From IMG/VR virus record IMGVR_UViG_3300028592_000004, positions 124,001-188,000 of that record: a DNA stretch of 64,000 nucleotides; one strand, 5' to 3'. Both the position numbers and the translations under genes were made by a program. This document shows positions 1-64,000 of this stretch, piece by piece. Position 1 is the stretch's first letter; every line of letters starts with the position of its first letter. The notes under the pieces were generated by a model. It saw only the letters and a list, made by a program, of their open reading frames with translations, did not search any database and had not been told where the DNA came from.

Positions 1-96
1 TGACACGCCTTCGATGGGAAGTCCCAGATCCAGGAGGTGCCGGTGAAGGTCCTGAAGGCGTCCACCCAGTTTTTCCAACTCAGCTGAGATGCTCAC
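1..96 (-). CDS. Hypothetical protein, N-terminal fragment running off the window
   Basis: GTG start overlaps the fibre gene stop (GTGA); reads [32 protein letters not shown], open to position 1. Confidence 0.5.
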
Positions 97-1967
97 ACCC
101 ACACCAGTCCTTTGACATCGTAGTAGTAGAAGGTCGAGTTATTCGTTCCGGTCGCAGACTCGCTGACGTAGTAGATTACATAACCCGTGCTGGGTGCGAG
201 TGGCAGCGCAAAGCCGTCTCCAACAGCGGCGGCAGCGCTATGGTCAATGACCAGGGCCGGCGTAGTCGACGTCGAGGTTCCGAGACCCAGACGAGCGCCC
301 TGAGTACCAGCACCGGACGGCAACATCGCGCCGACGAGCGACAACATTGGAGCTCGGGACGGGAAAGTGGATACCCACTCCAAAGTCGCTCCGCTGCCGT
401 TATTCCATCCGCGAATGGTCGTGGAGCTGTATGTGTGACTGTTCACATAGTCCGATCGAGCCAGCAACTTCGGCACAGGATTCAGCGCGTTCGACACGAA
501 CCGCTTTGTCACAGAGTCTTCGGTCGTGGTCGTGCTGGTCGTACGAATCGTACCGAGCAGGATGGCTTGATTCGCACTAACGACGTTTCCGCTGATCACG
601 CCGGTGATCTGGGACGCGTTGGTCTGTATACCGTGGAGCCATTCGATTGAAATGGCCCGGTCGGTATCGTTGGTCCACGCAACGTAGTCCAGGGTGAAGC
701 TACCGCTGTTCACGTAGCCGTAGACGTCGTAGTTCTTGCCGCTCGTCAGGCCGGTCAGCGTTCGGCCGATCTGCGAAAAGACGTATGGCACCCACATGGT
801 GCCGTTCCAGATGGTGACAAGGTTGCCGTTGTAGGGCGTGAAGAAGACGCTCGATGAGCCGGTGACGTCGCTCGTTGTGACGGGCACGCCGGTGGTCAGC
901 GTCAGCCGTCCGGACATCGGAACGTTGGCCGCGTATCCCGCCACGGTCGAGTTGTTGGCGAACAGCCAGCCGGTGAGATTCGTCGTTGTCGATGACGTCA
1001 CCTGGTTCGGACCAACGGCGCCCTGAGCACCCTGGTTTCCCTGGGTGCCTTGCGGACCTTGAGTTCCTTGCGGACCGGCAGCGCCTTGGGCTCCCTGGTT
1101 TCCCTGGGGACCCTGTGCTCCGGCTGCTCCCTGGTTGCCTTGCGGACCTTGTGCTCCAGCCGCACCCTGATTCCCCTGGGGACCCTGCGCCCCAGCGGCA
1201 CCCTGATTGCCCTGATTGCCTTGGGTGCCCTGATTCCCCTGCGGTCCCTGCGGGCCAGCGGGTCCCTGGGGACCGGTCGCACCTACGGCCCCGGGTTCAC
1301 CCTGTGGGCCAATATCGCCCTGGGGTCCGACATCACCCTGCGGGCCGGTGTTGCCGGTCGCACCGGTAGCACCTTGCGGTCCCTGCGGGCCGGCAGGTCC
1401 CTGTGGACCAACCATCGACACAACGACGGCGTCGTTCCAGTTGTAGTCGACCAGCTTGGGGCCGAACATTACGTTGAGGTCGGTCCGGATGTAGAAGTCG
1501 CCGGTCTTGCCGTACAACGCGTCGGGATCGCCTACGCCACTGAGAACCGTGTTGCCGTCAGCGCCGGCTGCCCCGTTGGATCCTGCAGCCCCCTGGGGTC
1601 CGGTCGCACCCTGCGGACCCTGAGCGCCCGTTCCGCCGGCCGCGCCGGCAGCTCCCTGAGGTCCCTGCGGACCCGTGGCCCCTTGCGGACCCGTGTCCCC
1701 ATCATCCCCGTCGTTGCCGGCCGGACCTTCCGGACCTTGTGCACCAGTGGCGCCCTGAGGACCCGCCCCGCCAGTAGCACCGGCGGCACCCTGGGCGCCT
1801 TGGGCTCCCTGCGCTCCCTGTGGCCCGGAGAGGCCTTCTGCGATCTTGGCTTCGATCGTGACCACCAGGTCACGCATCGACTGCGCCTTGATCCACTTTC
1901 GGGTGCCATCCTTGAAGATCCCGTCCGGACCCAGGAAGTCATCCCATTCGCGAATTGTGTCAGGCAT
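93..1967 (-). CDS. Collagen-like tail fibre / virion fibre protein
   Basis: Two long G-X-Y runs, then a Thr/Ser-rich beta-type C-terminal domain; lies distal to the baseplate genes. Confidence 0.8.
1005..1835 (-). repeat. Collagen (Gly-X-Y)n coding repeats
   Basis: [12 protein letters not shown] triplets incl. tandem [12 protein letters not shown] units; interrupted by a ~50-aa module (GNTVLSG...GDFYIRTD...FGPK). Confidence 0.9.
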
Positions 1968-1975
1968 CCTTGCCT
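1962..1975 (-). promoter_or_regulatory. CsrA/RsmA-type hairpin over the fibre start codon
   Basis: AGGC-AAGGAT-GCCT; loop overlaps the ATG. Confidence 0.55.
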
Positions 1976-1976
1976 C

Positions 1977-2924
1977 TCAACAGGAAACGCACCCCCGATC
2001 CCCGAGCGTGCTTGCCAAGATTGTATTCTCGAACTGAGAAACACGCCCACTTAGAGTGTTGACCAGGGTTTGTAGCGAGCGAGCCTGTTCGCCCAGCCTG
2101 TTGACGTCTTCAGTGATCTGTTCCAGGGTTGGACAGCCGCAGCACGGTTCCGCACAGCGATCTGTCAGTTTGAGCCCGTTCGTTGCAGGCTCCAGGTTGA
2201 GGCAGCCGACGCCGACGAGAGTGAACTCTCCTTCTGGTGTCGGCGGCACGTCATTGATGGTTCGAATCGGCGGTGCCTCGGCGTCGCTGTCGTCGCAGAT
2301 GCACTCGTTGTTGAGTCCCTCACCTTCGATTGCGTCCCACCGAATCCGGGTGGGCTGGTTCGTGACGACGATCGGCGTCAGTCGTGTGTTGTTGCCGGCG
2401 GCGAACTCCAAGTCCCCGTAGTACCGCGGCGATGTTTCGCTTCCATTCACCACGCGGAACGAGGAGATGCTCCGGATCATCGGCCGGATGCAGTCCTGGT
2501 CGAGGCAGGCTCCCTCAAAGGTGAACAGGTACTGCCCGGCCGGCAGCGCGTCGATCTCGTTCGTTTTCCCGATCGCGATCTTGCCGATCGTGTCTTCGAA
2601 GTCGCCGGTCCCGATAAGGGAGTAGCTGGCGTTCTCGGTGTGCGTGGAGCGTGGTACGGTGACCGAGGCAACAACCGGATTCGTCGCCCCGTCGTAGTAG
2701 GAGACCGTGATCCCATATCCGGTCCCGAAGAGCACGATCGAGCTGATGAAGAACTGATCTGGCTCGACGGCCAGTCCGGCGTGAACAGGCAGGTACAACG
2801 CCACGAGGAACGTGTTCGGGATCATGAAGTCCCCGGACGTGTCCAGACGCGTTGCGTGGCTGGCAATGGGATAGGGCCGGAGTCCATTGACGTCCGGCCA
2901 GCCAGCTCCCCAGTATCGGGCCAT
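1977..2924 (-). CDS. Putative baseplate/fibre-associated structural protein with Cys-rich C-terminus
   Basis: TAAGGAG RBS; position in tail module; CAEPCCGC motif followed by a predicted coiled coil. Confidence 0.55.
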   Translation of the reverse strand: MARYWGAGWPDVNGLRPYPIASHATRLDTSGDFMIPNTFLVALYLPVHAGLAVEPDQFFISSIVLFGTGYGITVSYYDGATNPVVASVTVPRSTHTENASYSLIGTGDFEDTIGKIAIGKTNEIDALPAGQYLFTFEGACLDQDCIRPMIRSISSFRVVNGSETSPRYYGDLEFAAGNNTRLTPIVVTNQPTRIRWDAIEGEGLNNECICDDSDAEAPPIRTINDVPPTPEGEFTLVGVGCLNLEPATNGLKLTDRCAEPCCGCPTLEQITEDVNRLGEQARSLQTLVNTLSGRVSQFENTILASTLGDRGCVSC

Positions 2925-2933
2925 GATGTCTCC

Positions 2934-4706
2934 TTACGAGCCCGAGATGATCAGGCGTCCGCGGATGATGCCGATCTCGCCCGCAAACGCGTCCAGCGAA
3001 GACCGCTCCACGGTGATGTAGACGGCATCGCCAGCCGCGACGGCGAAAGCCGCACTGTCTACGTCGAAGTAGGAATCGGCCGTGACGGCGATCTCGGTAT
3101 CGATCGTCATGGACGTGTCCGCGGTGGGCAGGGCGGTGGCCGTCGTTTCCCGAGGTAGCCGGCGATAGGCCGCAGCCAGCTCCGGGAACGTCCCTGCCGA
3201 CTTGGAAAGGCACGTCAGTCGCAGGATCGCCGTGGGCGTGTTGGGCAGCCCCGCACTCGGCACCGAGAACTGCATGCGGATGGCGGAGTCTCGCCCTGCG
3301 CGGAAGCCGATGAACGGAATGTCGTCGTCCGACCGTTCGACAGCGTCGCCCAACCGGGTGATCTGCGGATGCAGGTCCCGTGCGAAGGCGTCAAGATCGG
3401 CGTTGATCGTGACCGTCCCCTGATGCCCGCCGTTATTCGCGATCGGGTTCGTGGAGGAAAGGGTGATGTTGGCGCCGGCAACCAGCTTCTCAACGACCAA
3501 TCCGCGGCTGAACGTAACGCCGTCCAGGGACTTGAACACGGTAGCCCCGGACACGAGCGTGTTTGAGACCAGGAACTCCAGGTCCAGGTCGATGACCAGG
3601 GCACCCGTATCGGCCTCTTCACCGTCGCAGTTCAGGATCCGTAGCGGCGAGCCATCTGCCGCCTTCAGGCTCGTCACGACACTCCGACTCGTGGCGAAGG
3701 TCATGGTCGTGTAGACCAGGACCAACTTCATCTTCTCCGTTCGCGGGCATTCGATCGAGCCCAGGCTGCTCTCGGAGAGGCTTTCTCCACTGATGAAATC
3801 GGTCGGCCACGGTACATCCCCGTAGCAGTCGCTCATCCACCAGATTCCGTTCCGGTCCATAACGACCAGACCGTCGAGACCCTGGGGAACGAGCGTGCCG
3901 CCAACGCGGTCCGCGCCCTTGTCCCAGAAAAGGGCGGCACTTTCGACAGGGATCGGAGGCCAGATCCGGCTGAGCGCAGGGTGTGCGGCGAGGTTGTAGC
4001 CGAAGGCGGCTCCCGCCGGGGCGAGCCCGTTGAAGGAGTCGTCGCTGGCCGGCAGCCAGCCGGGGACCGCTTCGTCCGCGTTCGTGATTTCGTGCCGCTG
4101 CCCTTCGGCCGGCGGGGCGTGGTCGCCCGCGGGCTCCGCGACCAGCTCCACACGAAAGTGGATGTGGTCCTCCATGAAGTCCTTCAGCGTTGGAAGGACC
4201 GAGACCTGTCCGTTGCCCAGGTTGTAGGCGACAGGAACGGAAACCGCGGGTCGCTGCGGCGTCAGTTTCCCGGGCGTCTGCGTGGAGAGGTAGAGCCGGC
4301 CGGCAGTGTCCGGGTCATCGACCGTTGCTGAGAGATCGATGGCGCTGAGACCCAGCGCGACGATGTCCGCCAGCTGCGAATTGTGCTTTTTCCGGACGAT
4401 GCCGATCACGTCAGCGCTGGGGCTGATCACGAAGGCTCCGGTCTCTTCGTCCAGAACCGCCTGAGCCAACGCCAACTCGAACTGCTGCGTCTCGCTGTTG
4501 TAGTAGACCGCGGAGCCGATCAGTACGTCGGACTTGACCGTCTTCTCGTACAGAATGACGTTCTCGCCAAGCTCCGCAGCATCTTGCCGGTACCGCAAAT
4601 AGGCAGACCGGGACTCGTTATCCCGGTCCGGTCGACTGACAACGCTGGCATTGACCGCCTCGCCGTCCCGGACGTGGCGGACATTGCCCGGCCATGTGTT
4701 TGCCAT
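2934..4706 (-). CDS. Putative virion structural protein (baseplate periphery)
   Basis: 590-aa acidic, beta-rich ORF in the tail module; start taken at MANTW. Confidence 0.55.
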   Translation of the reverse strand: MANTWPGNVRHVRDGEAVNASVVSRPDRDNESRSAYLRYRQDAAELGENVILYEKTVKSDVLIGSAVYYNSETQQFELALAQAVLDEETGAFVISPSADVIGIVRKKHNSQLADIVALGLSAIDLSATVDDPDTAGRLYLSTQTPGKLTPQRPAVSVPVAYNLGNGQVSVLPTLKDFMEDHIHFRVELVAEPAGDHAPPAEGQRHEITNADEAVPGWLPASDDSFNGLAPAGAAFGYNLAAHPALSRIWPPIPVESAALFWDKGADRVGGTLVPQGLDGLVVMDRNGIWWMSDCYGDVPWPTDFISGESLSESSLGSIECPRTEKMKLVLVYTTMTFATSRSVVTSLKAADGSPLRILNCDGEEADTGALVIDLDLEFLVSNTLVSGATVFKSLDGVTFSRGLVVEKLVAGANITLSSTNPIANNGGHQGTVTINADLDAFARDLHPQITRLGDAVERSDDDIPFIGFRAGRDSAIRMQFSVPSAGLPNTPTAILRLTCLSKSAGTFPELAAAYRRLPRETTATALPTADTSMTIDTEIAVTADSYFDVDSAAFAVAAGDAVYITVERSSLDAFAGEIGIIRGRLIISGS

Positions 4707-4714
4707 CCTTGGCA
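4701..4714 (-). promoter_or_regulatory. CsrA/RsmA-type hairpin over a start codon
   Basis: TGCC-AAGGAT-GGCA; loop overlaps the ATG. Confidence 0.55.
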
Positions 4715-4722
4715 CCTCAGAG

Positions 4723-5316
4723 TTAGAGTTCGCGAGCGAACTTCAGGCGATAGGTGATCGTGTGCTGGGCGTTCGGTTGCTTCAGGGCCTGATCCGCAAC
4801 CTCGAAGTAGCTGCGGGCGAAGATCAGGTCCTGGGTCTGATCGGCCCAGACCGGCGCCGCGACGATGGCAACCCCGCAGATCTTGCTGTTGACGGCGTCG
4901 GAGAACTCCTTGCCGTGAACGCCGGTCGTGCCGGACGTCGTCGCGTACAGCAGGGCACCATTCCCGTGGTCTGCCGGCATCTCGAAGCCGTCCACGACAA
5001 ACAGGGAGGGTTCGACGTCCAGGGCGATCCGCAGGAAGTCGCGGTTCGGGCTGCCGGAGAGGTTGGCGAAGTACTCCAGGCCGCTCGTCTCGTCGAACTC
5101 CGGAACGGTAACTTCGTCCTCCGGAGCGTCGACGTTTTCGAATTCGATGTAGGCGGCATTGATGACGTAGTCGGTGTCACCAAGGCCCAGCACGCGGGCC
5201 GCGATGGCACCCCACGTGTCGAGCCAGATGTTCTTGCCGCTGAACAGGTAATCCCGTCGACCGGTGAGGTCGCATCGCCGGAAGACGTCGTAATCGCCCT
5301 GGCCGATCCGCTTCAT
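4723..5316 (-). CDS. Putative baseplate/tail-collar structural protein
   Basis: GAGGA RBS 5 nt before MKRIGQ; follows the baseplate wedge genes. Confidence 0.5.
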   Translation of the reverse strand: MKRIGQGDYDVFRRCDLTGRRDYLFSGKNIWLDTWGAIAARVLGLGDTDYVINAAYIEFENVDAPEDEVTVPEFDETSGLEYFANLSGSPNRDFLRIALDVEPSLFVVDGFEMPADHGNGALLYATTSGTTGVHGKEFSDAVNSKICGVAIVAAPVWADQTQDLIFARSYFEVADQALKQPNAQHTITYRLKFAREL

Positions 5317-5336
5317 TTCAATCCTCGGGTATTGAC

Positions 5337-6818
5337 CTACTGACACTCGATTCCGACCGTCCGGATGCCCACGATGTCGTCCGCAGCGAGAGCGGGAGCG
5401 GAATCCGCCAACGGCTCTTGTGCCGGCCCGATATCGAGCTCGTCGTTGTCAGCAATCGTAGCAGAGTCGCTGAGTTCGGGCATCTCGATGATCACGAGCA
5501 GGTAGTTGTGCGGTGGAACGATCCGTCGCAACGATTTCGTCCATTGCAGTCCCACCCCGGCGCCGAGGCTGCCACAGCGAACCTTCAGCAGCAGCGCGTT
5601 GTTGGTCAAGACGTTCTGGACCAGGAACTCCAGTGGATTGACCGTTGCCGGCAGCGTCAGGGCACTGGGCGGAGTCGTGGGTTCTTCCCGTGTATCGAGG
5701 AGGCCGGCCAGGGTGTAGCCGTAAGCGTCTTCCTTGGATTCCAGATGTCGCCAGAAGCGGTCCACATCCAGCGGGTGACCTCCCAGGTGGAACCTGACCC
5801 GCACGGTCTCCTCGGAGTCGTCGATGAGCAGCGGCACGTTCCGGTTGAAGAACAGCAGCGAGTCGTTGTAGCCGCCCGGTAGCAGATTCCTGTCCAGGCT
5901 GATGCAGGTGACGTCCGGAACGGCCTTTCGGTTCAGCTCGAACAGCTGGACCGTGTCAACCAGGAAGCTCCCCGCCGGCAGGACATCCCCGACCGAAACG
6001 GCGGGTGTCGCGTTTTTGGGGAGCCTGTAGGCATGTGCGGTTGTCGCGATCACGAGGTGATCCGTCATCACTTTGACGACTTCCACCGTCTCTTCCGGTT
6101 CCCGGGTGACCGGGACGCCCGTGATGGCGCTAACCGTCTCCCGCAGGGTCTGGCTGGAGGAGCCGCCGGTCAGGGAGTCCATCAGACCGTTCACGAGGCC
6201 CTTGTAGGCGTCGCTGGAGGGGGCCTGGACGCCCAAGACGTAGCCGTAGTGGCTGTAGAGCGTCTGGACGTCTTCCTGGGCCGCGTAAGCCCACAGGACG
6301 ATCTGCCAGTCGGTCTGCTCGCCGGCCTCGTTGTAGATCGGCAGCCGCGGGATCCGGTCGTCGTCGAAGGGGTCTGTACGGAAGGTCAGCAGGGACCCGT
6401 CGTAGGTGTAGTCCAGCCCGGAGGTCCAGAGGACGGTCGGATTGACCTGCTGGGTCGTCAGGAACGGAAGCGCGGCCCACCGTCCGACGCTGAACGTCAG
6501 TGGGTTGCCCGTGGTTGCTCCCAGGAGCCCGGGAGCGTTCCCTAGCTCTCCGGCCGCACCAAGGAGGTAGGGCACAGCTCCAGCGTCGCTCTGACGTAGC
6601 CGGATCGGAGTCCAGTTCTGACGCCGCAAGACCGGGCAGGTGAGCCGGCTCTGGGTGTCGAACATCTCCTTCGAAGCCTGGGCCGTCTGCAGGTAGGCTT
6701 CTGCGACAGCGGTGGCGTAGGCCAACACCTCGCCCCGACCTTGGAAGGTATGGGACCAGAAGCTGCCGATCAGGCCCGGGAGGATCTCCGGAGTCTGCAG
6801 TTGATTCTCGGGATACAC
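5337..6818 (-). CDS. Putative baseplate wedge subunit
   Basis: Directly follows the J-like gene; ends in LRRIVPPHNYL, resembling the wedge 'xxP(A/P)H' terminal motif. Confidence 0.6.
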   Translation of the reverse strand: MYPENQLQTPEILPGLIGSFWSHTFQGRGEVLAYATAVAEAYLQTAQASKEMFDTQSRLTCPVLRRQNWTPIRLRQSDAGAVPYLLGAAGELGNAPGLLGATTGNPLTFSVGRWAALPFLTTQQVNPTVLWTSGLDYTYDGSLLTFRTDPFDDDRIPRLPIYNEAGEQTDWQIVLWAYAAQEDVQTLYSHYGYVLGVQAPSSDAYKGLVNGLMDSLTGGSSSQTLRETVSAITGVPVTREPEETVEVVKVMTDHLVIATTAHAYRLPKNATPAVSVGDVLPAGSFLVDTVQLFELNRKAVPDVTCISLDRNLLPGGYNDSLLFFNRNVPLLIDDSEETVRVRFHLGGHPLDVDRFWRHLESKEDAYGYTLAGLLDTREEPTTPPSALTLPATVNPLEFLVQNVLTNNALLLKVRCGSLGAGVGLQWTKSLRRIVPPHNYLLVIIEMPELSDSATIADNDELDIGPAQEPLADSAPALAADDIVGIRTVGIECQ

Positions 6819-6819
6819 G

Positions 6820-8469
6820 TCAGTCTCCGATCAGGGCGACGTTCTTGACCGTGATGGCGATGTCCTGCGGATCGAGGAGGATCGCCGTCGTGCGGCCGGT
6901 GATGTACTCCGCAGGAAGATCCGGAATCCACATCTGGTCCCGGTTGCGGGTGAAGACCGTCCGCCCGATCGGCGAAAGGATCCGACCGAACATGTCCATG
7001 TTCGAAATCGCCATTTCGCCGGACAGGAACGGGGCCGCGGTGCTGACGATCGTTGATGCGTGCAGCACATTGACGAAGCCCAGGTTGTTCACCTTGTCGG
7101 CGATGGCGTTAGCGATCGCCGCGGTGTCCGGGGTCTCCTGAGTCGTCGACTTGCTGATGTCGAACTGGACGGTCAGCAGGCAAGGGATAGCGGCCTTCAC
7201 CAGTACGTCTCCGGCCGGTCCGCGGACTGCGCGGCCGCTGATGTACTCCTGCAGTTCCGCCACCAGCGGCATGTGCCGAACGATGACGATGTACTCGGCT
7301 GTGCTGCTGTTCACCGTCAGACTGTCGGTGTTGGTCACCGTGTCCGTGAACCGGACGACCGCGGTCTGGAAGGGGCTGAACGCCGCCTCGTAGTCCTGCT
7401 CGATGTCCGGCTGCCATCCTGATCCCAGCGCGAAGCCCCGCGTAACGCTGTCAGCGTCGAAGCGGTTGGTCTCGCTCACGTCGCTCTGCTGGGTGATCTG
7501 GACGACCTCATAGAAGCCAGGCGCATCGTCGACGTCGATCTCGAACTGCCAGACACCGCCGACTGCCTTCTTCTCGATGAGGGTGGCCATCTTCGTGATG
7601 GCCGTCAGTCGGGCAATGTTCTGCGAACGCATGTAGATGTCGCAGCGTCCGCCCAGCGAGGACGGCCAGATCGTGTGCCGGTCGCGATTCATCTCCGGGT
7701 CGCCCATGCCGATGATGGAGATCCCCTTGATGTCGGCGAACTCTTCCTGGGCGCGAATCATCGCCGACGTTGTGGTCCGGTTGGACCAGGCTTTGACGGC
7801 TGCTCCCTCGTTCAGGCGGGTCAGCAGGTCTGCGTTCGTTTCGGCATCGACGCCGTTGACGAAGTCCGACTCTGCGTACGCAGTGACGAAGTTCGGGATG
7901 TTGATCGCCGGAACGAGCGTGGCAGCCCGCCGCAGCATTCCCTCTTCTCCGACCGTCTGGGCCGTGATCGGGACACTGAAGGCGTACCGGCCGTTCCCGA
8001 GATCCGTCAGCGCCCGGTCAGTCGGAAGCGTGATCGCCGCCTCGGTCGTTCGGATGGCGTGGACAGCCTGGGTGGCGAACGAAATCCCGTTCGCGTTGAA
8101 GATCGCTCCGTTGGGGATCGTCAACGGCAGGAGCTTGCTGACGACGACGGTGACGTTTCCCGTGGCCTGCGAGCCGGTGTTCCGCGCAACACGGTAGTTG
8201 CTGAGGATCGCGTCGACCGTGTCTTCGTCCGCCAGGGACGGGTCTTCCGAGATCTTCAGCAAGCTGCCGGAGTCGGTGTATCGGCGGATATTCGTGTTGG
8301 CGACACCCTCATTGAGGATGCCGGCCATCAGGAGCACCGCGTCTCCGATGAAACCGCCGCGGGTGTGGATCTGCGGATACAGGTCCCCCAGCATCTGCGC
8401 CAGGAGATCCCGCGTGGCGAGGACGTCGTCGGTTGGAAGGGAGTTCAGATCCGAGACAGCAGTCGGCAT
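6820..8469 (-). CDS. Baseplate J-like (P2 gpJ / T4 gp6-type) wedge protein
   Basis: R..GSQATGNVTV...IPNG..F and F.NG.DAET..DL..R segments typical of Baseplate_J. Confidence 0.8.
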   Translation of the reverse strand: MPTAVSDLNSLPTDDVLATRDLLAQMLGDLYPQIHTRGGFIGDAVLLMAGILNEGVANTNIRRYTDSGSLLKISEDPSLADEDTVDAILSNYRVARNTGSQATGNVTVVVSKLLPLTIPNGAIFNANGISFATQAVHAIRTTEAAITLPTDRALTDLGNGRYAFSVPITAQTVGEEGMLRRAATLVPAINIPNFVTAYAESDFVNGVDAETNADLLTRLNEGAAVKAWSNRTTTSAMIRAQEEFADIKGISIIGMGDPEMNRDRHTIWPSSLGGRCDIYMRSQNIARLTAITKMATLIEKKAVGGVWQFEIDVDDAPGFYEVVQITQQSDVSETNRFDADSVTRGFALGSGWQPDIEQDYEAAFSPFQTAVVRFTDTVTNTDSLTVNSSTAEYIVIVRHMPLVAELQEYISGRAVRGPAGDVLVKAAIPCLLTVQFDISKSTTQETPDTAAIANAIADKVNNLGFVNVLHASTIVSTAAPFLSGEMAISNMDMFGRILSPIGRTVFTRNRDQMWIPDLPAEYITGRTTAILLDPQDIAITVKNVALIGD

Positions 8470-8472
8470 GGA

Positions 8473-8919
8473 TCACACCAGGGTCTGAATCGTCGGCTGC
8501 AGCTGGTAGCTGGACCCGGCGAGGGAAGTGACGTGGAAGAAAAGCTGAACGTATCCAGGCAGGATAGCGACCCGGTCGAGAACGATCTCGTCGAGGCGTT
8601 CGTCCAACTCGTCAGTATCAAGCTCGCGACCCTGCAACGTCTGCGTAGTCCGAGCGGCGGCGAAGCCGAAGGCCTGGAAGACATCCAGATCACTCTGGAC
8701 CTCTCCGCGGGCAAAAGCCCCGATCAGGTTCGTCCCACCCTCGACGTACGGCGAGGAGGCCTGCTCATTCAACAGGTCCGTCAGGACCAGCTGTGCGAGC
8801 TTCTGGATCCCTGTGCAGCCGAGCCCGCCGTCACCGGGCAAAGCAAGCGCCTGCACAGTCGGCTTCATCACGCCGGGTACGAGATCGCGCTGGAAGATGA
8901 GTAGATCGTAGGTTCTCAC
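8473..8919 (-). CDS. gp25/gpW-like sheath-initiator baseplate protein
   Basis: 148 aa, GIQKLAQ...LL...DERL signature, immediately before baseplate J. Confidence 0.65.
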   Translation of the reverse strand: MRTYDLLIFQRDLVPGVMKPTVQALALPGDGGLGCTGIQKLAQLVLTDLLNEQASSPYVEGGTNLIGAFARGEVQSDLDVFQAFGFAAARTTQTLQGRELDTDELDERLDEIVLDRVAILPGYVQLFFHVTSLAGSSYQLQPTIQTLV

Positions 8920-9356
8920 GAGGACCCCGCCTGAATTGTGTCTTCGACGTACTTGAGGACGCCGCCTTCAAAGATCCCCTTCGCATTGGCGTGCCCACGA
9001 CGGGCTGAGGCCGCGTGAGCCAGGGCTCGGACCGGCGTCAGCCGGCTGGCGCGAAAGGCACGCTCGGCGTGGGCCACGTAGCCGTTCTGCTCGGCCAAGG
9101 CGATCTCGTCACCAACCGTTCCCGGAGAGGCATCATCCGCGATGACCTCTTCGTAGTTGGCGCCAATCTCGGAGCGATCGAAGGGAGTCGTGATGCTGCC
9201 CAGGTCCAGCGGGTTGCCTTCCCACTCGCCCGGGTTCTGCCAGACCCGCTGCTCCTGATTGCGCAAGGCTCCCGAGATCTTGCCGGCCTGTTCAACCAGG
9301 TCGGTGATCAGGTTCGAGAAGACCTCGGAAACGCGTGCAACGCTCTTCGCTTTCAT
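8916..9356 (-). CDS. Hypothetical protein
   Basis: 146-aa ORF with 4-nt overlaps to both neighbours. Confidence 0.6.
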   Translation of the reverse strand: MKAKSVARVSEVFSNLITDLVEQAGKISGALRNQEQRVWQNPGEWEGNPLDLGSITTPFDRSEIGANYEEVIADDASPGTVGDEIALAEQNGYVAHAERAFRASRLTPVRALAHAASARRGHANAKGIFEGGVLKYVEDTIQAGSS

Positions 9357-10102
9357 ACGACCCCCAATCCGTCCAGTTCATCGACCTGAGCCTGGATGCG
9401 AGCCATACGCTGGCTGATCGCACCCGGAGAAAGATTCAGCTTTCGCGCCAGCTGCTTGCCGGACATCTTCTGCTGACCGTTCAGTCCGACCGAGTGCTCG
9501 ACCAGAACCTGATCGACCGGATCCAGATCGTCGTAGATGAACTGGATCCGATGCAAGAACGCGTCCGGCCCCATCACGCCAGGCTCGAAGCCGAAGCCTT
9601 CGTCGTCTTGTCCGGATTCGGAGATCTGCCCTTCTGTCACAGCGGGCCGGGTTGAACGGACGTAGGCGATCCGCTTCGGAGAGAAGCCGGTAAAGTCGGC
9701 CAGCTCCGAAATGGACGGCGAGCGGGAAAGCTGATCGAACAGCTCGTTCTCCGCTGCCGCTAGGGCTGCACCCTCCTGGGCGACTCGCTCTGGAACGTGA
9801 ATCAGTTGATTCTGCTGCGCAGCGTAGCGCTGAAGCCCCTGTAGCGAGGCCATGAGGTGCGTCCGGAGCGAGCCCCGGCCTGGATCGTAGGAGTCGACAG
9901 CGTTGGCGGCGATCAGACGCGCCCGCCCTTTGAGCTGAGGGCTGTTTGCACCACCGCCAAAGGTCCGCATGCCTGTCTGGATGATCGGGTCGACGGCCTT
10001 GACCATCGCTGTCCGCCTGGACGGGGACTGGTTCAGCTTGTAGGCCCGATACGGCTCACGGAACTCATCCTCCAGGTTCCCAAAGTCGAAGTTGCTCATC
10101 AC
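9353..10102 (-). CDS. Sigma-70 family RNA polymerase sigma factor (alternative/group 3-like)
   Basis: Region 2 (AVDSYDPGRGSLRTH..IHVP), region 3 (LSRSPSISELA) and region 4 HTH (MSGKQLARKLNLSPGAISQR). Confidence 0.85.
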   Translation of the reverse strand: MMSNFDFGNLEDEFREPYRAYKLNQSPSRRTAMVKAVDPIIQTGMRTFGGGANSPQLKGRARLIAANAVDSYDPGRGSLRTHLMASLQGLQRYAAQQNQLIHVPERVAQEGAALAAAENELFDQLSRSPSISELADFTGFSPKRIAYVRSTRPAVTEGQISESGQDDEGFGFEPGVMGPDAFLHRIQFIYDDLDPVDQVLVEHSVGLNGQQKMSGKQLARKLNLSPGAISQRMARIQAQVDELDGLGVV

Positions 10103-10107
10103 GCCTC

Positions 10108-11727
10108 CTACGTTTCTACGAGCTTGCAGCCTGAGAAGGTCTCATTGTACAGCGGATGCTTCTCGATTGAGGTCTCGTCGGAGGTGTTCTCCTCCTCATT
10201 CCGCATGTAGCCGATATGGTAGGCGGTGCCGGCCATACCGCTCTCGGCATCGAGATAGACGGACACCCGCAGCACCGTCCCGAAGTAGTTTGCACCGAGT
10301 GCGTCATTGGCGATGAACGCTTCCGACGAACCTTCGATCTTCACCGTTGAGCCTGGGGCGATGTCCAGGCGGAAGGGACAGCTGATGCTGGCCTGCCGGT
10401 CGCGGAGTGTCTCGATCGCATAGGCCGTCTTGGCGTACTCGTCCAGGAACCGCTTGACCAGCCTGACGCGGTCGTTTGCCTTGTCCCTCGGAAGATCGGC
10501 AGGAGCGGTGCCGGCGCCAGGACTGTCGGTCGTTCCACGGAGCTTCTGCTTGCCGCCGGACGACTCCCCGGCAAACCGCGAAGCGGACAGAAGGCTGCCC
10601 ATCCAGCGGGGACCCTGCCGGATCTGCACCATGCCCTTCTCCCGCGGCTCGAACCAGCCGCCGACACCCAGCAGGCCCATGTCGACGATCGCGTCCATGC
10701 TCTGGTCGACGACCCCAAGCCGAGAGCTGATCTGCGAGAGGATTCCCATCGCCCGGAACGGTCGCTCGGACAGGAGCTGAGACTGGTTGACGTTGTAGGT
10801 GCCGGCCGGGATGTAGTCGAACTCCTTCCGGTAGCCCGGCACGAACGGCACGATCAGTCCACCCTTCGTGCGGGTGACGACCGAGAACATGTAGTCCTGA
10901 GCGAACCGGCCGACGATCAAATCCCAGAACGTGAAGCTCCCGATGTCGTCCGGGCTGGCCACCGTCAGGCTGATGTCCTGCATGATCTTCGATGCCAGGT
11001 CGTTGTCGAAGTCGATCCCGACGCCCAGCTTCTTGTAGTCGTCTCCGGTCGGCGCCAGCAGTGCAAGGCCCGCCGCGGCTCCGTCGTTCTTGCCGCTGCC
11101 TTTGAGACCCACCTCGTCGACGAAGATGGCATCGACTTCTGTCAGGTTCTGGAAGAAGGGATAGAGGCAGGAGCCCCACAGGTCCTCTTTGAGTTTGCCT
11201 TGGTCCACGTACGGCGCGGCGAGCGTGGATCCCGTCCAGTGGCGGGCACCGGTCCGGGTGTCCGGCATCAGAGCCCCGTAGGAGTAATGGGTGGGGTTCC
11301 GCGGATGGGACGAGTCACTGAAACAGGACGAGTTGTTCAGCTCGGACAGCTTATGCGTCAACTGAAGCGTGAACTCGGCGTGCGAGGCTTCGATCGCCAT
11401 CGTGTCGCCGACGCCGGCCGTCAGACCGTCGAACAGAAGGAACTCTCCCTCCGGGATGCCCAGGTCGACCTTACCGCCCGGGGAGAATGCCAGCCGGTCG
11501 AGCCGAGCATAGACCTTCGCTGGCAGCTGATCCCGGAGAGCAGTCGCGATGAGATGGACTTCGGACGGCTTGAGGCTTTGAGTGTCTCGACCAAGCGGCA
11601 GAGACACCGACGCGACCGGGATCCCGTTAAGGTCCCAGGACGCACGGACTCCTACGATCGGCAGGCTCTTGCCGTCGATCTCCATCCGACATTCGACCTT
11701 GCGGTAGACCCAATCTGTACTAGGCAC
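10108..11727 (-). CDS. Putative baseplate hub protein (gp27/gpD-like)
   Basis: Position after tape measure; C-terminal ..PFRLDIAPGSTVKI..G.V..V barrel pattern; GTG start after GAGGAG. Confidence 0.6.
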   Translation of the reverse strand: MPSTDWVYRKVECRMEIDGKSLPIVGVRASWDLNGIPVASVSLPLGRDTQSLKPSEVHLIATALRDQLPAKVYARLDRLAFSPGGKVDLGIPEGEFLLFDGLTAGVGDTMAIEASHAEFTLQLTHKLSELNNSSCFSDSSHPRNPTHYSYGALMPDTRTGARHWTGSTLAAPYVDQGKLKEDLWGSCLYPFFQNLTEVDAIFVDEVGLKGSGKNDGAAAGLALLAPTGDDYKKLGVGIDFDNDLASKIMQDISLTVASPDDIGSFTFWDLIVGRFAQDYMFSVVTRTKGGLIVPFVPGYRKEFDYIPAGTYNVNQSQLLSERPFRAMGILSQISSRLGVVDQSMDAIVDMGLLGVGGWFEPREKGMVQIRQGPRWMGSLLSASRFAGESSGGKQKLRGTTDSPGAGTAPADLPRDKANDRVRLVKRFLDEYAKTAYAIETLRDRQASISCPFRLDIAPGSTVKIEGSSEAFIANDALGANYFGTVLRVSVYLDAESGMAGTAYHIGYMRNEEENTSDETSIEKHPLYNETFSGCKLVET

Positions 11728-12490
11728 GCGTGCGGCGCTCCTCAAGACGATAGGCGTACGCCAGGATGAATCCGCTCAGCGCCACGACATCCACAGGGGA
11801 CTGAGACGCGTTGCGGAGTGACTCCCAAGGCTCATCATGTCCGACTCCGAACAGCTCCAGCTGCACGGGCTCCGGCACCTGCCGCATGATGCGGGAGATC
11901 TCGGAAAGGTCCACTTCGGGCCGAACGAGCTGCGACAGGACCCAGCTATCCCCCGTTGAGGCATTCTCGCTGATCCGAATGAACGTGGGCGACAGTGGTA
12001 GCTGAACCGGAGTTGACCAGCCATCTGGCTGAATGACTGTCAGGGTGGAGTCTCCGTCGATCTCGATCTCGAACAGGCCGGGCGTATCGTCCAGCAGACG
12101 GACGATCCACTGAAAGTCCATCTTGCCGCCGGTCTGCGTGTACGTCGGCGGCTCTCCATAGACCGTCAGCTTGGTGGCGTCTCCAACGTCGACCGCGGGA
12201 AGCGGCGAATCCCAGGTAGTCGAGATCTGCGTCGGGTCGTACGACACCCGGCTGTCCAGCTCTGCGACCAGGTCTCGCAGCGGACTGTAGTGGAGCAGCG
12301 ACATGAACTGCTGCAGCCGATAGTTCCGTGCGGCGCGATCGGCCTGACGTCCGAACAGGATCGAATCGACCGTTCGGAGAGCCGAGGAGCGAGTCACCGG
12401 CCGGAAGTCGACCGGAACGTACTCCTCTCCGTAACGACTCTGAGTCGTTCCCGGCAGGTTCAGCAGCAGCGTGCGAATGTGGTTGATCAT
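11720..12490 (-). CDS. Hypothetical tail/baseplate protein
   Basis: Start taken at MINHIRTLLLN (ATGA overlap with upstream gene); 256 aa. Confidence 0.6.
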   Translation of the reverse strand: MINHIRTLLLNLPGTTQSRYGEEYVPVDFRPVTRSSALRTVDSILFGRQADRAARNYRLQQFMSLLHYSPLRDLVAELDSRVSYDPTQISTTWDSPLPAVDVGDATKLTVYGEPPTYTQTGGKMDFQWIVRLLDDTPGLFEIEIDGDSTLTVIQPDGWSTPVQLPLSPTFIRISENASTGDSWVLSQLVRPEVDLSEISRIMRQVPEPVQLELFGVGHDEPWESLRNASQSPVDVVALSGFILAYAYRLEERRTRA

Positions 12491-12987
12491 GTTCCGGTCC
12501 CGCCTCCCGACGAGCGACGCTGCGGCATCGCGCTGAATTCCAACCCGAACTGCGCGATCCGGCTCTCGGGCTGGATGATGTTCACGCTGAGTCGGGTCAG
12601 GAAGCTCACGAAGTTGCCAGACGGCGTGGTGCCAATCTGGATGTTGATCGGGGTCGGGCGGCGGGCAATCGAGTTCCGGTCGTAGTATTCTGCCACCCGC
12701 TCGATGCCGGTCTTCGTGCCGTTTCCGGGACAGATGTCCGAGAAGGAGAGGCCCGCCACCCGGATCCGGCCGATCTTCTCTCCGAAGACGTAGAGATGGA
12801 TCAGGTCCTTGAGGGTATGAACGAACTTGAAGTTCCCCTCGCGCTCGATGGCCATCTGGGTGATGATGCTCTTCTGGACGAAGAACTGCCGACCACTCCA
12901 GCCGTCGAACGAGACAGGAACGGGGATGTCGCCCTCCGTGCGGAAAGCGACAGCTACCCCGGGCTGCGTTTGAAAGATCATCGCCAT
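12487..12987 (-). CDS. Putative tail-tube initiator / tube-like baseplate protein
   Basis: 166-aa beta-rich ORF directly after the tape measure gene. Confidence 0.55.
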   Translation of the reverse strand: MAMIFQTQPGVAVAFRTEGDIPVPVSFDGWSGRQFFVQKSIITQMAIEREGNFKFVHTLKDLIHLYVFGEKIGRIRVAGLSFSDICPGNGTKTGIERVAEYYDRNSIARRPTPINIQIGTTPSGNFVSFLTRLSVNIIQPESRIAQFGLEFSAMPQRRSSGGGTGT

Positions 12988-12989
12988 AG

Positions 12990-15900
12990 TTACTTGATCG
13001 GCTCGTAGCCGACGCCTCCTGTGACCCGTCCTGGGTAACGCTGACCGTTGATCTCGACCGTGATCGTCGTACCTTGAGCCAGCCGCACCGTCTGCGGCCG
13101 GGCAGTCTGGGAGTCGACGTTTTCCTCGTCTTTCGGACGAAGCGATTTGACTGTCTCGGAGATGTAGGAGCTGACGACCTGCTCGCCAGTTCCTTCACCG
13201 CCCTTGCCGACTTCGCGGATGCGGAGGAGCCCGGAGGCTTTCCGCCGGAGCTCATCGGCTTCTCGTCCCTGGACTTTGTCGACGCTGACGCCCTGGTCCT
13301 TGGCCATCTTGTCGAGGCGTTCCTTTGCTTCGACCGCCTGGTCCAGTTCGCGACGGGCTGCAGCGGCGTCTTCTCCGGATCCCAGCGAGTCAGCCAGCCG
13401 CTTCGCTTCCTCGTCGCTCATTCGCGATCCGGTGGTCTTCACGACACGCTCGATCGCTTCCGCGTTCAAGTCGTCGTCCGATCGCCGGTTCTTCGACTGG
13501 TAGTCCTTGAAGCGATTCCGCTCCTCTTCGGTCATCTTCGGTCGGGCCGAGGGATCGAGCTTCATCTTTTCCTTGACGGCTCGCATTCCGCTCGTGATTC
13601 GCTCCTGGATCGCGAGTGCCTCCTTGTCGCCAGAGGCCAACAGATCCTGCACCGAGTTGAAGCCCTTCTTGCGGGCCATCAGTTCCAGCTCCGAGTAGCC
13701 CTCGTATGCCTTCTGAACGAGATCGAAGCCACCGGCACCAAGCTGCTCAATGGACGCCTCGTCGTTGAGCATCTGGCTGACGAGCTTCTTGCCGGACACG
13801 AACTGATCCGCGGACCGGGTGAAGATGTCCTTCCCCTCTTCTGTGTCCTTGGACCCGGAGCGGACCCCGTCGAGCGTCCGCTCGCTTGCCGCCATGATCT
13901 CTTCGATGTCCTGCTCTCCGACTTTGACCTTGGTGTTGTAGCCAAGATTGCCGGCGCGATCGTCGTACCCGCCTCCACCGGCGAGCTTGAGAGCCAACAG
14001 GCGGCTCTTGAGTTCGGGCGGCGTGGTGGGGTTGCGGAGCAGGTCGTCGATCGAGTCCGTTCGCTTGGAGCCGTTCGCGTTCGGGTTCGCGGCGAGGTAC
14101 TCCTCCCGGACTCGCTCCGCTTCGGTCTTGGCAGCCTCGCCGCCGGCCCGCAGCGCCGACACCGAGCGGGAGATCGACTCCTGACGCTGGGCTCGCTTGG
14201 CGGGATCCTTCTCGGTGGCCGCAATGTTCTCGTACTCCTTCTGCAGGGCCGTCATCTCGTAGGCCTGCAGAGCCAGAGCCTCCCGGTCGCCAACCTTGCC
14301 TAGCTCCTTCGGGTCGATCTTCGCGATCCGCTTCATGATCTCGACAGGGTCCTGGACGTTCAGGATCTCCGCGATCGCACTGCCGAAGTCCTCAGTTGGA
14401 TTCTGGATGACGTCCGACAGCCGACGAAGCGGACCGGACTGTCCGAGCCCGGCGAGCGCCTTGCGCATTGTTGCGTCGACGCGAGCCTGCTGTGTCTGCA
14501 CCTGCTGCCGCTTCATGACTTCTGGATCCATCAGGTCCAGCATGTTCTGAGCGGAGTCGGCCCACTTGTAGGCCGGATCCTGACGAATCCGCTGCTCGAA
14601 GTCGCCCCATCCAGTGATCGCCGCGTCGAGGGCCTGCTGGTCCGTGATGGTGATGCCACGTTCAGCGAAGGACGTCTTGATCTTGTCGGCAAGGATCTTG
14701 TTGCGGCGCCCGGCCACACGGCGGTCCTCGGCCGACATCTCCTGCAGCGTCTTGGCGACAAGCGGCGAGACAGCACCGGCAGCGTTCCGGGCATCCTCGG
14801 TCGAGGCTCCCGCAGCTGTCGCGGCTCCGACGAGCCCAGCGTTCATCTCCTGAGCAATCAGCCGCTGGATGTCGCGACCTTGGAGCTGCCGGACAATGTC
14901 CGAACCGCCGAACTTGAACGTGTACTCCTGGTTGGAGTACTTGTCCATCAGAACGGAGTTTGCCGTCCGCGGATCGAGGCCAGACTGCTCAGCCAGGGCC
15001 ATCCACTTGGCGTTGTCCATGTCGACGGACATCTTCTCGCCGGTGATCGGATTCACGAACTCCGTCTGACCGTTGCGGATGGCGTCGGCCAGAGCCGCCA
15101 GCGGGGAGCCTTCCTTGAAGCCGCGCTCCTCGGCGAGCCGCATCGTGGCTCCGATCTGGTTGCCGACTGTGGAGTTGGCCCCGCGCAGCCGTAGCTCCTG
15201 ATCACGCATGGTGATCTCTTCGAGTGACTTCCGGCCCCAGGCCGAGATGTCCCCACGGCCGACGTCGCGGAAGGCCGCACCGAAGGCCGCGGCGCCCTGG
15301 GTGGCCGTCACGGCGAAGACACGGTCCAGGCCGATCTGGCTGGCCAGGGCTGCACCCTGAGCGGTCAGGCCGGTCATCGCCTGAATACCCATTCCGGTCT
15401 GCGTCGCCAGCGACTGCGTGGTTCGAACGATTCGCTCCATCTCGCCCGGGGCCATCGTCGCCAGCCCGCCCTGGGTGAGCATGTTCAGCCCTTCAATGAT
15501 CTCCTTCATGGGGGCGTTCGGGCGTCCCATGTCGCCAAAGATGTCCCGCATAGCGGAAACGACGCCGGCCATGCTCTTGAGCCGGTCAGTGTTGCGGCGG
15601 ACGTCGAACATTCGGAGGTTCGCGTCGAACTCAGTGGGTGAATCCCGCCGCAGCTGCTCGATCGTCTCGATCGGCTTCTTTTCCGAATCGGCCATCAACC
15701 GATTCTGCTCTTCGTTCGAGTACGTGCCGATCGACCGGCCCATCAGTCCACGGGTTTGCATCTCGTCGTAGAGCTGACCAACCTGCCCGCCGCTAAGACC
15801 CCGCCAGCTTGTGATGTCGGCGCCCGGTCCAAAGAACCGGGACTGGATCTCGCGGGCCATGAAGCCGGCGGACTCACCCGACATCCCGATCCGTCCGGTG

Positions 15901-16406
15901 ACCGGATCGACCGCGTACCGCCCACCTTGGCTCAGGTAGTGGGCCATGACCATCGCCGAACCGCGGCTACCGTGGAGCTGATCGGCCAAGTCTGGGGCGA
16001 ACTGCACCATGAATGGCATCAGCCCGCCGATGTCGCGGGCGACACCGGACGCGAGCCGTTCCTCCTCCAGACCCATGCGGGTGCCCGTCATCTGGGCTAT
16101 CCCGCGGATCATCTGGATGTAGGTCTGCTCGTCCGCCCCGCGGGCCATCTGGACAGCCTGGTTCCGCTGATTCCAGAAGTCTTTGACCCGCCACTGGTCA
16201 AAGACGTTCTGCATCGGCATGAACTGCGTTGGCATTCCGCCGCCGGTGAACGGCGACGCCAGCATCTGGGCAAGAATGCCCAGCAGCGGGTTACTTTGGA
16301 GGGCCGGAATGTTGAGGTCGAACGGCATCCCGGGCGCGTTGACCCGACCGAACATTGGCCCGACCGCCGACCGCGCCATGATCTCCTGCAGGAGCTGCTC
16401 GTCCAT
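12990..16406 (-). CDS. Tail tape measure protein
   Basis: 1138 aa, Ala/Gly/Gln/Met-rich helical composition, no Cys, between chaperone and baseplate genes. Confidence 0.8.
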   Translation of the reverse strand: MDEQLLQEIMARSAVGPMFGRVNAPGMPFDLNIPALQSNPLLGILAQMLASPFTGGGMPTQFMPMQNVFDQWRVKDFWNQRNQAVQMARGADEQTYIQMIRGIAQMTGTRMGLEEERLASGVARDIGGLMPFMVQFAPDLADQLHGSRGSAMVMAHYLSQGGRYAVDPVTGRIGMSGESAGFMAREIQSRFFGPGADITSWRGLSGGQVGQLYDEMQTRGLMGRSIGTYSNEEQNRLMADSEKKPIETIEQLRRDSPTEFDANLRMFDVRRNTDRLKSMAGVVSAMRDIFGDMGRPNAPMKEIIEGLNMLTQGGLATMAPGEMERIVRTTQSLATQTGMGIQAMTGLTAQGAALASQIGLDRVFAVTATQGAAAFGAAFRDVGRGDISAWGRKSLEEITMRDQELRLRGANSTVGNQIGATMRLAEERGFKEGSPLAALADAIRNGQTEFVNPITGEKMSVDMDNAKWMALAEQSGLDPRTANSVLMDKYSNQEYTFKFGGSDIVRQLQGRDIQRLIAQEMNAGLVGAATAAGASTEDARNAAGAVSPLVAKTLQEMSAEDRRVAGRRNKILADKIKTSFAERGITITDQQALDAAITGWGDFEQRIRQDPAYKWADSAQNMLDLMDPEVMKRQQVQTQQARVDATMRKALAGLGQSGPLRRLSDVIQNPTEDFGSAIAEILNVQDPVEIMKRIAKIDPKELGKVGDREALALQAYEMTALQKEYENIAATEKDPAKRAQRQESISRSVSALRAGGEAAKTEAERVREEYLAANPNANGSKRTDSIDDLLRNPTTPPELKSRLLALKLAGGGGYDDRAGNLGYNTKVKVGEQDIEEIMAASERTLDGVRSGSKDTEEGKDIFTRSADQFVSGKKLVSQMLNDEASIEQLGAGGFDLVQKAYEGYSELELMARKKGFNSVQDLLASGDKEALAIQERITSGMRAVKEKMKLDPSARPKMTEEERNRFKDYQSKNRRSDDDLNAEAIERVVKTTGSRMSDEEAKRLADSLGSGEDAAAARRELDQAVEAKERLDKMAKDQGVSVDKVQGREADELRRKASGLLRIREVGKGGEGTGEQVVSSYISETVKSLRPKDEENVDSQTARPQTVRLAQGTTITVEINGQRYPGRVTGGVGYEPIK

Positions 16407-16863
16407 TCCTCTTCCTTCCTTGGTCGCGGGATGCGTCGTTGTCGACGAGCCACTGCGCCGTCTGCTCGATCTTTCGCTGGACCTCCGGATCTTCCGGGTC
16501 GCCCCAGGCGGCTACCCAGGCATCGTACAGCCGCTTGTTGGCGGATTCTTGAGCCTGATCCGGAGACTCGAATGTATTCCAAGGGAAAAGAAGCTGCAGT
16601 ATCTGCTGCAACAGACGGTAGGACTCCTGATTCAGCTTCTCGACCGATTCCTCGGTCAGATTGTCCCGGCTGAGCAGGTTTCCGTTGCGGCGATGCAACA
16701 GGTCGTACATGAAGAGTCGTTGAGCTCGGGACTTCTCCGAGATCATCAACGACACCCTCGTGTACCAGCGTCGGTCTTGGGGATCGGCTTTTGTGAAGTC
16801 CAGTGTGCCATCGGCGGCACACTGGCACATCAGAGCGGCTACACGATCCCCTGCCAAAAATCC
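16291..16863 (-). CDS. Tail assembly chaperone -1 frame extension (gpT-like)
   Basis: Open -1 frame entered at G GAT TTT near the end of the upstream gene; precedes tape measure. Confidence 0.6.
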   Translation of the reverse strand, partial: GFLAGDRVAALMCQCAADGTLDFTKADPQDRRWYTRVSLMISEKSRAQRLFMYDLLHRRNGNLLSRDNLTEESVEKLNQESYRLLQQILQLLFPWNTFESPDQAQESANKRLYDAWVAAWGDPEDPEVQRKIEQTAQWLVDNDASRDQGRKRNGRAAPAGDHGAVGGRANVRSGQRARDAVRPQHSGPPK

Positions 16864-18092
16864 GGATCCTCCATGCGAGCCTCCAGCTTCTCGCACAGCC
16901 GCTGGAACCGGTGGAAGCACGCCCCGACAGTCCGGCGGATCGACTCGGACGTGAGGTAGTGCTCGTACATCGCCTTCGCCTGCTGAGGAGCCTTCGTCTC
17001 CTTGCTGGGATCGATCTCGTCGAACTCGTTCTCAGCGATCGGTGGCAGCTTCTGCAGGCCGGTCCCGCGGAGCGAGATCGAGTCGAGCGCCATCGCCATC
17101 CGGTAGTCGGTGACCTTCTGCAGCCACTCGGCCTGGGTCGCGATCCGGCCCTGACGGGCGTCGAAGGCGATCTGCTGCAGTGCCATGTCAGATTCGGTCG
17201 ACATGAGCGTGCGGAAGGTGACCTTCACAGCCCCGCCGAGCAGCGTGAAGGTCTTGAAGAACCGGACGCCACCGAGGACCGTCTGCAGAAAGTCCCGCTT
17301 CTCGTCGACCGTGGGCTCCGTTTCGTCCGGACGGGTGCTGTCCCAGCCGCAGTGCGGACAGAGCGGATTCTTGATACCGGTGCGGTTGGCAGCGTCTTCC
17401 GCCTCCTTGAGAACAGCAACGTCCTCTTCGACCGCCACCTGGGCGTGGGCCTTCGCCGCAGCGACCTGCTGCTGTACCGGCTCTCGCACTTCCGCGACTT
17501 CAGGAACGGCTCGCGGCTTGGCCTGTGCCCGACGAACAGGTTGCGGCGGGGGCTCCTCTTCCTCGTCTTCGACGACAACGATCTCCTGGAGCTCCATGTC
17601 CAGTCCAGCCTGAATCGCTTCGTTGACCCCGGTGCCGGCCGCTTCGACGAACTTCGCACCGCGGATTGCGGCGTCCTGCTGTTTTGCGAGGTTGACGAAC
17701 TGACGAAGTTCCTTCTGCTTGTCCGGTGTCAGTCGGCGGATATCGACCGGTGCCAGTTCACTGAGGTCGTCTGCTTCAGCCGATTCCGCAGACAGGATCG
17801 GCGGCGTGTCCGGCGCAACCGGCAGATGCGAGTCGTCGTCAGCGTCGGCGATCGCTTCACTCTGCAGCTGCTGAATCATGCTGGGCAAGTTACCGGGAAC
17901 GATGTCCCCTTCCTTGATGCCCAGCTTGGCCAGCTGCTCCAGTTCAAAAGGTGTGCGGCTCTTAGCCCGCACAACCCGGCCGGGCTGCATAGGCAGGCCC
18001 TTAACCGGGCCGGGAGCCTTCTGCGTCCGGCGGATCTGACCGGCTTGAGGTGTGGTCGATTCGGGAGGTTTGCTCTTCCGGAAATCCATCAT
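16839..18092 (-). CDS. Tail assembly chaperone (gpG-like) with long low-complexity N-terminus
   Basis: C-terminal domain with VTFRTL...E; CPHC motif; slippery site near the 3' end; position before tape measure. Confidence 0.6.
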   Translation of the reverse strand: MMDFRKSKPPESTTPQAGQIRRTQKAPGPVKGLPMQPGRVVRAKSRTPFELEQLAKLGIKEGDIVPGNLPSMIQQLQSEAIADADDDSHLPVAPDTPPILSAESAEADDLSELAPVDIRRLTPDKQKELRQFVNLAKQQDAAIRGAKFVEAAGTGVNEAIQAGLDMELQEIVVVEDEEEEPPPQPVRRAQAKPRAVPEVAEVREPVQQQVAAAKAHAQVAVEEDVAVLKEAEDAANRTGIKNPLCPHCGWDSTRPDETEPTVDEKRDFLQTVLGGVRFFKTFTLLGGAVKVTFRTLMSTESDMALQQIAFDARQGRIATQAEWLQKVTDYRMAMALDSISLRGTGLQKLPPIAENEFDEIDPSKETKAPQQAKAMYEHYLTSESIRRTVGACFHRFQRLCEKLEARMEDPDFWQGIV

Positions 18093-18098
18093 GGTCTC

Positions 18099-20693
18099 CT
18101 AAGTCAAAACGCGGTAATTGGAATTGAGGGGCTGCGCGGTGGGCGCAGGGAACTTCGGTTCTTCGTACTGAGTCTGGTTCGATTCTCGGTCTTTGGACCG
18201 GCCGTTCTGCAGATCAAACAGTGTGATGTCCTGGGTGTAGAACACCGGTTTGCTCGTGAGATTCAGGGTCCCCGGGTACGGATACTCGCCGCCGGACGGC
18301 TTCTCTGTCCAGACTGTTCCGATGCCGTTCCCGAGCCGAGCCATCTGCTGCCAACGGGACTCGAACATGACGAAGTCGCTCGTCATGTACTGTTCGACGG
18401 TTCGGCAGGTGAACTTCGTTGCGGAGATCGCACCGTCGTTTCCGGCCTGATTGTCGCCGTACCACTTCTGGTCGAGGTCCTTCTGCCGAGCTGCGTTTCC
18501 GCTCGTGACCTGCTGCTGCTCGACTTGATCGACCTGCTGCAGGATGTCGCGAACCTGCTGCAGCCCCTGGTTCTTGAGGATCCCGACCGGCGGATCAACC
18601 TCGGCGCCGAAAGCCCCTTCGATCGTCGACATCCCGCCGCGGTTCGCTACCGGGCCGTCGAAGAAGGCTCCTCCGTCCACGTACATCAGACTGCCGATGA
18701 CAGTGGCCGCGGACGAATAGAAGTTGACCTTCTCGACCGAGCCAGACCCGAACCGGTCCTCCGCGCTGATCCCGATGTACCGGGTGAACGTGCCGGAGTG
18801 AGTGACGATCTGCCCGTCGCCCCGAGCGGCGTCCAGAACGATCGAGCCCGACTGAACGTCTCCTCCGCCCGTTCGCAGGTAGATGTCTCCGCCCAGGAAG
18901 ACGATCTGACTTGACTTGGCCTTGAAGTGGATCCCGCCGGCTGAAACGTCTTCACCAACACCCTGGTAGTTCATGCTTCCGGAGGCGTTGTTCTCGACAA
19001 GGAAGCTACCCGAGCCGCTCTGACCGCTGGCGACGTGCACATTCCTCCAGCCGCGGAGCCGGACGTCGTTCTCAGTCGAAGAGACGTCGACCGAGTACTT
19101 CGCTCGCTGGATGATGTCGTGGCCTGCCAGCAGGTTCACGTTCCGCCCGGCTTCGAGCGAGATGTCTCCCGGGCAGGACAGCCGGATGTTGCCGCCAACC
19201 ATGCGGATCTCAGCGCCGTAGCCGTCCGCGTAGACCTGCCCGCCGTCGTCGAAGAGGTTGATCGACGATTCGTTTGGGAAGAACTCAGCCTGCTGCTTAC
19301 GGTGGTCGAGCCGAACCTGGACTGGAGACGGCCGGCTGATGTAGCTCTTACCGAGGAGTTCGCTGAAGTCGATGCTCTCCGTGACCTTGTTGAACTCGCC
19401 GTTATCGCTCTCTTCCGGAATGAAGAAGTCTTTCCGGTGGTAGTAGACGCCGTTGAGGTTCAGCCAGTTGAACAGGTGTGCGTGGACATCGAACAACCCG
19501 GCTGCCTGCTGCAGGTGCGGGTAGTCCCCCTCGTTCGCAACCCGATTGGTAACCTTGTGGTCCGGTCCCTCACCGTTCTGACCTGCAGCCTTGTAGTTGG
19601 AGGCCGTATCGCCGCTCGGATCGTGCGGCAGCCGGAGCCGTTTTGGAGCCGGGATTGGCAGACGCTTCGAGAGGAAGATGCCGCCGGCCGCGCGGACGCT
19701 GTAGTGGCCGTAGAGCCCCTCCTGCACCTCCAGCAGACCAAGCGGTGCGGACCGCTCTTCGTACTTGAACAGATCCCCCTGCTGCGGAGGGGCCTGGACG
19801 AGATGCTTTTGACCCTGGCCGATGTAGCCCTTCAGCTCAACGTGCCGGTGGAACGGCTGTTGCTTCTGATCGACTGGCTCCACGGAGGCAAAGTGGCCGG
19901 GGTCGAGCTGAACCTCTCGATCGGTCTTCTCTGTGGTCGTGGCCGTCTCCGGACGCAGCGCACCCATCTGCTCCCAGGGATAGGGCGTCACCCCGTGGTA
20001 GTAGAGGATCTCACTCTCGTCGTCGAGCATCTCCCGCACGTGGCCGGCGGACCACTCCTGAGAGTTCACGCCGCCCCAGCGCACGAGCTGGTCGTGATAG
20101 AACAGGAAGAAACCGCTCGATTCGTCGATCGCGAGTTGACCCATGAAGGAGTCGACGGTCAGACGCAGGCCGGTCTCCGTCATGACGCCGTATTCGTTGC
20201 CAACGACGTCTACAGGCCGGTTCGAACCCCAGTCGACGATCGCGCCTTCCTGGGTGTCGAGGACTGCGTTGATGCTTCGGTCGACCTGCACGCCGCAGCG
20301 GGAAGCGCGGGTGACCCAGCCCGCGAGCGATCGCGTGGGATCTGTCGCCGCCTCGGGCTCGACGCACACGATGACCCCGTACGTGATCTGCGGGTGCACG
20401 ATGCACCACACCATCGAGTTCGGCGGGATCGTCGTGATTTCTTTCGCGCCGAAGGGGAGCAGCCCTGTCGAGGCTCCCAGCACGCAAGGACGAATGCCAC
20501 GGCCGTTTTCAAGTGCGACCCGGTAGCAGTAGAGGCCACCGACCGAGCCCAGCACACGGCCAAACAGAAGCTCGGCTGTCCCGCTTCGAGCGGACTGGCC
20601 GACATTGAGCGGGTCACGGGCGGACTTGCCAGCAGCGCTCGGCCGCGACAAAAGACCAGCCCACTCCATCTCCACGGAGTGCTTGTCAGACAT
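18099..20693 (-). CDS. Baseplate central spike (gp5/VgrG-like)
   Basis: N-terminal OB-fold-like region and beta-helix repeats (GNIRLSCPGDISLEAGRNVNLLAGHDI). Confidence 0.7.
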   Translation of the reverse strand: MSDKHSVEMEWAGLLSRPSAAGKSARDPLNVGQSARSGTAELLFGRVLGSVGGLYCYRVALENGRGIRPCVLGASTGLLPFGAKEITTIPPNSMVWCIVHPQITYGVIVCVEPEAATDPTRSLAGWVTRASRCGVQVDRSINAVLDTQEGAIVDWGSNRPVDVVGNEYGVMTETGLRLTVDSFMGQLAIDESSGFFLFYHDQLVRWGGVNSQEWSAGHVREMLDDESEILYYHGVTPYPWEQMGALRPETATTTEKTDREVQLDPGHFASVEPVDQKQQPFHRHVELKGYIGQGQKHLVQAPPQQGDLFKYEERSAPLGLLEVQEGLYGHYSVRAAGGIFLSKRLPIPAPKRLRLPHDPSGDTASNYKAAGQNGEGPDHKVTNRVANEGDYPHLQQAAGLFDVHAHLFNWLNLNGVYYHRKDFFIPEESDNGEFNKVTESIDFSELLGKSYISRPSPVQVRLDHRKQQAEFFPNESSINLFDDGGQVYADGYGAEIRMVGGNIRLSCPGDISLEAGRNVNLLAGHDIIQRAKYSVDVSSTENDVRLRGWRNVHVASGQSGSGSFLVENNASGSMNYQGVGEDVSAGGIHFKAKSSQIVFLGGDIYLRTGGGDVQSGSIVLDAARGDGQIVTHSGTFTRYIGISAEDRFGSGSVEKVNFYSSAATVIGSLMYVDGGAFFDGPVANRGGMSTIEGAFGAEVDPPVGILKNQGLQQVRDILQQVDQVEQQQVTSGNAARQKDLDQKWYGDNQAGNDGAISATKFTCRTVEQYMTSDFVMFESRWQQMARLGNGIGTVWTEKPSGGEYPYPGTLNLTSKPVFYTQDITLFDLQNGRSKDRESNQTQYEEPKFPAPTAQPLNSNYRVLT

Positions 20694-20742
20694 TGTCGAT
20701 CCATCCCACCCAGAGGGTGACTTTTAGAGGGCACAAAGGCCC

Positions 20743-20776
20743 CAGCCAGCGGGTCCGATAATGAACCCGCTGGCTG
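20743..20776 (-). terminator. Hairpin / probable terminator after the tube gene
   Basis: 12-bp perfect stem CAGCCAGCGGGT/ACCCGCTGGCTG; weak U-tract. Confidence 0.5.
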
Positions 20777-20806
20777 AAGATATCTCGTCGCTACCGCGAC
20801 GGCAAA

Positions 20807-21319
20807 CTAAGCACCGGCGCCGGCGCCACCAGCGATGTTCCCGGCCGCGGCTGCACCGTTCAGGTCGAGGCTGACGAACATCATGGTCAGCGTCTCGTTG
20901 ATGAGCATGTTCATGGCTTCGACCGTGACGGCGATCGAGGTGATCACCGCGTTCTTGATCGAGAACCGCATGCCCTGGAATTCACCCTGCGAGTTACAGC
21001 CGGCGTCCACCTCGAAGTTGAGGTTGTTCGTGGCAGCGTTACAGACATTGCCGAACTTCGTGTAGAACCCGACCTGGATGGCCCGGGGGCCGAGCACGCG
21101 TCCAAGCTGGATGTTCCCCTGCGTACGGCCGGCGACCAGATAGGTGAACTGGGTGCCGATTTCGTACAGCCGGGTGATGTTCTGCACGTAGTTGACGGAG
21201 ATCTGCTGGGTGAGCAGACCAACGCCGGTCACGTTGTTGTTGCCGCCGAAGACGACACGGGCCGCGTCCGCTGCGAACGAGCCCTTGTAGTCGTTCCCCT
21301 GACGACCGTAGATGTCCAT
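20807..21319 (-). CDS. Tail tube protein
   Basis: 170 aa directly after sheath; Q.I...Y.Q.I.RLYEIG....Y.V.GR..G pattern. Confidence 0.8.
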   Translation of the reverse strand: MDIYGRQGNDYKGSFAADAARVVFGGNNNVTGVGLLTQQISVNYVQNITRLYEIGTQFTYLVAGRTQGNIQLGRVLGPRAIQVGFYTKFGNVCNAATNNLNFEVDAGCNSQGEFQGMRFSIKNAVITSIAVTVEAMNMLINETLTMMFVSLDLNGAAAAGNIAGGAGAGA

Positions 21320-21326
21320 TGAGATC

Positions 21327-21340
21327 TGACCTCCGTGTCA
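21327..21340 (-). promoter_or_regulatory. CsrA/RsmA-type hairpin at the tube RBS
   Basis: TGAC-ACGGAG-GTCA. Confidence 0.6.
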
Positions 21341-21370
21341 AAACGCAAGTTGCCAGACTTGCGAAGGGTT

Positions 21371-21403
21371 AAGAGAGAAACCCGGCGGGATCTTCCCGCC
21401 GGG
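21371..21403 (-). terminator. Rho-independent terminator after the sheath gene
   Basis: CCCGGCGGGA-AGA-TCCCGCCGGG followed by TTTCTCTCTT. Confidence 0.75.
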
Positions 21404-21420
21404 CGGCTACCGGCACCGGA

Positions 21421-24207
21421 TCAGATGACCAGGTACGTTTCGATGTTGTTCAGCGGGTAACCGATCGTGAGGTTGATCACGATCACGACGCGGTCCGGAA
21501 GGATGTCGTGGGCTTCGAGCCGGACGATTTCCCCTTCGATCAACTGACCGCCGAGCCGCTCGACGAACCCGTTCGCCTTGAGGAACTCGATGCAGTTCAG
21601 GACTTCCACCCGCAGGAGGGACAGGGTCCCCGGAGTGACGTTGCTGATCCCGATGTACGGCGAGAGCCGACGCCGGAACAGGTAGGAGATCGAGTCGACG
21701 TTCGAGACGACCTGCTCTTCCCGGGTGTTGACGTCGGTGTTGTCCGTCGTCAGCGCGTGCCGGGTGTAGACCGTGCCGTCCCGGCCGGCGGTGACCACCC
21801 ACGTGCCGGCTTCCGCCATCGTGTTGAGCTGCGTGCTGTTGAAGTAGCTCGTCGACCGCGGAACCGAGTCGAATCCGGTCACGGGCAGGTTCGTCAGGCC
21901 CTGGTGCGGCACGACGCCCGACCGGAGGCCGGCGAGCGCGGCTGCCAGGTAGTACCCGGCGACTTCCAGGCCACCCGAGATGACCGTATCCGGCCAGACC
22001 ACCTTGACCCGGCGGTTGCCGAAGGAACCAGCCTGCTCGCCGACGTTGGCAGCAATCTCGTTCTTGGTCATGGGGTGCCAGATCTCGATCTTCTCCGGCG
22101 AGTTGATGGCCGAGGTGTGTCCGGAGACGAGCTTGATCGTCTCTTCGTTCGGGATCGAGTCGATCACGAACTCCTCGTACGTCTGCTCGCCGAACGACGT
22201 GCCGAACAGCATCCGGACGATGTCGCCCGGGCGGGCTCCCAGTTCGAGCACCGACGCGTTGCCGGAGCTGACCTGGAGGAGCGTGTACTGGGTGCCGTCC
22301 GAATCCGGGTCGTCCACCAGGGTCGCCAGGACCTCTTCTTCGTCGCTGGACGTCGCGGCGCTGACCTTGACGGTTTCCGTCACGGCGGCGACGTTGAAGA
22401 ACGCCGCCCGCCACCGGCCGGCTTCGGCCGACGACTGCGAGTTGACGTGCCCAGCGAACAGGTTCTGGACCGACCGCGACTGCGTCATCGGGGCGAGGTT
22501 GTAGACGTCTTCCCGGCCGACGAGCAGTTCCAGGGCTTCCGCCCAGCTGTCGTCTTCGTCCGGCTCGGCGATCCCGACGCCCTTGACGGCAGTGCCGTTG
22601 GCGTTGGCGAGGGCCTTGTACATCCCGTACTTGAGCGGGTTGTCCGGGTGGATCGGGCCGGAAACCTGATCGTTCAGCTCGTCTTCGTCGACGGCCGAAA
22701 CGACGTCGCTCGCAAGTTCCGAGCGCCAGGCCCGGTACTCGACGAACAGGTCCCCGGAGGTGATCACGACGGGGATCAGTTCCCCACCGTCCGTCCAGGT
22801 GGTGTCGTAAGCGACGATCCCCGAGTTGACGGTCAGCTGGCTCTGGGAGACTTCCCAGTTGACGAGCGGATCGTACCCGGCGCGGTTCTTGTCGATTTCC
22901 AGGTCCTTCAGCAGGTAGATCTGGAGGTCGAGGTCTTCCGCTTCATCCATTTCGCCCGGCAGGTTGTGGCCGAGGACGAGCGTGCTCATCCGGCCTTCCG
23001 CCTGCGCGGTGACGTCGATGAAGTAGATGTCCCCCTTACGGAGGCCGACGACCGGATCCAGGAGCTGGGTGTCTTCGTCGACGCTGGAGCTCTCGGCGCC
23101 GCCACCGTAGAAGGTGATCGTGACGCCCTTCGTTCCCACCGCCACAGCCACGTTGTCACCGGTGACGTTGACCGGACCGTTGCTGGCGTCGACACCGTGG
23201 ACCGTGCGGACCGTGACCTGGGGCCGCTTGTCTTCGTCTTCGTCGTCGAACTCGCCGCCGCGGGTGACTTCCACGATGTAGGTCGTGTCCCGCGCACCGC
23301 TGTAGGTCCCGCCGGAGACCGCGAGGGCCTGCTCGAAGGCGGACTGAACGACGACGCGGTAGACCGTCCCGACAACGAGGTCGGCGGCACCGGTGAAGCT
23401 GATCCGCAGACCGCGCTCACCGACGTCGAACAGCGAACCGTTCGTACCGGGGATCAGCTCGTCGTCTTCGTCCAGCCCACTGGCGGTCGTGACCTTCAGC
23501 TTGGCGGTCGTGTGGTCGTCATCGACCGAGCTGGCGGTGACCGTGATCGTGTAGGTGTCGTTGATGTATCCGTCGACAAGCCCGTTGTAGTTCGCGGCGT
23601 TCGCGGCGAACGTGACACCCGGCGAGCTGCCGGAGACCGTGCTCGTGGTAGCCGAAACGTTCTGGTCTTCGGGGTTGGCTTCCGCCAGCTCGACTTCACC
23701 GACCGTCGCCGCAACGGCTTCGCCGACGATGTCGAGGACGTAGGTGTTGAGTTCGAACTCGTCACCATCGGCCACGCCGCGGAGGTAGACCCGGTCACCA
23801 CGACGAACGTCGCGGTCGTAGAGCTCGGTGATACGGGCGTAGTCGCCGTTCTGGGCGAAACCACCCGACCCCGCCCGGCGGATCCGGTTGCGATAGCCTT
23901 CGACCGGCGCGACGATCTCGTCGGCGGCGATCAGGTCCTCGAACAGGACCAGCTTCGCGTCTTCCATGAAGAGCTTGACGTACGACTCGTCGATCGTGGA
24001 TCCCACCGGCTTTGTGGGCCAGGCGTAGGATTGGTCATCGTCAGCGTCGTACGCACCCAGCGCACCCAGGCCCTTTTCGTCGGCCTCGGCGTACCGAAGG
24101 AGATACGCGTGCGGCCCTGCGATGAGAGCGCGCAGCGGATCAGTGATTTCGGCCGGAACCAGGTTGAATTCCTGGAACACCAGGGCCTGCGGAACGATAT
24201 AGGGCAT
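21421..24207 (-). CDS. Contractile tail sheath protein
   Basis: 928 aa; C-terminal sheath core (YYLAAALAGL...LTN..G...RHALTT...YIG..N...PLNNI). Confidence 0.9.
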   Translation of the reverse strand: MPYIVPQALVFQEFNLVPAEITDPLRALIAGPHAYLLRYAEADEKGLGALGAYDADDDQSYAWPTKPVGSTIDESYVKLFMEDAKLVLFEDLIAADEIVAPVEGYRNRIRRAGSGGFAQNGDYARITELYDRDVRRGDRVYLRGVADGDEFELNTYVLDIVGEAVAATVGEVELAEANPEDQNVSATTSTVSGSSPGVTFAANAANYNGLVDGYINDTYTITVTASSVDDDHTTAKLKVTTASGLDEDDELIPGTNGSLFDVGERGLRISFTGAADLVVGTVYRVVVQSAFEQALAVSGGTYSGARDTTYIVEVTRGGEFDDEDEDKRPQVTVRTVHGVDASNGPVNVTGDNVAVAVGTKGVTITFYGGGAESSSVDEDTQLLDPVVGLRKGDIYFIDVTAQAEGRMSTLVLGHNLPGEMDEAEDLDLQIYLLKDLEIDKNRAGYDPLVNWEVSQSQLTVNSGIVAYDTTWTDGGELIPVVITSGDLFVEYRAWRSELASDVVSAVDEDELNDQVSGPIHPDNPLKYGMYKALANANGTAVKGVGIAEPDEDDSWAEALELLVGREDVYNLAPMTQSRSVQNLFAGHVNSQSSAEAGRWRAAFFNVAAVTETVKVSAATSSDEEEVLATLVDDPDSDGTQYTLLQVSSGNASVLELGARPGDIVRMLFGTSFGEQTYEEFVIDSIPNEETIKLVSGHTSAINSPEKIEIWHPMTKNEIAANVGEQAGSFGNRRVKVVWPDTVISGGLEVAGYYLAAALAGLRSGVVPHQGLTNLPVTGFDSVPRSTSYFNSTQLNTMAEAGTWVVTAGRDGTVYTRHALTTDNTDVNTREEQVVSNVDSISYLFRRRLSPYIGISNVTPGTLSLLRVEVLNCIEFLKANGFVERLGGQLIEGEIVRLEAHDILPDRVVIVINLTIGYPLNNIETYLVI

Positions 24208-24211
24208 CCCA

Positions 24212-24227
24212 AATGCCTCCGTGCATT
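24212..24227 (-). promoter_or_regulatory. CsrA/RsmA-type hairpin at the sheath RBS
   Basis: AATGC-ACGGAG-GCATT. Confidence 0.6.
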
Positions 24228-24261
24228 GAATGTGAGATCCGTCTCAGCGGCAGTCTGTAAT

Positions 24262-24948
24262 CTACGGCCTGAGCAGATTCGTGGAAATAGTTATCCGTCG
24301 CAGCCTCGGAACGTCCTGCGTCAGGACCCAGGCCACTTCATGAGCGTACGCGATCGAAACGGGCACAACGAACCGTTCCGTCGCCTCTTCGGCCATCAGC
24401 ATGACGGAGTCCACTTCCATCACCAGAAACTGGTGTAGGTCGAGGTTCCGCCGGATGACCGGTCCGAAGCTGATGAGGGTCGTGTAGACCTCCTGCGCCA
24501 GCAATTCCGCTTCGCCGGCTTCGTCGGCGACGCAAAAGATCGTGTGGGAGCCGGACATGAACGTGGCGTACCGGTCAAAACCGTCTGCCGCGAGCGTTCC
24601 CTGCATCATGTCGTTGATGCCGCGGCGCTGGACGGCCCACTTGTTTCGCTTGACGATCAGCGCCGGCGACCAGTTCGACTCCTTCGGGCGCCACTTGTTG
24701 ATCGACTCGATCTTGATCCCGGTCCGATCGGTCGGGCGCCAGCGGTAGCTGCTCCAGGGCGTGTCCGGGATGGCCTCGTAGGGGTTCTCCCGGAACGTAT
24801 CCTGCTCGAAGTTCCGCTCGTCAGCGAAATGCTGGCGAAGAATGTGAACCACTATCCCCGTCATCAACAGAGGCCGAAGGCCCAAACTGCAGAGGGAACT
24901 TGGTCGATGAATTCGACTTTCCGGCAGCAGCGGGTTTTTCATTGGCAT
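24262..24948 (-). CDS. Putative tail terminator / tail completion protein
   Basis: 228 aa immediately upstream of sheath; alpha/beta pattern (PALIVKR, EAELLA). Confidence 0.55.
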   Translation of the reverse strand: MPMKNPLLPESRIHRPSSLCSLGLRPLLMTGIVVHILRQHFADERNFEQDTFRENPYEAIPDTPWSSYRWRPTDRTGIKIESINKWRPKESNWSPALIVKRNKWAVQRRGINDMMQGTLAADGFDRYATFMSGSHTIFCVADEAGEAELLAQEVYTTLISFGPVIRRNLDLHQFLVMEVDSVMLMAEEATERFVVPVSIAYAHEVAWVLTQDVPRLRRITISTNLLRP

Positions 24949-25024
24949 CCATGCCTAGCGCTTGAAGCACGTCGCGCTGTGACGGGGCGTAGTCGAAAAG
25001 GCGGATCTTCCGCATCAGGAGCTT

Positions 25025-25053
25025 AGGATACGACATCGGATTCGAGACCTCAA
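25025..25053 (-). promoter_or_regulatory. Sigma70-like promoter
   Basis: TTGAGG-17 nt-TATCCT in the intergenic gap before the tail operon. Confidence 0.5.
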
Positions 25054-25054
25054 A

Positions 25055-25894
25055 TTACGGCATCGGGATCTGGTACACCGGGTCCGCGGTATCGACCTGC
25101 CGCAGCTCGACTTGCAGCAAAATGTCGACACCCCGCATGGCTGCCAGGGTTTTGACCGGACGGACGACGTACCGGCGGTCCGAGCCAGCATGGATGAACA
25201 CGTCTCCGTGCGTCAGGGGCGGAAAGGCGATCATAACGCCTTGCTGGACGTTCACGTCCTGCTGTCCGACCGGTTTGTCGCCCCGCTGCGGGTAGTGCGT
25301 CTGCTCGGTGAGCTGGATGAAGGCCGGGTGTGGGGCGAAGAACCCGCCCTTGAAGTCTGTGCCGGCCGTCTCAGGTCGTTTCGTGCTGATGACTTCACCC
25401 GTCAGGGGATCCCGGGCGCGGCGTCCCGCCGGAACGTTGATGTCGGCCTTGTCGCCAACCCGCTTCCGCTTGAGGATGAACCCCTCCCACCCGGTGAACT
25501 TATTGAGCAGGAGCCGGTTCTGCCGGACGGTTTCCCGGGCCTCCAGCCAGTCGGACCGGTTGAGAACGCCTGTCGCAGGGCATGGCTCGGAGTAATACGT
25601 GCCATCTGGGGTGACGAGCTTGATCCGGTAGTGGACCTCCCACTCCTTCCCGCCGTACCGTCGATTCGTGTCCGCAGCGGCAACAGCGTTGACCTGCGGT
25701 GCTCCGACATCGCGCCAGTCGTCAGCGAGATTGCTGCCGGTGAAGCCGACCTGCAGTTGCGTCGTGTACGGCTCCGGATCGACAAAGTTCGTGTGGTAGG
25801 ACCAGGCGATCTGTGTGTTGCCGGAGATGGCGAAGCTCACGACGACCCGGGAGAAGACCAGGTCGCGAGTCATCGTCTGGGTCGGATTGGTCAT
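25055..25894 (-). CDS. Putative neck / head-closure protein
   Basis: Start at MTNPTQ; GT.F.GG.F and C-terminal P.L..GD......RRY.V barrel pattern. Confidence 0.55.
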   Translation of the reverse strand: MTNPTQTMTRDLVFSRVVVSFAISGNTQIAWSYHTNFVDPEPYTTQLQVGFTGSNLADDWRDVGAPQVNAVAAADTNRRYGGKEWEVHYRIKLVTPDGTYYSEPCPATGVLNRSDWLEARETVRQNRLLLNKFTGWEGFILKRKRVGDKADINVPAGRRARDPLTGEVISTKRPETAGTDFKGGFFAPHPAFIQLTEQTHYPQRGDKPVGQQDVNVQQGVMIAFPPLTHGDVFIHAGSDRRYVVRPVKTLAAMRGVDILLQVELRQVDTADPVYQIPMP

Positions 25895-25971
25895 GAGTTC
25901 GTCCCTGATAGCTAAAGAAAGGGCAGGTCGCCGGCAGACCCTCCTGGCCTGCCGGCGTTCCCACACCAAAC

Positions 25972-26487
25972 TCAAATGATGATCGACTCTTCGCCGGCTT
26001 GCGCACACACGTTCTGGATGAAGGTCGACAGGTCACGCTGCATGAACCTGTGAGCCCTCATCATCATAGTGTGGATGTCCAGGTTCGACATTCTTTGAAC
26101 GTCGTTCGGAGAGTACCCCGCCCGGCCGCAGAAGTCGGCGTACCAGCGAATCGACCATTCATATATGGCCCTCCGCCCGAGGGGTCCTTCCGGACCGGTC
26201 AGGCGGGCAATGATTTCCTTTTGTGTGGGTGTCATCTCTTCCCCTCCGTTATCGAACGTGAGGGTGTATTCCACCTGGAAAACCGTGATCGGCAGCCTCT
26301 TGTGAAAGGAGTCGACCATCGCCTCTTTCAACTGCGCTTCGATTGGCTGACCTTCGGGGATCGGCTTGCCGCTCGGACCCGAGAATGCGGGTTGAAGCAT
26401 GAGAGCCCGATACTGAAGAATCCCGAGGGCCGCGAACATCGTAACCGTGATCAGATACGCCGCGATGAGTGTCCGAACTCGAAACAT
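25972..26487 (-). CDS. Hypothetical protein with N-terminal membrane anchor
   Basis: Hydrophobic LIAAYLITVTMFAALGIL segment. Confidence 0.6.
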   Translation of the reverse strand: MFRVRTLIAAYLITVTMFAALGILQYRALMLQPAFSGPSGKPIPEGQPIEAQLKEAMVDSFHKRLPITVFQVEYTLTFDNGGEEMTPTQKEIIARLTGPEGPLGRRAIYEWSIRWYADFCGRAGYSPNDVQRMSNLDIHTMMMRAHRFMQRDLSTFIQNVCAQAGEESIII

Positions 26488-26538
26488 AATGTCTCTCTCG
26501 TGGGTGGTGTGGGATGTCGCCCGGCGACCTTGCCGGGG

Positions 26539-26862
26539 CTACTTGCAACGCTGTTCCAGTTCCTTGATTTTTTCCGCGGACTGGATCATGAGCTCGGTGT
26601 GCTGAAACCGAAGTTCAACCAGTTGCGCGTGCGTGCTGGTATATCTTGCCAGCAGCTCTTCGTAATCTCGCTGAAACTTTTCCGTGCGAGACGTCATGAT
26701 CGCCTGAATGCTTCTGACCGACACATCGCCTTCCCCGCTGGCTTCTCTGCCGCCCATCACGTGGCCGAAAGCGAAGACAAGCGTGAGCAGAATAAGCAGC
26801 AGGCTGTATCGCACAAAGTTTGACATCGCAAGCAGCACGCGGGCTAACGCGAGACGTGACAT
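26539..26862 (-). CDS. Hypothetical membrane protein with coiled-coil tail
   Basis: GAGGA RBS; start MSRLAL; TM LLLILLTLVFAF; heptad C-terminus. Confidence 0.55.
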   Translation of the reverse strand: MSRLALARVLLAMSNFVRYSLLLILLTLVFAFGHVMGGREASGEGDVSVRSIQAIMTSRTEKFQRDYEELLARYTSTHAQLVELRFQHTELMIQSAEKIKELEQRCK

Positions 26863-26914
26863 GGACGGTTCCTCAAATAGGGGTGTGGAAAGAGATCGCG
26901 GCAGTCTTTGCCGC

Positions 26915-27322
26915 CTACAGAGACGTACTGACGTTGACAGGAAAGCCGAACTGCTCGGTGAACCAGACCGTACGAGCCCCGATGAGCGAGCTGTAGGGAG
27001 CCTCGCCCACGTGGCTGACAAAGACCAGGCGCTCACCGACCGCCAGTTTGCCGAGCCATTCGAAGGTCCGCCGGAGTTTCGCCCGGTTGTGGTTCCACTG
27101 GATCGACTTCAGATCCAGGCGAAGCAGCGCCCAGAGACGGCGCCGCAAGTGGCACTGATCGACCGCGTCCAGCCGCTCCATGTCGTAATAGAGAACGGCC
27201 GAGACCCATTTTCCCTCATTGATTCTGCGTTCGATCTCCTCCTTCGTCGGGCACTTCGCCTGCGGAAAGAGGGCTTCCACTTCAAACAGAAAACCTTCGA
27301 ACATCCGGGTCAGAAACTTCAT
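26915..27322 (-). CDS. Hypothetical protein
   Basis: GGAG RBS before MKFLTR; 135 aa. Confidence 0.55.
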   Translation of the reverse strand: MKFLTRMFEGFLFEVEALFPQAKCPTKEEIERRINEGKWVSAVLYYDMERLDAVDQCHLRRRLWALLRLDLKSIQWNHNRAKLRRTFEWLGKLAVGERLVFVSHVGEAPYSSLIGARTVWFTEQFGFPVNVSTSL

Positions 27323-27419
27323 GTTGTCTCCGTGCACTAAGGTTGCAACAAGCCCAGCCTGAGCTCTGCTGCCACTACTAGGAAGTAGCTACTGTTAGTG
27401 ACGCGAATCGGAGACGGAT

Positions 27420-28268
27420 TTAGTACCCGTAGGGCGATCCGAACGTGCTGTACCCCATCTGGATGTTGATCGACACCTTCTTGTTGGCGACCCACTTCTT
27501 GTACTCTTCCCACCGCCGCTGGCCCTCCAGCAAGTAGGGCTGCTCGCGGCCGAGATCGTTGACGACGATCCCGCCGGCTGCGCGGTTTTGCGTGTTCCGC
27601 CGGTAATGCTCCGCGGCCATGAAGCACAGGTTCGCGACGATCCCTTCCAGCCAGTGATAGCGGTACGGGAAGTTCGTCGTGTCGTAGGTGCCGATCGGCG
27701 GAAGCGATTCATTCCAGTACATGACCGGCCGGCCGATGGCCGCGCCGATTTCGGCCAGGTCGAAGTCCAGCTCGTCGATCAGATAGTTCTCGTCCGGCAT
27801 GCTGTCGCGCATGTGCAGCCGGATCTCCGCTTCAGTCGGCGGACCGGTCATGTCGCCAGAGCCAGGCGTCGGGTCGACGTGCAGGTAGAACTGATAGCCG
27901 GCGACCGTGTCCTCGTCGTTCTGGATGAGGATCTCACCCATGAAGACACCGGCGTCACGGGTGTGGGTGGCGTCCAGATCAAACTGAACGACGCCGTTCG
28001 CCGCATCCGTGACCCAGGCATCTAGGGTCGCGATGGTGCATTTGCCGACGCTCTCAACGATCGCGACCTGCAAGCTGGCGTACTCGGCGACCGAGATGGA
28101 CTCTTCCGACAGTCCGTACTCGGTCAGATCTTGGGGGTTCCCCTCGTCGTCGCGAACGACAACCTCGACGGTCACCTTGTGACGCTGACCGACCTTGATG
28201 GCCGGGATGCGGCCGACGAGAGGAACTCCGTGACGGGTGACGCTCGTCCGTGTGCGTCGAGTGGGCAT
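27420..28268 (-). CDS. Putative head-tail adaptor (neck) protein with N-terminal Ig/BppU-like domain
   Basis: DAANGVVQF.L....T...G.F.GEI then EIRLHMRD....NYL...WN...P; position between head and tail genes. Confidence 0.6.
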   Translation of the reverse strand: MPTRRTRTSVTRHGVPLVGRIPAIKVGQRHKVTVEVVVRDDEGNPQDLTEYGLSEESISVAEYASLQVAIVESVGKCTIATLDAWVTDAANGVVQFDLDATHTRDAGVFMGEILIQNDEDTVAGYQFYLHVDPTPGSGDMTGPPTEAEIRLHMRDSMPDENYLIDELDFDLAEIGAAIGRPVMYWNESLPPIGTYDTTNFPYRYHWLEGIVANLCFMAAEHYRRNTQNRAAGGIVVNDLGREQPYLLEGQRRWEEYKKWVANKKVSINIQMGYSTFGSPYGY

Positions 28269-28277
28269 GCTGGTCTC

Positions 28278-29531
28278 CTACCAGAAAGTCTTTCCGGGCT
28301 GCCGCTGGCCCTTCAGGGCACAGATGTCGGCGTAGGTGTGAATCATCCTGTTGTCGGAGTGCCACTTATCCAGGGCTTCGTCCCAGACCCGTGTGTCCTG
28401 GAAGCGACACACGATGTCCGGGATCTGCGCTGCCATTCCGCGGTTGCAGTAGTACTGGAACGACATCCGGTTCCACCGGCTTCGCACGCTGGGATCGGCA
28501 TCCGCCATCAGGCCGTCGCTGGATTGTAGCCGGGCGAGGAGAAAGCCGCCGGGAGCCAGGATGCGGTAGATCTCGTTCATGATCGTGACGCGGTGCATCT
28601 GATCGACCCGCGGGATCGAGTCAACAGCCCGGACTAGACCCACGGAGTCGTCGTCGACCGGCAGCACGTACCCGTTCGCCTCGAACTCCTTCAGGGTGAT
28701 GATCTCGTGACCCGGGAGTTCCTCCCCGCCGGCCCAGAACTGGATCTTCCGCAGGTTCTCCCGCCGCGCCCACTCGTCCATCAGCTTGTAGAAGTTCCGG
28801 TTCGAGAGCTTGATCGTCTCGGAGCTGATCTTCTCGCGATTCTTGGTGTAGGTATTGGCCGTATCCCCATCCTTGCCGTGCTCGCGGTAGAAGTAGAGCA
28901 CCTCGGGGATATGGACGAAGTGTCCGCCGGCCAGGTACGTCCGGATCAGAAGGTCGTGGTCATCGCAGAGCGACATCAGCGGGTCGTGGCCGCGGATCTT
29001 CTCGTAAAGCGCCCGGCGCCACACGCGAACGTGGTTCGGAGCGTACCAGACGTAGGCCAGCGAATGCGGACCCGGCGGGAAGGCCCGCACCGCGGTGTAG
29101 CCCTGCCCTTTATAGCTGAACGGGTAGTGCTCCCAGCCGTCCGTCTTCCAGTAGTTGCAGGTCTTGTCCGGGTAGAACTGGACGAAGTCGGAGTAGAGGA
29201 AGTCGGCATTCTCCCGATCGGCGGTTTCGCAGATAACGGCCAGGGCGTTTTCGACCAGGAAGTCGTCATGGTCCAGTTCGACCAGCAGCTCTCCCTTCGC
29301 ATGCTTGCAGGCGAAGCGCTTTAGGGCGCCGATTCCGGGGTTCAGCCGGCCCGGGAACGGCTTGACGACCACGCGGGTGTCTTTGAGGATCTCGTCCGGA
29401 ATGACCGCTCCGGCGTTCGGGACGATCACCCACTCGAAGTCGGGCATCGTCTGGTTCTTGAGAGACTCGTAAGCCTCCAGCAGGTAGACGGGGTTGTGAG
29501 TGGGAGTGAAGACACTGACCTTCGGGGACAT
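28278..29531 (-). CDS. GT2-family glycosyltransferase fused to a methyltransferase-like C-terminal domain
   Basis: VSVFTPTHN, ELDHDD (DxD), DDHDL..R; C-terminal MNEIYRILAPGG. Confidence 0.85.
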   Translation of the reverse strand: MSPKVSVFTPTHNPVYLLEAYESLKNQTMPDFEWVIVPNAGAVIPDEILKDTRVVVKPFPGRLNPGIGALKRFACKHAKGELLVELDHDDFLVENALAVICETADRENADFLYSDFVQFYPDKTCNYWKTDGWEHYPFSYKGQGYTAVRAFPPGPHSLAYVWYAPNHVRVWRRALYEKIRGHDPLMSLCDDHDLLIRTYLAGGHFVHIPEVLYFYREHGKDGDTANTYTKNREKISSETIKLSNRNFYKLMDEWARRENLRKIQFWAGGEELPGHEIITLKEFEANGYVLPVDDDSVGLVRAVDSIPRVDQMHRVTIMNEIYRILAPGGFLLARLQSSDGLMADADPSVRSRWNRMSFQYYCNRGMAAQIPDIVCRFQDTRVWDEALDKWHSDNRMIHTYADICALKGQRQPGKTFW

Positions 29532-29543
29532 CCGTAACCCTCC

Positions 29544-29587
29544 AAAAGAAAACGCCGCTACACCGGGCGGACCCAGTATAGCGGCGT
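29544..29587 (-). terminator. Rho-independent terminator
   Basis: 16-bp stem (with G-U pairs), TCCG loop, TTTCTTTT tail. Confidence 0.8.
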
Positions 29588-29611
29588 GGAAGATCAGTGC
29601 GACTCGAACTG

Positions 29612-29929
29612 CTACTCGCTGACGTAGGAGCCCCAGCAGGGATCCTGTGCGGACAGCGAGTTGTTGTTGAGTTCGAGCACCTTGGCAACGTCGAGGGTGT
29701 CGTCGTACAGGTGCACGGACGGCGTGCTCAGGATCGCGAGGCGACCTTCGTCGAGGTCCCGCTCCAGGGAGTGGAACTTCCGCAGGTTGTCGCGGAGCTT
29801 GTCGGGCAGGTGACCGGGTTCGGAGAACTGTTCACCGGCCGCGAGCCGCTTGCCGTGCTTACCGAGATAACCGATGGGGCGAGTGGCCCCCGTGTTGATC
29901 ACGGTCGTGTAGAGGCAAGAAACGGTCAT
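29612..29929 (-). CDS. Hypothetical (probable head-associated) protein
   Basis: TAAGGAG RBS; 105 aa; in capsid operon. Confidence 0.6.
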   Translation of the reverse strand: MTVSCLYTTVINTGATRPIGYLGKHGKRLAAGEQFSEPGHLPDKLRDNLRKFHSLERDLDEGRLAILSTPSVHLYDDTLDVAKVLELNNNSLSAQDPCWGSYVSE

Positions 29930-29945
29930 CGGGTCAGGCTACTCC

Positions 29946-30320
29946 TTACGCCGCGCCGTTCAGCAGGGCCTGCTGGATGGCGGCAGCGCTCTTGATGAGC
30001 TTCGGATCGGCCTTGATCGCCTGGGCGGCGAACTTTTCGGCCTCGTCGACCTGCGACTGCTGTCCGACCGCTTCGAACAGACCAGCGTAGGCTTCGTCCA
30101 GGAGGGATCCGCGAGCAGCCGCTTGCTTGGTCTGCTCGGTGACGTGCTGCTGGAACAGCATGTCGCCAATCTGGAGCAGCTTCCCACGGTCGGCACTGGA
30201 CATCTTCTCGACCGGAACACCGTGGCTGGCCAACTTCTGGAAGAAGGCCGGTTGGGCAACCGTTGCGAAGATATGGTCTCGTGCGGCCTGCTGCTCAGAT
30301 GCGGCGTTCGTATCGGCCAT
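29946..30320 (-). CDS. Small Ala-rich internal head protein with K-x-A motifs
   Basis: KLA, KQA, KFA, KSA in 124 aa; follows MCP. Confidence 0.55.
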   Translation of the reverse strand: MADTNAASEQQAARDHIFATVAQPAFFQKLASHGVPVEKMSSADRGKLLQIGDMLFQQHVTEQTKQAAARGSLLDEAYAGLFEAVGQQSQVDEAEKFAAQAIKADPKLIKSAAAIQQALLNGAA

Positions 30321-30351
30321 TGAAGACGTCTCCGATTGGAGGATTGAAACG

Positions 30352-30382
30352 GAAGAAAACCCGGCAGCCGAAGCTGCCGGGT
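30352..30382 (-). terminator. Rho-independent terminator after MCP
   Basis: ACCCGGCAGC-TTCG-GCTGCCGGGT (cUUCGg tetraloop) followed by TTTCTTC. Confidence 0.85.
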
Positions 30383-30399
30383 GTCTCGGGGAGAATCGC

Positions 30400-31326
30400 T
30401 TACGCGAAGTCGGCCCGGGCGAGACCGCCGGTGTGGCCGATCGTGGCCCCGCCGGTCTGGTAGCAGAAGAACTCGATCATCCAGTACTCACGCTTGACGT
30501 ACATGGCAACCGGTTCGAGTTCGAAGTGCTTCCCGATGAACTTCGGGTTGGCGAACATGTACATCGAGTCGTCGGGAACCAAATCCCGCTTGATCGTCAC
30601 GATGAAGTTCAGACCCATGAAGTTCCGCTCGGTCCAGCCGTTCTTCAGGATGTCCTGGGAGATATCACCCCCCATTTCATCCCGGCCCCACTTCTCCATC
30701 TCCTTCGCGGTGACCATGTTGATCAGAGCGGTCTCGGCTTCGAGCCGGGACGGCGTCCGATTCATGATCTTCTTCGCGTCCTGGACGGAGTCGCGGGTGA
30801 TACCGCCGCTGACGGTTTCCCACTGGGGGACGCCGGAAGCGTAGGTGTTCTGGTCGGCACCGACGAGCGCGGTGTTGACGGCCGCGAGGAACTTGGAGTC
30901 CTCCTCTGCCATCATGTCCTTGAGGGAGTTGTCACTCAGCACCTGCCGAATGTCCATCTCCCACGTGCGCAGTTCGTCGACGTCCTTCGAGAACCGCGGC
31001 GTCACGATACGCTGGAACGTGACCAGGTAGCGGGGACCGCGGATGTAGACGCCGATCGGGTTCGTGGCGAACGGCACGCTGATCGACATCGGCGAGCCGG
31101 GTTCCTTGTCGATGACCTTCGAGGGCTTGTCCGTGTAGACCTGCCGATCGAGCTCATCGTTGGTGATGGTGAGCGGCGGCATGATCTTGCGATAGAAGCC
31201 GTCTTCACGCATCGTCGTCCGGGTGAAGTCGTTGACCGCGTCAGCGGCCTGCTTCTCCATCCCAGGGGTCCGCAGGTGCTCGAAGAACCGTTCGTTGAGC
31301 AGCTGCGTTTCAGAACGAGTGGCCAT
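30400..31326 (-). CDS. Major capsid protein (HK97-fold, putative)
   Basis: 308 aa; protease-scaffold-decoration-MCP order; strong RBS; terminator after; short N-terminal segment ending EKQA. Confidence 0.8.
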   Translation of the reverse strand: MATRSETQLLNERFFEHLRTPGMEKQAADAVNDFTRTTMREDGFYRKIMPPLTITNDELDRQVYTDKPSKVIDKEPGSPMSISVPFATNPIGVYIRGPRYLVTFQRIVTPRFSKDVDELRTWEMDIRQVLSDNSLKDMMAEEDSKFLAAVNTALVGADQNTYASGVPQWETVSGGITRDSVQDAKKIMNRTPSRLEAETALINMVTAKEMEKWGRDEMGGDISQDILKNGWTERNFMGLNFIVTIKRDLVPDDSMYMFANPKFIGKHFELEPVAMYVKREYWMIEFFCYQTGGATIGHTGGLARADFA

Positions 31327-31333
31327 GTGGAAA

Positions 31334-31349
31334 CACACCTCCGTGTGTG
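31334..31349 (-). promoter_or_regulatory. CsrA/RsmA-type hairpin at the MCP RBS
   Basis: CACAC-ACGGAG-GTGTG. Confidence 0.6.
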
Positions 31350-31395
31350 ATTGTTGGGGATCAGGGTTTGCCCGATCGCTTATCCCGGGGCGGGA

Positions 31396-31980
31396 TTAGG
31401 CGATGGTCGGGAGCCAGGTGGGCCAGAAGCTGAGGACGCTGACGCCGTGGGCGTTCGTCGTCACAGCGCGGGAGACAACACCACAGATGTTGTCCGTGCC
31501 CGAGGCGATCGCGGCATTGCTGCCGCCGGTCCAGCTCTTCCGCTTGTACAGAAGACCGGCCTCGTCTTCGTTGCCGCCGCCGACTTCCGACTCGTCCGGC
31601 GAGTGCAGGAGGTCGTTCGGGGCATAGGCGTTGCCGCCCGATTCCGCCTTGAACTCGGTCGTCTGGAGCTCGTACGGCCCGAAGGCGACGAGACCGGACA
31701 TCTTCCCGTTCGGGGCGATCGGGAACCAGTTGTTCCCGCCCGGGTTGCTGACGTCGAAGTCGTCCGCCCGGTTGTGCAGGAAGATCGCGACCTGCTTACC
31801 GGTGGCGCCGGGCATGAACTTGCCGGCGGAGTCGAGGTGAACGACCGAGCCACCGTAGACATTTTCCTTGGTGACGTCGGCAGAGAGGAAAGCATCGAAG
31901 TCGAGCGCGGTCTCACTCGGCCACCCCTTGAGGTAGTCGAGTGCGTGCTCGTACATCTGCTCGTACATTTCGCGGGCCAT
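31396..31980 (-). CDS. Putative head decoration/cement protein
   Basis: Gly-rich beta-type 194-aa ORF directly upstream of MCP with a near-identical leader. Confidence 0.55.
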   Translation of the reverse strand: MAREMYEQMYEHALDYLKGWPSETALDFDAFLSADVTKENVYGGSVVHLDSAGKFMPGATGKQVAIFLHNRADDFDVSNPGGNNWFPIAPNGKMSGLVAFGPYELQTTEFKAESGGNAYAPNDLLHSPDESEVGGGNEDEAGLLYKRKSWTGGSNAAIASGTDNICGVVSRAVTTNAHGVSVLSFWPTWLPTIA

Positions 31981-32039
31981 GAGGAGAAACACCTCCGTGT
32001 GATGTTGTTGAACAGTCCGTGTTCGTTCTCAGCAGGGCC

Positions 32040-32441
32040 TTAGCCCATGATCGCCTGAGCGAACTTGTCCCAGTGAGCGGGAACGCCCGGGGTGCGACTG
32101 GGAGCACTCCCCTGGCTGGTTCCGAGGGCCGGCTTGTTGGGAGCCGAGGCCGTCTTTTCCTGCACGGTGCGATCCGCCATCCGCACCATGACTTCGAAGG
32201 CCCGCGTCGGATCTTCCTGAAAGACCCGCGTCATGGCCTGCTTTTCGTTTTCGGCGATGAACCCGCCGCGGGCCAGGGCGTCAACCGCCCGGGGGATCTC
32301 CGCGGCGACCTTCTTCTGGAAGGTCTCCAGGTTCTGTTCGGCCGCGAGGCCCTTGCCGATCGCCTCGCTGGCGATCTGGGCCATCTTCGTGACCTTCTGT
32401 GCCGGCGACAGGTCCGCCGGCTCGGTCTTCGTTGCGCTCAT
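32040..32441 (-). CDS. Putative scaffold-associated/internal head protein
   Basis: Helical, five K-x-A motifs in 133 aa. Confidence 0.55.
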   Translation of the reverse strand: MSATKTEPADLSPAQKVTKMAQIASEAIGKGLAAEQNLETFQKKVAAEIPRAVDALARGGFIAENEKQAMTRVFQEDPTRAFEVMVRMADRTVQEKTASAPNKPALGTSQGSAPSRTPGVPAHWDKFAQAIMG

Positions 32442-32504
32442 CGTGTCAGTCTCCGAGTACCGTCTGCAGTGCAGCGGGTTGGGTTGAGGTTGAGGACGGG
32501 AGGA

Positions 32505-33866
32505 TTAGGACAGTTCGGCCAGCATCCGCCGGCAGTCCGCCCGCATCTGGGCCTGCTTGTTGTTGGCCGGCGCCCGGAATTCGAACTTGCCCGCCTTCCG
32601 GAAGGCGTTGACCTGATCGGCGAGCGTGCGGAAGTCGATGCTGGCGTACTTCGTGCCAGCCGCCTTCTGCCCCATTGCACCGAGCTGATCAGCTCCCTGT
32701 CCGTTTTCCAGCAGCGCGGCGATGAGCTGCATCAGCAGTTCCTGCTGACCAGCCCCCGGACCGGCCGGAGCCATGTCGGCCAGCCCACCCATCGTGTCCG
32801 GAGCGCCGCCCATCGGGCCTCCGCCCATCCCGCCACCCATCGGAGCACCACCCATCGGGGCGCCTCCGCCAGCGGCCAGGGGATCCCCGCCACCACCGGC
32901 AGCCATCGGATCCATCGCCGGAGCGCCGCCACCAGCCATTGCCGCCAGCGGGTCACCTGCGGGGGCACCCGTTGCGGCCGGCGGGGCTCCGCTCGACGCG
33001 CCACCCTCGGCCGGGGCACCGGTTCCGCCCGAGGATCCCTTGTCCGAGCTGCCCGCTTCGCTGGCGCCCGAATCTTCATCGCCCGGCTTGTCGTGGTCTT
33101 CGCCTTCGCTCGCACCGTCGTCCGCAGCCTGCTTGGCCTTGGCGAACTCAGCGAGGTAGTTGGCGGTGAGATCCGCGGCCAGGTGAGCTTCCTTGATCGT
33201 CTGGGCGACGAACGCCTGTGCCAGGTCGTCTTCGCTCAGGTCGTTCTGCCCGAGCATCGCTGCCGCTTCGTAGCCGGCTTCAGCGGCCGACTTCGTCGAT
33301 GCGGGCGGCGACTTGCCGGGAGCCGCGGCTCCCGTGGACGTCGGGGCGGTCGAAGCCGCCTGCTTGTTGAGCCGACCGTTCGCAACGTCGGCCAGGACGT
33401 CGTTGGCGACTTCCTTGAAGGCCGAGGCGAGCTTGGTCAGCGTCCACGAGCCGTACTTTTCGCCGTCGTCGGTCTTGGCCGGATGCGAGGTGCCCGGGTC
33501 GTCCTTGTCGCCCTTGTAGTCGTCTTCGACGCTGGGGTCTTCGCCGGTGGAGGACTGGGAGGTCCCCTTGTTCGGCTGGACTTCGTCCTGACGGTCGCCG
33601 ACTTCCGGAACGCTGTCCGGCGACATGCTGCCCTGGGGCCGCTTCTTTTCGTCAGCGGAGTTCTCCGAGGAACGGAAGCCTTCCTTCGCGTCCTGGAGCC
33701 CGTCTTCCGCCTTCGCGGTCGGATGCGAGCTCTGTCCGGAGTGCTCGCCGGGTTCGCTGATCGGGTTGGCCGACTTGACCGCGGCCGACTTCGTCGTGCC
33801 GACCCGGATCTCTTCGAGCACGGCTTCGATGCCAGCGCTCAACGTACTCTTCTGGGTTTGAGCCAT
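32505..33866 (-). CDS. Putative capsid scaffolding / prohead core protein
   Basis: Acidic, low-complexity, many K-x-A motifs; between protease and MCP; AAGGAG RBS before MAQTQK. Confidence 0.65.
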   Translation of the reverse strand: MAQTQKSTLSAGIEAVLEEIRVGTTKSAAVKSANPISEPGEHSGQSSHPTAKAEDGLQDAKEGFRSSENSADEKKRPQGSMSPDSVPEVGDRQDEVQPNKGTSQSSTGEDPSVEDDYKGDKDDPGTSHPAKTDDGEKYGSWTLTKLASAFKEVANDVLADVANGRLNKQAASTAPTSTGAAAPGKSPPASTKSAAEAGYEAAAMLGQNDLSEDDLAQAFVAQTIKEAHLAADLTANYLAEFAKAKQAADDGASEGEDHDKPGDEDSGASEAGSSDKGSSGGTGAPAEGGASSGAPPAATGAPAGDPLAAMAGGGAPAMDPMAAGGGGDPLAAGGGAPMGGAPMGGGMGGGPMGGAPDTMGGLADMAPAGPGAGQQELLMQLIAALLENGQGADQLGAMGQKAAGTKYASIDFRTLADQVNAFRKAGKFEFRAPANNKQAQMRADCRRMLAELS

Positions 33867-33924
33867 CGCTCGTGTCACTCCTTGACTTGTGCTTGGTCAG
33901 CATCCTGCGCCAGACCCACAGCGA

Positions 33925-35367
33925 TCAGACTACATAATGCTGACGAATTGACGAAGTTGCAATACCCGCGAAATCGTGGGCTTCAGTTTTGATCACCGCA
34001 AGCGCGGCAATCTTGTAGAGAGCGTACTGCCGAGCCAGCATGTCATCCGTCTCGTTGGCAGCCGCTTCCTTCACCGTTGAGAGCGTATCGGGATTCACGC
34101 CGCGAATGGAAGCGCGGGTGGCGCGATCGCGCACAACGGAGGGCTCAACACCGAAGGCTTGCTTCATGCGCAGTGCCCAGCGATCCAGCTCCACGCCACA
34201 AGCGCGGGACGGGACGAAGGGATTCGAAGCGAGTTTTTCGGTGACGTCGTCCGACAGCAGCATCCGGCGGAAGATTCCGGGCAGACGCGACTGAACGGAC
34301 GAGGCGACCTCTGCAGCGATCTTCTCGTTTCCGGTGGCCAGGGTCAGGAATTCCTGAACCGGCAGCACAATCCGGTGGCGAGCGAGCGCACACAGGGCTT
34401 CTTTCATCAAGCTGCTCGAATTGCCGAGGTTCGGCATTTCGAACGGCAGGCGGACCGCGGCGGAGAATGCCAGGTCGGAACCGTGGCGCTGCCCGTTGTC
34501 GAGGTCCGCGAGGATCGAGGCAATCTTGATCTGGTCGACAGCAGCTTGCGGCGCGTCTTCCAGCAGAAGGGCCAGCGGGAGGGTCAGCCCCATCCGTTCG
34601 GCCAGCTCTGCTCCGCCAACGACGCGGCCTTCGGCAGCCTTTTCCAGGACACCGAAGGCGTAGGCGATGCGATCTGCCGGGCGCCACACGTGGCTGATGT
34701 CGAAGTGCCGGGGATTCGGGTTGTCGGCGTGGAGGATGTGACCGTCCGATGCCATCTTCGCGATGTTGTGCTGCAGCCCGCCGTACTTGCAGTTCGACTC
34801 GTCGCAGTAGTCTTCCCGGGTACGGGCCTTGTTGCCGCAGCCGGAACAGACGTCGTGATCGATCCGGCAGGCCATGCTCCAGGGGATCTCTTTCCCGCTG
34901 GCGATCTTCTCCAGCTCCTTGTCGGCAACAAGCCCGCCGTTGAGTGAAGCGACTTTCTCGTCCCCGTTCAGGCCGACCAACAGCTCGATGCGGTGCACCG
35001 GATCGTGGTAGGCCGACTTGATGACGCGGCCGTAGGACTTTTCCGGATCCTTGTTCTGGTGATCCCGGTACACCCGAGCGTACTTCTCGAAGGTGTTGTG
35101 CGTCGCCCGATTCGTGGCCTCCCGGAAGCCGTCGCCGTTGCGGTTCGGGCCGTAGTACTCCGTCGAGCCGATCGCCGCGAGATACAGCGGGATCTCGTTC
35201 TTGGCGAGCTTGACCGATCCGAGTGCGTCAACGATCTCGTGGCTCCCGAACTTTAGGAAGTCAGCGCGGTCGTTGCCGATCAGCCCGCGGCTCGACATCT
35301 TCACCATGCAGGTGACAGGCTTGCCTTGGAAGTCGAACGAATCGGGTCGAATGATCTTCAGGTGCAT
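33925..35367 (-). CDS. Prohead (maturation) protease with Zn-ribbon
   Basis: NRNGDGF..., YRDH (His), WSMAC (Ser), CSGC..YC..C, FDIS.V..PAD; directly upstream of scaffold and MCP. Confidence 0.75.
   Translation of the reverse strand: MHLKIIRPDSFDFQGKPVTCMVKMSSRGLIGNDRADFLKFGSHEIVDALGSVKLAKNEIPLYLAAIGSTEYYGPNRNGDGFREATNRATHNTFEKYARVYRDHQNKDPEKSYGRVIKSAYHDPVHRIELLVGLNGDEKVASLNGGLVADKELEKIASGKEIPWSMACRIDHDVCSGCGNKARTREDYCDESNCKYGGLQHNIAKMASDGHILHADNPNPRHFDISHVWRPADRIAYAFGVLEKAAEGRVVGGAELAERMGLTLPLALLLEDAPQAAVDQIKIASILADLDNGQRHGSDLAFSAAVRLPFEMPNLGNSSSLMKEALCALARHRIVLPVQEFLTLATGNEKIAAEVASSVQSRLPGIFRRMLLSDDVTEKLASNPFVPSRACGVELDRWALRMKQAFGVEPSVVRDRATRASIRGVNPDTLSTVKEAAANETDDMLARQYALYKIAALAVIKTEAHDFAGIATSSIRQHYVV
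33934..33962 (-). promoter_or_regulatory. Sigma70-like promoter for the scaffold-capsid genes
   Basis: TTGCAA-17 nt-CATTAT in an AT-rich patch at the 3' end of the protease gene. Confidence 0.55.
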
Positions 35368-35370
35368 GGG

Positions 35371-36336
35371 TTACTGTCCTGCGGGCATTACGACGTCGGA
35401 ACCGAACATGTTGGCGGGAAGCTGCTTTTGAGCCCAGTCCCCGGCCAGCATGCCGAGGATCCCCGCGGGGGCGTTTCGCATGAGGGATCCCATCAAGCCC
35501 CGCGCTGGCAGCTGCTTGAGAACACTGCCGGCCGTCGGCGCTCCGGAAAGGATCGCCGGGTTCTGGGCCATCCGGCCGAGCCGCGCGTTGCCGACGAACG
35601 GCATTCCCTTGCCCCGTCCGATATGGTCCGCCATTTCATCGTACAGACCCATCTGGGCTGTCGAGGGACCCGGTGAGCCAGTCGGATGGTACAGGTCGCG
35701 GATGATGTTCTGGACCGCAGTCGGAGCCTGGCCCGGAGCGACGGTCTGTTTTCCGGCGACGTACGTCGACAGGTTCTCTCCGACGCGGCGATTCACCAGC
35801 GGGTTGAAGCGGCCACCGACCGTGTTTGCGGCGTGCTGGGCGACAACGCCCGCGCCGGCGCCGAGCATCGGTCCGCCGTACGCCTTCAGTTGCTTCCCAA
35901 CGCTCGGCTGCGGAAGGTTCGGGTCGAAGGAGGTCGTGACCCCCAGGGCGTTCGTGACCGGGGCAGCGACAGTTTTTGCCGCAGAGACCATGTTGTCGAC
36001 CGGGGAGAAGTTGGCGCTCTCCTCGATCGCCTTGTTGTAGAGCTCGTTCTTGCCGGAGTCCGGAACGTTGTTGCCCATCAAGGACAGACCGCCGCCAATG
36101 GCACCGCCCGCCAGGGCTCCCGTGAGCGCCGAGGCGAGCGGATTCTTGCGACGTTTCCCGAACATCCCGAGACCGAGGCCACCCAACCCGCCGACGCCCG
36201 CGCCGATGAGTGCGTTCTGGAGGAGCTGGTCGCCCTTCTTGACGAAACTCCCGACGAAGCGACTGACGACGGCCGTCTTGACGAGGAACTCGGCGGCTTC
36301 CTGGGGCGTCTTCTCAAGCAGCGAAATCGGAACCAC
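35371..36336 (-). CDS. Glycine-zipper internal virion / ejection protein (putative)
   Basis: GAGVGGLGGLGLG and GALAGGAIGGG segments; no Cys. Confidence 0.55.
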   Translation of the reverse strand: MVPISLLEKTPQEAAEFLVKTAVVSRFVGSFVKKGDQLLQNALIGAGVGGLGGLGLGMFGKRRKNPLASALTGALAGGAIGGGLSLMGNNVPDSGKNELYNKAIEESANFSPVDNMVSAAKTVAAPVTNALGVTTSFDPNLPQPSVGKQLKAYGGPMLGAGAGVVAQHAANTVGGRFNPLVNRRVGENLSTYVAGKQTVAPGQAPTAVQNIIRDLYHPTGSPGPSTAQMGLYDEMADHIGRGKGMPFVGNARLGRMAQNPAILSGAPTAGSVLKQLPARGLMGSLMRNAPAGILGMLAGDWAQKQLPANMFGSDVVMPAGQ

Positions 36337-37603
36337 CGGAACCTCCGTTGAGCTTGCTCAGCTGACCTTCCATCTTGATCGCCTGCTCGACTTCGAAGGG
36401 GTCGAGGGAACCCTGGGAGAGCTGCTTTCGCAGCATCGCCTGGACGGCCAGCGGGTGCTGAGCGGTCCGAGGAGCGATCTGGCTGAGGTTGTTGTAGGCG
36501 TTCGTGACCTCGAACGGGTCGTAACCGCTGACGACTTCGTCATTGGCCAGCAGGTCGTGCAGCATCGACTGCGTCGAGATGTCCTGCATCTTCTGCTCGT
36601 GCTCCGGGGAGCCGATGGCCTGCATCTGCTTTTGGACGAGCTTGTCCTTGTCCGGCGGAGCGATGCCACGAGCGATCGAGCCCACGACGTCGCGGGCCAT
36701 GTTCGCTCCCATGAACGGGATGATGTTGGCGACCTTCTCCAGCGGATCGATCAGGCCGTGAGTCAGCGGAGCCTTCCCGGTCAGCGGGATCATCTCTTCA
36801 TCGGTCAGGATGACGTGCGTCTCCATCGCGAGCTTGACGGCCTCGTCCGCGGCGATGGCACTGTGTGCCGTATCGGCCAGCTTCTGGAGCGTGCGATACG
36901 GCTCACGCTTGGCGTCGAACTGCTGCCACTCCGGCAGTGCCGCAGCCTTTGCAAAGTGCGGGTGCGAGGCTGCCACACGCTTCAGCAGCAGCACCGGGGC
37001 GCCGGGCATCCGAGCCTCAGCCATTTTCACGGCCGTGGCGTAGGCCGCTGGATGAGCGCCAGCGAACCAGACTGCCAGGTCGTCCAGGCCGTGGGCGAGT
37101 GCGGTCTTGTAGCCGGACGCGTGGCGGCGGAGGAGCTCGATGTTCTGCTCCCGATTCCGGATTCGCTGCTGGGCTTGCTTGACGGTCATTCCCGTCGCCG
37201 CCGGCCGGGGCTGCAGCGGGATGTGCAGTTCGGCGGACTTTGTCATCGTCGGCGTGTCGAGCCAGGACGGGCTGCGACTGTACTCGGCGGAGACGAGGGT
37301 CTCGTACTCCCGAGCCGCGGCAGTCTTGATCTCGGGCGTCAGCCGGCGGACGATCTCTTCCGGATCGGCCATTGCGAAGACCGCGGCCTTTTCGAGAACC
37401 GAGTTCCCTTGCTGCCGGACGTAGGTCGATTCCGCGACGTTGTAGGCGTTCGCGAGGACCCGCGCATGACCGATCGGGAGCTGGAGCTCCTGAGCAATCT
37501 TCACGACAGCGTCGGTTGGGTCCGATCCCTCGCTGACGGCCGCAGTGACGCTCTGAACCGCGTCGAGAATGCGGTTCTCAGCTTCCTTGCTCATTCGCTC
37601 CAT
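36314..37603 (-). CDS. Internal head protein with K-x-A-rich propeptide (putative)
   Basis: 12 K-x-A motifs in the N-terminal ~70%; no Cys. Confidence 0.6.
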   Translation of the reverse strand: MERMSKEAENRILDAVQSVTAAVSEGSDPTDAVVKIAQELQLPIGHARVLANAYNVAESTYVRQQGNSVLEKAAVFAMADPEEIVRRLTPEIKTAAAREYETLVSAEYSRSPSWLDTPTMTKSAELHIPLQPRPAATGMTVKQAQQRIRNREQNIELLRRHASGYKTALAHGLDDLAVWFAGAHPAAYATAVKMAEARMPGAPVLLLKRVAASHPHFAKAAALPEWQQFDAKREPYRTLQKLADTAHSAIAADEAVKLAMETHVILTDEEMIPLTGKAPLTHGLIDPLEKVANIIPFMGANMARDVVGSIARGIAPPDKDKLVQKQMQAIGSPEHEQKMQDISTQSMLHDLLANDEVVSGYDPFEVTNAYNNLSQIAPRTAQHPLAVQAMLRKQLSQGSLDPFEVEQAIKMEGQLSKLNGGSGGSDFAA

Positions 37604-38582
37604 CGGTGAGTTCCTCGTCCGTGAGGTCAGGGAGAGTTGCTTTTGGCTCGGGATAGGACCAGTCCTCTTCGCCGAGGGTCAGGACCGGTTTGTTTCCCGC
37701 TTGAAGTTGCATGGCTTCGTTGCCGTGCAGTTCGAATCGTTTTGTATCGTACTGCTGAAGGAGCGTCGGTTCTACGCCCGGCGCCGATGGAAGACGAGGG
37801 CCGGCCAACCACCGGACAGCCTTGAGGCATGCCTCGACGTTATCGCCCAGGCTCGTCGCGGGTCCGCCACCCCCCGCACCAGCCGCCTTTTCGACCGCCA
37901 GCAGCTTGGTGAACTGCTCGATGATCTCGGGGCTGTTGAAGTCGTTGATGCCCATTGTGTGGGCTGCAACGGCTGCTTTCCGGGTGATCGCTTTCGCCGC
38001 CAGATCCTGTACGAACTTCGACAGTTCGGACGGGGAGTTCGGACGCTGCGGGTCGACCTGCTGGTCGATCATCATGTCCAGAACAACGGGACCGCCGAAG
38101 TAGCCGAACACTTTCCACAGGAGCGGCCAGTCCGAGGGTCGCAGGTTGTCGTGGATCTGGGGACCAAGCACGCGGTGGAGGATGTAGCCGCGATTCTCAA
38201 TCCGCTCCGAAACGTTGAAGAAGACGGTCTCGTAGGCGAGGACCGTCTCCAGGGTGGCACAGCAGCGTCGAGCTGTGTTTTCGGTTGTGTCCTGAGCAAG
38301 AATCCGGGCTTCCAGTTCGTGCTTCAGAGCTTCGTAGTACTCGTCTGTCTGGTGGAAGATCTGGTGAGCCCAGAACAACCCCTCGTCATACAGCTCCAGC
38401 GCTGCAATCTGGCTGGGGACGGTGGCCTCCTCCAGACGACGTCGAAATTCAATGGCCCTGCGAACGTGTTTGTCATCCCGTCGCCGCGAGAACGGGACAC
38501 CATCCTCCAACACGTTCCTGGCCCGGTCCCAGCGCCAACTTGGTGAGCGCACGGGGTTCCGCGGCGAGAACTCGATCGACAT
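37578..38582 (-). CDS. Hypothetical protein, possibly HTH-containing
   Basis: 334-aa ORF overlapping the next gene; LEARILA...TA......ETV.AYE..FFNV resembles a helix-turn-helix. Confidence 0.55.
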   Translation of the reverse strand: MSIEFSPRNPVRSPSWRWDRARNVLEDGVPFSRRRDDKHVRRAIEFRRRLEEATVPSQIAALELYDEGLFWAHQIFHQTDEYYEALKHELEARILAQDTTENTARRCCATLETVLAYETVFFNVSERIENRGYILHRVLGPQIHDNLRPSDWPLLWKVFGYFGGPVVLDMMIDQQVDPQRPNSPSELSKFVQDLAAKAITRKAAVAAHTMGINDFNSPEIIEQFTKLLAVEKAAGAGGGGPATSLGDNVEACLKAVRWLAGPRLPSAPGVEPTLLQQYDTKRFELHGNEAMQLQAGNKPVLTLGEEDWSYPEPKATLPDLTDEELTDGANEQGS

Positions 38583-38608
38583 TACGATTCCAATCCGCGG
38601 GTATTGGA

Positions 38609-39022
38609 TTACGGGTGCGTAATCGTCGTGGAGTATCCGAACGTCTTCGCGTCACCGGCTCCGGCGGGCTTGATGTACAGATACAGCTTCCGCTGGTTGT
38701 CGGATTGCTTGTCGCCGGTCAGGCACATGTAGGCGTGGCCATTGGCTTCCAGCAGGATGCCAACGGCATTCGTACTCGTCACCGTGACCTTCGCACCGAT
38801 CTCAAAGAGTTCGGCCTGAGCGAATTCAGTGCCCTGCGATCCATCGGCGTTGTAGATGGTGTCCTTCTTAAACACACGGAACTCGAAGCCGTCGAGGTTG
38901 CCACTGAGCTGCTTGACGGCAACACGGTGGACATACCCGCGGCTCGGGACGCCGAGTTCGATCACTTTCCCGGCAGCCGGCACAGTCACGACTGCGGGAC
39001 GAACGTCATAGGGAACAGACAT
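38609..39022 (-). CDS. Hypothetical beta-rich protein
   Basis: 137 aa, GGAAGG RBS, in the head operon. Confidence 0.6.
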   Translation of the reverse strand: MSVPYDVRPAVVTVPAAGKVIELGVPSRGYVHRVAVKQLSGNLDGFEFRVFKKDTIYNADGSQGTEFAQAELFEIGAKVTVTSTNAVGILLEANGHAYMCLTGDKQSDNQRKLYLYIKPAGAGDAKTFGYSTTITHP

Positions 39023-39024
39023 CG

Positions 39025-41484
39025 TTATCCTTCCGTGGACAGGCTCAGATCGATGCGCTGGTCGGGCACCGCCTGGATGGCCTTCTGCTTGAGGAACAGG
39101 ACCAGCTCACCCGTCTGGTCGAAGGTGCTGGAAAACGCATTCTCCAGCTCGTTCATTTCGTTTTCGCCGTACCGCTCCTGGAACTTTTCCGGGTTCCAGT
39201 AGAACACGAGCAGCAGCCGGCCAATCCGGTCCATCCCCTTCATAATCGGACCGATATGCCGGTCGACCAGCTGGTCGTCGCGGGTCGACTTGAGCAGCGT
39301 CGAGATGACGCTGGTGTCGAAGACTTCCCGCTGACCGCTCTGGGCAGCCTGCTGCACGTACTGCATCATGCCCGGTTCGGGACCCTGAAGCTGGTACGCG
39401 TCCCGCGAAGCCTGATGATTCGGCTCCATTGAGTCAACGGGAAGCATGTCGGCCTGGGAACCATAGGTCGGCATGTTGCCGCCCATGACCCCGTCGAACC
39501 GGGCGTCCATCGGCGGAATGGACGGGGCGGTGACCGTCTGCTCGACCCCGTACGGGTTGGCGTACTTGATGCGGAGGTTCAGACCGCGGTGATGCAGGTT
39601 GAAGGCGACATCGGCGCGCTTCACCAGCTCGCGGGCCGTCGCTTCGCGGAGGCCGTGGTTGACGATCAGGTCGAAGCAAGCCTGCTTGGCCGGCATTCGC
39701 TGGTTGTTGATGACCGCTTCGCAGCCATCGCACCAGATCTTGAGCTGACTGGCTTGCTTCATCATCTCGAACTGGACGTCGAGCAGGTTCCCCGGGCGGA
39801 TCGGCGGCGGATCGCTTTCGCCTGTGTCGGCGCCGGCCATGCACGGGCTACAGTCCTTGCCATACTGCTCTTCCCAGGACTTCCGGTGCCGGACCTTGAT
39901 GATCTTCGTGTCGTTGGGGACGGTGACATCGCCCTTGTTCGACCGGAAGGTGATTCCCTTCTTGTCCGACAGGTGCAGGCGTTCCCCATCGGTGTACTTG
40001 TCGTAGCCCTCATGATCGTCGTAGGGCATGCCGGAGTAGTTGCGGCCGAGATTGAAGGCCGGATCTTCCTTCGAGCAGTACGAGTCGAAGTTGACTTCCC
40101 ACGACTTGCCGGCATCGGACGTTCCGAGGGACCGATCAACGGTGAACGGGAGCGTGGCGCTCCCGGTTGCGTTGATGGCGATGTACTCGCTGCGATCGCT
40201 CGACTCAGGCGACGAATCGCTCTGCTCTTCGACCCACTTCTCGAATTCCGACTTCGGGTAGTACTTCGTCGTGTAGAGATAGGAGGCGTGGATGTTGAGC
40301 CAGTTACGCTCGCTGGCACCACTCCCCGCGCGGATCACGGTCGCGAACCGCTTCCGGCCGTTGCCACTCATCGGGTGGATGATGACGACGCACTTCTCGA
40401 CGGAGCCTGGCTTGACCAGGACGTCATACAGCCCGGTCTCGGTCGGGGTCTCGAACGTTTCCTTTTCGCGAACTTCGTAGACCTTGGAGATCTCGTCGTC
40501 GTCGCGGTCGTCCACGACGAGGGAGCCCTCCGCGGCCAACTTCTCCCGCTGCTCTTCGGTGAGCAGGAGGGACGGCTGGGCGAAGTTGTTGAAGCGGTGG
40601 ATCGAAACCGAGCCCCGCTTGACGAGCCCGTCCAGCAGCGACTTCGGGTTGCCGCTCTGGGATTCTGAGCGAACGACCTTCGGCGAGGGCGGCGCGGAGC
40701 CGGTGACCTTGTATTCGCAGCCGGCGGTCTTCATCGGCGACCGCGACTTCGCCTCTTCGAACATGTCGTAGAGGGAGTCGTGCGTGTACTTGTCCCGGAC
40801 CGGGAAGCGATCGACGGACTGCTTGATGTGCGCGAAGGCGTCAGCGAACTCCTCCGGCGCGTAGAACTTGTCGAGCTGGGACTGCAGATCCGGGAACTTG
40901 TCTGCCGCCATCTTCAGGAGATCAAGCATCTCCAGACCGCCATCCTTGAGCAGCTCGGGCAGATGGACCGTCCCGTCGAGCGGATTGGAGGTGGCGTGCT
41001 TGTAGAGGCAGCCCACGGCGTCGAGCGCCCAGGGCGGCATCGCCGAGCCGTACTTCGAGGGTGACTGGGTGAACTGCGACAGGGAGGGGCGCAGCGTCTG
41101 CCGCGAGGCCTCGCCCTTGTCGATCCCGTTGCCGAGGATGATCGGCTTCTTGTTCAGGATGTAGTTGATCCAGTTCTCTTTCAGCGGCACGAACATGTCC
41201 TGGTTCTTCAGGTACAGGAGTTCGTGCCCCTTCAGGTCCCCGTCGATGAAGAACACCGGAGCGTAGAGCCACTGGGAGCCGACCTTAAACGCGAAAATCC
41301 CGACAGCGCGGGTATCATCTTCGTTCCGGTCGATGAGCTGGAAGCCGACCTCGTAGTCGAGGAGCTTCGGGGCCTTGTCCGTCAAGTAGGAGTGGGCCAG
41401 CGACGAAAATGCCTGCTCGAACGGGACGTCGTTCCCGGCTTCCGAGGCCCGCTTGATGTTCCGAGGCGTCAAAGTTTGAGGCAT
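39025..41484 (-). CDS. Large head-module protein of unknown function
   Basis: 819 aa from MPQTLT; several K-x-A motifs between globular-looking blocks. Confidence 0.65.
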   Translation of the reverse strand: MPQTLTPRNIKRASEAGNDVPFEQAFSSLAHSYLTDKAPKLLDYEVGFQLIDRNEDDTRAVGIFAFKVGSQWLYAPVFFIDGDLKGHELLYLKNQDMFVPLKENWINYILNKKPIILGNGIDKGEASRQTLRPSLSQFTQSPSKYGSAMPPWALDAVGCLYKHATSNPLDGTVHLPELLKDGGLEMLDLLKMAADKFPDLQSQLDKFYAPEEFADAFAHIKQSVDRFPVRDKYTHDSLYDMFEEAKSRSPMKTAGCEYKVTGSAPPSPKVVRSESQSGNPKSLLDGLVKRGSVSIHRFNNFAQPSLLLTEEQREKLAAEGSLVVDDRDDDEISKVYEVREKETFETPTETGLYDVLVKPGSVEKCVVIIHPMSGNGRKRFATVIRAGSGASERNWLNIHASYLYTTKYYPKSEFEKWVEEQSDSSPESSDRSEYIAINATGSATLPFTVDRSLGTSDAGKSWEVNFDSYCSKEDPAFNLGRNYSGMPYDDHEGYDKYTDGERLHLSDKKGITFRSNKGDVTVPNDTKIIKVRHRKSWEEQYGKDCSPCMAGADTGESDPPPIRPGNLLDVQFEMMKQASQLKIWCDGCEAVINNQRMPAKQACFDLIVNHGLREATARELVKRADVAFNLHHRGLNLRIKYANPYGVEQTVTAPSIPPMDARFDGVMGGNMPTYGSQADMLPVDSMEPNHQASRDAYQLQGPEPGMMQYVQQAAQSGQREVFDTSVISTLLKSTRDDQLVDRHIGPIMKGMDRIGRLLLVFYWNPEKFQERYGENEMNELENAFSSTFDQTGELVLFLKQKAIQAVPDQRIDLSLSTEG

Positions 41485-41531
41485 TGCACCCATCCGTGGT
41501 GAATTGCGTGGCGGTCCGTGCCGTGAGGCCC

Positions 41532-41559
41532 ATCGTATCAGTTCGACAACGACGGGCAA
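41532..41559 (-). promoter_or_regulatory. Sigma70-like promoter with extended -10
   Basis: TTGCCC-16 nt-TACGAT with TG at -15/-14. Confidence 0.5.
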
Positions 41560-41566
41560 ACATTCG

Positions 41567-43483
41567 TTAGAGCCCGTCCAAAACGGACGGGAGGGACTTC
41601 TTCGGTTTGAGAGGGTCGGCCTCCCAGCCCTGCGTCAGACCCTCTCGACCGAAGTTGAGGGGGTTCATCGCCATCGCCGAGGGGTAGCTCGTCCCAAAGG
41701 GATCGATCGTGTCGCCGCGGTGGACAGCCTTGAGCGTGCTCTTTTCTAGGTTCGAGCCGAGGTGCCGCGAGACAACGTCCTCGTCCTGTTCCAGGTTCGC
41801 CATTCCGCGGATCATCACCGGCGTGAACGGCGGCGGGTCGTCGTTGACGTCGATGTTCTGGATGCCAAACTCCTGCAGCTCCTTCACAACCGAGGGCCGG
41901 ATCTTCGTTCCAATCGTGTAGTGCAGGACCGGCTTCTCCAGGTACTTTCCCTTGGCACTGCCCGGGTGCATCCGGATCGTACTTGCCCGGGGTTGCCAGT
42001 TCCGTTCCAACTGCTGGTACGAGACGATGTCGTTCGGCACCCGGTCATCCAGTTCGTCGTCGAGCCGGACGTGGTTGATCAGCCCGCGTGCAAGAAGCTC
42101 GACGTTCCGGCGATGGGCGCCCATGCCCGCCTCCCGGTACGCCTGAGCAAAGGCCTTGGTGTAGTACCGCCGGCCCTCCCCGATCCCCTTGTGCTCAATG
42201 ATCTCAGCCGGGTTCGGGATCCCGTCGCTGAGGACGTCGCCAGCTTCGACTTCGTCACCCGGCTTGACCTTCACCTCGTGGCCGTGGCCGACGTAGTGGC
42301 GGTCATTGCCCACGGTGACGAAGAATCCACCCTGGGGCGCCGGGGTGACTTCGTTCACGCGGCCGTCGAGCTTCGAGATCGAAGCCCCGGACTTGAACGT
42401 CTTCGGGACCTGAACGAACTGGTCAATCAGCTTGAAGCCGGAGACAGCCTTGTCGGCACCGGCGACACCGCCGGAGTGCTTTGAGGAGAGCTGCCCCTGT
42501 GTCAGCTTTTCCGACAGGGCCTGGGCAGCGGCGAGTCCAACGAAGTCTCCCCGCCGCGGAAGGAATCCGCGTTCCCGGACGCCGACGTCGCGGCTCCAGA
42601 CGCCATCCCCGGGACCGCCGACAGTCGGCGATCGGACAAGGATTCGCTTGAAGCCCTGGTCCTGGATGTCGCGCAGCACCTTCGGCGTCAGGATCGTGTT
42701 CCGGTCGTAACCCGCGACCGGTGAGGCCAGGAAGGCGCCTTCGTTGTCGGCATCCTCTGTGTCGACCGGCAGCCCGCGGTTCCCGTGGTCGTAGTCGTCC
42801 GGATCGTCTGTCCCGACCGTCACCAGCCGGTGGTTGACCTGGTTGAGCTGCTTGGCAAGGTAGCCGGAGTCTTGCGTGGACCCCTTCGTATCGAGCACCC
42901 CTTTCCGGGCGCCGAACGTACCGGCGAAATACTCCACCGGCGACAGCCCTTCGGAGTACGACCGCAGCACAGGAATCGGAATCGGCCGGCCCTTGTGGTC
43001 GACGTACAGCAGGTCGGAGCCGCGGAGCGACTTCAGGTTCCCGGCGTTACCGCGGGCACCGGAGGCGATCTGCTGCCAGAAGGGATTGTTCTCCTCCCTG
43101 CTCTCGTCGAAGATCTTCTTCTCCATCGGCTCCCGGAAACCCATCGCCGCATCGACGATCTGTTGGGCTCGGTCGTCATCGTTCAGATCGCCCTTGGCAA
43201 GGATCTGATTGAGCTTGCCCTGAAGCTGTTGACGCATCTGCATCGCAGACGGCGAGACGAGCATGTCCTTCAGCCGGAAGGAGAAGCTGCCGGTGCTGGT
43301 CGCGGCGTCCCGTCCGATGTCGGAGAGACGCTTCGTGACCTCGCGGTACTGGTCGGGATACTTCTCCGCGAGTTCCTGGAAGACAGCGTTGAGGCCCTTC
43401 TTGTCGAAGACGGCGTTCCGACCGCGCATCCCTTCCGGCAGGGCTTGATCGATGAGTAGTCGGCCTAGCGTCGTCTTGAGCAT
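41567..43483 (-). CDS. Phage multisubunit RNA polymerase, beta' C-terminal chain
   Basis: TTLGR, SGARG, EGLSPVEYF...GARKG..DT...T.DSGYL (bridge helix), AAAQALSE..TQ..L..KH.GG (trigger loop). Confidence 0.93.
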   Translation of the reverse strand: MLKTTLGRLLIDQALPEGMRGRNAVFDKKGLNAVFQELAEKYPDQYREVTKRLSDIGRDAATSTGSFSFRLKDMLVSPSAMQMRQQLQGKLNQILAKGDLNDDDRAQQIVDAAMGFREPMEKKIFDESREENNPFWQQIASGARGNAGNLKSLRGSDLLYVDHKGRPIPIPVLRSYSEGLSPVEYFAGTFGARKGVLDTKGSTQDSGYLAKQLNQVNHRLVTVGTDDPDDYDHGNRGLPVDTEDADNEGAFLASPVAGYDRNTILTPKVLRDIQDQGFKRILVRSPTVGGPGDGVWSRDVGVRERGFLPRRGDFVGLAAAQALSEKLTQGQLSSKHSGGVAGADKAVSGFKLIDQFVQVPKTFKSGASISKLDGRVNEVTPAPQGGFFVTVGNDRHYVGHGHEVKVKPGDEVEAGDVLSDGIPNPAEIIEHKGIGEGRRYYTKAFAQAYREAGMGAHRRNVELLARGLINHVRLDDELDDRVPNDIVSYQQLERNWQPRASTIRMHPGSAKGKYLEKPVLHYTIGTKIRPSVVKELQEFGIQNIDVNDDPPPFTPVMIRGMANLEQDEDVVSRHLGSNLEKSTLKAVHRGDTIDPFGTSYPSAMAMNPLNFGREGLTQGWEADPLKPKKSLPSVLDGL

Positions 43484-43725
43484 CAGAACCCTACGTCGGA
43501 CAGCGTGGGTGCGTCACGGTGACGGATTTGCACTTCCGATCGGTTGAGGCCCAGGTTACCCAGTACCTGCTCGAACCGAGGATCTTCAAAGGTGTAGGCC
43601 TGGACCAGGCCGTCTGCGAGTTCGATCGCAACCGCCACGATGGTTCCCTGGCGGTTGCGAATCACGACGCGACGAGCTTCTGCGACCTGGGGCTCAGCCA
43701 GCTTTTGGAAAAACTCGATCTGCAT
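43483..43725 (-). CDS. Hypothetical protein
   Basis: 80 aa, AAGGAG RBS, TGATG coupling to the beta'C gene. Confidence 0.6.
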   Translation of the reverse strand: MQIEFFQKLAEPQVAEARRVVIRNRQGTIVAVAIELADGLVQAYTFEDPRFEQVLGNLGLNRSEVQIRHRDAPTLSDVGF

Positions 43726-44494
43726 TACCGAGGCTCCTTGCGAGTGCCGCCAGGTTTGCCATCGACTGGGCCGGCGTCAAGGAGGACGCGGACTTGCTGA
43801 CCGAGGAACCGATTCCCTGGTAGTCGCTCGCCGTCTTGCCGGCAGCCATTCCAGGGGCGGCACCCTGGATCGGGTCGATGGGTGGAATCGCACTGGGCTG
43901 ACCGCCTGCGGCAGCCGCCGGGTCCATCCCCGCAGCGGCCGGATCACCGGCCGGAAGAGCTCCGGCCTGATCCTGATTGGCCATCTGCATCTGCATCGGA
44001 TCGGGCGGCGGGCCGAGGGCCACGTCCGCCGGGATCGGGATCTGCATGTGGTTCATGATCTCGGCGACCATCCGCATGATCTGCCAGAGCTTCGTGTCGA
44101 GGATGGCCGGGTCGACCTTCTTCGTGGCCGGCTTGCCCATGCCGGGCATCCCGCCGGTGCCGCCCGCTCCGCCTGCTCCGCCCATCATCTGCATGGCCTG
44201 AACGACGGCCTGGACCATCGCGGGATCCGCTTGGCCCCCTCCGCCGCCCATCGGAGGCCCGGCGAGGGGATCGGCCGGCATTCCACCGCCCGGAGGCATT
44301 CCAGGGGCTCCACCCGGCGCCGGCGCTCCACCCATCGCGGCCGGATCACCACCCGGCGGCATACCCGGGGCACCGCCCGGAGGGGCTCCACCGCCAGGCG
44401 GCACGACCGACGCCTTGAAGAACGGCTGTGCCTGACCGGGGTTGTTGGCTTCGTGCTGAGCCAGCTTGAGAATCGTCGGGTTGAGCAAGCTCAT
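43694..44494 (-). CDS. Pro/Gly/Ala/Met-rich low-complexity protein with K-x-A motifs
   Basis: 266 aa between the two RNAP genes; KLA, KTA, KSA. Confidence 0.6.
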   Translation of the reverse strand: MSLLNPTILKLAQHEANNPGQAQPFFKASVVPPGGGAPPGGAPGMPPGGDPAAMGGAPAPGGAPGMPPGGGMPADPLAGPPMGGGGGQADPAMVQAVVQAMQMMGGAGGAGGTGGMPGMGKPATKKVDPAILDTKLWQIMRMVAEIMNHMQIPIPADVALGPPPDPMQMQMANQDQAGALPAGDPAAAGMDPAAAAGGQPSAIPPIDPIQGAAPGMAAGKTASDYQGIGSSVSKSASSLTPAQSMANLAALARSLGNADRVFPKAG

Positions 44495-44517
44495 CTCGGC
44501 TTCCTTGCCAGAAGTAA

Positions 44518-47500
44518 TTACCGGGGATTGATAATCTCGACGTTGTCGTCCACGCCGATCTCGCCCCGGCGGTAGGCCTGTACTGCGTCTCTCACTGTAG
44601 CGAACGTCCTAGTCCGATTCGAGGTCGGCGAAGGCTTGGACGCCCGATAGAGGCCCCCAGCATACTCCTTCCCAGGCAGCTGGTGAGCGCGGAAGTTGGA
44701 GACCGCCAGCAAATTCCGGCTGGGCAGCATCTTCTCGTAGGCATCTGCGACAGCCTCGTCGCTCTGCGGAACATGGTACTGCATCGCGTCGCCGTCGAAG
44801 TCAGCGTTGAATCCGGTGACGATCGTCGGCGAGATGTGGATCGTGTCGTCCTGGATCAGTTTCGGCCGGAACGCCATCAGGTTGTACCGGTGAAGCGTCG
44901 GTGCCCGGTTGAGCACGACCGGCCGATCTTCCATCGTCCGGAGCAGCATCGTGCGGGCGCGATCGGACCGCGACGTGACAGCTCGGGCCGCGTCCATCCG
45001 ACTCATCCCGTTGCGAACCAGTCCGCGAACGATGTGCGGCTTGTAGACCTCCCACGCCTTATCTTCCGGGATCCCCACTTCGTCCATGTCGAGATCCGGG
45101 TCTGGAATGATTGTGCCGCGACCGACCGTGTCGACCACCGAGCCGATCAGCTTCTGCTGGACGAAGCCATACTTCGGCGAACCACCGAAGATCGTCTTCA
45201 GCAGTCCCTTTACCTTGCGTTCCTGGTTCTTCGGCTGAGTCGGATCCGCCAGACCCGTGAGGGCCTTGAACGAGTTGTAGACGGCCAGGCGCTCATCACC
45301 CAGGTCGTCGAACTTGCCGGCCGCATCCTTCAGGATTCCGTTCGAATCCATGATCTCCTTGTAGAGCGCGTTGGCGTCGGCCACCATCGGTAGCTTGGAG
45401 CCCTGCATGACAGACACCGGCCGGAACACCGGCGGAATGACCGGCACCTTCGTAAGCATCCAGTCCCGCGGGTGGATCCCGTGCTGCTCCGCGCTCTTGA
45501 GGTACTTCAGCTTCCGGATGGCCTCATCCCGCCGGGTCTTCTTGCCGGACGCGATATCCGCCCGAGCGTTCTCGATCATTCGCGGGAGGTTGATCGAGTC
45601 CAGGGCGTACTTGATGGCGCTCGGCCCGGTGCGGTCGTTCAGCTTCTCGCGGCCGGCGAGGATGTCGAGGAACTTGTTCTCGGTCAGGCCGAGGACGCGA
45701 CGGATCGGTTCCTCCATGACAGGCGACGGCATCGGCTCACTGAGCTTGATGAAGCTCCACCGGTTACCGCCGTGCCCGCCGGTCAACTCTGGATCGAACA
45801 GACCGCCCTTGACCGGGTTGAGCCCGCCCTTCCAGTCGACAGTGTCGGAATTGGTGATCTCGCGGTTGCCAGCGAACTCGTCGATGTCGGCGTCGCGGAG
45901 GGCCAGGGTGTTGAACCGTGTCCCGTTCCGCACCACGTTGATCCCGGAGCCGCGGAGCGTATCCACGAACTTCTTGTAGACCATCGGGACCTTCGGCATC
46001 GGCGGAGCGTGACCGCTCATGTACTGCGTCCAGTACTCCGGATGCTGCTGTCCGCGCACGACGGCAGCGTCACGCAGGAACTCCGTGGCTCCGTGGCTCA
46101 GGAGGGCGTTGGCATCCAGGAGACTCACCCGCTTGCTTCCGGTCTGACCACCCTTCGCCGGCAGCCCCTCGCTGGTGTAGCCGCCCATGCTCCGACCCTG
46201 GCCCTTCGACTCGGCCGTGTGGTGGAGCTTCATGAAGTAGCGGTTGCCGGTGAAGATCCCCGGGATCTTCCGGTTGTTCGAACTCGGGTCGATCAGGTCT
46301 TCGGTGTCGGACAGACCATTCTTCTGCAGCTCCTGCATAGCGTACTGCACAAGGTCCGGGATGTCCTTGAAGTCCTTGACGTTGTAGTGCTTGCCGGTCA
46401 TCGCGGCGATCTTGCCAAGCGTCGCCTCAACCACCTGGGCGGGGTTGGTGCGGGTGATGATCCCCAGCGGGTTGGCGAGCACTTCGTACGGCTTACCGTC
46501 TGCACCGACAGGCATCTGGCTGTCGGGGATGATCTTCGCGATGACGCCCTTGTCCCCGTAGCGGCCGGAGATCTTGTCGCCGGTCTGGGCCTGCATCACG
46601 CTCTTGACGGTGACCACGATCCCCTTGTCCGTCTTGGCGACGTCGACAACCTCTCCGGGAGAGTGGTGGTCCCAGGTCTCCGTCTGGTCAGAGAAGGACC
46701 GATCCCGGGCCTTGTGAAGTGAGTTCTTGGCCCGCTCCTTCTGCTTGGCGCCGAGGATGATCGGGTCATCCGGCTGCAGGATCGTTCCCGGCTTGACCAC
46801 GCCATCGTCATCGATCGAGTCCAGCACCTTCCGCGGGTACTTGCTCGGGAACATGCTGATGAAGTCCCGCTTCTTCGTCCGGATGTTGTCGTCCAGGTCC
46901 AGCCCGTGCTGGTACATGTGCTGACTGCTCAGCCGCTTGGCGAAGGACTCGCTGATGGCGAAGGCATCCTCAAAGTTGATCCCCTTCCAGGCGATGTAGG
47001 CCGTCCGGGCATTCCGGCCGAGGGCCACGACTCCGTTCTTGTCGGTGTAGTTCGAGTGGGCGAGGAGCTGTCCCTGACCAACGCGATCCCCGGGCTTCAC
47101 AACGGCGGTGTTGTGGAGGTAGGTCTTTCGGTTCGAGGGGTCGTGATTCCAGAGCTCGACGACTTCCTTCTTGCCGTCCGGCGTCTGAATCGTGATCTCG
47201 TCGTTGTCGACGTGGGTGACCGTCCCGTCGACCTTGCTGCGGGATGCCCCGAACATCTCGCCGTACCGGTTCTCAAAGCTGTCGTCGACGTCCTCCGGCA
47301 CGCCGGTGCGGACAAACGGAGCTTCCCCGTCGTCGAGCGAGAGGGCCTGCGTCAGCATTCGCTGGGCCATCGCCGCCCGCTGCCCCTTCATGGCCGACTT
47401 CATGGGGACCATCGTCACCATCGGAGAGAGTGTGCTCTCCATGTTCGGCACTTCGAAGTCAACCTTGTCGCGCGGCACGAACTTCATCTTGCCGCCGACG

Positions 47501-48978
47501 AGCGCCGGGACCTGGTCCTTGTAGGTCGCCATCGCGTTCGGGAAGGCGAGGACAGCCTTGGTGATCTCCTGCGGTGACTTGAAGACGGTCTGGCCGGTCC
47601 GCGCGTCCCGGAAGGGAGCGTACATACGGCCGTCCTTCCCCTTCTCCGCAGCGTAGGCGAAGCGGGAGTCGACACCGGCCTTGAGCGATTCAGGCGTGAC
47701 CAGGCTGTCGATGAAGCCGAACTGTCCAGGCTGGACGCTCCGCGCTTCGTCGGGCACCGAGTCGACGCTCGGGATCCCGCCCTCACCCAGCCGGCTGACG
47801 CGGTACATCTGCTCAATGAGCATCCCCGGGTTGATCTCTTCCCCGGGGTTCCCCAGACCGCTGTCGGTGATGGCGCTGAGCAGGCCGCTCGTCAGGATCC
47901 CGGACGGGATATGGTCCAGGTTCTTGCGGATGGTGCCCTTCCACAGCATCCGGCGGAGCATGTTCTTGTCTCGACCGAAACGCTCTGCGAGGAGATCTTC
48001 GGGGCCGAGGAGCGTCTGGAAGGCCGGGTTGTCGCGGTCGTCCGTCTCGTCTTCGCCCTTGTTGATCGCCAGCAGCTTGCGGGTGGCCGCGAGCCACGTC
48101 GGGGCGTCGACCTTGTCGAATGCCTCGCGAAGGGTCTCCTTGTTGACCTCCGGATCGAGCTTCATCTTCCGGAAGGCTTCAGCAACGGCCTGCCCGCGCA
48201 GTCCCTCGTCCGGTTCGTTGCCGCGGACCAGCCGCCGGTAGAGCTTGTCGACCGCGCCGCGATCGTTCTTCGCCATGTTGGCGGCAGCCAGCTCGGGTCC
48301 CCACGCTTCGTTCAGCTGGGACGGCGTGACACCCATTGCCCGCAGGACCGGCCACATGGGGATCTCACCTTGGGCGATCTTGAGTTTGAAGATCCCGGAC
48401 TCCGGATCCATCATCACCCGATGCGCGAGCCCCTGGCCGGGGAGCACGTTGATGTGGGACTCCAGCTCGCCGCTCTCCTTCTGGCGGGAGAACGCTCCGG
48501 ACATGAGGCGAAGCTGGTGGCCAAGCGAGTAGCGGTTCCCGCTGAGGATGAAGGCCCCGCGGTCCCCAAAGTAGGGGACGTTCGCGATTGTAGCCCGCCG
48601 TTCGGAGATCGGCTGCTGCGTGGCCAGGTCGACCAGGCGCCAGGTCCCTTTCAGCTTCCGGGACAGCGTCTTCCCGGTGAGGATGGCGTTCTTCTGGTCC
48701 TTCTTCGAGTACCGTTCCGGCCCCTCGTACGCCGGGTCGACCAGCTCCAGCCGGTGCGTCTTGCTCTCGACCGGCTGGAACTTCATCGCGGAGTTCAGCA
48801 CGTTGTCGAAGATCGACTGCCGGATGGCTGTGACGTCCCCGAAGCCTCGACGTCCGGTCGGCTGAGCGAGCGGCGGAGGAGACCAGGGAGCGGGCGCCGG
48901 AGGGGTGCCCATTTGTGAATCCAGCCCCTGCAGCAGAGGCGAGGGGCTGGGGAGAAGGCCGTCCATGAAGTCAGGCAT
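44518..48978 (-). CDS. Phage multisubunit RNA polymerase, beta + beta' N-terminal fusion (catalytic chain)
   Basis: beta motifs NFEDA, GDKISGRYGDKGVI, NPLG..TR.N..Q, YFMKLHH; beta' motifs GLFD, VPVIPP..RP, LNRAPTLHR, NADFDGD (44788-44808). Confidence 0.97.
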   Translation of the reverse strand: MPDFMDGLLPSPSPLLQGLDSQMGTPPAPAPWSPPPLAQPTGRRGFGDVTAIRQSIFDNVLNSAMKFQPVESKTHRLELVDPAYEGPERYSKKDQKNAILTGKTLSRKLKGTWRLVDLATQQPISERRATIANVPYFGDRGAFILSGNRYSLGHQLRLMSGAFSRQKESGELESHINVLPGQGLAHRVMMDPESGIFKLKIAQGEIPMWPVLRAMGVTPSQLNEAWGPELAAANMAKNDRGAVDKLYRRLVRGNEPDEGLRGQAVAEAFRKMKLDPEVNKETLREAFDKVDAPTWLAATRKLLAINKGEDETDDRDNPAFQTLLGPEDLLAERFGRDKNMLRRMLWKGTIRKNLDHIPSGILTSGLLSAITDSGLGNPGEEINPGMLIEQMYRVSRLGEGGIPSVDSVPDEARSVQPGQFGFIDSLVTPESLKAGVDSRFAYAAEKGKDGRMYAPFRDARTGQTVFKSPQEITKAVLAFPNAMATYKDQVPALVGGKMKFVPRDKVDFEVPNMESTLSPMVTMVPMKSAMKGQRAAMAQRMLTQALSLDDGEAPFVRTGVPEDVDDSFENRYGEMFGASRSKVDGTVTHVDNDEITIQTPDGKKEVVELWNHDPSNRKTYLHNTAVVKPGDRVGQGQLLAHSNYTDKNGVVALGRNARTAYIAWKGINFEDAFAISESFAKRLSSQHMYQHGLDLDDNIRTKKRDFISMFPSKYPRKVLDSIDDDGVVKPGTILQPDDPIILGAKQKERAKNSLHKARDRSFSDQTETWDHHSPGEVVDVAKTDKGIVVTVKSVMQAQTGDKISGRYGDKGVIAKIIPDSQMPVGADGKPYEVLANPLGIITRTNPAQVVEATLGKIAAMTGKHYNVKDFKDIPDLVQYAMQELQKNGLSDTEDLIDPSSNNRKIPGIFTGNRYFMKLHHTAESKGQGRSMGGYTSEGLPAKGGQTGSKRVSLLDANALLSHGATEFLRDAAVVRGQQHPEYWTQYMSGHAPPMPKVPMVYKKFVDTLRGSGINVVRNGTRFNTLALRDADIDEFAGNREITNSDTVDWKGGLNPVKGGLFDPELTGGHGGNRWSFIKLSEPMPSPVMEEPIRRVLGLTENKFLDILAGREKLNDRTGPSAIKYALDSINLPRMIENARADIASGKKTRRDEAIRKLKYLKSAEQHGIHPRDWMLTKVPVIPPVFRPVSVMQGSKLPMVADANALYKEIMDSNGILKDAAGKFDDLGDERLAVYNSFKALTGLADPTQPKNQERKVKGLLKTIFGGSPKYGFVQQKLIGSVVDTVGRGTIIPDPDLDMDEVGIPEDKAWEVYKPHIVRGLVRNGMSRMDAARAVTSRSDRARTMLLRTMEDRPVVLNRAPTLHRYNLMAFRPKLIQDDTIHISPTIVTGFNADFDGDAMQYHVPQSDEAVADAYEKMLPSRNLLAVSNFRAHQLPGKEYAGGLYRASKPSPTSNRTRTFATVRDAVQAYRRGEIGVDDNVEIINPR

Positions 48979-48979
48979 G

Positions 48980-50059
48980 TTACGTTGGCGTCGTCATTCC
49001 GGAGAGATCGGTCTGGGAGAACCCACCCTGGTTCTGCTGCAGCCGCATTTGCATCGACTGCTGCATCTGCATCTTCCGCTGGTTCATCCGCTGGAGAGCG
49101 GACGAAGCGGCTTGGCTCGCGGAGACTCCCTTCGGCCGCACATTCGACTTGGCCGAAGGGAGCGCGGCAATCTTCTCTTCTTCGGGCGGCATGAGCGTCG
49201 CCGTCGTCGGAATCGCGGGCTTCTTCGGGGCCGGCGGCATGTGGTAGGGGACCGGCATCGCGATCACCGGCCGCGGGCTGCTGTCGTACAGCTGACGGTT
49301 CCGGCGACGGACGGCCTCGTTCAGGGCATCCCCTTCGCTACGGCTCCGTGCCCAGTTGTAGGTCGCGAGCCCGGCCCCGCCGGCCAGCATCGCGTTCAGC
49401 AGGCCCAGCATGCCCAGACCCTTGTTGATGATCGCACGCTTCTCGTACACGAAGTCGAGATCATCACTGGCCTGCTTACCAAGGTGCTGGGCGTTGAGAG
49501 CCTGTTCGTACTCGTTCCGGGCCGCTGCCAGCTCGCTGTCGACTTCGTTCTTCCGTGCGGAATCGAACAGGGAGTCGGTCAGCTTGTAGCCGCCATAGAG
49601 CCCGCCGCCAAGGGCTGCGGCGCTTGCTGGCCAGGCCCAGGGAATGTCGGAGAACGTCGCGGCGTTGTCGCCCATAAGCCGGCCCATGAGCGGGCCTCGC
49701 ATCTGCTCGACGCCGTTCACGACGGGAGCGAAGACGCCGGACATGTGGCCGAGGTTCTCAGCGATCCCCGAGAGCAGGCCCGGCTTGGCCGGTGCCGCCG
49801 GGGCAGCGGCGAGCTTCTCTTCCTCGGGCTGCCGGCGGACCGGCATACGAATCGGAAGAACAACCGTGCGGTTCGGAATCTTCGGCGGAGAGGTTGTGTT
49901 CCGGTCGAAGAGGTTGAGAGCTCCGCTGGCTCCGCGGAGAGCCATCCCCGCGCCGGCGCTCAGCAAACCCATCTGGAGGAGCTGCTCAATCGATCGAGCT
50001 TTCAGCTGGTTCGTCGCCCCCGGGACGGAGTAGGGGGTCGGCATCATATTCGTCGGCAT
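48980..50059 (-). CDS. Glycine-zipper internal virion / ejection protein (putative)
   Basis: Three Gly/Ala hydrophobic segments separated by KLA, KQA, KRA, KIA; no Cys. Confidence 0.55.
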   Translation of the reverse strand: MPTNMMPTPYSVPGATNQLKARSIEQLLQMGLLSAGAGMALRGASGALNLFDRNTTSPPKIPNRTVVLPIRMPVRRQPEEEKLAAAPAAPAKPGLLSGIAENLGHMSGVFAPVVNGVEQMRGPLMGRLMGDNAATFSDIPWAWPASAAALGGGLYGGYKLTDSLFDSARKNEVDSELAAARNEYEQALNAQHLGKQASDDLDFVYEKRAIINKGLGMLGLLNAMLAGGAGLATYNWARSRSEGDALNEAVRRRNRQLYDSSPRPVIAMPVPYHMPPAPKKPAIPTTATLMPPEEEKIAALPSAKSNVRPKGVSASQAASSALQRMNQRKMQMQQSMQMRLQQNQGGFSQTDLSGMTTPT

Positions 50060-50068
50060 CCATGCACC

Positions 50069-50422
50069 CTATGTGACGTCGTGGTAGTTCTGGCTCCACT
50101 CCACGTACCATACCATTTCTCCCGTTACCGGGTTGGGCATGGGGTGCCGGCTGTAGCAGGTGAACCACCCCGCCAGGACACGATCCATGATCCAGTGGTA
50201 ACGCTTCGCATCCTCCGGATTGCTCATCCGAAACGTGCCGCTGTTGAAGTCCTGCGACAGCGGCAAGGAATCAACTTCATCGTCCCGAAGCAAAGGCGCC
50301 GGCTCACTGGAGCCGGTCGGCATTCGCATCGGGATTCCGTCCGTGCCCGGTCCCCAAACAAGCCGACCGCCGTGAGCTTCCCCACCGCGGTCCTTGCGGA
50401 ACTTTGCGAGAATCGGATGCAC
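50069..50422 (-). CDS. Hypothetical protein
   Basis: 117-aa ORF filling the operon gap. Confidence 0.55.
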   Translation of the reverse strand: MHPILAKFRKDRGGEAHGGRLVWGPGTDGIPMRMPTGSSEPAPLLRDDEVDSLPLSQDFNSGTFRMSNPEDAKRYHWIMDRVLAGWFTCYSRHPMPNPVTGEMVWYVEWSQNYHDVT

Positions 50423-50432
50423 GAGGTGCCTT

Positions 50433-50816
50433 TCAGAACTGGAAGGACGGCTTGCGGCCCTTCAGCATCTGCTGTCGGAGCTGCCGCAGCGCGTTCCGCT
50501 GCTTGATCTGCGAGGTGTACATGTTGTACGCGGAGATCTCTTCCTGAGCACGGATCTCTTCGGGGTTGACGTCCGGCTCACGAAGTTTCGCGAGCGACAG
50601 ACCGCCCAAAGCTCCCGCACCCGCGGAGAGAGCCGCGGTGCCCGCGACGCCGGCCGTCCCGAGCGTCGTGAGGGCGTTCCACGCGGTCTGTAGCGGGTTG
50701 GCCTGCTTAACGAAGGCGACAGCCTGCTTGATACGAGCCCGAGTCTCTTCGACAGTCAGGCCCTCCTCCGCGCAGCGATAGAGGAATCCGAACTTGTAGG
50801 CTTGGGCGTCGGTCAT
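50433..50816 (-). CDS. Small glycine-zipper virion protein with KQA motifs
   Basis: Start MTDAQA; IKQA and VKQA followed by GTAGVAG...GAGALGG. Confidence 0.55.
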   Translation of the reverse strand: MTDAQAYKFGFLYRCAEEGLTVEETRARIKQAVAFVKQANPLQTAWNALTTLGTAGVAGTAALSAGAGALGGLSLAKLREPDVNPEEIRAQEEISAYNMYTSQIKQRNALRQLRQQMLKGRKPSFQF

Positions 50817-50817
50817 C

Positions 50818-51216
50818 TCAGCTCCCGGGGGTCCAAATCGGGCTCCTCGGTACGAGGCCACCCATGTAACGATTATGGTGTTTCATCTGCCTCATGACAC
50901 CAGGTTTGAACGGATCTCCCTGTGCGTCGGCCTGCTGACAGGTTAGGATCATATCCTCGACGCACTTCTGCATCTCTGCCTTTTCTTTCGGGCAGGTGGA
51001 GCGATCCCGGCTCTGCCGGATGGCGTCCGCTCGCAGCAGGAACTCAGCGCGGGACGCAGTCTTGAACTCCCCGTCCCGTTCGTCGAGTGTTCGCAGCAGG
51101 CCGCGCTCCGCGAAGAACGTGATCCACTTGTACCGGAAGATCTTTCGGTTGGCTCCGCCTCGAATCTGAAACGGAGCTGCAGCCAAAGCACGTGACAGGC
51201 GACCGCGATGGGCCAT
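50818..51216 (-). CDS. Hypothetical protein
   Basis: AAGGA RBS before MAHRG; 132 aa. Confidence 0.55.
   Translation of the reverse strand: MAHRGRLSRALAAAPFQIRGGANRKIFRYKWITFFAERGLLRTLDERDGEFKTASRAEFLLRADAIRQSRDRSTCPKEKAEMQKCVEDMILTCQQADAQGDPFKPGVMRQMKHHNRYMGGLVPRSPIWTPGS
50872..50900 (-). promoter_or_regulatory. Sigma70-like promoter upstream of the RNAP/head operon
   Basis: GTGTCA-17 nt-CATAAT. Confidence 0.4.
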
Positions 51217-51232
51217 GACAGCAATCCTTTGC

Positions 51233-52135
51233 TTACCGAACGTGGAAGCGGCCTTTCCGGGACCGCTGATAAGTCGGAGGAGGGGAGTAACGTGGAGCCG
51301 CCTGGAGCTGGGGAGCCTGCGGCGGCAGTACGAACTGCGTCTGTTCGACCGGACGTGGCGCCGGCATCGGAGCCTTCTCAACCTGGGCGGGTGCAGTCTG
51401 CCCGTCCCGGATGATGACATCGGCAACTGCCCGTTCGGCCTGCCGTGTCCGGTGGCTCTTGTACTTCGCCATCGCCAGGAACTCGTTGAGCTTCGTGACC
51501 CGGGAGTACATGCCGTACTTCGGATTGGCGGGCGGCTCGCGACCGATGCAGATCCCGATCAGCGTGCCGGTCGGACTGAACAACCCGCCGCCGGACTCTC
51601 CGGACGTCGGGATGTGGTCGACGATAATCGCCGTGTCGTCCGTGACGATCTTGCCTTCGTTGTCCAGCCAGAGTGCCTTCCGGGCAAGCCATTCTTTCGG
51701 CTGGACGCCGAGCGGCGATCCAACCGCATGAACGACGTCACCGACACGGGGAACCCACTCCCGGTCGTCGACGTGGTCGACTGCTTTCAGACCGAGGTTG
51801 CCAGGCCCCGTGAGAAGCTGGGTGTCGTACTGGCTACTCTGCCCGATCACCGACATCTGTGCCTGGTTGGCGAAGTCCTTACCCCACTGGATGGTGTAGC
51901 GGGTGTCGTCCGAGGGGAGCTTCGCGGACTCGAAGTGAAAACAGGTCGAAACCAGGGTTCGCTCTGGGCTCGATTCGAGCACAGTTCCGGACCCGTAGTG
52001 CTCGTGATTCTGAGTGAGGTTCTGGTACTTCACTCGAACTGCAGCCTCGATCGGCTTGACGTCCGGAGCGATGTAGACCTGCCCACCGCAGACGGCCCCG
52101 AAGATCGACAGAATGATTGGCGCGATATGAAGCAT
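51233..52135 (-). CDS. Exported trypsin-like serine protease (S1/PA clan)
   Basis: Signal-like N-terminus MLHIAPIILSIFGAVCG; GSGT, TCFH (His), YD (Asp), GESGGGLF (Ser). Confidence 0.85.
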   Translation of the reverse strand: MLHIAPIILSIFGAVCGGQVYIAPDVKPIEAAVRVKYQNLTQNHEHYGSGTVLESSPERTLVSTCFHFESAKLPSDDTRYTIQWGKDFANQAQMSVIGQSSQYDTQLLTGPGNLGLKAVDHVDDREWVPRVGDVVHAVGSPLGVQPKEWLARKALWLDNEGKIVTDDTAIIVDHIPTSGESGGGLFSPTGTLIGICIGREPPANPKYGMYSRVTKLNEFLAMAKYKSHRTRQAERAVADVIIRDGQTAPAQVEKAPMPAPRPVEQTQFVLPPQAPQLQAAPRYSPPPTYQRSRKGRFHVR

Positions 52136-52139
52136 CGCA

Positions 52140-52153
52140 AGTCCTCCGTGACT
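52140..52153 (-). promoter_or_regulatory. CsrA/RsmA-type hairpin at RBS
   Basis: AGTC-ACGGAG-GACT. Confidence 0.6.
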
Positions 52154-52190
52154 GAGAAACATCCCTGTGGTCGCACTGTATCGACCGAGA

Positions 52191-53360
52191 TCAGTTGCCG
52201 ACAAGCGGGAACGTCGGTTCCAGCATCTTCGGCACGTTTGCCAAATGCACGCGGGCTTCGCGGCTGGTGACCGTGAAGCCGTCGATCGAAGTCGTGATGT
52301 TGATGAACTTCTTGACCGTGACCTTTGGCTTCGGGTCGAGGAAGCTCACCGAGAGCGTGTCGCCCTGCCGCCGAACGGAGATCCGGACCTCGGCATTCGA
52401 CGTGGCCGTGATCCCATCAGACAGCTGGATCGTCTGACCGCCCAGCAGGCTGAGCATCGTGCCGACGAAGTCCTTCTTGTTCATCGGGACCGGGTTGCCG
52501 GCCCGCGGCACGGGCTTGTTGTTGGCCTTCGCCAGACTGACGGCCACAGCCTCCCAGACCCGGGCGTCTTCGGGAGGTGGCTCGGCCGTTGGAGGTGGCC
52601 CGGACATCGCTGCCGGCGGCGCCACCTTCCAACGGTTCTTGTTCAGCTCGTCGACCATCGCGACCCGCGACTTCCATTCGGTCTTGAACGCGTCCTTGGC
52701 GATCGCGCCAATGACCGGCTCGCCGATCTGGGCTACCTGACCGTCCCGGAGCCGATACCAGAACGTGAACCGCGGCAGCCGGAAGTCGGGCTCGGAGGAA
52801 CCGTGATCGACTATTCGGATGTGGGCGGTGCCGTCCATTTGCTTTCCGGTCGTGTAGACCGGCGCAAGCGACGGGGCCGTCTGGGTGATCCAGCTCTTGC
52901 AGAAGCCACACCAGTCCGCCGTGTCGATTTCGGCCCAGAACTCAAGTCCACTGGGAGCGTGGAGGCTTTCGATCTTGATTGCTTCTTCGGGGGCGTACTG
53001 GGGGACTCGCCGGTCTTCTTCGAACGTTCCTTGGATCGGAGGGTCTTCAACCGCAGCTTGCGGAGGCGGCGGAGGCTGGACCGCTGGACCTGCTTGCACG
53101 GCGGGACCAGGTCCCACCGAATGATTCGGCACTTGAGGGTAGCCAGCTGCTCCAGCGCGGCCAGTATCTGCTGTCGTTTGTGCGGCGTCATTGACCACCT
53201 CCCGAACGTCGACGAATTCCCCGTCCGTACGGGCCAGAGCGAAACGCGCTCGGGCCAGCGAGAGATCGGCGTAGGAGGGAGCCCAATTCGACTTGTAGGA
53301 CAGGTCCAAGCCTGTGCACCCGCAGAACGCGAGGAGCACGAGCAACAGAAACTGGATCAT
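52191..53360 (-). CDS. Lipoprotein with thioredoxin-like CxxC domain
   Basis: MIQFLLLVLLAFCG-C lipobox; TADWCGFCK; cis-Pro-like LPRF; Pro-rich linkers. Confidence 0.7.
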   Translation of the reverse strand: MIQFLLLVLLAFCGCTGLDLSYKSNWAPSYADLSLARARFALARTDGEFVDVREVVNDAAQTTADTGRAGAAGYPQVPNHSVGPGPAVQAGPAVQPPPPPQAAVEDPPIQGTFEEDRRVPQYAPEEAIKIESLHAPSGLEFWAEIDTADWCGFCKSWITQTAPSLAPVYTTGKQMDGTAHIRIVDHGSSEPDFRLPRFTFWYRLRDGQVAQIGEPVIGAIAKDAFKTEWKSRVAMVDELNKNRWKVAPPAAMSGPPPTAEPPPEDARVWEAVAVSLAKANNKPVPRAGNPVPMNKKDFVGTMLSLLGGQTIQLSDGITATSNAEVRISVRRQGDTLSVSFLDPKPKVTVKKFINITTSIDGFTVTSREARVHLANVPKMLEPTFPLVGN

Positions 53361-54343
53361 GCGGCGAGACTCCATTTGAGGTGCTGCAGGGTGAAGCCCT
53401 TCGCGCCAGCACCGGTGTACGAATCGTTCTGCTTGAGCATGCGATCGACGGTCGCAAAGTCGACCGCGAAGCATCCTTCAGGCAGCTCCACTTCCTCTCC
53501 GCTTTCGCAGAAGATCTTGTTCGGGCCGATCGGCTGATTGCCCCAAGACTGCTGACAGACGAAAGCAGGCCGGTTTCCGCGGGCCAGGAAGTAACCCCGG
53601 AAGTACATGCAGTGATTCCACGTCCCGTTCGCATAGTCGAAGCCGTCGCGGTCCCGGAAGTTCCGGAAGCCGACGTTCGAGCAGACGGGGATACCACGCC
53701 AGTTGCAGATCGAGGCTCGCGCCTCCTCGGCTGAGCGAACCGGCGCGATGTAGGTGATCGGATGCTGCCGGGACTCTGTTTCCAGCTCCGCCGGAACACC
53801 GTTACGGCTCGTGCCCCAGGTCTGAGCGATGTTGTCGTCCGGCGTCCGCAGGTCGTACTGACCGTACTTCAGGCGGAAGACGACGCCCCACTGTCGGACC
53901 CACTCCGCCATCCAGGCCCCGTAGGAGCCCTGGTTCCCGCCGAGCCGGCCTTTCCCGATCTCGATCCGAGAGCCGGCGTAGAGCGGTTCGGTGGCCACAG
54001 GGGCAACCCAGCGCTCCAGGGAGCCGAACATGATCTGGATCAGGAACAGGTCCTGAGCGAAGCGGCCCCAGCCCTGCGAAACGCAGGTCCCCAGGGTCTG
54101 CTTGAAGGCCCGGAGCATTCGCCCCAGGACCTTCAGCTCAGCTCGCCACAGGAAGGTGTCCGGAAACGAAGCCGCCGCCATCATGGCGGGTGCAGCCTCG
54201 CGGAGGGACGGGAACCAGTTTGTGGCAGCGGCAGCAGTACGCCTGACCTCGCTCTGGTTGTTGATCCAGCCGAGGTTATCCGCCGTAAAGCCACGTGGGA
54301 GGGCGCGTGTTTGCTCACGCTTACCTCGACTACGAGCAGACAT
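53357..54343 (-). CDS. Papain-like (C1) cysteine peptidase
   Basis: Q..GTCVS (Cys), NHCM (His), QQSWG (canonical NSWG); no signal peptide. Confidence 0.8.
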   Translation of the reverse strand: MSARSRGKREQTRALPRGFTADNLGWINNQSEVRRTAAAATNWFPSLREAAPAMMAAASFPDTFLWRAELKVLGRMLRAFKQTLGTCVSQGWGRFAQDLFLIQIMFGSLERWVAPVATEPLYAGSRIEIGKGRLGGNQGSYGAWMAEWVRQWGVVFRLKYGQYDLRTPDDNIAQTWGTSRNGVPAELETESRQHPITYIAPVRSAEEARASICNWRGIPVCSNVGFRNFRDRDGFDYANGTWNHCMYFRGYFLARGNRPAFVCQQSWGNQPIGPNKIFCESGEEVELPEGCFAVDFATVDRMLKQNDSYTGAGAKGFTLQHLKWSLAA

Positions 54344-54356
54344 CCATGTCCTCCCG

Positions 54357-54833
54357 TTAGCCGGCAACGGCCTGACAGGCCGCAGCAAGCTGACGCAGTT
54401 TGAGAACGAACGCAGCCCGGCCGGCGTCATCCAAATCGCCAACAGGGAGCGTACGGAGCCAGGCGTCGACGACGACTGGCAATTTGACGATCAGACCCGT
54501 CTTCAGTCCGATCCGTTCGCGGGCAGTGGCCAGCGCGGAGAGCGCGGCGGCACCGGTCTGGATCGACTTATCCAGTTCGACCGCATCGGCCGCTGCCGTG
54601 TACAGCGAGCAATAGTCGCGGGCCTTAATCTGGTAGTCGGTGAATCCGCTGGTCTGGAAGGCATCGGCGACCTGGGCGTTGAGCGTCGGGTCCGCCGGCA
54701 CAGCCGGATTGACGGGGTTCACCGGGTTGACCGGGTTGACGGGGTTCGGAACAGGCTGCGGACCGGGGACCGGCGGGGCACACCCCACCAGCATCCCGAG
54801 GAGCAGCGCACTACCGAGCAGCTTTCGCGACAT
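54357..54833 (-). CDS. Lipoprotein with Pro-rich (NPV)n linker
   Basis: LLLGMLVG-C lipobox; PNPVNPVNPVNPVNP 9-nt tandem repeat near 54705-54750. Confidence 0.75.
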   Translation of the reverse strand: MSRKLLGSALLLGMLVGCAPPVPGPQPVPNPVNPVNPVNPVNPAVPADPTLNAQVADAFQTSGFTDYQIKARDYCSLYTAAADAVELDKSIQTGAAALSALATARERIGLKTGLIVKLPVVVDAWLRTLPVGDLDDAGRAAFVLKLRQLAAACQAVAG

Positions 54834-55179
54834 TCGACCCCTCCTTGGGTTCGTCGGTCGTTTGGCCCAGGGTCGTCACGACCACCTGGGTCACGGCCTG
54901 CGCGAAGGCAGGCGTGGATTCGCCGGACAGCACCAGGTCAACCTTACGGTCGCCGACCTGGAAGCTGAGCTTCGACTGCGGAACGCCACTCGATCCGCGG
55001 AGAAAGAGCTCCCGCGAGCCAAGGGCGCCGGCGCCGAGAAGCCCGGCAACGATCTGGGCAATGCTGTACCCGGACGTGAGGGGCACACCAGCGTTGGCCG
55101 CAGCGGTGAGGCCGTACGTGGCCTGGGCGGTGAGAGCCGTTCCCACGAGCGTGAGAACAGGCGCGAGGAATTTGAGCAT
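54811..55179 (-). CDS. Small membrane protein (holin-like candidate)
   Basis: Two hydrophobic segments and a hydrophilic C-terminus; 122 aa. Confidence 0.5.
   Translation of the reverse strand: MLKFLAPVLTLVGTALTAQATYGLTAAANAGVPLTSGYSIAQIVAGLLGAGALGSRELFLRGSSGVPQSKLSFQVGDRKVDLVLSGESTPAFAQAVTQVVVTTLGQTTDEPKEGSNVAKAAR
54837..54850 (-). promoter_or_regulatory. CsrA/RsmA-type hairpin at RBS
   Basis: ACCC-AAGGAG-GGGT. Confidence 0.6.
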
Positions 55180-55220
55180 GAGAGGCTCCGAGAACAGTCC
55201 GTTGTCGTCGGGTTGCTGGC

Positions 55221-55718
55221 TCAGACCGCCTGAGTCAGCTTGCCGCTACGGAAGAGGTTGATCAGCTCGATCACGAGCTGGACGGCGGTGAGAACCGTCG
55301 TCGGGTTGAAGAGAAGCGAGCGCGGCCGGGCTTCCGAGTCCGGAGCGTTCGGGTCGTTCTGCAGCTCCGCCTTGACGGCGTCGACCAGGCTCTCGACGTC
55401 AGCGGCGGAGACCTGATGGTTGTCCGACCGGCGGCGGAATACGCCGTACACGACGGCCGCGGCGGCACTGACGAGCAGCGTCCGCTCCGCGACGAACTGG
55501 GCAAGCGGGCAAACCCGATCGTCCAGCGTCGTCTTGGTCATCGCCGTGAAGGGGCAGACGAGGTTCAGGGCGAGCTGAACCGCAACCTGCGTCCCTTCAT
55601 AGGAGCTGAGGTCCGCGTTGAGCAGCGGAGCCCCGGCGCTGAGGAACGCCGGGAGCTGCGACAGGTCGAGGAAGTTCTGAAGAGTGCCGACAGACTTGAT
55701 CTGTGCGAAGACGTCCAT
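55221..55718 (-). CDS. Hypothetical protein, amphipathic
   Basis: Start MDVFAQ after AAGGA; first gene of the envelope/protease cassette. Confidence 0.55.
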   Translation of the reverse strand: MDVFAQIKSVGTLQNFLDLSQLPAFLSAGAPLLNADLSSYEGTQVAVQLALNLVCPFTAMTKTTLDDRVCPLAQFVAERTLLVSAAAAVVYGVFRRRSDNHQVSAADVESLVDAVKAELQNDPNAPDSEARPRSLLFNPTTVLTAVQLVIELINLFRSGKLTQAV

Positions 55719-55785
55719 GTTGGGTCTCATTCCTTGAGTGGGAGAATCCAATTCCTTGCGGCGCTAAGCATGCCGCGACTCCCCT

Positions 55786-55814
55786 GTTGTACCCCGAATG
55801 GACCGGCCACGGAA
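55786..55814 (-). promoter_or_regulatory. Sigma70-like promoter for the envelope/protease cassette
   Basis: TTCCGT-17 nt-TACAAC in an intergenic gap. Confidence 0.4.
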
Positions 55815-55825
55815 GCCTCATTCCC

Positions 55826-56824
55826 TCAGCTACTTCTGATCCTCCCGTTGGACCCGATCCGGAGGTTGTCGATGTTGAATTCGCCGTCCGCGAGGACTTC
55901 CACGAAGGCGAAGCCGTGGTTCCACTTATTGATCCGCGCGTACTCCGGGTAGAGCTCGCACAGGCAGCCTGTCGACCAGGTCGCAACCTCTTGGTGCTTC
56001 CAGTTTGGCTCGGAGTGCTGACTCGACCGGTGGCCGTGACCAACCAGGACCGTGTCGTTCATCCGGAGGAACGCTCCGCGGGCCATGTTGACGGGGTTCG
56101 TCAGACCCTTCGGCAGTTCGTGCCCGTGGAAGATCGGCAGGTTGCCGGCCATGATCGGCCGCTGGTCGCCGACGATCTCGATACCGTGCTTGTCCGCGTG
56201 CAGCCAGGTTTCCAGGTCCAGCAGCGGATCATCCGCTACCTCGGCGAAGTAGTTCCAGATGTAGTGGTCCCACCGCTCGTCATGGTTCCCCTTCTTCAGG
56301 ATGATCCGCGCCTTCGGGAACTCGCTGCGGAGCCACGCCAGCCCCTGACGCTGGCAGGCGATCTCTTCCTTCAGGTTCCGATCCTTGGGGTTCTTCTGGA
56401 AGCGGGAGACCGAGTACCAGTCGCCATAGTCTCCGTTGATCAGGAGGATGTCTGGCTTCCGGTCTTTGCAGTACTTCACCGCGGCGCCGAGCGCCATCTC
56501 CGAGTGGAAGGGAAAGTGGATGTCCGACAGGACGGCCAACTGGATCCCAGTCGGGAGCACGACCGGCTCCCAGGCTTCAGCCTTGCTCGGCGGCATGGTC
56601 GGCTTCGTGCCGGCCTTTCCGTTCGGCCGTGGACTCGTTGCCTCGTCACGATGCTCCTTGCCCTTGTTGCCGCGGATGGTGCGAACGTAGTCACGGCCCT
56701 GTTCGATTGAGATGCCGTACTCCTTTGCGAGGCGCCTGGCGAGCGTTCGCGAGGCTGCATCGGGATACTCTCTACACAGCTGCTCTGCAGCCAGTCGGAT
56801 TGGCCCTTTCGGTGGTTTGCTCAT
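55826..56824 (-). CDS. Calcineurin-like metallophosphoesterase with N-terminal HTH-like segment
   Basis: SDIH, GDYGD, GNHD, HGH, GHGH motifs. Confidence 0.9.
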   Translation of the reverse strand: MSKPPKGPIRLAAEQLCREYPDAASRTLARRLAKEYGISIEQGRDYVRTIRGNKGKEHRDEATSPRPNGKAGTKPTMPPSKAEAWEPVVLPTGIQLAVLSDIHFPFHSEMALGAAVKYCKDRKPDILLINGDYGDWYSVSRFQKNPKDRNLKEEIACQRQGLAWLRSEFPKARIILKKGNHDERWDHYIWNYFAEVADDPLLDLETWLHADKHGIEIVGDQRPIMAGNLPIFHGHELPKGLTNPVNMARGAFLRMNDTVLVGHGHRSSQHSEPNWKHQEVATWSTGCLCELYPEYARINKWNHGFAFVEVLADGEFNIDNLRIGSNGRIRSS

Positions 56825-57135
56825 TCGGAATCCCTCCTGTATCCGAGTCGGTACAAAATACGGGCCAGGTCGGTCGCCACAGTGGCGCACCATTCCTCCG
56901 ACCTGTGCCAGTCTGCGGCGTGCAGGACCTCATGGATGATGACGTCCAGCTCTCGCTCGCCCGAGATGGCGGTCGAGATCACGATCTCACGCTTCTTGAG
57001 ATCGGAAGAAGAGAATGGGTGCTGGGTCTTGGCCTCACCCGTCGTGAACCCATCGAGATTACGGAGATACTTGCGGACGAACCGCCAGCGCTTCCCAAAA
57101 ATGATGACCTGCTTCAGCACTCGTCCACAATCCAT
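56821..57135 (-). CDS. Small HExxH (minimal zincin-like) protein
   Basis: IIHEVLHA...SEE; ATGA coupling to the phosphoesterase. Confidence 0.65.
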   Translation of the reverse strand: MDCGRVLKQVIIFGKRWRFVRKYLRNLDGFTTGEAKTQHPFSSSDLKKREIVISTAISGERELDVIIHEVLHAADWHRSEEWCATVATDLARILYRLGYRRDSE

Positions 57136-57157
57136 GTGTTGGAGGCAGTCGGATCGG

Positions 57158-59512
57158 TCAGTCGAAGGCGGCGCTGATGGCACCGGTCAACAACCCGCCC
57201 CAGAGGCCCGCTTGCTGCAGGCCCACCTGGGCCTCGGGATTGAGGCCCGCTAGGGCTCCCATTGTTTTACCCAGAAGCAACCCACCGAGAAATCCCCCAG
57301 CCCCGCTGAAGGCAACGGTCTTGGCGATGTCGAAAGGCGAAACGGAGGGCTTTCCACCGCTCCCCAGCGAGGCGGCGACGAGCGTACCGCTCGCGGCTGC
57401 AGCGACTTGCGCTGGCGTGCCACCGAAGTTCGAGCCGGGCCGTGCGGCGTCATTCCAGATCACACTCCCGAAGGCGTCGACGGGGATATTCGACAGGAAC
57501 ATTGTCCCCGTCATGTCCTCCGCGGCGTTGGTTTTCGTCCGACCGGACCAGCCGAAGTCGTCGGCCGGCATCTCGGAACCCATCCCAGACAGGTTCGAGT
57601 TCCACCCGTGCGGCGTCTTGAGACCCCAGTACAAACCCGGAGCAGCGCCCAGGCCGGCGCCCAGGAGCCCCAGCGTGCGTCGCATCCGCTTGCCGGAGAA
57701 GTACTGCTCCGGAAGCATGTTGTCCATCAGATAGCCGGCACCGTAGCCCAGGCCGGCTCCCAGAGCTCCACCAACCAGCGTGCTGGAGAGCGGGCTCGGC
57801 CCACCGAGCGGCTTGTTGACCTTCGACCACATGTCCGAAATCCCCTCGAACATCGCGCCCTGCTTGAACATCGTCCAGCCCGGCTCGTCGGCCGGGATCG
57901 TACTGACCAGGCCCTTCTCCGGATGGACGAACCAGCAGCCCTCTGCCTCCGCATACTTCACGACCAGCGGCGCCGCCTGCTCGTACAGAGCTCGCACCCG
58001 GGCGGGGACTTCCCGCCAACTGAGGTGTTCCAGCTCGTCGATCGCGCTCGCTTCCTTCTGGTTGCGCTGTCCGATCTCCTTCAACAGATCCCGGAACTTC
58101 ATGTTGATCTCTTCCTTCTGCTCGGCCAGACGCCGCAGGTGATAGTCCGCTCCAGACCGATCATCGGTCAGGCCGAGGAACCGTTCCAGAGAGGATGGCT
58201 CCCGAGGGCGGGACAGGAAGTTCTGGATGAGGACGTTCCGCTGGTCTGTCGGAAGGTAGCCGTGACTATCGTGACGGATCCCGCGGCCTTTGACCTGAGT
58301 ATCGCGAGCCTCGTTCCAGTGCGGATCCAGGATCTGCATCAGCCGAGTGCCACGGAGCGAGATCCCTTCCGAGCCGGCGGGACCGGCGAGCAGCACCGGA
58401 GCCAACCCGTTGTTGTAGCTCTCAATAATCCGCTTCCGCTCCAGGTCGGCGATACCGCCGTGGAAGAGGCCGTAGGGGATCTTGTCTCGCTCCAGGGCCG
58501 CGGCGTAGGGACGGAGGCCGGCGTCAATGAAGTTCGAGTAGACGAGCGCTCGGCTCTTCGGGTTCTTCGCCATCTGCTCCTTGAGGAGCTTATAGGCCAG
58601 CTGCAGCTTGGGCGAGGAATCGAACGCGGCCAACGGGTCCGGGTTCGACATGAACGGGAACATCGACAGCCCGATCTGTCGCGGTCCGGTCAGGAAGGAC
58701 GTCATCCGCTTCCGTTCGAGGGCGGAGAGCGGGAAGTTGTTCTGCAGCTTGTAGCGCAGGACCCAGGGGATCGAGTTCCAGAACGACCGATACGCGGTCG
58801 TCTGCTCGTCCGACATGTCAACTTCGTGCATCTCGTCTGTGCGATCCACGAGCGGCTTATCGGGAGCGTGGTAGTCGACGTGGCCCGCCAGCAGATCTTC
58901 CAGCCGGCCGACGTTCTTCGGCTCCATCACCTGGCCGGGCGTGACACCGAACAACGAGGCGAAGAAACCCGGGCGAACCGTCTTCTGCTTGATGAACTGG
59001 TGTGTGAACGCGTCCGGCGTGATCCGCTCGCCGGTCAGGATCGACATCGGCGCCGCGAGATCGGACGGGTGATTGACGATCGGCGAGCCCGAGAGGAGGT
59101 AAACGTGCTTGGCCTTGTTCGCCAGGTCCGTCACTGCCTGCGTCCGCTGAGACTCAGGGTTCCGGATCCGGTGAGCCTCATCGACGATCAGAGTGTCCGC
59201 GGCCGGGGCCTTGCCCGCCGTCGCGCCCTCGTAGGACACAACGTTGCCCATCAGCGAGCCGTCAGTGAACTTGGCCTGCTCCTTCGCAAAGTTGGGACGC
59301 AGTGCCGCTGGCACGATAGCCGTGTACGGCTTGCCGGCGTTCTCTGCCGCAGCGATCGAGGCCAGAGTCTTCCCGCTCCCCACGTCGTGGAAGAGGAGCA
59401 TGCGGGACTCTTCGTCCTTCCCGGTCTGGGCGATCCGCTTCTGTTGAGGCTGCAGCTCGACGCCCGGCAGGAGGGCCGCGATCTTCAACTGGTCAACGAA
59501 GTCGGCGTCCAT
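57158..59512 (-). CDS. SF2 (SNF2-like) helicase/translocase fused to a C-terminal glycine-zipper region
   Basis: GSGKT, DEAH, SGSP, EGISL, Q..GRGIR; C-terminal GGALGAGLGYGAG and similar segments. Confidence 0.85.
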   Translation of the reverse strand: MDADFVDQLKIAALLPGVELQPQQKRIAQTGKDEESRMLLFHDVGSGKTLASIAAAENAGKPYTAIVPAALRPNFAKEQAKFTDGSLMGNVVSYEGATAGKAPAADTLIVDEAHRIRNPESQRTQAVTDLANKAKHVYLLSGSPIVNHPSDLAAPMSILTGERITPDAFTHQFIKQKTVRPGFFASLFGVTPGQVMEPKNVGRLEDLLAGHVDYHAPDKPLVDRTDEMHEVDMSDEQTTAYRSFWNSIPWVLRYKLQNNFPLSALERKRMTSFLTGPRQIGLSMFPFMSNPDPLAAFDSSPKLQLAYKLLKEQMAKNPKSRALVYSNFIDAGLRPYAAALERDKIPYGLFHGGIADLERKRIIESYNNGLAPVLLAGPAGSEGISLRGTRLMQILDPHWNEARDTQVKGRGIRHDSHGYLPTDQRNVLIQNFLSRPREPSSLERFLGLTDDRSGADYHLRRLAEQKEEINMKFRDLLKEIGQRNQKEASAIDELEHLSWREVPARVRALYEQAAPLVVKYAEAEGCWFVHPEKGLVSTIPADEPGWTMFKQGAMFEGISDMWSKVNKPLGGPSPLSSTLVGGALGAGLGYGAGYLMDNMLPEQYFSGKRMRRTLGLLGAGLGAAPGLYWGLKTPHGWNSNLSGMGSEMPADDFGWSGRTKTNAAEDMTGTMFLSNIPVDAFGSVIWNDAARPGSNFGGTPAQVAAAASGTLVAASLGSGGKPSVSPFDIAKTVAFSGAGGFLGGLLLGKTMGALAGLNPEAQVGLQQAGLWGGLLTGAISAAFD

Positions 59513-60189
59513 GCCAGCACCCTCTCCAGCTCCATCAGAGGCTTGGCCGAGGACGTTTTCTCCGCGGCCCAAATGCAACTCGGACAGTCGTGGTCGACGA
59601 CGTGCCGCTCATTGTGGGAGCAGCGACACCGGGTCTCGTGCCCGCACTTATGTTGAAAGATCCCGTGCGCTGACGCTGCCTTCGCGACGTCGCTGTTCTC
59701 CTGCAGGATCTTCTTCTTCCGGACCGCGCAGGTGATGTGGAAATCGTACTCGTTGTTCTTGGGGCGTGCTGACAGCCCGTATGACTTGCGAAGTTTCTCC
59801 AGATCCGGAGACTTCACTTTCAGGAACCAGACCCGCGACATTTCCTTCCAGCTCGTTGGCGCGACCTCTTGCAGCGCCCCAAGCTGGTAGTGGAACTCCC
59901 TTCCCCGCTCGACGATGACGTCGATGCCGCCAATCTGCTCGATCTCTTCCGGACGCATGACGCTGATATGCGCATTCAGCGGTTCATTGTTGTGTGGCCC
60001 GGGCAATTCTGCGCCAAGGACCCGCATCGCCGAGAAGACACCCCTGACTAGATCATTCGGGACTGTCAGCAACAGCCATCCACTCTGAGACGCAATCAGC
60101 CGGCCCGCCAAAACGGGGGCATCGACCGCGTCACCCGCGGACTTCAAGAGGTAGCCGGACGCTTCGCCTAGTTGAAAGTCTGACGTCAC
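59485..60189 (-). CDS. 2H phosphoesterase family protein with C-terminal Cys/His cluster
   Basis: Two HxS/T motifs (AHISV, FHITC) about 80 aa apart; GTG start after GAGGA. Confidence 0.75.
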   Translation of the reverse strand: MTSDFQLGEASGYLLKSAGDAVDAPVLAGRLIASQSGWLLLTVPNDLVRGVFSAMRVLGAELPGPHNNEPLNAHISVMRPEEIEQIGGIDVIVERGREFHYQLGALQEVAPTSWKEMSRVWFLKVKSPDLEKLRKSYGLSARPKNNEYDFHITCAVRKKKILQENSDVAKAASAHGIFQHKCGHETRCRCSHNERHVVDHDCPSCIWAAEKTSSAKPLMELERVLAWTPTSLTS

Positions 60190-60430
60190 GGACCTTTCCT
60201 CGTAGAAGTCCAGGTCACGTCTCCCCGGATCCCCTCCCGGGGTCCTGACGGAAAATGAATTTCCGCCTCGCAACGGCATCGCAGGCACATCCGTTGCTCC
60301 TCCATAGTCTCCGCAGTTTCCCATGAGACCGTTCCTGGGAGCCCTCGCAATCCTCGCGTGAAGCTCCCTCCTAACCGGGCAGTGCCATGCCCAGACGTGA
60401 CGCGTCTCACCTTAACCGAAATCCGTACTG
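60190..60430 (-). ncRNA. Candidate structured GGA-rich RNA (CsrB/RsmZ-like sponge or structured leader)
   Basis: Largest intergenic gap; eight consecutive hairpins; 17 GGA triplets by manual count. Confidence 0.55.
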
Positions 60431-60434
60431 GTCA

Positions 60435-60809
60435 CTACTCATCTTCATTGAGATTGGGGACTTCCAGGAAAACACGGCTGACGGATTCAAATGTGATCCG
60501 GATCCAGGTTGGGGTCAGATCTTCGAGGACTTGTGTTCGGTGTTCGACCAACCTGTACACGCAGCGCTCAACTGCGTTGTACAGGTTGTCCTCGGACCGA
60601 ATTGCCTGCAGTCGGTTGACAACTGGGCTCAAACGTCGCATCAATCCCAGAAAGATCTTCTGCAGACGCCTGCCTTCGAGGTCCGACTCGATGGCAAGGC
60701 GGGACAGAGGCTCTCCGCGCTCAACGCATTCCATCACCGCCGCGGTGATGGACATTGCCAACGTTTGCCAGATCAGCCATTCCTGGGTGATCGGCAGCTT
60801 CCTAGCCAT
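60435..60809 (-). CDS. Hypothetical protein
   Basis: Start MARKLP overlaps the caspase stop; 124 aa. Confidence 0.5.
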   Translation of the reverse strand: MARKLPITQEWLIWQTLAMSITAAVMECVERGEPLSRLAIESDLEGRRLQKIFLGLMRRLSPVVNRLQAIRSEDNLYNAVERCVYRLVEHRTQVLEDLTPTWIRITFESVSRVFLEVPNLNEDE

Positions 60810-61605
60810 TGGAGAAGACTTCCCACAGCTGTGCGTACTTCGGTCCCGAGAGGACCGGAGTCTGCGGGCACTCATCACTCGGCAGGTGATTTCGGACGAG
60901 ACGGAACAGATCCCGGTAGGTCGCCTGCGGAGGCAGCTTCGGGATCAGCTGCTGCAGGTAGTACGAGAAGGCACCCTTCGGGCGCCCGTCGAACTCCGTG
61001 TCGAAGGCGAACTCCTTGTCGCTGCAAGCGGACATGCAGACGACCCCCTGCGTCATCCACGCCAGGGGCATGTGCTCTTGCTTGAGGGCGGTATCGATCG
61101 ACTTCTGCAGCCCCTTGAACTGCGGCAGATCGTACGGAGGCAGGAAGCGTTTCTTCACCCGCTTGCCGGGCTTCTTCTTCGGAGCGGACCGCATGACCGT
61201 TCCGGAGTGGCAGCTGTCGGCGATCAGAGCTACCCGAGCTTCCGGCTTGCGGTTCTGGTCGAACAGGAGGTACAGCTCATCGTCCAGAATCAGCTCGTTG
61301 TCGAGGTCGTAGGGGCACCAGGCTTCGTCTCGACCGTCGATCTCATCGCCATCCAAGTCGGGCACCCAGGTCCCGTGGCCGGCGAAGGTGATGATGGCCA
61401 ACTCGTTCGGCCCGGTGGCCTGCAGGAGTTCCGTCAGACCCTTCAGGATGTTGGCGCGGGTGGCCTCCTTTTCGAGCAGAACGTTCTGAACCTGGACACC
61501 TCGCTCGACAAGCAGGGTGGCCCAGTCCTGAGCGTCGTTGACAGCCCCGTAGAGCTCCATCTCCGAGTTGGCGTAGTTGATGCCGATGCACAGTGCACGC
61601 TTCAT
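60802..61605 (-). CDS. Metacaspase / caspase-family (C14) peptidase
   Basis: KRALCIGINY, L.G.VND, FAGHG (His), DSCHSG (Cys), GAFS, QTP. Confidence 0.92.
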   Translation of the reverse strand: MKRALCIGINYANSEMELYGAVNDAQDWATLLVERGVQVQNVLLEKEATRANILKGLTELLQATGPNELAIITFAGHGTWVPDLDGDEIDGRDEAWCPYDLDNELILDDELYLLFDQNRKPEARVALIADSCHSGTVMRSAPKKKPGKRVKKRFLPPYDLPQFKGLQKSIDTALKQEHMPLAWMTQGVVCMSACSDKEFAFDTEFDGRPKGAFSYYLQQLIPKLPPQATYRDLFRLVRNHLPSDECPQTPVLSGPKYAQLWEVFSNG

Positions 61606-61606
61606 G

Positions 61607-61624
61607 ACGTTCCTCCTTGAACGT
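61607..61624 (-). promoter_or_regulatory. CsrA/RsmA-type hairpin at the caspase RBS
   Basis: ACGTTC-AAGGAG-GAACGT. Confidence 0.65.
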
Positions 61625-62487
61625 TAGCGGACGGCCGTCAGCTGATCCGGGCTGACATAGAACCGTCCAAGGCCCCGTCGTCGCTGATCTTCGTGAAACA
61701 GGGCGTGTTCGCAGTCACCGCCACGATAGGCCGAGACTGAGAACGCGTCCATCGTGTAGACGGCCATTCCTCCGAACGCCGACAACACCGGGATCAGCGG
61801 GGCGCCACGGTGGATCCGGTAGCCGCGGACAGCCGGGTCTCCCGGCTTGTGCGGTTCTGGATGCTTGAGGCTCCGCCAGGCCCACACGTCGAAGTTGGCG
61901 AATCCTGTCGGGCTCGTCCAGCTGGGTTCTGCCTGCAGTCCAAACGAGGCACAGGCATCCCAGTCCGACTCCGCGAAGGTCCGGCAAACCCCCGGCAGTG
62001 AAAAGGCCAGGGTGTCGAAGTCGAGCACGATGACGTAGTCGAACTCGGAGAAGTGGCTGAGCACGTATTCGCGGTAGACGTTCCGGCAGGAGGCCAGGCC
62101 GCAGGAACGGGCCACGCTTCGCTTCGACGGGAACCGATGCTGACCGAGCTTGTGACACATCGTGTGCCACCGGTCATCCTCAAAGGATTCGGCCTGCAGC
62201 AGGTCCACCGTGTTGTCGTGGGAGTCGTTCTCGTAGACAACGACCGTTCCTTCCCGGAAGCATTCCAGCAGGGCCGTCACCTGCGGGATCAGCGTCGGAA
62301 GAATGTGGCCCACGTCACGAGCCAGGCCGCAGATAGCGACCCGGCTACTCCGCATCTTGTGCAGTCCGATCTGGACCCGTTCCACCAGAGAGTGCTGAAC
62401 CGGGAAGTTTCGATCCAAGATCAGACCGAACCGTTCCGCCGTCAGCGGTGCCTGCTCTGCAGGCGCAGTCTCGCTGTCCATAGCCAC
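61624..62487 (-). CDS. GT-A fold glycosyltransferase (CAP59/GT69-like)
   Basis: ICGLARD, YENDS.DNT, LA.CRN, VLDFD (DxD), SAFGG..VY, CEH. Confidence 0.75.
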   Translation of the reverse strand: MAMDSETAPAEQAPLTAERFGLILDRNFPVQHSLVERVQIGLHKMRSSRVAICGLARDVGHILPTLIPQVTALLECFREGTVVVYENDSHDNTVDLLQAESFEDDRWHTMCHKLGQHRFPSKRSVARSCGLASCRNVYREYVLSHFSEFDYVIVLDFDTLAFSLPGVCRTFAESDWDACASFGLQAEPSWTSPTGFANFDVWAWRSLKHPEPHKPGDPAVRGYRIHRGAPLIPVLSAFGGMAVYTMDAFSVSAYRGGDCEHALFHEDQRRRGLGRFYVSPDQLTAVR

Positions 62488-62517
62488 CTCCGCAGCAGGT
62501 ATTCAATACCCGCGGAT

Positions 62518-63225
62518 TCAATTCCGCTCGCCGACCTTCTGGAAGACATACGTCTCGATGTCTTCGCGGCCGGCCGCAGCCTCCAGGCGATGATGCACGC
62601 GGCACACCAGATCGTACCGCCGGAGCCAGGACCGCAGGCCATCGTCGGTGAAGTAGTAGTAGTGCTCGTTCGGCCGGTAGTGCTTGGACTCGCGAATCCG
62701 ATCGAGGTTCTTGAAGATCGGGATCGAGGTGACGAGATAGTCCCCGGGGCGGATCCGATCGAAGAGGAGGTGCGGCTCGGGGATGTGCTCCAGAACGTCC
62801 CACAGAGTCCAGGCGACGACGCCCTTTGGCGGCAGATGGGTGTAGATGTCGAGCCACATCCGCCGCTCTTCAAGCCATGCCTTGGCCTTGGCGTTCACGT
62901 CGTAGCCATAGAGCACAAGACCGGGGACCTTCGTGGCCTCGAACTGAGCGTGGCGCCGCTGATCCAGCGCTTCGAGGAAGGCCCCGTCGCCAATGCCGAT
63001 GTCGATCACCGTGTAGGGATTGAGACGCTCGACGGTGTTGATCCGGGCTTCCTGCAGCTTGGTGAAGATCTCCAGGTCACGGTAGACGGTGTACTTGTCG
63101 AAGTAGGCGTCGTCGTAAGGGACGCTCTTCCGCATGTCCGTCTGGTAGGCAAGGCCCGGGTAATCGCAGATCGAGAGGTCTGCACCCGACAGCCGTGCCG
63201 GGTAGTGAGCAATCACGCGATCCAT
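62518..63225 (-). CDS. Class I SAM-dependent methyltransferase
   Basis: IDIGIGDG (motif I), GYDVN, WDVLEHI..P; start MDRVIA. Confidence 0.85.
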   Translation of the reverse strand: MDRVIAHYPARLSGADLSICDYPGLAYQTDMRKSVPYDDAYFDKYTVYRDLEIFTKLQEARINTVERLNPYTVIDIGIGDGAFLEALDQRRHAQFEATKVPGLVLYGYDVNAKAKAWLEERRMWLDIYTHLPPKGVVAWTLWDVLEHIPEPHLLFDRIRPGDYLVTSIPIFKNLDRIRESKHYRPNEHYYYFTDDGLRSWLRRYDLVCRVHHRLEAAAGREDIETYVFQKVGERN

Positions 63226-64000
63226 CACGTCATCCTGTTGAGAAGTCTGGCCAGGTGCTCTCCGACGAAGTCGAAGGATTGGTGAGGAGCGTAATACACG
63301 TCCTGCCACTTGTACAGATGCGTGTTCACGGATCGTATGGCCATCTGATCCGGTCGCAGGACTTTCGCCGCGGACACCGACAGCGAACTGTCGATGCCGA
63401 TGTAGTAGGAAGCCTTCCGCAAGAGCTTGATCCCCTGCAGCAAGGTTGTCTGACCGCTCAGGTCGACGAAGTTCGGATAGGGTGGGATCGCCTCGGACTT
63501 GTCATTCAGGACGTAGCCCGTGACCCCTTTGAAGTTGAGCCAGGAGGAAAGGCAGGCCCAGTCGTCCTTCGAAAAGTCACGACGACGATCGCGCTTATCT
63601 GAGGAGTAGGGGCAGATGATGGCATAGCGCTCGTGGTTGACCAGACCCTTCGTCTCAATCGAGCGGAGGCCGATCTGACTGCCAATGTACTGACGGAAGC
63701 CGCGACGAATCGCGTGAAACTGGACGAGGATGCTCCAGTCGTCTGCCGCCATGACCTCCTGCGGCACCTTGTGGCCTTGGAGACGCTGCTCAGCAACGAA
63801 GTCCGGGAGCGAGTGGTAGCACCAACGCTCGTCCCAGTTCTCCCACACGGAGCGGTGTTCGAGGACCCGCGGCAGTGCGAGCTTGAGGATCTCGCGGACT
63901 GGTTCTTCCTTGCGGGTGCAGTAGAAGACGCGACGGATTCGCTCGCGTTCGGGGTCCGTCATGAAGGCGTCGAGCGCCAGGACATCGCCGATTCCGCCGG
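63225..64000 (-). CDS. GT9 (heptosyltransferase-like, GT-B) glycosyltransferase, 5' end outside the window
   Basis: GGIGDVL at the window edge; VDLSGQTTL...ASYYIGIDS. Confidence 0.75.
   Translation of the reverse strand, partial: GGIGDVLALDAFMTDPERERIRRVFYCTRKEEPVREILKLALPRVLEHRSVWENWDERWCYHSLPDFVAEQRLQGHKVPQEVMAADDWSILVQFHAIRRGFRQYIGSQIGLRSIETKGLVNHERYAIICPYSSDKRDRRRDFSKDDWACLSSWLNFKGVTGYVLNDKSEAIPPYPNFVDLSGQTTLLQGIKLLRKASYYIGIDSSLSVSAAKVLRPDQMAIRSVNTHLYKWQDVYYAPHQSFDFVGEHLARLLNRMT

What the first reader, a model, noticed from the sequence alone, without database searches (positions are those of the whole stretch)
29946..60189. K-x-A code: pervasive putative prohead-protease cleavage motif marking head cargo
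Seen: in the 429-aa protein 12 of the first 15 lysines are K-x-A and none of the last 7. In the protease's own C-terminal half 8 of 9 lysines are K-x-A. The MCP has EKQA-A about 20 residues in. The scaffold, 124-, 133-, 819-, 266-, 359- and 127-aa proteins carry many copies, often K-x-A-[A/S]. The motif also brackets enzyme domains (helicase LKIA...QKEA; 2H LKSA...AKAA). Established: T4 and phiKZ prohead proteases cut many head proteins at short x-x-E motifs, and the structurally related herpes assemblin cuts V-x-A/S. Inference: a K-x-A-specific protease removes propeptides and frees cargo, so the motif predicts the internal proteome.
Basis: partly seen in the sequence, partly recalled or inferred. 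Interest (0 to 1): 0.85.

Follow-up and report, generated by a model that had tools for sequence, protein, structure and literature searches.

The report
K-x-A motif code in phage head proteins

Summary
The counts are correct, and the enrichment is real for six adjacent minus-strand genes (29946-41559): 55 K-x-A against 18.5 expected (p about 5e-12). The tail module is at 0.95x, the other head-module genes at 0.8x, and everything from 41567 onward, including the helicase, 2H protein and RNAP, at 1.02x.

The pattern holds in 79 related jumbo-phage loci (GC 42-64%). The same six syntenic genes are 2.1-3.3x enriched. Site number per protein is constant while non-motif lysines track GC. R-x-A is not enriched. 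Sites slide within poorly conserved segments. Retained domains are depleted: the 429-aa family's C-terminal domain has 10 against 79 expected, and the MCP body has 5 against 66. Every MCP keeps one N-terminal site.

The 480-aa protein matches predicted structures of annotated prohead proteases and has invariant His103 and Ser164. Its catalytic core is followed by L-E-K-x-A in a disordered linker, conserved as far as Salmonella phage Arash and Bacillus phage G. Arash, Vibrio phage D69 and phage G show the same code.

Best reading: a new cleavage specificity, about Phi-[E/V/I/T]-K-x-A then [A/S], of an uncurated prohead-protease lineage. That is a new variant of the known T4/phiKZ principle. No cleavage has been shown. 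The claim that the motif predicts head cargo is not supported beyond the core genes.

The parts
33925..35367 (-). 480-aa prohead-protease candidate. The N-terminal catalytic domain is about residues 40-226 (nt 34690-35250), followed by a disordered linker and a C-terminal helical domain. 14 of 26 lysines are in K-x-A.
   Evidence: Counts and shuffles. The AlphaFold model has pLDDT 82, with residues 227-261 below 50. Foldseek against BFVD matches annotated prohead and capsid-maturation proteases, phage G gp19, and phiRSL1 and PaBG proteins at E of 1e-15 to 1e-3. All 44 sampled homologs carry 10-17 K-x-A against 2.5-5.5 expected.
35059..35061 (-). His103, the candidate catalytic histidine (in YRDHxNK).
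   Evidence: Invariant in 44 homologs and aligned with His in Arash gp222 and phage G gp19. Coordinates checked.
34876..34878 (-). Ser164, the candidate catalytic serine (in SMAC), followed by a cluster of five invariant Cys (C167, C174, C177, C188, C193).
   Evidence: Invariant and conserved in Arash gp222 and phage G gp19. Coordinates checked.
34633..34641 (-). K243-A-A245 within L-E-K-A-A, in the disordered linker just after the catalytic domain; the predicted self-processing site.
   Evidence: K-x-A is at this column in 93% of homologs, with S, A or G as the next residue. The segment has pLDDT below 50. L-E-K-x-A is conserved at the same alignment position in Arash gp222 and phage G gp19.
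36314..37603 (-). 429-aa protein of unknown function (Arash gp220 shares the N-terminal part). Residues 1-292 (nt 36728-37603) hold 12 K-x-A sites 16-37 residues apart. Residues 293-429 (nt 36317-36727) hold 7 lysines and no site.
   Evidence: Across the family of 79 sequences the N-terminal part has 990 sites against 296 expected. The C-terminal domain has 10 against 79, and 70 of 79 sequences have none there.
32505..33878 (-). 457-aa scaffold-like protein. It lies between the protease and the MCP, is acidic, and has a lysine-free G/A/P/M-rich stretch at residues 281-400. It carries 10 K-x-A.
   Evidence: Family of 76: 775 against 369 expected, with sites clustered at residues 1-40, 121-280 and 401-440. 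The scaffold role is inferred from position and composition only.
32040..32441 (-). 133-aa protein; 6 of 10 lysines are in K-x-A.
   Evidence: ORFs in the same syntenic slot in 73 loci have 389 against 119 expected (3.3x), even where BLAST finds no similarity.
29946..30320 (-). 124-aa protein just downstream of the MCP; 4 of 8 lysines are in K-x-A, 3 of them followed by Ala.
   Evidence: The syntenic slot in the related loci (85 ORFs) has 267 against 98 expected (2.7x).
39025..41559 (-). 844-aa protein (819 aa from the ATG start; Arash gp218 shares the terminal blocks); a polyprotein-like candidate. Its 9 K-x-A sites cluster at residues 36, 187-340 and 601-665.
   Evidence: In the family of 77, sites are confined to poorly conserved zones (1-40, 161-320, 601-680) and are nearly absent from conserved blocks. 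K36 and A38 are invariant. Four of 9 sites lie in segments with pLDDT below 50. No fold or HMM identification was obtained.
31246..31254 (-). The single K-Q-A site near the N-terminus of the major capsid protein (MCP gene 30400-31338). The predicted mature start is ADAVNDF, which would leave 281 residues.
   Evidence: The MCP assignment is weak (phrog_2522, E 1e-5) but is supported by 30% identity to the annotated Arash MCP gp226. The site is present in 73 of 73 homologs and at the same position in Arash gp226 and Vibrio D69 protein 275. Only 5 other K-x-A occur downstream in the family, against 66 expected.
43694..44494 (-). 266-aa protein between the two RNAP genes; a borderline possible seventh member, with 4 of 9 lysines in K-x-A.
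   Evidence: p = 0.04-0.06. Positional analogs in two relatives have 4 against 1.3 expected.

Best explanation
The window holds the head-morphogenesis module of an uncultured 229-kb contractile-tailed jumbo phage. The module's 480-aa protein is most likely a prohead (capsid-maturation) serine protease of an uncurated lineage that also includes phage G gp19 and Salmonella phage Arash gp222.

K-x-A, in fuller form about [F/L/M/I]-[E/V/I/T]-K-x-A-[A/S], is most likely its substrate recognition motif. The cut is most plausibly after the Ala, which makes Lys the P3 residue, Ala P1 and Ala/Ser P1'.

If this reading is right, the protease acting inside the prohead would do the following:
- Free its own catalytic core by cutting the linker L-E-K-A-A after residue 245, and then fragment its helical C-terminal half.
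- Remove about 27-31 N-terminal residues from the MCP.
- Chop the scaffold-like protein and the two small proteins.
- Degrade the first 292 residues of the 429-aa protein into peptides of 37 residues or fewer, leaving a 137-residue C-terminal domain.
- Cut the 844-aa protein into about three conserved blocks.

Shown here:
- The motif statistics in the window.
- Clade-wide conservation of site number.
- Depletion of sites from retained domains.
- The motif copies that bracket the protease core.
- The fold resemblance to prohead proteases.

Inferred, not shown:
- That the motif is cut.
- Which enzyme cuts it.
- At which bond.
For: 1. The excess is specific. The six core genes have 55 K-x-A against 18.5 expected. 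Tail genes are at 0.95x, other head-module genes at 0.8x and the rest of the window at 1.02x. K-x-A is the top gap-1 residue pair for the whole window. It is the top or second pair in each enriched family.

2. The pattern is clade-wide. In 79 loci the same six syntenic genes are 2.1-3.3x enriched.

3. It behaves like a selected short linear motif.
- Sites per protein are constant and uncorrelated with GC (rho about 0): 14.2 +/- 1.9, 12.7 +/- 1.9, 10.2 +/- 1.6 and 11.2 +/- 2.6. Non-motif lysines track GC. R-x-A is at expectation.
- Many sites are not in the same alignment column but are kept within a few columns, for example 0.00 rising to 0.84.

4. Sites are avoided where the protein should survive. 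The 429-aa family's C-terminal domain has 10 against 79 expected, the MCP body has 5 against 66, and the conserved blocks of the 844-aa family are nearly free of sites.

5. The placement matches known systems.
- One invariant site lies near the MCP N-terminus. It is also present in the Arash and D69 MCPs, which are only 30% identical to the window's.
- L-E-K-x-A sits in the disordered linker after the catalytic domain, conserved out to phage G.
- A second K-x-A lies before the domain in the relatives.

6. The enzyme assignment has several supports.
- Foldseek matches predicted structures annotated as prohead protease, capsid maturation protease and COG3740.
- His103 and Ser164 are invariant, in the His-then-Ser order.
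- The gene sits directly upstream of the scaffold-like gene and the MCP.
- Phage G gp19 is independently annotated as a head maturation protease and was found in virions (PMC12484599).

7. Cultured relatives show the same code.
- K-x-A is the top pair in Arash gp220 and gp225, D69 proteins 268, 271 and 273, and phage G gp19.
- Genome-wide in Arash, the two most significant of 229 ORFs flank the protease gene.
- These Arash proteins were detected in virions (PMC10585845).

8. There is precedent. SPN3US gp245 cuts after A-X-E and has multiple motif copies inside propeptides (PMC10052503). The P3-plus-P1 logic of T4 and of herpesvirus assemblin is from my general knowledge.
Against: - No mature termini or protease assays exist for any member, so cleavage is inferred.
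- The protease domain has no significant match to solved structures, to Pfam or NCBIfam, or to T4 gp21 or HK97 gp4 by hhalign.
- Several conserved K-x-A sites (K53, K95, K154) lie inside the folded catalytic domain with K or R as the next residue. Cleavage there would destroy the enzyme, so either not every K-x-A is a site or they serve late self-inactivation.
- Many sites lie in confidently predicted helices, and only 4 of 9 sites in the 844-aa model are in low-confidence segments.
- Family-level z-scores and depletion counts are inflated by shared ancestry.
- The scissile bond cannot be told from sequence, because information is spread about evenly from position -2 to +4.
Confidence: 0.68

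Rival explanations
1. K-x-A is a selected motif in these head proteins, but not a cleavage site. It could be a repeated docking motif for scaffold, capsid-interior or protease binding (a targeting signal), or a lysine-directed modification or cross-link site.
For: The statistics show selection on the motif, not proteolysis. Several invariant sites sit inside the folded protease domain and within predicted helices, where cutting seems unlikely. Information is spread over seven positions, as for a binding motif.
Against: - Depletion from the retained MCP body and the 429-aa C-terminal domain is expected for a destructive signal, not for a docking signal.
- The positions of single sites mirror known processing sites: the MCP N-terminus, the 844-aa N-terminus, and the linker after the catalytic core.
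- No lysine-modifying enzyme is conserved in the module.
Confidence: 0.17
2. The motif is cut, but by a different enzyme: the trypsin-like protein (51233-52204) cutting after Lys, the caspase-domain protein (60802-61605), or a host protease.
For: A trypsin-like domain (Pfam E 1e-4, below the curated cut-off; phrog_9683 'protease') and a Peptidase_C14 domain (E 1e-24) are encoded in the window. Lys is a classic P1 residue for trypsin-like enzymes.
Against: - The trypsin-like gene has no homolog in 8 relatives that keep the code.
- It lies outside the conserved head module.
- A strict Ala two residues after the cut and a preference for A/S three residues after it are not typical of trypsin-like specificity.
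- The motif brackets the 480-aa protein's own catalytic core across very distant phages, which points to self-processing.
- Caspase-family enzymes cut after Asp, Arg or Lys and have no known link to heads (general knowledge).
Confidence: 0.07
3. The excess is a by-product of composition, alanine-rich helices or internal repeats, with no motif-level function.
For: The enriched proteins are Ala-rich (12-22% Ala) and largely helical. Arash gp223 contains duplicated segments that each carry the motif.
Against: - Whole-protein and 40-residue block shuffles reject a composition effect.
- R-x-A is not enriched.
- Site number is constant across GC 42-64%.
- Unrelated proteins share the same extended context.
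- Ala-rich neighbours are not enriched, for example the 321-aa protein with 1 against 1.9 expected.
Confidence: 0.03

Closest known systems
T4 gp21 prohead protease with its (L/I)-x-E motif, which cuts gp23, gp22, the internal proteins and gp21 itself
   Same: - A short motif with two fixed positions separated by one free residue.
- Many copies in scaffold or core proteins, which are degraded to small peptides.
- One site near the MCP N-terminus.
- Copies that flank the protease's own core, predicting self-processing.
- The protease gene lies next to the scaffold and MCP genes.
   Different: - The fixed residues are Lys and Ala instead of hydrophobic and Glu.
- hhalign finds no detectable sequence relationship.
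- The protease here has a Cys-rich insert after the Ser and a 220-residue helical C-terminal half.
- The MCP here is small (312 aa), and its predicted propeptide is about 27-31 residues.
phiKZ gp175 and SPN3US gp245 giant-phage prohead proteases with the (S/A/G)-x-E or A-X-E motif
   Same: - Jumbo phages with virion-associated multisubunit RNAP.
- Several head proteins carry propeptides that hold multiple motif copies (PMC10052503).
- The protease self-cleaves.
- The motif can be used to predict processing.
   Different: - The motif and the protease lineage are different.
- The head module and MCP here are unrelated to those of phiKZ-like phages: 312 aa against about 750 aa (the phiKZ size is from my knowledge).
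- Here only about six proteins carry a statistical signal.
Herpesvirus assemblin (serine protease cutting at (V/L)-x-A then S)
   Same: If the cut is after Ala, P1 is Ala and P1' is Ser or Ala, with P3 as the second determinant. That is the same P3/P1/P1' logic. Assemblin also releases itself from a C-terminal scaffold-like extension.
   Different: P3 is Lys rather than Val or Leu. The whole-model Foldseek search of the PDB, which holds solved assemblin structures (my knowledge), returned no significant match. The resemblance is functional analogy, not shown homology.
Bacillus megaphage G gp19 and Salmonella phage Arash gp222 (uncharacterised; gp19 is annotated as a head maturation protease in PMC12484599)
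   Same: True homologs of the catalytic domain: 30% and 38% identity, E of 4e-16 and 3e-33. They share the His, the Ser, most of the Cys cluster and the L-E-K-x-A junction, and show K-x-A excess in themselves and their neighbours.
   Different: gp19 is only 300 aa and lacks the long helical C-terminal half. The phage G MCP has no K-x-A at all. Neither has any published cleavage data.

Membership tests
Prohead (capsid-maturation) serine proteases of the HK97 gp4 / T4 gp21 / assemblin fold | Three-dimensional fold similar to solved members | tested here: inconclusive
   A whole-chain AlphaFold model (pLDDT 82) searched with Foldseek against the PDB gave no match with E below 0.1. The helical C-terminal half dominated the alignments.
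Prohead (capsid-maturation) serine proteases of the HK97 gp4 / T4 gp21 / assemblin fold | Fold similar to predicted structures of proteins annotated as prohead proteases | tested here: met
   BFVD gave 24 matches at E of 1e-3 or better. They include proteins named prohead protease, prohead core protein serine protease and capsid maturation protease, plus phage G gp19. COG3740 and DUF2213 proteins follow at E of 2e-3 to 5e-3. The names are automatic annotations.
Prohead (capsid-maturation) serine proteases of the HK97 gp4 / T4 gp21 / assemblin fold | Conserved catalytic His followed by Ser | tested here: met
   His103 and Ser164 are invariant in 44 homologs and conserved in Arash gp222 and phage G gp19. 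Their spatial proximity in the model could not be checked because no coordinates were available.
Prohead (capsid-maturation) serine proteases of the HK97 gp4 / T4 gp21 / assemblin fold | Sequence or profile membership (Pfam S77/S78/U9-type models, NCBIfam; T4 gp21, HK97 gp4) | tested here: not met
   There were no Pfam, NCBIfam or PDB-sequence hits. hhalign probability was below 1% against both T4 gp21 and HK97 gp4. The only hint is phage G gp19 against NF045541, a prohead protease/MCP fusion model, at E 0.017.
Prohead (capsid-maturation) serine proteases of the HK97 gp4 / T4 gp21 / assemblin fold | Gene placed with the scaffold and major capsid genes | tested here: met
   The order protease, scaffold-like, 133-aa, 198-aa, MCP is conserved in 79 loci, with a similar order in Arash and phage G.
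Prohead (capsid-maturation) serine proteases of the HK97 gp4 / T4 gp21 / assemblin fold | Proteolytic activity on head proteins | not testable with these tools
   This needs a recombinant enzyme assay or virion N-terminomics.
Motif-coded head-protein processing (T4 / phiKZ / SPN3US type) | A short motif over-represented in head and scaffold proteins but not in tail or replication proteins | tested here: met
   the genome-wide test in Arash is.
Motif-coded head-protein processing (T4 / phiKZ / SPN3US type) | A motif copy near the MCP N-terminus and copies in the protease itself | tested here: met
   The MCP site is present in 73 of 73 homologs and in Arash and D69. The protease linker site is 93% conserved.
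Motif-coded head-protein processing (T4 / phiKZ / SPN3US type) | Mature termini of virion proteins map to the motif | not testable with these tools
   The Arash and phage G virion proteomics were trypsin-specific searches that report only coverage.

The most novel reading that the evidence does not exclude
K-x-A followed by [A/S] is the cleavage code of a previously unrecognised, ancient prohead-protease lineage. The lineage carries a Cys-rich, Zn-ribbon-like insert, shares a self-release site L-E-K-x-A, and has an assemblin-like preference for Ala at P1. It would span the 500-kb megaphage G, 180-kb Salmonella and Vibrio phages, and hundreds of uncultured 150-230-kb jumbo phages. On this reading the 844-aa protein is a polyprotein cut into three virion proteins, and the code would allow propeptides to be annotated in uncultured phage genomes from sequence alone.
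Probability: 0.45. Interest if true: 0.7.

Novelty: new variant of a known kind. Interest (0 to 1): 0.6.

Why it matters
Motif-directed proteolysis of head proteins is established for T4 and phiKZ-like phages, where all the motifs end in Glu. A Lys-x-Ala code tied to a protease lineage that no curated profile recognises would be a new specificity class.

It would give a sequence-only way to mark propeptides, mature capsid termini and degradable core proteins in a very large group of uncultured jumbo phages. The protease search alone returned 757 protein homologs and 218 viral contigs.

The same code appears in cultured Salmonella phage Arash, Vibrio phage D69 and Bacillus phage G. It can therefore be tested at once with existing systems, possibly by re-searching existing mass-spectrometry data.

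The depletion of the motif from retained domains is also a clean example of selection against self-destructive sites.

Tried and rejected
- **Close phage relatives.** A megablast of 20 kb against 50,697 phage genomes found nothing.
- **Annotating the head proteins.** Pfam and PHROGs gave almost nothing for the head-module proteins.
- **PDB sequence search.** Profile searches with the protease and 844-aa families gave no hits.
- **PDB fold search.** Both models gave nothing significant. The 844-aa model is poor (pLDDT 60), and the protein is still unidentified. It is probably not the portal, because the Arash homolog gp218 is distinct from the annotated portal gp204.
- **Known proteases.** hhalign of the protease family against T4 gp21 and HK97 gp4 found no relationship. 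The only match was a 6-residue chance-level hit, VSSRGL, between residues 24-29 here and the T4 catalytic-serine region.
- **Curated HMMs on cultured homologs.** Pfam and NCBIfam gave nothing significant.
- **Literature.** Searches for a K-x-A protease motif found nothing relevant.
- **The trypsin-like protein as the responsible enzyme.** Rejected, because the gene is missing in relatives that keep the code.
- **Composition as the cause.** Rejected by global and local shuffles and by the R-x-A control.
- **Motifs bracketing the helicase and 2H domains.** Rejected: no enrichment, and the sites are not conserved.
- **Arash virion proteome as a cleavage test.** The published table gives coverage percentages only, so it cannot show cleavage.
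- **Technical failures.** My first greedy ORF call by length failed at 63% GC, and I replaced it with a GC3-guided minus-strand chain. My first shuffle script timed out.

Full report
**Source and gene map.** The window is part of IMG/VR contig IMGVR_UViG_3300028592_000004, 229,210 bp. It is 63% GC, and all credible genes lie on the minus strand. No phage in a 50,697-genome collection is similar at the DNA level.
- Positions 93-29531 encode tail and baseplate proteins: a collagen-repeat fibre, baseplate J and a DUF2345-like spike.
- Positions 29612-41559 form the head module.
- Beyond that lie two multisubunit RNA polymerase genes (a 1486-aa beta/beta' fusion and a 638-aa beta' C-terminal part), a trypsin-like protein, a metallophosphoesterase, an SNF2 helicase, a 2H phosphoesterase and a caspase-domain protein.

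**Checking the observation.**
- 429-aa protein: 12 of the first 15 lysines are K-x-A and none of the last 7.
- 480-aa protein: 8 of the 9 lysines in the C-terminal half are K-x-A.
- MCP: ...EKQA|ADAVNDF.

Shuffling each protein gives p of about 5e-5 for the 480- and 429-aa proteins, 0.002-0.014 for the 133-, 844- and 457-aa proteins, and 0.07 for the 124-aa protein. Shuffling within 40-residue blocks keeps these results. K-x-A is the most over-represented gap-1 residue pair in the whole window.

| Group | K-x-A observed | Expected | Ratio |
|---|---|---|---|
| Six core proteins | 55 | 18.5 | 2.97 (p = 5e-12) |
| 24 tail-module proteins | 26 | 27.3 | 0.95 |
| Six other head-module proteins | 5 | 6.3 | 0.8 |
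| 21 proteins from 41567 onward | 34 | 33.4 | 1.02 |

The helicase (3 against 4.3 expected), the 2H protein (2 against 1.2), both RNAP subunits and the 127/142-aa protein show nothing. The 359- and 266-aa proteins are borderline.

**Relatives.** The 480-aa protein has 757 database homologs, the nearest at about 45% identity. An alignment-based scan returned 218 viral contigs, of which 80 loci were fetched, each with up to 10 kb of flank on either side; their GC ranges from 42% to 64%. Synteny is conserved.

| Family or syntenic slot | K-x-A observed / expected |
|---|---|
| 844-aa family | 2.45x |
| 429-aa family | 2.7x |
| Protease family | 3.2x |
| Scaffold-like family | 2.1x |
| 133-aa slot | 3.3x |
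| 124-aa slot | 2.7x |
| MCP, 198-, 334-, 321-, 105-aa, RNAP and tail families | 0.5-1.3x |

The two small slots are enriched even where BLAST sees no similarity. Eight further loci anchored on the RNAP gene show no enrichment in the helicase (1.4x), 2H protein (0.5x), RNAP (1.0-1.1x) or the 142-, 202- and 359-aa analogs. They contain no homolog of the trypsin-like gene. The 2H sites read KTG and KVD in relatives, and the helicase sites are absent.

**Evidence that the motif is selected.**
- The number of sites per protein is nearly constant and uncorrelated with GC: protease 14.2 +/- 1.9, 429-aa family 12.7 +/- 1.9, scaffold-like 10.2 +/- 1.6, 844-aa family 11.2 +/- 2.6.
- Non-motif lysines rise in low-GC genomes, and R-x-A is at expectation.
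- In poorly conserved regions the sites slide. Several window sites are matched in the same alignment column in 0-26% of homologs, but within a few columns in 60-93%.
- The extended context is [F/L/M/I]-[E/V/I/T]-K-x-A-[A/S]. Ala or Ser follows the motif in 42% of enriched-family sites and in 47% of the window's core sites, against 20% elsewhere in the window.

**Partition into cut and spared parts.**
- In the 429-aa family (79 sequences), reference residues 1-300 carry 990 sites against 296 expected. The C-terminal domain carries 10 against 79, and 70 sequences have none there despite about 9.6 lysines.
- In the 844-aa family the sites sit in three poorly conserved zones (1-40, 161-320, 601-680) and are almost absent from the conserved blocks. 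K36 and A38 are invariant.
- The MCP keeps its single N-terminal site in 73 of 73 sequences, but has only 5 further K-x-A against 66 expected.

These family counts share ancestry, so their nominal significance is overstated. Even so, four divergent MCP lineages (window, Arash, D69, phage G) together have one extra site against about 5.7 expected. That expectation is my sum of the four per-protein values in those outputs.

**The enzyme.** The AlphaFold model of the 480-aa protein (pLDDT 82) has three parts: an alpha/beta N-terminal domain (about residues 15-226), a disordered linker (227-261) and a helical C-terminal half.

Evidence against a known protease family:
- No Pfam, NCBIfam, PDB-sequence or PDB-fold match was found.
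- hhalign against T4 gp21 and HK97 gp4 is negative.

Evidence for a prohead protease:
- The model matches BFVD predicted structures annotated as prohead protease, prohead core protein serine protease and capsid maturation protease. It also matches phage G gp19 and phiRSL1 and PaBG proteins, all at E of 1e-3 or better with probability 0.98-1.0. COG3740 head maturation protease and DUF2213 proteins follow at E of 2e-3 to 5e-3.
- His103 and Ser164 are invariant, in the His-then-Ser order typical of this protease class. Five invariant Cys follow the Ser.
- A recent phage G study independently lists gp19 among the head maturation proteases and detected it in virions (PMC12484599).

I rate the protease assignment at about 0.75-0.8.

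**Motif copies bracket the catalytic core.** L-E-K-x-A lies in the disordered linker right after the domain. It is present in 93% of clade members, usually with Ser next, and at the same alignment position in Arash gp222 and phage G gp19. A second K-x-A precedes the domain in all 43 other sampled clade members, in Arash and in phage G; the window protein has K-F-G there. This is what a self-releasing protease fused to a scaffold-like tail would look like.

**Cultured relatives.** Salmonella phage Arash (181 kb) has matching synteny and homologs: gp216 (RNAP beta'), gp217 (helicase), gp218 (844-aa), gp220 (429-aa), gp222 (protease) and gp226 (MCP).

| Arash protein | K-x-A observed | Expected | Note |
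|---|---|---|---|
| gp220 | 10 | 3.0 | top gap-1 pair |
| gp225 | 7 | 1.8 | top gap-1 pair |
| gp223 | 8 | 3.0 | second pair |

- Most of these Arash sites are followed by S or A.
- Genome-wide in Arash, total K-x-A is not enriched (244 against 259). The two most significant of 229 ORFs are gp220 and gp223, and the protease ranks fifth.
- Vibrio phage D69 repeats the pattern, including the MCP N-terminal site.
- In phage G, K-x-A is the top pair in gp19 and is elevated in gp21.
- Rhodococcus phage Finch gp17 instead shows R-x-A as its top pair.
- The Arash virion proteome detected gp218 and gp220-gp226, and also the RNAP and the helicase. It reports only coverage from trypsin-specific searches, so it cannot show cleavage (PMC10585845).

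**Mechanism.** The best-supported reading is that K-x-A is the protease's recognition motif. I place the cut after Ala for three reasons:
- The two fixed positions are spaced as P3 and P1, as in T4 (L/I-x-E), in SPN3US (A-X-E; PMC10052503) and in herpesvirus assemblin (V/L-x-A then S; stated in the finding and known to me).
- The next residue favours Ala or Ser.
- A trypsin-like cut after Lys would not explain a strict Ala two residues later.

Predicted products are an MCP of 281 residues, a 137-residue C-terminal domain of the 429-aa protein, about three blocks of the 844-aa protein, and a free protease core. The scaffold-like and small proteins would be fragmented.

Caveats:
- No cleavage has been shown.
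- Some invariant sites lie inside the folded catalytic domain.
- Many sites are in predicted helices.
- The scissile bond is inferred.

**Comparison and novelty.** The principle is known from T4, phiKZ and SPN3US. What is new here is the motif, the protease lineage, the breadth from megaphage G to hundreds of uncultured jumbo phages, and the clear depletion from retained domains. Four literature searches found no report of such a motif. I class it as a new variant of a known kind.

**The head-cargo claim.** Enrichment flags multi-site propeptides and degradable core proteins.

Noticed in passing
window 44518-48978 (-) and 41567-43483 (-): A 1486-aa protein fuses an RNAP beta C-terminal part (Rpb2_6) to a beta' N-terminal part (Rpb1_1, Rpb1_2). 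A separate 638-aa protein carries beta' domain 5. Both sit among head genes. Their Arash homologs are among the most abundant proteins in the virion proteome (PMC10585845).
   Followed up: partly
window 60802-61605 (-): A phage-encoded caspase-domain protein (Peptidase_C14, E 1e-24) of unknown role. It has a mild K-x-A excess (4 against 1.4 expected, p = 0.04).
   Followed up: no
window 51233-52204 (-): A trypsin-like protein (below the Pfam cut-off) with a hydrophobic N-terminal stretch and a Pro/Gln-rich tail. It has no homolog in 8 related loci, so it is an accessory gene of this phage.
   Followed up: partly
window 34789-34869 (-), protease residues 167-193: Five invariant cysteines form a Zn-ribbon-like insert directly after the candidate catalytic Ser164. 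The insert is largely conserved in Arash gp222 and phage G gp19, which is unusual for prohead proteases.
   Followed up: partly
window 35281-35298 (-), protease residues 24-29: The conserved SSRGL stretch matches the T4 gp21 catalytic-serine region VSSRGL over 6 residues. It is not significant (hhalign probability 0.5%) and lies in the wrong order relative to the His, so it is probably chance.
   Followed up: partly
window 32679-33038 (-), scaffold-like protein residues 281-400: A lysine-free low-complexity segment rich in G, A, P and M, poorly conserved across the clade.
   Followed up: no
window 93-1967 (-): A collagen triple-helix repeat protein (Pfam E 8e-34), presumably a tail fibre. A homolog in locus L075 is 1306 aa.
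   Followed up: no
L094 7836-10805 (Rhodococcus phage Finch gp17): A 989-aa protein with a protease-like N-terminal part has R-x-A (17 against 6.5 expected) rather than K-x-A as its top gapped pair. This may be a drift of specificity in a distant branch.
   Followed up: no
L098 35466-36335 and L095 2528-5821 (Arash gp242 and gp4): Two structural proteins outside the Arash head module show a mild K-x-A excess (8 against 3.5 and 14 against 8.9 expected). They are candidates for further substrates.
   Followed up: no
window 44518-48978 (-), RNAP residue 96: A K-x-A about 96 residues into the large RNAP subunit is kept in all 8 relatives examined. The protein is well conserved overall, so this alone does not indicate a propeptide.
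   Followed up: partly

What the first reader, a model, noticed from the sequence alone, without database searches (positions are those of the whole stretch)
41567..48978. Two-chain bacterial-type RNAP: beta fused to beta'N, separate beta'C, both Zn sites lost
Seen: one 1486-aa chain runs from a shortened beta directly into beta' and through NADFDGD. The rest of beta' starts at TTLGR in a gene two ORFs downstream. The beta' N-terminal zinc-binding domain is reduced to GGHGGNRW, and the second zinc site reads VRSPTVGGPGDGVWSRDVG with no Cys. No alpha or omega gene is recognisable in the window. Established: phiKZ/AR9 RNAPs are split into four or more divergent chains and crAss-like RNAPs are single chains. 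This enzyme keeps motifs close to cellular RpoB/RpoC with a different split. Its position in the head module suggests a virion enzyme.
Basis: partly seen in the sequence, partly recalled or inferred. Interest (0 to 1): 0.82.

Follow-up and report, generated by a model that had tools for sequence, protein, structure and literature searches.

The report
Two-chain, cysteine-free phage RNA polymerase
A roughly 229-kb tailed phage encodes its own bacterial-type RNA polymerase in two chains (beta fused to the first half of beta', plus the second half), with no zinc sites and no cysteine, and it belongs to a large, sequenced but unstudied family that also carries its own sigma factor and a helicase partner.

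Summary
Window 44518-48978 (-) is one 1486-aa chain: beta (about aa 56-1020) fused without a linker to beta' as far as about 90 aa past NADFDGD. Window 41567-43483 (-) is the rest of beta', starting at TTLGR, with two small ORFs in between. The beta' zinc-binding domain is deleted, the four ligands of the second zinc site are gone, and both chains (2124 aa) have no cysteine.

The architecture is not unique. Salmonella phage Arash (gp206/gp216), three Vibrio phages and at least 150 metagenomic clusters, on contigs of about 200 kb, share it. The family forms one clade outside 80 sampled bacterial RpoC sequences. Loss of the first zinc domain is family-wide. Loss of the second site and of all cysteines is specific to the window's clade.

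- A true sigma-70-family gene (9353-10102) sits in the baseplate module.
- An SNF2 helicase (57158-59578) is fused to the beta' C-terminal chain in one relative.

In Arash virion preparations the orthologues of both chains, the sigma and the helicase are all abundant.

Best reading: a self-contained core, sigma and ATPase transcription machine, packaged in the virion and ejected with the DNA. It is a new variant of phage multisubunit RNA polymerase that is sequenced but has not been biochemically characterised.

The parts
44518..48978 (-). Chain 1 of the RNA polymerase (1486 aa). It has a Pro-rich N-terminal extension (about aa 1-45), beta (about aa 56-1020, nt 45919-48813) and the N-terminal part of beta' (about aa 1021-1486, nt 44521-45918) through NADFDGD. 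It has no cysteine.
   Evidence: Pfam Rpb2_6 plus Rpb1_1/Rpb1_2 in one chain. PDB phmmer: aa 56-1010 match cyanobacterial beta and aa 1118-1476 match cyanobacterial gamma. Catalytic NFED, GDK..GDKG and NADFDGD are conserved. The start is supported by the MPxxLD N-termini of homologues.
45757..45780 (-). Scar of the deleted beta' zinc-binding domain (GGHGGNRW). About 32 residues holding C70/C72/C85/C88 are missing.
   Evidence: Alignment with Salmonella RpoC and 12 family members. The deletion is present in all of them, including Arash and Vibrio D69.
43694..44494 (-). 266-aa Ala/Gly/Pro-rich, Met-rich, cysteine-free protein between the two polymerase genes. Function unknown; possibly an internal virion protein.
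   Evidence: No Pfam or PHROG hit. Orthologues lie at the same position in L007, L008 and L091.
43483..43725 (-). 80-aa cysteine-free protein. Its stop codon overlaps the start of chain 2 by one base. Function unknown.
   Evidence: A protein of 76-81 aa keeps this position in L007, L008 and L091. No family hit.
41567..43483 (-). Chain 2 of the RNA polymerase (638 aa): the C-terminal part of beta' from TTLGR (about E. coli residue 568) to the end. It has a bridge helix and a trigger loop. The second zinc site is replaced (nt 42581-42637) and an acidic insert replaces the C814 loop (nt 42782-42808). It has no cysteine.
   Evidence: Pfam Rpb1_5. PDB phmmer: aa 2-492 match C. difficile beta' 577-1097. 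Alignment. AlphaFold2 model pLDDT 77.7; Foldseek top hits are bacterial beta' chains, TMq up to 0.72.
9353..10102 (-). Sigma-70-family factor (249 aa, cysteine-free) in the baseplate module. It is the likely specificity subunit of the phage polymerase.
   Evidence: Homologue of Arash gp10 (blastp 4e-8, syntenic). A family profile hits only sigma factors in PDB (SigA E 9e-13, regions 2-4). All 12 members hit Pfam Sigma70_r3. For the AlphaFold2 model (pLDDT 80), all top 50 Foldseek hits are sigma factors.
57158..59578 (-). SNF2-family ATPase/helicase (806 aa, one cysteine). It is a likely polymerase-associated motor. The adjacent ORF 59485-60324 carries a 2H-SAK phosphoesterase domain.
   Evidence: Pfam SNF2-rel_dom plus Helicase_C. 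33% identical to Arash gp217, which lies directly after beta'C gp216. 43% identical (E 7e-99) to the SNF2 part of P0257, a 1774-aa beta'C-NUDIX-SNF2 fusion found on 11 contigs.
48980..50059 (-). 359-aa cysteine-free, Met-rich protein directly upstream of chain 1. Its position is conserved in relatives. Function unknown.
   Evidence: ORFs of 375, 381 and 286 aa hold the same position in L005, L007 and L008. No family or fold lead.
39025..41559 (-). 844-aa protein directly downstream of chain 2. Its position is conserved. It is weakly related to virion 'structural proteins' of Arash and Vibrio D69.
   Evidence: ORFs of 800-852 aa lie downstream of beta'C in L007, L008 and L091. Weak blast matches to Arash gp218 and D69 gene 266. 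The Atlas search was uninformative.

Best explanation
The window comes from a jumbo myovirus of about 229 kb that encodes its own bacterial-type RNA polymerase core in two polypeptides.

Shown
- Beta is tethered head-to-tail to the catalytic N-terminal half of beta'. The same junction is fused naturally in Helicobacter.
- The C-terminal half of beta' (bridge helix, trigger loop, jaw/clamp end) is a separate chain.
- All catalytic motifs are intact.
- The zinc-binding domain is deleted, the second zinc site is replaced, and no cysteine is left in either chain.
- A real sigma-70-family gene and an SNF2 ATPase gene belong to the same conserved gene set.

Inferred
- The beta-beta' tether replaces the alpha-dimer scaffold, so the core assembles without alpha or omega.
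- The core is made late together with virion proteins. It is packaged in the head with the sigma factor and the SNF2 ATPase and ejected with the DNA.
- As a sigma-dependent holoenzyme it starts early transcription independently of the host.
- The absence of zinc and cysteine suits an enzyme that sits in an extracellular, oxidising particle and may have to pass partly unfolded through the tail.
- Because Arash has one polymerase set and two sigma genes, the same core probably serves later gene classes with another sigma.
- The rifampicin pocket is substituted at classical resistance positions, so the enzyme is probably insensitive to the drug.

Confidence by part: that this is a phage-encoded, catalytically intact two-chain bacterial-type core is about 0.95. 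That it is packaged, ejected and works with the phage sigma and SNF2 ATPase is about 0.5-0.6.
For: Architecture and motifs
-.

Family and synteny
- Arash gp206/gp216 and Vibrio D69 have the same fusion and split.
- The gene order is conserved in L007, L008 and L091.
- In a tree the family is one clade (SH-aLRT 95), apart from 80 bacterial RpoC sequences of many phyla.

Sigma factor
-.

SNF2 link
- The gene is adjacent to beta'C in Arash.
- It is fused to beta'C in P0257, which occurs on 11 contigs.

Virion association
- In Arash sucrose-gradient virions gp206 has the top spectral count (3516). gp216 has 1210, sigma gp10 467 and helicase gp217 1148 (PMC10585845).
- My own division of those counts by protein length gives similar values of about 2.0-2.4 for all four.
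- The window's polymerase genes lie inside one tightly packed, co-oriented block with the capsid, sheath and baseplate genes.

Cysteine
- Cysteine count is 0 of 2124 residues, against 0.68% in the window's proteins.
- 103 of 120 homologues of chain 1 and 71 of 150 representatives of chain 2 also have none.

Other points
- Arash and the Vibrio phages each have a single match to chain 1.
- Rifampicin pocket: Q513N, F514P, D516E, H526Q.
- The Helicobacter rpoB-rpoC fusion is documented (PMC1557499, PMC9696931).
Against: - There is no experimental data for this phage or its clade.
- The Arash preparation listed 116 'virion' proteins, including ribonucleotide reductase, primase and ligases. Its authors themselves allow carry-over of abundant infection proteins.
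- Arash and D69 keep the second zinc site and a few cysteines. Freedom from cysteine is therefore not required for whatever those enzymes do.
- Only 64 kb of about 229 kb was seen. An alpha- or omega-like gene, a second polymerase set or further sigma factors could lie elsewhere.
- The sigma factor could act on the host polymerase instead.
- The sigma-binding clamp helices and flap tip are present but shortened and divergent.
- No promoter motif was found.
Confidence: 0.6

Rival explanations
1. The enzyme is not packaged. It is made after infection only for middle or late transcription, like phiKZ nvRNAP. The phage sigma factor redirects the host polymerase for early genes.
For: The Arash proteome contains many clearly non-structural enzymes, so detection there is weak proof of packaging. 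Jumbo phages without their own polymerase commonly carry sigma factors for the host enzyme (PMC7598289).
Against: The polymerase genes lie in the virion-gene block rather than with the replication genes. gp206 is the most abundant protein by spectra in gradient-purified particles, and gp216, sigma gp10 and helicase gp217 track it. The sigma orthologue lies among tail and baseplate genes in both phages. Total loss of cysteine and zinc is hard to explain for a purely cytoplasmic enzyme.
Confidence: 0.2
2. The two phage chains are only the catalytic part. The active enzyme is a hybrid that borrows host alpha2 and omega (and perhaps host sigma), like a normal bacterial core.
For: The sequence is closer to bacterial beta and beta' than to other phage polymerase families. 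No phage substitute for alpha was identified.
Against: Characterised phage multisubunit polymerases work without alpha, omega or host subunits (PMC13282480). The covalent beta-beta' tether removes the main assembly role of alpha; this is an inference from the Helicobacter fusion. A packaged enzyme would have to carry host proteins along. The family lies on very long branches outside all sampled bacteria, so host-specific alpha contacts would have to be kept across very different hosts such as Salmonella, Vibrio and unknown high-GC hosts.
Confidence: 0.15
3. The fusion, or the missing cysteines, is an artefact: an assembly or gene-calling error, or a decaying gene.
For: None beyond the oddity of the sequence.
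Against: The same single ORF occurs in a finished isolate genome with 100% peptide coverage and in hundreds of independent contigs. All catalytic motifs are intact. GC3 is 0.83-0.86, like the neighbouring genes.
Confidence: 0.01

Closest known systems
Salmonella phage Arash gp206 + gp216 (OQ632216), and Vibrio phages D69/D148/D181
   Same: Beta is fused to the N-terminal part of beta' in one ORF of about 1525 aa. The separate C-terminal beta' chain of about 606 aa starts at the same position. The zinc-binding domain is deleted. A sigma gene sits near the baseplate genes, and an SNF2-type helicase is linked. There is one polymerase set per genome.
   Different: Identity is only 32% (chain 1) and 26-28% (chain 2), and they form a separate deep subclade. 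They keep the four cysteines of the second zinc site. They have AADYDGD instead of NADFDGD. They lack the Pro-rich N-terminal extension. The genes between the two chains are not conserved. The published work gives annotation and a virion proteome only; the architecture is not discussed.
Bacterial RNA polymerase core (alpha2-beta-beta'-omega)
   Same: The two double-psi beta-barrel active-site motifs, bridge helix, trigger loop, clamp helices, flap and overall beta and beta' folds are shared. It has a sigma-70-family partner.
   Different: Beta and beta' are tethered and beta' is split at about residue 555/568. Both zinc sites are absent and there is no cysteine. No alpha or omega gene was seen. 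Scores are far below every NCBIfam rpoB/rpoC cut-off (326 bits against 5372). It lies outside the clade of 80 bacterial RpoC sequences.
Helicobacter/Wolinella fused rpoB-rpoC
   Same: The C-terminus of beta is joined directly to the N-terminus of beta' in one polypeptide. The best NCBIfam hit of chain 1 is that fusion model.
   Different: There the whole beta' is in the fusion (about 2900 aa), the zinc sites are kept and alpha/omega are used. Here the chain stops about 90 residues after NADFDGD.
Cyanobacterial and plastid split beta' (gamma/RpoC1 + beta'/RpoC2)
   Same: Beta' is cut in the same inter-domain stretch after the catalytic barrel. Chain 1 aligns to gamma 189-552 of 625, and chain 2 residue 22 aligns to RpoC2 residue 4.
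   Different: The cut is about 20 residues (chain 2 side) to about 70 residues (chain 1 side) earlier than the cyanobacterial one. Beta is not fused in cyanobacteria, and the zinc sites are kept there.
phiKZ/AR9-type virion and non-virion RNA polymerases (Chimalliviridae, PBS1-like phages)
   Same: They are phage-encoded relatives of beta and beta' and need no alpha or omega. One set is packaged and injected, and beta' is split after the catalytic barrel. An SF2/SNF2-type helicase is genomically linked to the polymerase genes (PMC7598289, PMC7824862, PMC13282480).
   Different: Those enzymes have 4-5 chains with beta split as well, and two paralogous sets per genome. They have no sequence-recognisable sigma. 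Other phage 'RNA polymerase beta subunit' PHROG families score only 20-96 bits, against 175-193 bits for the best two.
Other bacterial-type phage polymerases seen here: YerA41 (beta'N, beta'C, beta as three genes) and Rhizobium phage RHph_Y65 (full-length beta')
   Same: They are phage-borne and recognisably bacterial-type. YerA41 also splits beta' after the catalytic barrel.
   Different: YerA41 has three chains in the order beta'N-beta'C-beta, its split is about 50-90 residues further downstream, and it keeps the cysteines of the second zinc site. RHph_Y65 has an unsplit, unfused beta' of 1127 aa.

Membership tests
Two-barrel multisubunit RNA polymerase, bacterial type (beta/beta') | Beta barrel with the two active-site lysines (GDK...GNKG) and the NFED loop | tested here: met
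   GDKISGRYGDKG at aa 800-811 and NFED at aa 668-671 align with RpoB 1063-1074 and 811-814.
Two-barrel multisubunit RNA polymerase, bacterial type (beta/beta') | Beta' barrel with NADFDGD, plus bridge helix and trigger loop | tested here: met
   NADFDGD is at aa 1391-1397. The bridge-helix stretch GARKG...SGYL and the trigger-loop histidine are aligned in chain 2. The chain 2 model matches solved beta' with TMq up to 0.72.
Two-barrel multisubunit RNA polymerase, bacterial type (beta/beta') | Beta' zinc-binding domain (C70, C72, C85, C88) | tested here: not met
   About 32 residues are deleted in the window and in every family member aligned.
Two-barrel multisubunit RNA polymerase, bacterial type (beta/beta') | Second beta' zinc site (C814, C888, C895, C898) | tested here: not met
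   All four ligands are replaced in the window, L007 and L008. They are retained in Arash and D69.
Two-barrel multisubunit RNA polymerase, bacterial type (beta/beta') | Curated equivalog score for rpoB/rpoC | tested here: not met
   The best NCBIfam scores are 326, 242 and 212 bits, against cut-offs of 5372, 896 and 963.
Two-barrel multisubunit RNA polymerase, bacterial type (beta/beta') | Alpha dimer and omega as assembly partners | tested here: inconclusive
   No alpha or omega Pfam family was found in about 50 window ORFs. Only 64 of about 229 kb was seen, and use of host subunits cannot be tested here.
Arash-type two-chain phage RNA polymerase (beta-beta'N fusion + beta'C) | Beta and the N-terminal part of beta' in one ORF, beta'C separate, same cut site | tested here: met
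   The chain ends and starts coincide with Arash gp206/gp216 and D69 in alignments. Coverage is 92-95%.
Arash-type two-chain phage RNA polymerase (beta-beta'N fusion + beta'C) | Common descent (one clade apart from cellular RpoC) | tested here: met
   The family's 11 rows form one clade (SH-aLRT 95). The 80 bacterial rows form another (96). Branches are long, so the placement is approximate.
phiKZ/AR9-type phage RNA polymerases | Beta also split, 4-5 chains, two paralogous sets, no recognisable sigma | tested here: not met
   Beta is entire and fused. Related isolate genomes have a single match. A sigma-70-family gene is present.
Sigma-70 family (for ORF 9353-10102) | Domains sigma2, sigma3 and sigma4 in order | tested here: met
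   Profile-to-PDB matches cover SigA 192-373 and RpoS 80-225. Foldseek gives only sigma factors over 225-286 columns. The window protein alone is below the Pfam and NCBIfam cut-offs (21 bits against 25.3; 36.9 against 234).
Virion (packaged and ejected) RNA polymerase | Protein present in purified particles and active on entry | not testable with these tools
   The only data are orthologue data: Arash gp206, gp216, gp10 and gp217 are abundant in sucrose-gradient virions, in a list that also holds non-structural enzymes.
Virion (packaged and ejected) RNA polymerase | Genes embedded in the virion (late) gene block | tested here: met
   There is one co-oriented, tightly packed run from 50861 down past the capsid (30400-31338), sheath (21421-24207) and baseplate J (6820-8469) genes. 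The order is the same in Arash.

The most novel reading that the evidence does not exclude
This family would be the first example of a complete bacterial-style holoenzyme carried inside phage particles. It would consist of a zinc-free, cysteine-free two-chain core, a true sigma-70-family factor and an SNF2 motor. The complex would be ejected through the tail. It would assemble and work without alpha or omega, and the same core would be re-programmed by further phage sigma factors for later genes. The phage would then be transcriptionally independent of its host in a way different from phiKZ, N4 or crAss-like phages.
Probability: 0.35. Interest if true: 0.8.

Novelty: new variant of a known kind. 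Interest (0 to 1): 0.62.

Why it matters
Three reviews of jumbo-phage transcription (2020, 2021, 2026) were searched by keyword, and none of the passages found mentions this type. They describe only phiKZ/AR9-type enzymes, which have four or five chains, no recognisable sigma and two sets per genome. They treat phage sigma factors as a mark of phages that lack their own polymerase.

This family combines both features, is abundant in metagenomes and has a culturable member (Arash).

If the model holds, it offers three things:
- A minimal bacterial-type polymerase that folds without zinc, cysteine, alpha or omega. That would be useful for asking what those parts are for.
- A new route to host-independent early transcription.
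- A natural test of whether ejected enzymes are selected to be free of cysteine.

Tried and rejected
- Near-identical DNA search of 30000-52000 against phage records found no match.
- Sigma-70-type promoter and terminator scans of 38000-57500 gave no more sites than shuffles. Reading the intergenic regions gave no shared promoter motif.
- ESM Atlas searches for the 359-aa and 844-aa neighbours were uninformative, with low-confidence models and no family.
- The 266-aa and 80-aa ORFs were considered as alpha- or omega-like subunits. They have no family hits. The first is low-complexity Ala/Gly/Pro-rich and neither is conserved in Arash or D69, so they are not filed as subunits. Their structures were not modelled.
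- I tested whether the long C-terminal extensions of chain 2 in relatives correspond to the window's neighbouring genes (266, 80, 359, 844, 137 and 334 aa). There was no similarity.
- Looking for a portal by comparison with Arash gp204 gave no match in the window.
- A scan of 185,579 species genomes found no family member among the best 80 hits.
It was re-run without them.
- tRNA scan: none in the window.

Full report
**What is there**

Almost all genes of the 63%-GC window lie on the minus strand.
- ORF 44518-48978 (1486 aa) carries Pfam Rpb2_6 at aa 581-935, and Rpb1_1 and Rpb1_2 at aa 1156-1416.
- Against solved structures, aa 56-1010 align with cyanobacterial beta (residues 29-1049 of 1100). 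Residues 1118-1476 align with cyanobacterial gamma (189-552 of 625).
- ORF 41567-43483 (638 aa) carries Rpb1_5. It aligns from residue 2 with C. difficile beta' 577-1097.
- Two ORFs of 266 and 80 aa lie between them.

The quoted motifs are all present. NADFDGD is at aa 1391-1397, GGHGGNRW at aa 1067-1074, TTLGR at aa 4-8 of chain 2, and VRSPTVGGPGDGVWSRDVG at aa 283-301 of chain 2.

**Anatomy**

- Beta runs to its normal C-terminus at about aa 1020. Beta' follows directly from about its residue 17, so there is no linker.
- The beta segments missing relative to Salmonella/E. coli are mainly about 217-419 (in pieces) and 938-1049. Beta is therefore about the size of a minimal bacterial beta and is not truly truncated.
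- NFED, GDK..GDKG, the bridge helix and the trigger-loop histidine are conserved.
- Chain 1 ends at about E. coli beta' residue 555 and chain 2 starts at about 568.
- The cyanobacterial gamma/beta' cut is about 20 residues further on the chain 2 side. The YerA41 cut is about 50-90 residues further.
- An AlphaFold2 model of chain 2 (pLDDT 77.7) superposes on solved bacterial beta' chains over its whole length (TMq up to 0.72). Confidence is good across the former zinc site.

**Zinc and cysteine**

- The zinc-binding domain (C70/C72/C85/C88) is removed by a deletion of about 32 residues. This holds in the window, eight further members of its clade, Arash and Vibrio D69.
- The second site (C814/C888/C895/C898) is lost in the window and in L007 and L008. 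C888, C895 and C898 become G, W and D, and an acidic insert replaces the C814 loop.
- Arash gp216 and D69 keep exactly those four cysteines.
- Neither window chain has any cysteine, 0 of 2124 residues. The window's proteins average 0.68%, which gives P of about 6e-7. The part of Salmonella RpoB/RpoC that was compared has 22 cysteines.
- 103 of 120 chain 1 homologues also have none. Most of the cysteine-bearing chain 2 representatives that were inspected carry an intein-like insert.

**Not unique**

- tblastn against phage records finds four genomes with at least 80% coverage: Salmonella phage Arash and Vibrio phages D69, D148 and D181.
- Arash gp206 (1525 aa) and gp216 (606 aa), and D69 genes 261 and 264, have the same fusion and the same cut.
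- The large protein collection holds hundreds of fused homologues at 53-59% identity, on contigs up to 190-225 kb.
- The top 150 representatives for chain 2, clustered at 50% identity, are all family members.
- The window's own sigma protein occurs on a 229,285-bp contig, so this is a jumbo phage.
- The local gene order is kept in L007, L008 and L091: chain 1, a 242-266-aa Ala/Gly/Pro-rich protein, a protein of about 80 aa, chain 2, and a protein of about 800-850 aa.

**Relationship to cellular and other phage enzymes**

- A scan of species genomes returned ordinary RpoC at 30-35% identity from many phyla. No family member was among the best 80 hits.
- In a tree of the catalytic beta' region, the family is one clade (SH-aLRT 95) with two deep subclades: Arash plus D69, and the window's clade. 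All 80 bacterial sequences form another clade (96). Branches are very long, so this shows only that there was no recent capture from a sampled phylum.
- NCBIfam scores are far below all rpoB/rpoC cut-offs. The best model is the Helicobacter-type beta/beta' fusion.
- PHROGs has no dedicated family for this architecture.
- Other phages show other layouts. YerA41 has beta'N, beta'C and beta as three genes. RHph_Y65 has a full-length beta'.

Sigma factor
- ORF 9353-10102 (249 aa, no cysteine) is a homologue of Arash gp10. It lies in the same position relative to the baseplate genes.
- A profile of it and its homologues hits only sigma factors in the PDB (best E 9e-13, regions 2-4). All 12 members hit Sigma70_r3. 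For its model (pLDDT 80), all top 50 fold matches are sigma factors.

SNF2 helicase
- ORF 57158-59578 is an SNF2-family ATPase, 33% identical to Arash gp217. That gene directly follows beta'C gp216.
- In one relative the beta'C chain is fused to NUDIX and SNF2 domains (P0257, 1774 aa, the same protein on 11 contigs). Its SNF2 part is 43% identical to the window's helicase.
- That fusion, the adjacency in Arash and co-detection in Arash particles argue that the ATPase works with the polymerase. An SF2 helicase linked to polymerase genes was also noted for phiKZ-group phages (PMC7824862).

**Virion question**

- The Arash paper purified particles on a sucrose gradient. Gp206 was the protein with most spectra (3516). 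Gp216 had 1210, sigma Gp10 467 and helicase Gp217 1148.
- The authors suggest either a role at the start of infection or carry-over of abundant proteins. Their list of 116 proteins includes clearly non-structural enzymes.
- Spectra divided by length give about 2.0-2.4 for all four proteins. This is my own arithmetic and is not a stoichiometry.
- In the window the polymerase genes are part of one co-oriented, nearly gap-free run that continues into the capsid, sheath and baseplate genes. That fits an enzyme made late for packaging.
- The complete lack of cysteine and zinc fits an enzyme stored outside the cell. This is inference only.

**Mechanism proposed**

Shown:
- The core is a catalytically intact two-chain bacterial-type polymerase with a tethered beta-beta' junction.
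- A sigma-70-family gene and an SNF2 gene belong to the same conserved gene set.

Inferred:
- The tether, as in Helicobacter, substitutes for the alpha scaffold.
- Core, sigma and ATPase are packaged and ejected, and they start early transcription.
- The drug pocket substitutions Q513N, F514P, D516E and H526Q make the enzyme insensitive to rifampicin.
- Arash has one polymerase set but two sigma genes, gp10 and gp196. This suggests one core re-programmed by different sigma factors.

**Novelty**

Keyword searches of reviews from 2020, 2021 and 2026 turned up no passage describing a phage polymerase of this layout, or one paired with a true sigma factor. Four further literature searches found none either. 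However, the genes are deposited, annotated as beta and beta' subunits, and detected by proteomics in Arash. I therefore rate it as a new, uncharacterised variant of phage multisubunit polymerase. The window holds one more, zinc- and cysteine-free, member of an abundant family.

Noticed in passing
window 8916-10102, 12990-16406, 35371-37603, 41567-50059, 93-1967: The cysteine-free proteins cluster. They include both polymerase chains, the sigma factor, the 80-, 266- and 359-aa neighbours, a 1138-aa Met-rich protein (probably a tape-measure-like protein), ORFs of 146, 321 and 429 aa, and the collagen-repeat fibre. Most other window proteins have 1-11 cysteines. This may mark internal or ejected virion proteins.
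   Followed up: partly
P0135-P0284 (relatives of window 41567-43483): Many relatives' beta'C chains are 950-2250 aa long. Some have one to three intein-like inserts at about residues 199/210 and 333. Others carry long cysteine-free C-terminal extensions that are Ala/Gly/Pro-rich or hold DUF5661/DUF4269 modules. The window's chain has neither.
   Followed up: partly
L091 6001-11325 (protein P0257): A 1774-aa fusion of beta'C with a NUDIX domain and an SNF2 helicase, found as the identical protein on 11 contigs.
   Followed up: yes
window 48844-48978 (aa 1-45 of chain 1): A Pro-rich N-terminal extension of variable length begins with a conserved MPxxLD/G motif. It is present in most of the clade members aligned and absent in Arash and D69. 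It could be a packaging or processing signal.
   Followed up: partly
window 42782-42808: An acidic insert (DDPDDYDHG here, runs of D/E in L007 and L008) replaces the loop that carries zinc ligand C814 in bacteria. Its role is unknown.
   Followed up: no
window 57158-60324: The 2H-SAK phosphoesterase ORF (59485-60324) and the SNF2 ORF (57158-59578) overlap by 94 nt in different frames. In relatives L005 and L007, 2H-SAK, LigD_N and SNF2 are in one gene of 1715-2057 aa. This may be a split gene, a frameshift or a wrong start.
   Followed up: no
window 60802-61605; 28278-29531; 61624-63962: There is a caspase-like peptidase C14 gene. Several glycosyltransferase and methyltransferase genes also occur, one of them (GT2 plus a methyltransferase domain) in the middle of the structural block next to the capsid gene.
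   Followed up: no
window 51233-52204: A trypsin-like serine protease (weak Pfam and PHROG hits) lies upstream of the polymerase genes. It could be a prohead or ejected protease.
   Followed up: no
window 52191-55220: The gene calls here are unresolved. ORFs 52191-53474 and 53357-54442 overlap, and the stretch 54443-55220 has no assigned minus-strand gene. No portal or terminase was recognised anywhere in the window.
   Followed up: no
window 30321-30399, 29532-29611, 21320-21420, 20694-20806: GC-rich hairpins followed by T-runs (intrinsic-terminator-like on the minus strand) lie in intergenic gaps around the capsid, sheath and neighbouring genes. This signal type is used by bacterial-type polymerases.
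   Followed up: no
L010 (Yersinia phage YerA41) and L009 (Rhizobium phage RHph_Y65): Further layouts of bacterial-type polymerase occur in phages. YerA41 has beta'N, beta'C and beta as three adjacent genes. RHph_Y65 has an unsplit beta' of 1127 aa.
   Followed up: partly
PDB entry 9m7y chain B: A 'gp79-dependent RNAP promoter open complex' released in 2025 appeared among the fold matches of chain 2. I did not find out which system it is.
   Followed up: no

What the first reader, a model, noticed from the sequence alone, without database searches (positions are those of the whole stretch)
51233..55814. Protease-based envelope cassette where a lysis module would be expected
Seen: one operon with its own candidate promoter. 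It encodes an amphipathic protein, a 2-TM protein, a Pro-linker lipoprotein, a signal-less papain-like peptidase (Asn replaced by Gln in QSWG), a CxxC thioredoxin-like lipoprotein and an exported trypsin-like protease. Four of the six starts carry Csr-type hairpins and the leader has three CANGGA sites. No muramidase or amidase is recognisable in the window. Inference: a non-canonical lysis system pairing a disulfide reductase with proteases against a protein-rich, cross-linked envelope. That would fit a Planctomycetota-like host, which is unverified.
Basis: partly seen in the sequence, partly recalled or inferred. Interest (0 to 1): 0.72.

Follow-up and report, generated by a model that had tools for sequence, protein, structure and literature searches.

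The report
Phage cysteine-protease and thioredoxin envelope cassette
A 229-kb phage that probably infects Planctomycetota carries a conserved gene set built around a papain-type protease and an exported thioredoxin, and because it has no recognisable cell-wall-degrading enzyme this set is its best candidate for bursting the host, though that is untested.

Summary
The six minus-strand genes are real. g4 is a papain-family (C1) cysteine peptidase: AF2 pLDDT 89.6, top fold matches xylellain and procathepsins, residues Q82/C87/H244, Gln265 where papain has Asn, no signal peptide. g5 is a probable thioredoxin-fold lipoprotein (WCGFC). g6 is a weak trypsin-like match.

The promoter, the operon boundary and the Csr-hairpin claims do not stand.

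Comparative evidence:
- An exported Pro-linker/helical protein lies directly upstream of the peptidase in about 110 of 135 related loci.
- An exported thioredoxin lies directly downstream in 12 loci.
- A small domain matching the g5 C-terminus follows in six of those loci.
- g1 and g6 are private to this phage.

No canonical lysin family was found in this complete genome (12 families tested). None scored above cut-off in 26 related phage records. A full Pfam sweep of one complete 41.5-kb relative also found none.

Bacterial-genome hits are mostly Planctomycetota. Some are stand-alone, syntenic chromosomal modules, so the peptidase pair is also a cellular system.

Best reading: an envelope-directed proteolysis module used for lysis (confidence about 0.45). 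The substrate, the timing and the role of the thioredoxin are inferred.

The parts
55731..55825 (-). Intergenic leader between the metallophosphoesterase gene and g1. It holds three CANGGA sites. No sigma-70-like promoter was detected.
55221..55730 (-). g1: 169-aa protein with two moderately hydrophobic segments (residues 80-98 and 140-158). It is an orphan and a possible membrane or amphipathic protein.
   Evidence: Only a weak phrog_11860 hit. Atlas hits are at chance level. No homologue in 154 related loci.
54811..55179 (-). g2: 122-aa protein with two weakly hydrophobic N-terminal segments. It is a holin-like lead only. Its 3' end overlaps the g3 start by 23 nt.
   Evidence: The nearest language-model clusters are viral hypothetical proteins (0.90) and several holin Pfam families (0.81-0.85). 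No profile homology to the small membrane proteins of other cassettes.
54357..54833 (-). g3: lipoprotein with lipobox LVGC (Cys18), a PVNP-repeat linker and a helical domain of about 110 aa. By position and architecture it is the counterpart of the exported partner found upstream of the peptidase in most relatives.
   Evidence: Homology is not proven: hhalign E 0.009, a leave-one-out HMM does not find it, and it is an orphan.
53357..54343 (-). g4: signal-less papain-family (C1) cysteine peptidase. Gln82, Cys87 (54083-54085) and His244 (53612-53614) are conserved. Gln265 (53549-53551) stands in place of Asn.
52191..53360 (-). g5: probable lipoprotein. It has a Pro-rich linker, a thioredoxin-fold domain (WCGFC, residues 150-154, 52899-52913), a second Pro-rich linker and a conserved C-terminal domain of about 100 aa and unknown fold. 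Its start overlaps the g4 stop (ATGA).
51233..52135 (-). g6: trypsin/HtrA-like serine peptidase with an N-terminal membrane anchor (His67, probable Asp104, Ser181 in GESGGG) and a Pro/Gln-rich tail. It is specific to this lineage.
55826..56893 (-). Upstream neighbour g0: metallophosphoesterase. A phosphoesterase also lies near the peptidase in some small relatives.
50818..51216 (-). Downstream neighbour d0. It is conserved in related jumbo phages and starts 16 nt after the g6 stop, so the gene array continues.

Best explanation
The region is the phage copy of a conserved envelope-proteolysis module, most likely used to open the host envelope at the end of infection.

The parts:
- Core: an exported Pro-linker/helical protein (g3 here) followed by a papain-family cysteine peptidase (g4).
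- In one recurring sub-type, to which this phage belongs, the peptidase has no signal peptide. It is followed by an exported thioredoxin-fold protein and a small domain of about 100 aa. Here both are fused in g5.
- Small membrane proteins (g1, g2) lie upstream, and a phage-specific membrane-anchored trypsin-like protease (g6) lies downstream.

Proposed sequence of events:
1. g4 accumulates in the cytoplasm.
2. g1 and/or g2 permeabilise the inner membrane in a holin-like way and release g4.
3. In the periplasm g4, helped by g6, cleaves structural envelope proteins of a Planctomycetota-type host.
4. g5 supplies thiol-disulfide chemistry. It either keeps Cys87 reduced or opens disulfide-linked Cys-rich wall proteins.

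Shown: the folds and motifs, the conserved gene neighbourhoods, the membrane-anchored periplasm-facing forms in relatives, the host phylum signal, and the lack of canonical lysins.

Inferred: the timing, the holin role, the substrate, the direction of g5 redox activity, and lysis itself.
For: - g4 is a high-confidence papain fold with an intact Gln/Cys/His set.
- 60 of 106 homologues carry an N-terminal membrane segment ahead of the catalytic domain. The family therefore acts at the envelope, and it comes in anchored and soluble forms, as endolysin families do.
- The partner domain lies directly upstream of the peptidase in about 110 of 135 loci.
- All 12 thioredoxin hits in 154 loci lie immediately downstream of the peptidase. 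All 11 of the linked peptidases examined (one row per distinct peptidase) are the soluble type.
- The g5 C-terminal domain recurs as a separate gene after that thioredoxin in six loci.
- The thioredoxins of L085 and L024 match TIGR01068 at about 1e-6. P0108 matches PF00085 at 1.3e-10.
- No GH24, GH19, GH25, GH108, SLT, Amidase_2, Amidase_3, M15_3, M15_4, NlpC/P60, CHAP or PG_binding_1 was found in this CheckV-complete genome.
- None of nine lysin families scored above cut-off in 26 related records, 13 of them at least 90% complete.
- A Pfam sweep of all 51 ORFs of a complete 41.5-kb relative found head and packaging genes plus Peptidase_C1, but no cell-wall hydrolase or wall-binding domain.
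- In the roughly 40-kb relatives the pair sits among conserved same-strand late-type genes of mostly unknown function (one tail-completion hit), flanked by small membrane proteins. In G007 it is co-directional with the head and packaging genes.
- g2 has holin-family leads.
- Host envelope context: Cys-rich YTV wall proteins in Planctomycetia (PMC12673574), and peptidoglycan synthesis genes that are non-essential in Planctopirus limnophila (PMC10632474).
Against: - There are no expression or activity data.
- Planctomycetes do have peptidoglycan (PMC4432640), and a C1 protease is not a known peptidoglycan hydrolase.
- In this jumbo phage the cassette sits between helicase/phosphoesterase genes and RNA-polymerase genes, not in an obvious late module.
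- The partner-peptidase pair is also a stand-alone chromosomal module with cellular, partly syntenic flanks in Planctomycetota. It can therefore exist without killing the cell.
- g1, g2 and g3 have no demonstrable homologues.
- Complex prediction for g3 with g4 gave no answer.
- A lysin of a wholly unknown family elsewhere in the genome cannot be excluded. The Pfam-wide sweep was done for one small relative, not for this 229-kb genome.
Confidence: 0.45

Rival explanations
1. Envelope remodelling rather than lysis. The phage carries a host-derived surface-protein processing system. It trims receptors, pili or wall proteins during infection, for superinfection exclusion, for host takeover or to prepare the surface for release, without being the lytic enzyme.
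For: - The same partner-peptidase module is a stand-alone, syntenic chromosomal locus in Planctomycetota with cellular flanks.
- In this phage the cassette lies next to helicase, phosphoesterase and RNA-polymerase genes.
- The accessory genes vary between relatives: a PEP-CTERM protein and an alpha/beta hydrolase in L011, thioredoxin and trypsin-like genes here. That pattern fits host-surface adaptation.
Against: - It leaves these phages with no identified lysis enzyme at all.
- The signal-less form of the peptidase needs membrane permeabilisation to reach the envelope, which points to a terminal event.
- The module is near-universal in hundreds of viral contigs at a conserved position.
Confidence: 0.25
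2. True endolysin acting on peptidoglycan or its tethers. The C1-fold peptidase cleaves peptidoglycan stem peptides or cross-links, or the proteins that anchor the outer membrane to peptidoglycan, as CHAP and NlpC/P60 clan-CA peptidases do. The 'protein wall' idea would then be unnecessary.
For: - Planctomycetes have peptidoglycan (PMC4432640).
- Clan-CA cysteine peptidases are common endolysin domains (established knowledge).
- Phage cysteine endoisopeptidases lyse pseudomurein walls (PeiR, PMC2812497).
- The family also occurs in Bacteroidota, Alphaproteobacteria and Gammaproteobacteria records, not only in Planctomycetota.
Against: - The closest structures are protein-cleaving C1 enzymes: xylellain, cathepsins B, S and L, and Cwp84. 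They are not CHAP or NlpC/P60.
- No peptidoglycan-binding domain was found in these phages.
- The tight link to an exported thioredoxin has no parallel in peptidoglycan endopeptidases.
Confidence: 0.15
3. Not one functional unit. Only g3-g4-g5 form a module. g1, g2 and g6 are unrelated orphan genes that happen to lie alongside, and the appearance of a six-gene cassette is an artefact of a long co-directional gene array.
For: - g1, g2 and g6 have no homologues next to the peptidase in 154 loci.
- No promoter or terminator delimits the region.
- Every gene in the 64-kb window is on the same strand.
Against: - All six products are predicted to be membrane-associated or exported, or to act at the envelope.
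- Spacing is tight, with overlaps between g2/g3 and g4/g5.
- Other cassettes carry small membrane proteins of the same kind at the same positions, though they are not demonstrably homologous.
- The nearest relatives of g6 appear, by eye only, to fuse a thioredoxin-like region to the protease.
Confidence: 0.1

Closest known systems
Phage holin-endolysin cassettes, including soluble versus signal-anchor-release (SAR) endolysins such as P1 Lyz, which is activated by disulfide isomerisation
   Same: - An enzyme gene is flanked by small membrane proteins.
- The enzyme family comes in signal-less and N-terminally anchored forms.
- Thiol-disulfide chemistry is associated with the enzyme.
- No other lysin is present in the genome.
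   Different: - The enzyme has a papain-family protease fold, not a peptidoglycan glycosidase, amidase or known endopeptidase fold.
- The redox partner is a separate exported thioredoxin, not an intramolecular cysteine switch.
- A holin function for g1 or g2 is only a lead.
- No spanin was identified.
Clan-CA cysteine-peptidase lysins: CHAP and NlpC/P60 endolysin domains, and the pseudomurein endoisopeptidases PeiW, PeiP and PeiR of methanogen phages
   Same: - A Cys-His peptidase is used by a phage against the wall of its host.
- PeiR is a precedent for a lysin matched to a non-standard wall (PMC2812497).
   Different: - g4 belongs by fold and motifs to family C1 (Q-x4-C ... H ... N/Q-S-W-G).
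- PF00877 and PF05257 were not detected.
- The substrate is unknown.
Bacterial C1A-like peptidases: xylellain (Xylella fastidiosa, 3ois), Lpg2622 (Legionella) and Cwp84 (Clostridioides difficile S-layer protease)
   Same: - They are the best structural matches, and the match includes an N-terminal region aligned to pro-regions.
- Cwp84 acts on surface-layer proteins.
   Different: - Sequence identity is only 10-15%.
- g4 has no signal peptide.
- Gln replaces the Asn that orients the catalytic His.
- The conserved exported partner and the thioredoxin neighbours have no counterpart in those systems.
Mycobacteriophage LysA/LysB two-enzyme lysis
   Same: The concept of extra lytic enzymes aimed at a non-peptidoglycan envelope layer. 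The related jumbo phage L011 carries an alpha/beta hydrolase in the equivalent cassette.
   Different: No LysA-type peptidoglycan hydrolase is present, and the chemistry is proteolytic and redox rather than esterase.

Membership tests
Peptidase family C1 (papain; PF00112) | Catalytic Cys preceded by the oxyanion-hole Gln, plus a catalytic His | tested here: met
   Q82, C87 and H244 are invariant in a 42-sequence alignment. Codons were checked.
Peptidase family C1 (papain; PF00112) | Asn that orients the His (N-S-W-G motif) | tested here: not met
   The window protein has Gln265 (QQSWG). Most relatives have NSWG and 9 of 106 have QSW. The change is conservative and recurs in the closest clade.
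Peptidase family C1 (papain; PF00112) | Papain fold | tested here: met
   AF2 model with pLDDT 89.6 and pTM 0.88. Foldseek top hits are xylellain, procathepsin B and cathepsins S and L, with probability 1.00 and E 1e-7 to 1e-5.
Peptidase family C1 (papain; PF00112) | Pfam model score above the gathering threshold | tested here: not met
   g4 gives no Pfam hit at E<=0.1. Three homologues carry a precomputed PF00112 annotation. The L014 homologue scores 5.5e-5.
Thioredoxin fold (PF00085 and relatives), g5 residues ~130-250 | W-C-x-x-C active-site motif | tested here: met
   WCGFC at residues 150-154. It aligns with WCGPC of P0108.
Thioredoxin fold (PF00085 and relatives), g5 residues ~130-250 | Profile match to thioredoxin | tested here: inconclusive
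   Pfam gives no hit. An HMM built from the thioredoxins of six other cassettes hits g5 at E 3.6e-6, and g5 is its only hit among all ORFs of the genome, at E 6.4e-4. Atlas leads are all thioredoxin.
Thioredoxin fold (PF00085 and relatives), g5 residues ~130-250 | Beta-alpha-beta ... beta-beta-alpha fold with a cis-Pro loop | tested here: inconclusive
   The AF2 model has pLDDT below 50 in this region. The order of secondary structure is compatible. LPRF aligns with the LPAF cis-Pro loop of P0108.
Trypsin-like serine peptidase (PF13365 / HtrA-like), g6 | His-Asp-Ser triad in order, and a model score above cut-off | tested here: inconclusive
   His67 and Ser181 (GESGGG) are invariant against the nearest relatives, while the Asp column is gapped. 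Trypsin_2 scores 23.3 bits against a cut-off of 27.6. HtrA chains in the PDB match at E 0.07.
Phage holin-endolysin lysis cassette | Muralytic (peptidoglycan-degrading) enzyme | tested here: not met
   The only enzymes present are a C1 protease, a thioredoxin-fold protein and a trypsin-like protease. Activity on peptidoglycan was not tested.
Phage holin-endolysin lysis cassette | Adjacent small membrane protein able to act as a holin | tested here: inconclusive
   g1 and g2 each have two modest hydrophobic segments. g2 has language-model leads to holin families at 0.81-0.85. There is no family or profile match.
Phage holin-endolysin lysis cassette | No other endolysin in the genome, so the cassette is the sole candidate | tested here: met
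   Twelve lysin or wall-binding Pfam families are absent from the complete genome. Sub-threshold M23 hits lie inside RNA-polymerase beta-like proteins. Limits: the test went family by family, and no all-Pfam sweep of this genome was done.
Phage holin-endolysin lysis cassette | Late expression, and lysis when expressed | not testable with these tools
   This needs transcript time courses and expression experiments.
CsrA-regulated leader | GGA motifs in hairpin loops at translation starts, above background | tested here: not met
   4 of 6 starts against 26 of 58 other starts. CANGGA is not enriched in the window.

The most novel reading that the evidence does not exclude
Phages of Planctomycetota, and some other lineages, may lyse their hosts with a new class of lysin system. 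It would consist of a papain-family protease with an exported partner and a periplasmic thioredoxin that together dismantle a disulfide-linked, protein-based load-bearing wall layer. The stand-alone chromosomal copies in Gemmataceae would be the cellular 'protein autolysins' from which it derives, mirroring the relationship between autolysins and endolysins for peptidoglycan.
Probability: 0.3. Interest if true: 0.85.

Novelty: new variant of a known kind. Interest (0 to 1): 0.66.

Why it matters
- Almost nothing is known about phages of Planctomycetota or about how they breach an envelope long described as protein-rich and rich in cysteine.
- If this module is the lytic system, it defines a protease-based alternative to peptidoglycan hydrolases.
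- It would give a marker for host prediction. There are hundreds of uncultured viral contigs with this gene and none among 50,697 GenBank phage records.
- It points to cellular homologues that could be the enzymes remodelling the planctomycete protein wall during growth and budding.
- It offers a natural case of a cysteine protease paired with a dedicated periplasmic thioredoxin.

Tried and rejected
- M23 peptidase hits at window 47038-47232 and 42230-42370. Rejected as lysins: they are below cut-off and lie inside RNA-polymerase beta-like proteins.
- g3 as a proven member of the partner family. hhalign is weak, a leave-one-out HMM finds nothing, and no homologues were found in the 5.8-billion-protein search. 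It is kept only as a counterpart by architecture and position.
- g3-g4 binding. The complex prediction scored 0.13 against a mark of 0.32, which is no answer either way.
- Homology of g1 or g2 to the small membrane proteins of other cassettes. All hhalign probabilities were below 10%.
- Fold of the g5 C-terminal domain. No match above Z 5.5.
- The full-length g5 model is too poor to use.
- Sigma-70 promoter, terminators, Csr hairpins and CANGGA enrichment. All at background level.
- Isolated-phage relatives. tblastn with two divergent peptidases against GenBank phages found nothing.
- Literature searches found no description of this cassette.
- A Pfam-wide sweep of the whole 229-kb genome was planned. 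It was dropped because it needed very long typed reference lists. It was done on a complete 41.5-kb relative instead.


Full report
CONTEXT. The window is bases 124001-188000 of a single 229,210-bp viral record with 61% G+C. CheckV rates it 100% complete, and its ends overlap by about 100-148 bases. Every sizeable gene in the window is on the minus strand, and there are no tRNAs. The neighbourhood:
- upstream, an SNF2-type helicase fused to a Gly-rich membrane tail (57158-59578) and a metallophosphoesterase (55826-56893);
- downstream, four small genes conserved in two related jumbo contigs (d0-d3);
- then RNA-polymerase beta-like proteins of 1486 and 638 aa;
- a tail sheath lies further on.
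This is a jumbo myovirus with its own multisubunit RNA polymerase.

THE OBSERVATION. The six ORFs are present.
- Refined starts: g1 55221-55730, g2 54811-55179, g3 54357-54833, g4 53357-54343, g5 52191-53360, g6 51233-52135.
- g2 overlaps g3 by 23 nt. The g4 stop overlaps the g5 start (ATGA). The other gaps are 13-55 nt.
- There is no boundary after g6. The conserved gene d0 starts 16 nt later, and no terminator-like site lies on that strand.
- No sigma-70-like promoter precedes g1.
- The 'Csr-type hairpins' can be reproduced at 4 of 6 starts. The same property holds for 26 of 58 other Shine-Dalgarno-bearing starts in the window.
- CANGGA occurs 171 times in the window against 160.7 +/- 12.3 expected.
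The regulatory part of the finding is therefore at background level.

THE PROTEINS: g4.
- g4 has no Pfam, PHROG, NCBIfam or PDB sequence match of its own.
- It belongs to a family of more than 100 metagenomic proteins, three of them annotated PF00112.
- Gln82, Cys87, His244, Ser266 and Trp267 are invariant.
- Position 265 is Gln here and in the nearest clade, and Asn in most others.
- An AlphaFold2 model built from that alignment is confident (pLDDT 89.6). Its best PDB matches are xylellain, procathepsin B, cathepsins S and L, Lpg2622 and Cwp84.
- It has no hydrophobic N-terminus.

THE PROTEINS: g5.
- It is nearly an orphan. Only the last 100 residues or so find relatives. One of these (P0108) is a lipoprotein with a bona fide thioredoxin domain (PF00085, 1.3e-10) followed by the same C-terminal domain.
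- The WCGFC segment of g5 aligns to WCGPC of P0108.
- It is hit by a thioredoxin HMM built only from other cassettes, and it is the sole hit among all ORFs of the genome.
- Its nearest Atlas clusters are thioredoxins.
- The structural model of this part is poor, and the C-terminal domain has no fold match.

THE PROTEINS: g6, g3, g1 and g2.
- g6 is a distant trypsin/HtrA-like protein, below Pfam's threshold, with conserved His and GESGGG.
- g3 is a textbook lipoprotein with a PVNP linker and a helical domain.
- g1 and g2 have two modest hydrophobic segments each.
- g2 has lead-level resemblance to holin families. g1 has none.

COMPARATIVE EVIDENCE. The peptidase family occurs in at least 466 IMG/VR contigs. 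It occurs in no record of 50,697 GenBank phages.
- In 154 fetched loci, an HMM of the helical C-terminal domain of an exported protein hits directly upstream of the peptidase in about 110 of 135 loci with enough flank. That protein has a signal or anchor, sometimes a beta domain, and a Pro-rich linker. Two sub-families of this partner are related by profile comparison (76%, E 2e-5).
- g3 has the same architecture and position, but its homology could not be shown.
- A thioredoxin HMM finds 12 ORFs in these loci. Every one is immediately downstream of the peptidase on the same strand. All the linked peptidases are the signal-less type.
- In six of those loci, from an AT-rich phage group and a Planctomycetota MAG, a protein of about 100 aa homologous to the g5 C-terminus follows the thioredoxin. 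g5 is therefore a fusion of two neighbouring genes.
- g1, g2 and g6 have no counterparts by sequence. Small membrane proteins occupy similar positions in other cassettes.
- 60 of 106 family members have an N-terminal membrane segment. The family therefore works on the periplasmic side and exists in anchored and soluble forms.

IS THERE A CANONICAL LYSIN?
- Twelve lysin or wall-binding Pfam families give nothing in this genome. The exception is sub-threshold M23 signals inside the RNA-polymerase beta-like proteins.
- Nine families give nothing above cut-off in 26 related viral records, 13 of them at least 90% complete.
- For one complete 41.5-kb relative with terminal repeats, all 51 ORFs were scanned against Pfam. 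The scan found terminase, portal, Mu-F, capsid, cement protein, sigma factor, methylases, RusA, DnaB, HNH, DUF669 and Peptidase_C1 (5.5e-5). It found no cell-wall hydrolase or wall-binding domain.
- In that phage all ORFs run in one direction. The cassette lies at 7.5-10 kb, at the end of a block of conserved larger ORFs of unknown function.

HOST, AND A COMPLICATION.
- In one genome per species of GTDB, 74 loci encode relatives, most of them in Planctomycetota. They include the complete chromosome of Limnoglobus roseus PX52 and Gemmata algarum.
- A related jumbo phage carries a PEP-CTERM protein in the equivalent cassette.
- Many of the bacterial loci contain only the two- or three-gene module. 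Their flanks look cellular, with radical-SAM MoaA-like and aldo-keto-reductase-like neighbours in Limnoglobus (by inspection).
- Those flanks share nothing else with the viral loci.
- In two pairs of species the flanks are syntenic.
- The module is therefore also a cellular system. The phage copies stand to it as endolysins stand to autolysins, or they are borrowed host genes with another use.

MECHANISM. The best-supported reading is an envelope-directed proteolysis module used for egress.
1. The signal-less peptidase is released through membrane damage caused by g1 and/or g2.
2. It cleaves structural envelope proteins.
3. The thioredoxin protein supplies thiol-disulfide chemistry, and g6 adds a second protease.

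The literature makes this plausible.
- Planctomycete envelopes are protein-dominated and contain Cys-rich YTV proteins (PMC12673574).
- Peptidoglycan is present (PMC4432640), but its synthesis genes are dispensable in Planctopirus limnophila (PMC10632474).
- A methanogen prophage lyses its host with a cysteine endoisopeptidase (PMC2812497).

What remains inferred: the timing, the holin role, the substrate (protein wall, peptidoglycan peptides or tethers), and whether g5 reduces, oxidises or isomerises. Rivals are surface remodelling without lysis, a true peptidoglycan endopeptidase, and the possibility that only g3-g5 form a unit.

VERDICT. The cassette core (partner, C1 peptidase, thioredoxin, small domain) is real and conserved. 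It appears to be undescribed, and it is linked to Planctomycetota. A lysis role is the leading but untested explanation.

Noticed in passing
window 60802-61605 (-): A caspase-like peptidase (PF00656, E 1.3e-24) is encoded about 5 kb upstream of the cassette. This phage is unusually rich in proteases.
   Followed up: no
window 44518-48978 (-) and 41567-43483 (-): Phage-encoded multisubunit RNA-polymerase beta-like proteins, about 32% identical to the RpoB-like protein of Salmonella phage Arash. They produce sub-threshold Peptidase_M23 hits that could be mistaken for a lysin.
   Followed up: partly
window 57158-59578 (-): An SNF2-type helicase is fused to a long Gly-rich, membrane-like C-terminal region. 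In the related jumbo contig L011 the two parts are separate genes (L011 31-4485 and 4781-6007).
   Followed up: no
window 59485-60324, 61624-62487, 62518-63309 (-): A 2H phosphoesterase (PF22547), a glycosyltransferase-like gene and a methyltransferase gene lie upstream of the helicase.
   Followed up: no
window 1038-1820 (-): A dense, regularly spaced run of CAGGGA inside the ORF 93-1967 suggests a repetitive (possibly Gly-rich, collagen-like) coding region.
   Followed up: no
L011 9977-10471 and 10488-11339: In the 226-kb relative the peptidase is followed by a PEP-CTERM-tagged protein (PF07589) and an alpha/beta hydrolase, in place of the thioredoxin and trypsin-like genes. The accessory genes of the cassette are swapped between relatives.
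   Followed up: partly
L081 (Limnoglobus roseus PX52 chromosome) 7252-9304; L098/L102; L133/L141: Stand-alone chromosomal modules (partner, membrane-anchored peptidase and a small exported 'KPLVVFVG' protein) have cellular flanks that are syntenic between species. This suggests a cellular envelope-protease system in Gemmataceae.
   Followed up: partly
P0114-P0116 (nearest relatives of g6): By eye, these 460-aa proteins carry an N-terminal thioredoxin-fold-like region without CxxC, fused to the trypsin-like domain. That would echo the g5-g6 adjacency. It was not tested.
   Followed up: no
L024 5170-5904, L032 1131-1769, L063, L085 9056-9649, P0108: The cassette thioredoxins carry a Cys-rich segment before the thioredoxin domain (roughly CxCxGxG ... 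DG ... CPC ... CxC), reminiscent of DnaJ-type zinc fingers. g5 lacks it.
   Followed up: partly
genome ends (G000:C1 1-148 and the last ~100 bases): The last 100 bases repeat positions 49-148 of the contig, so the assembly is probably circular or terminally redundant, although the record is classed as linear.
   Followed up: partly
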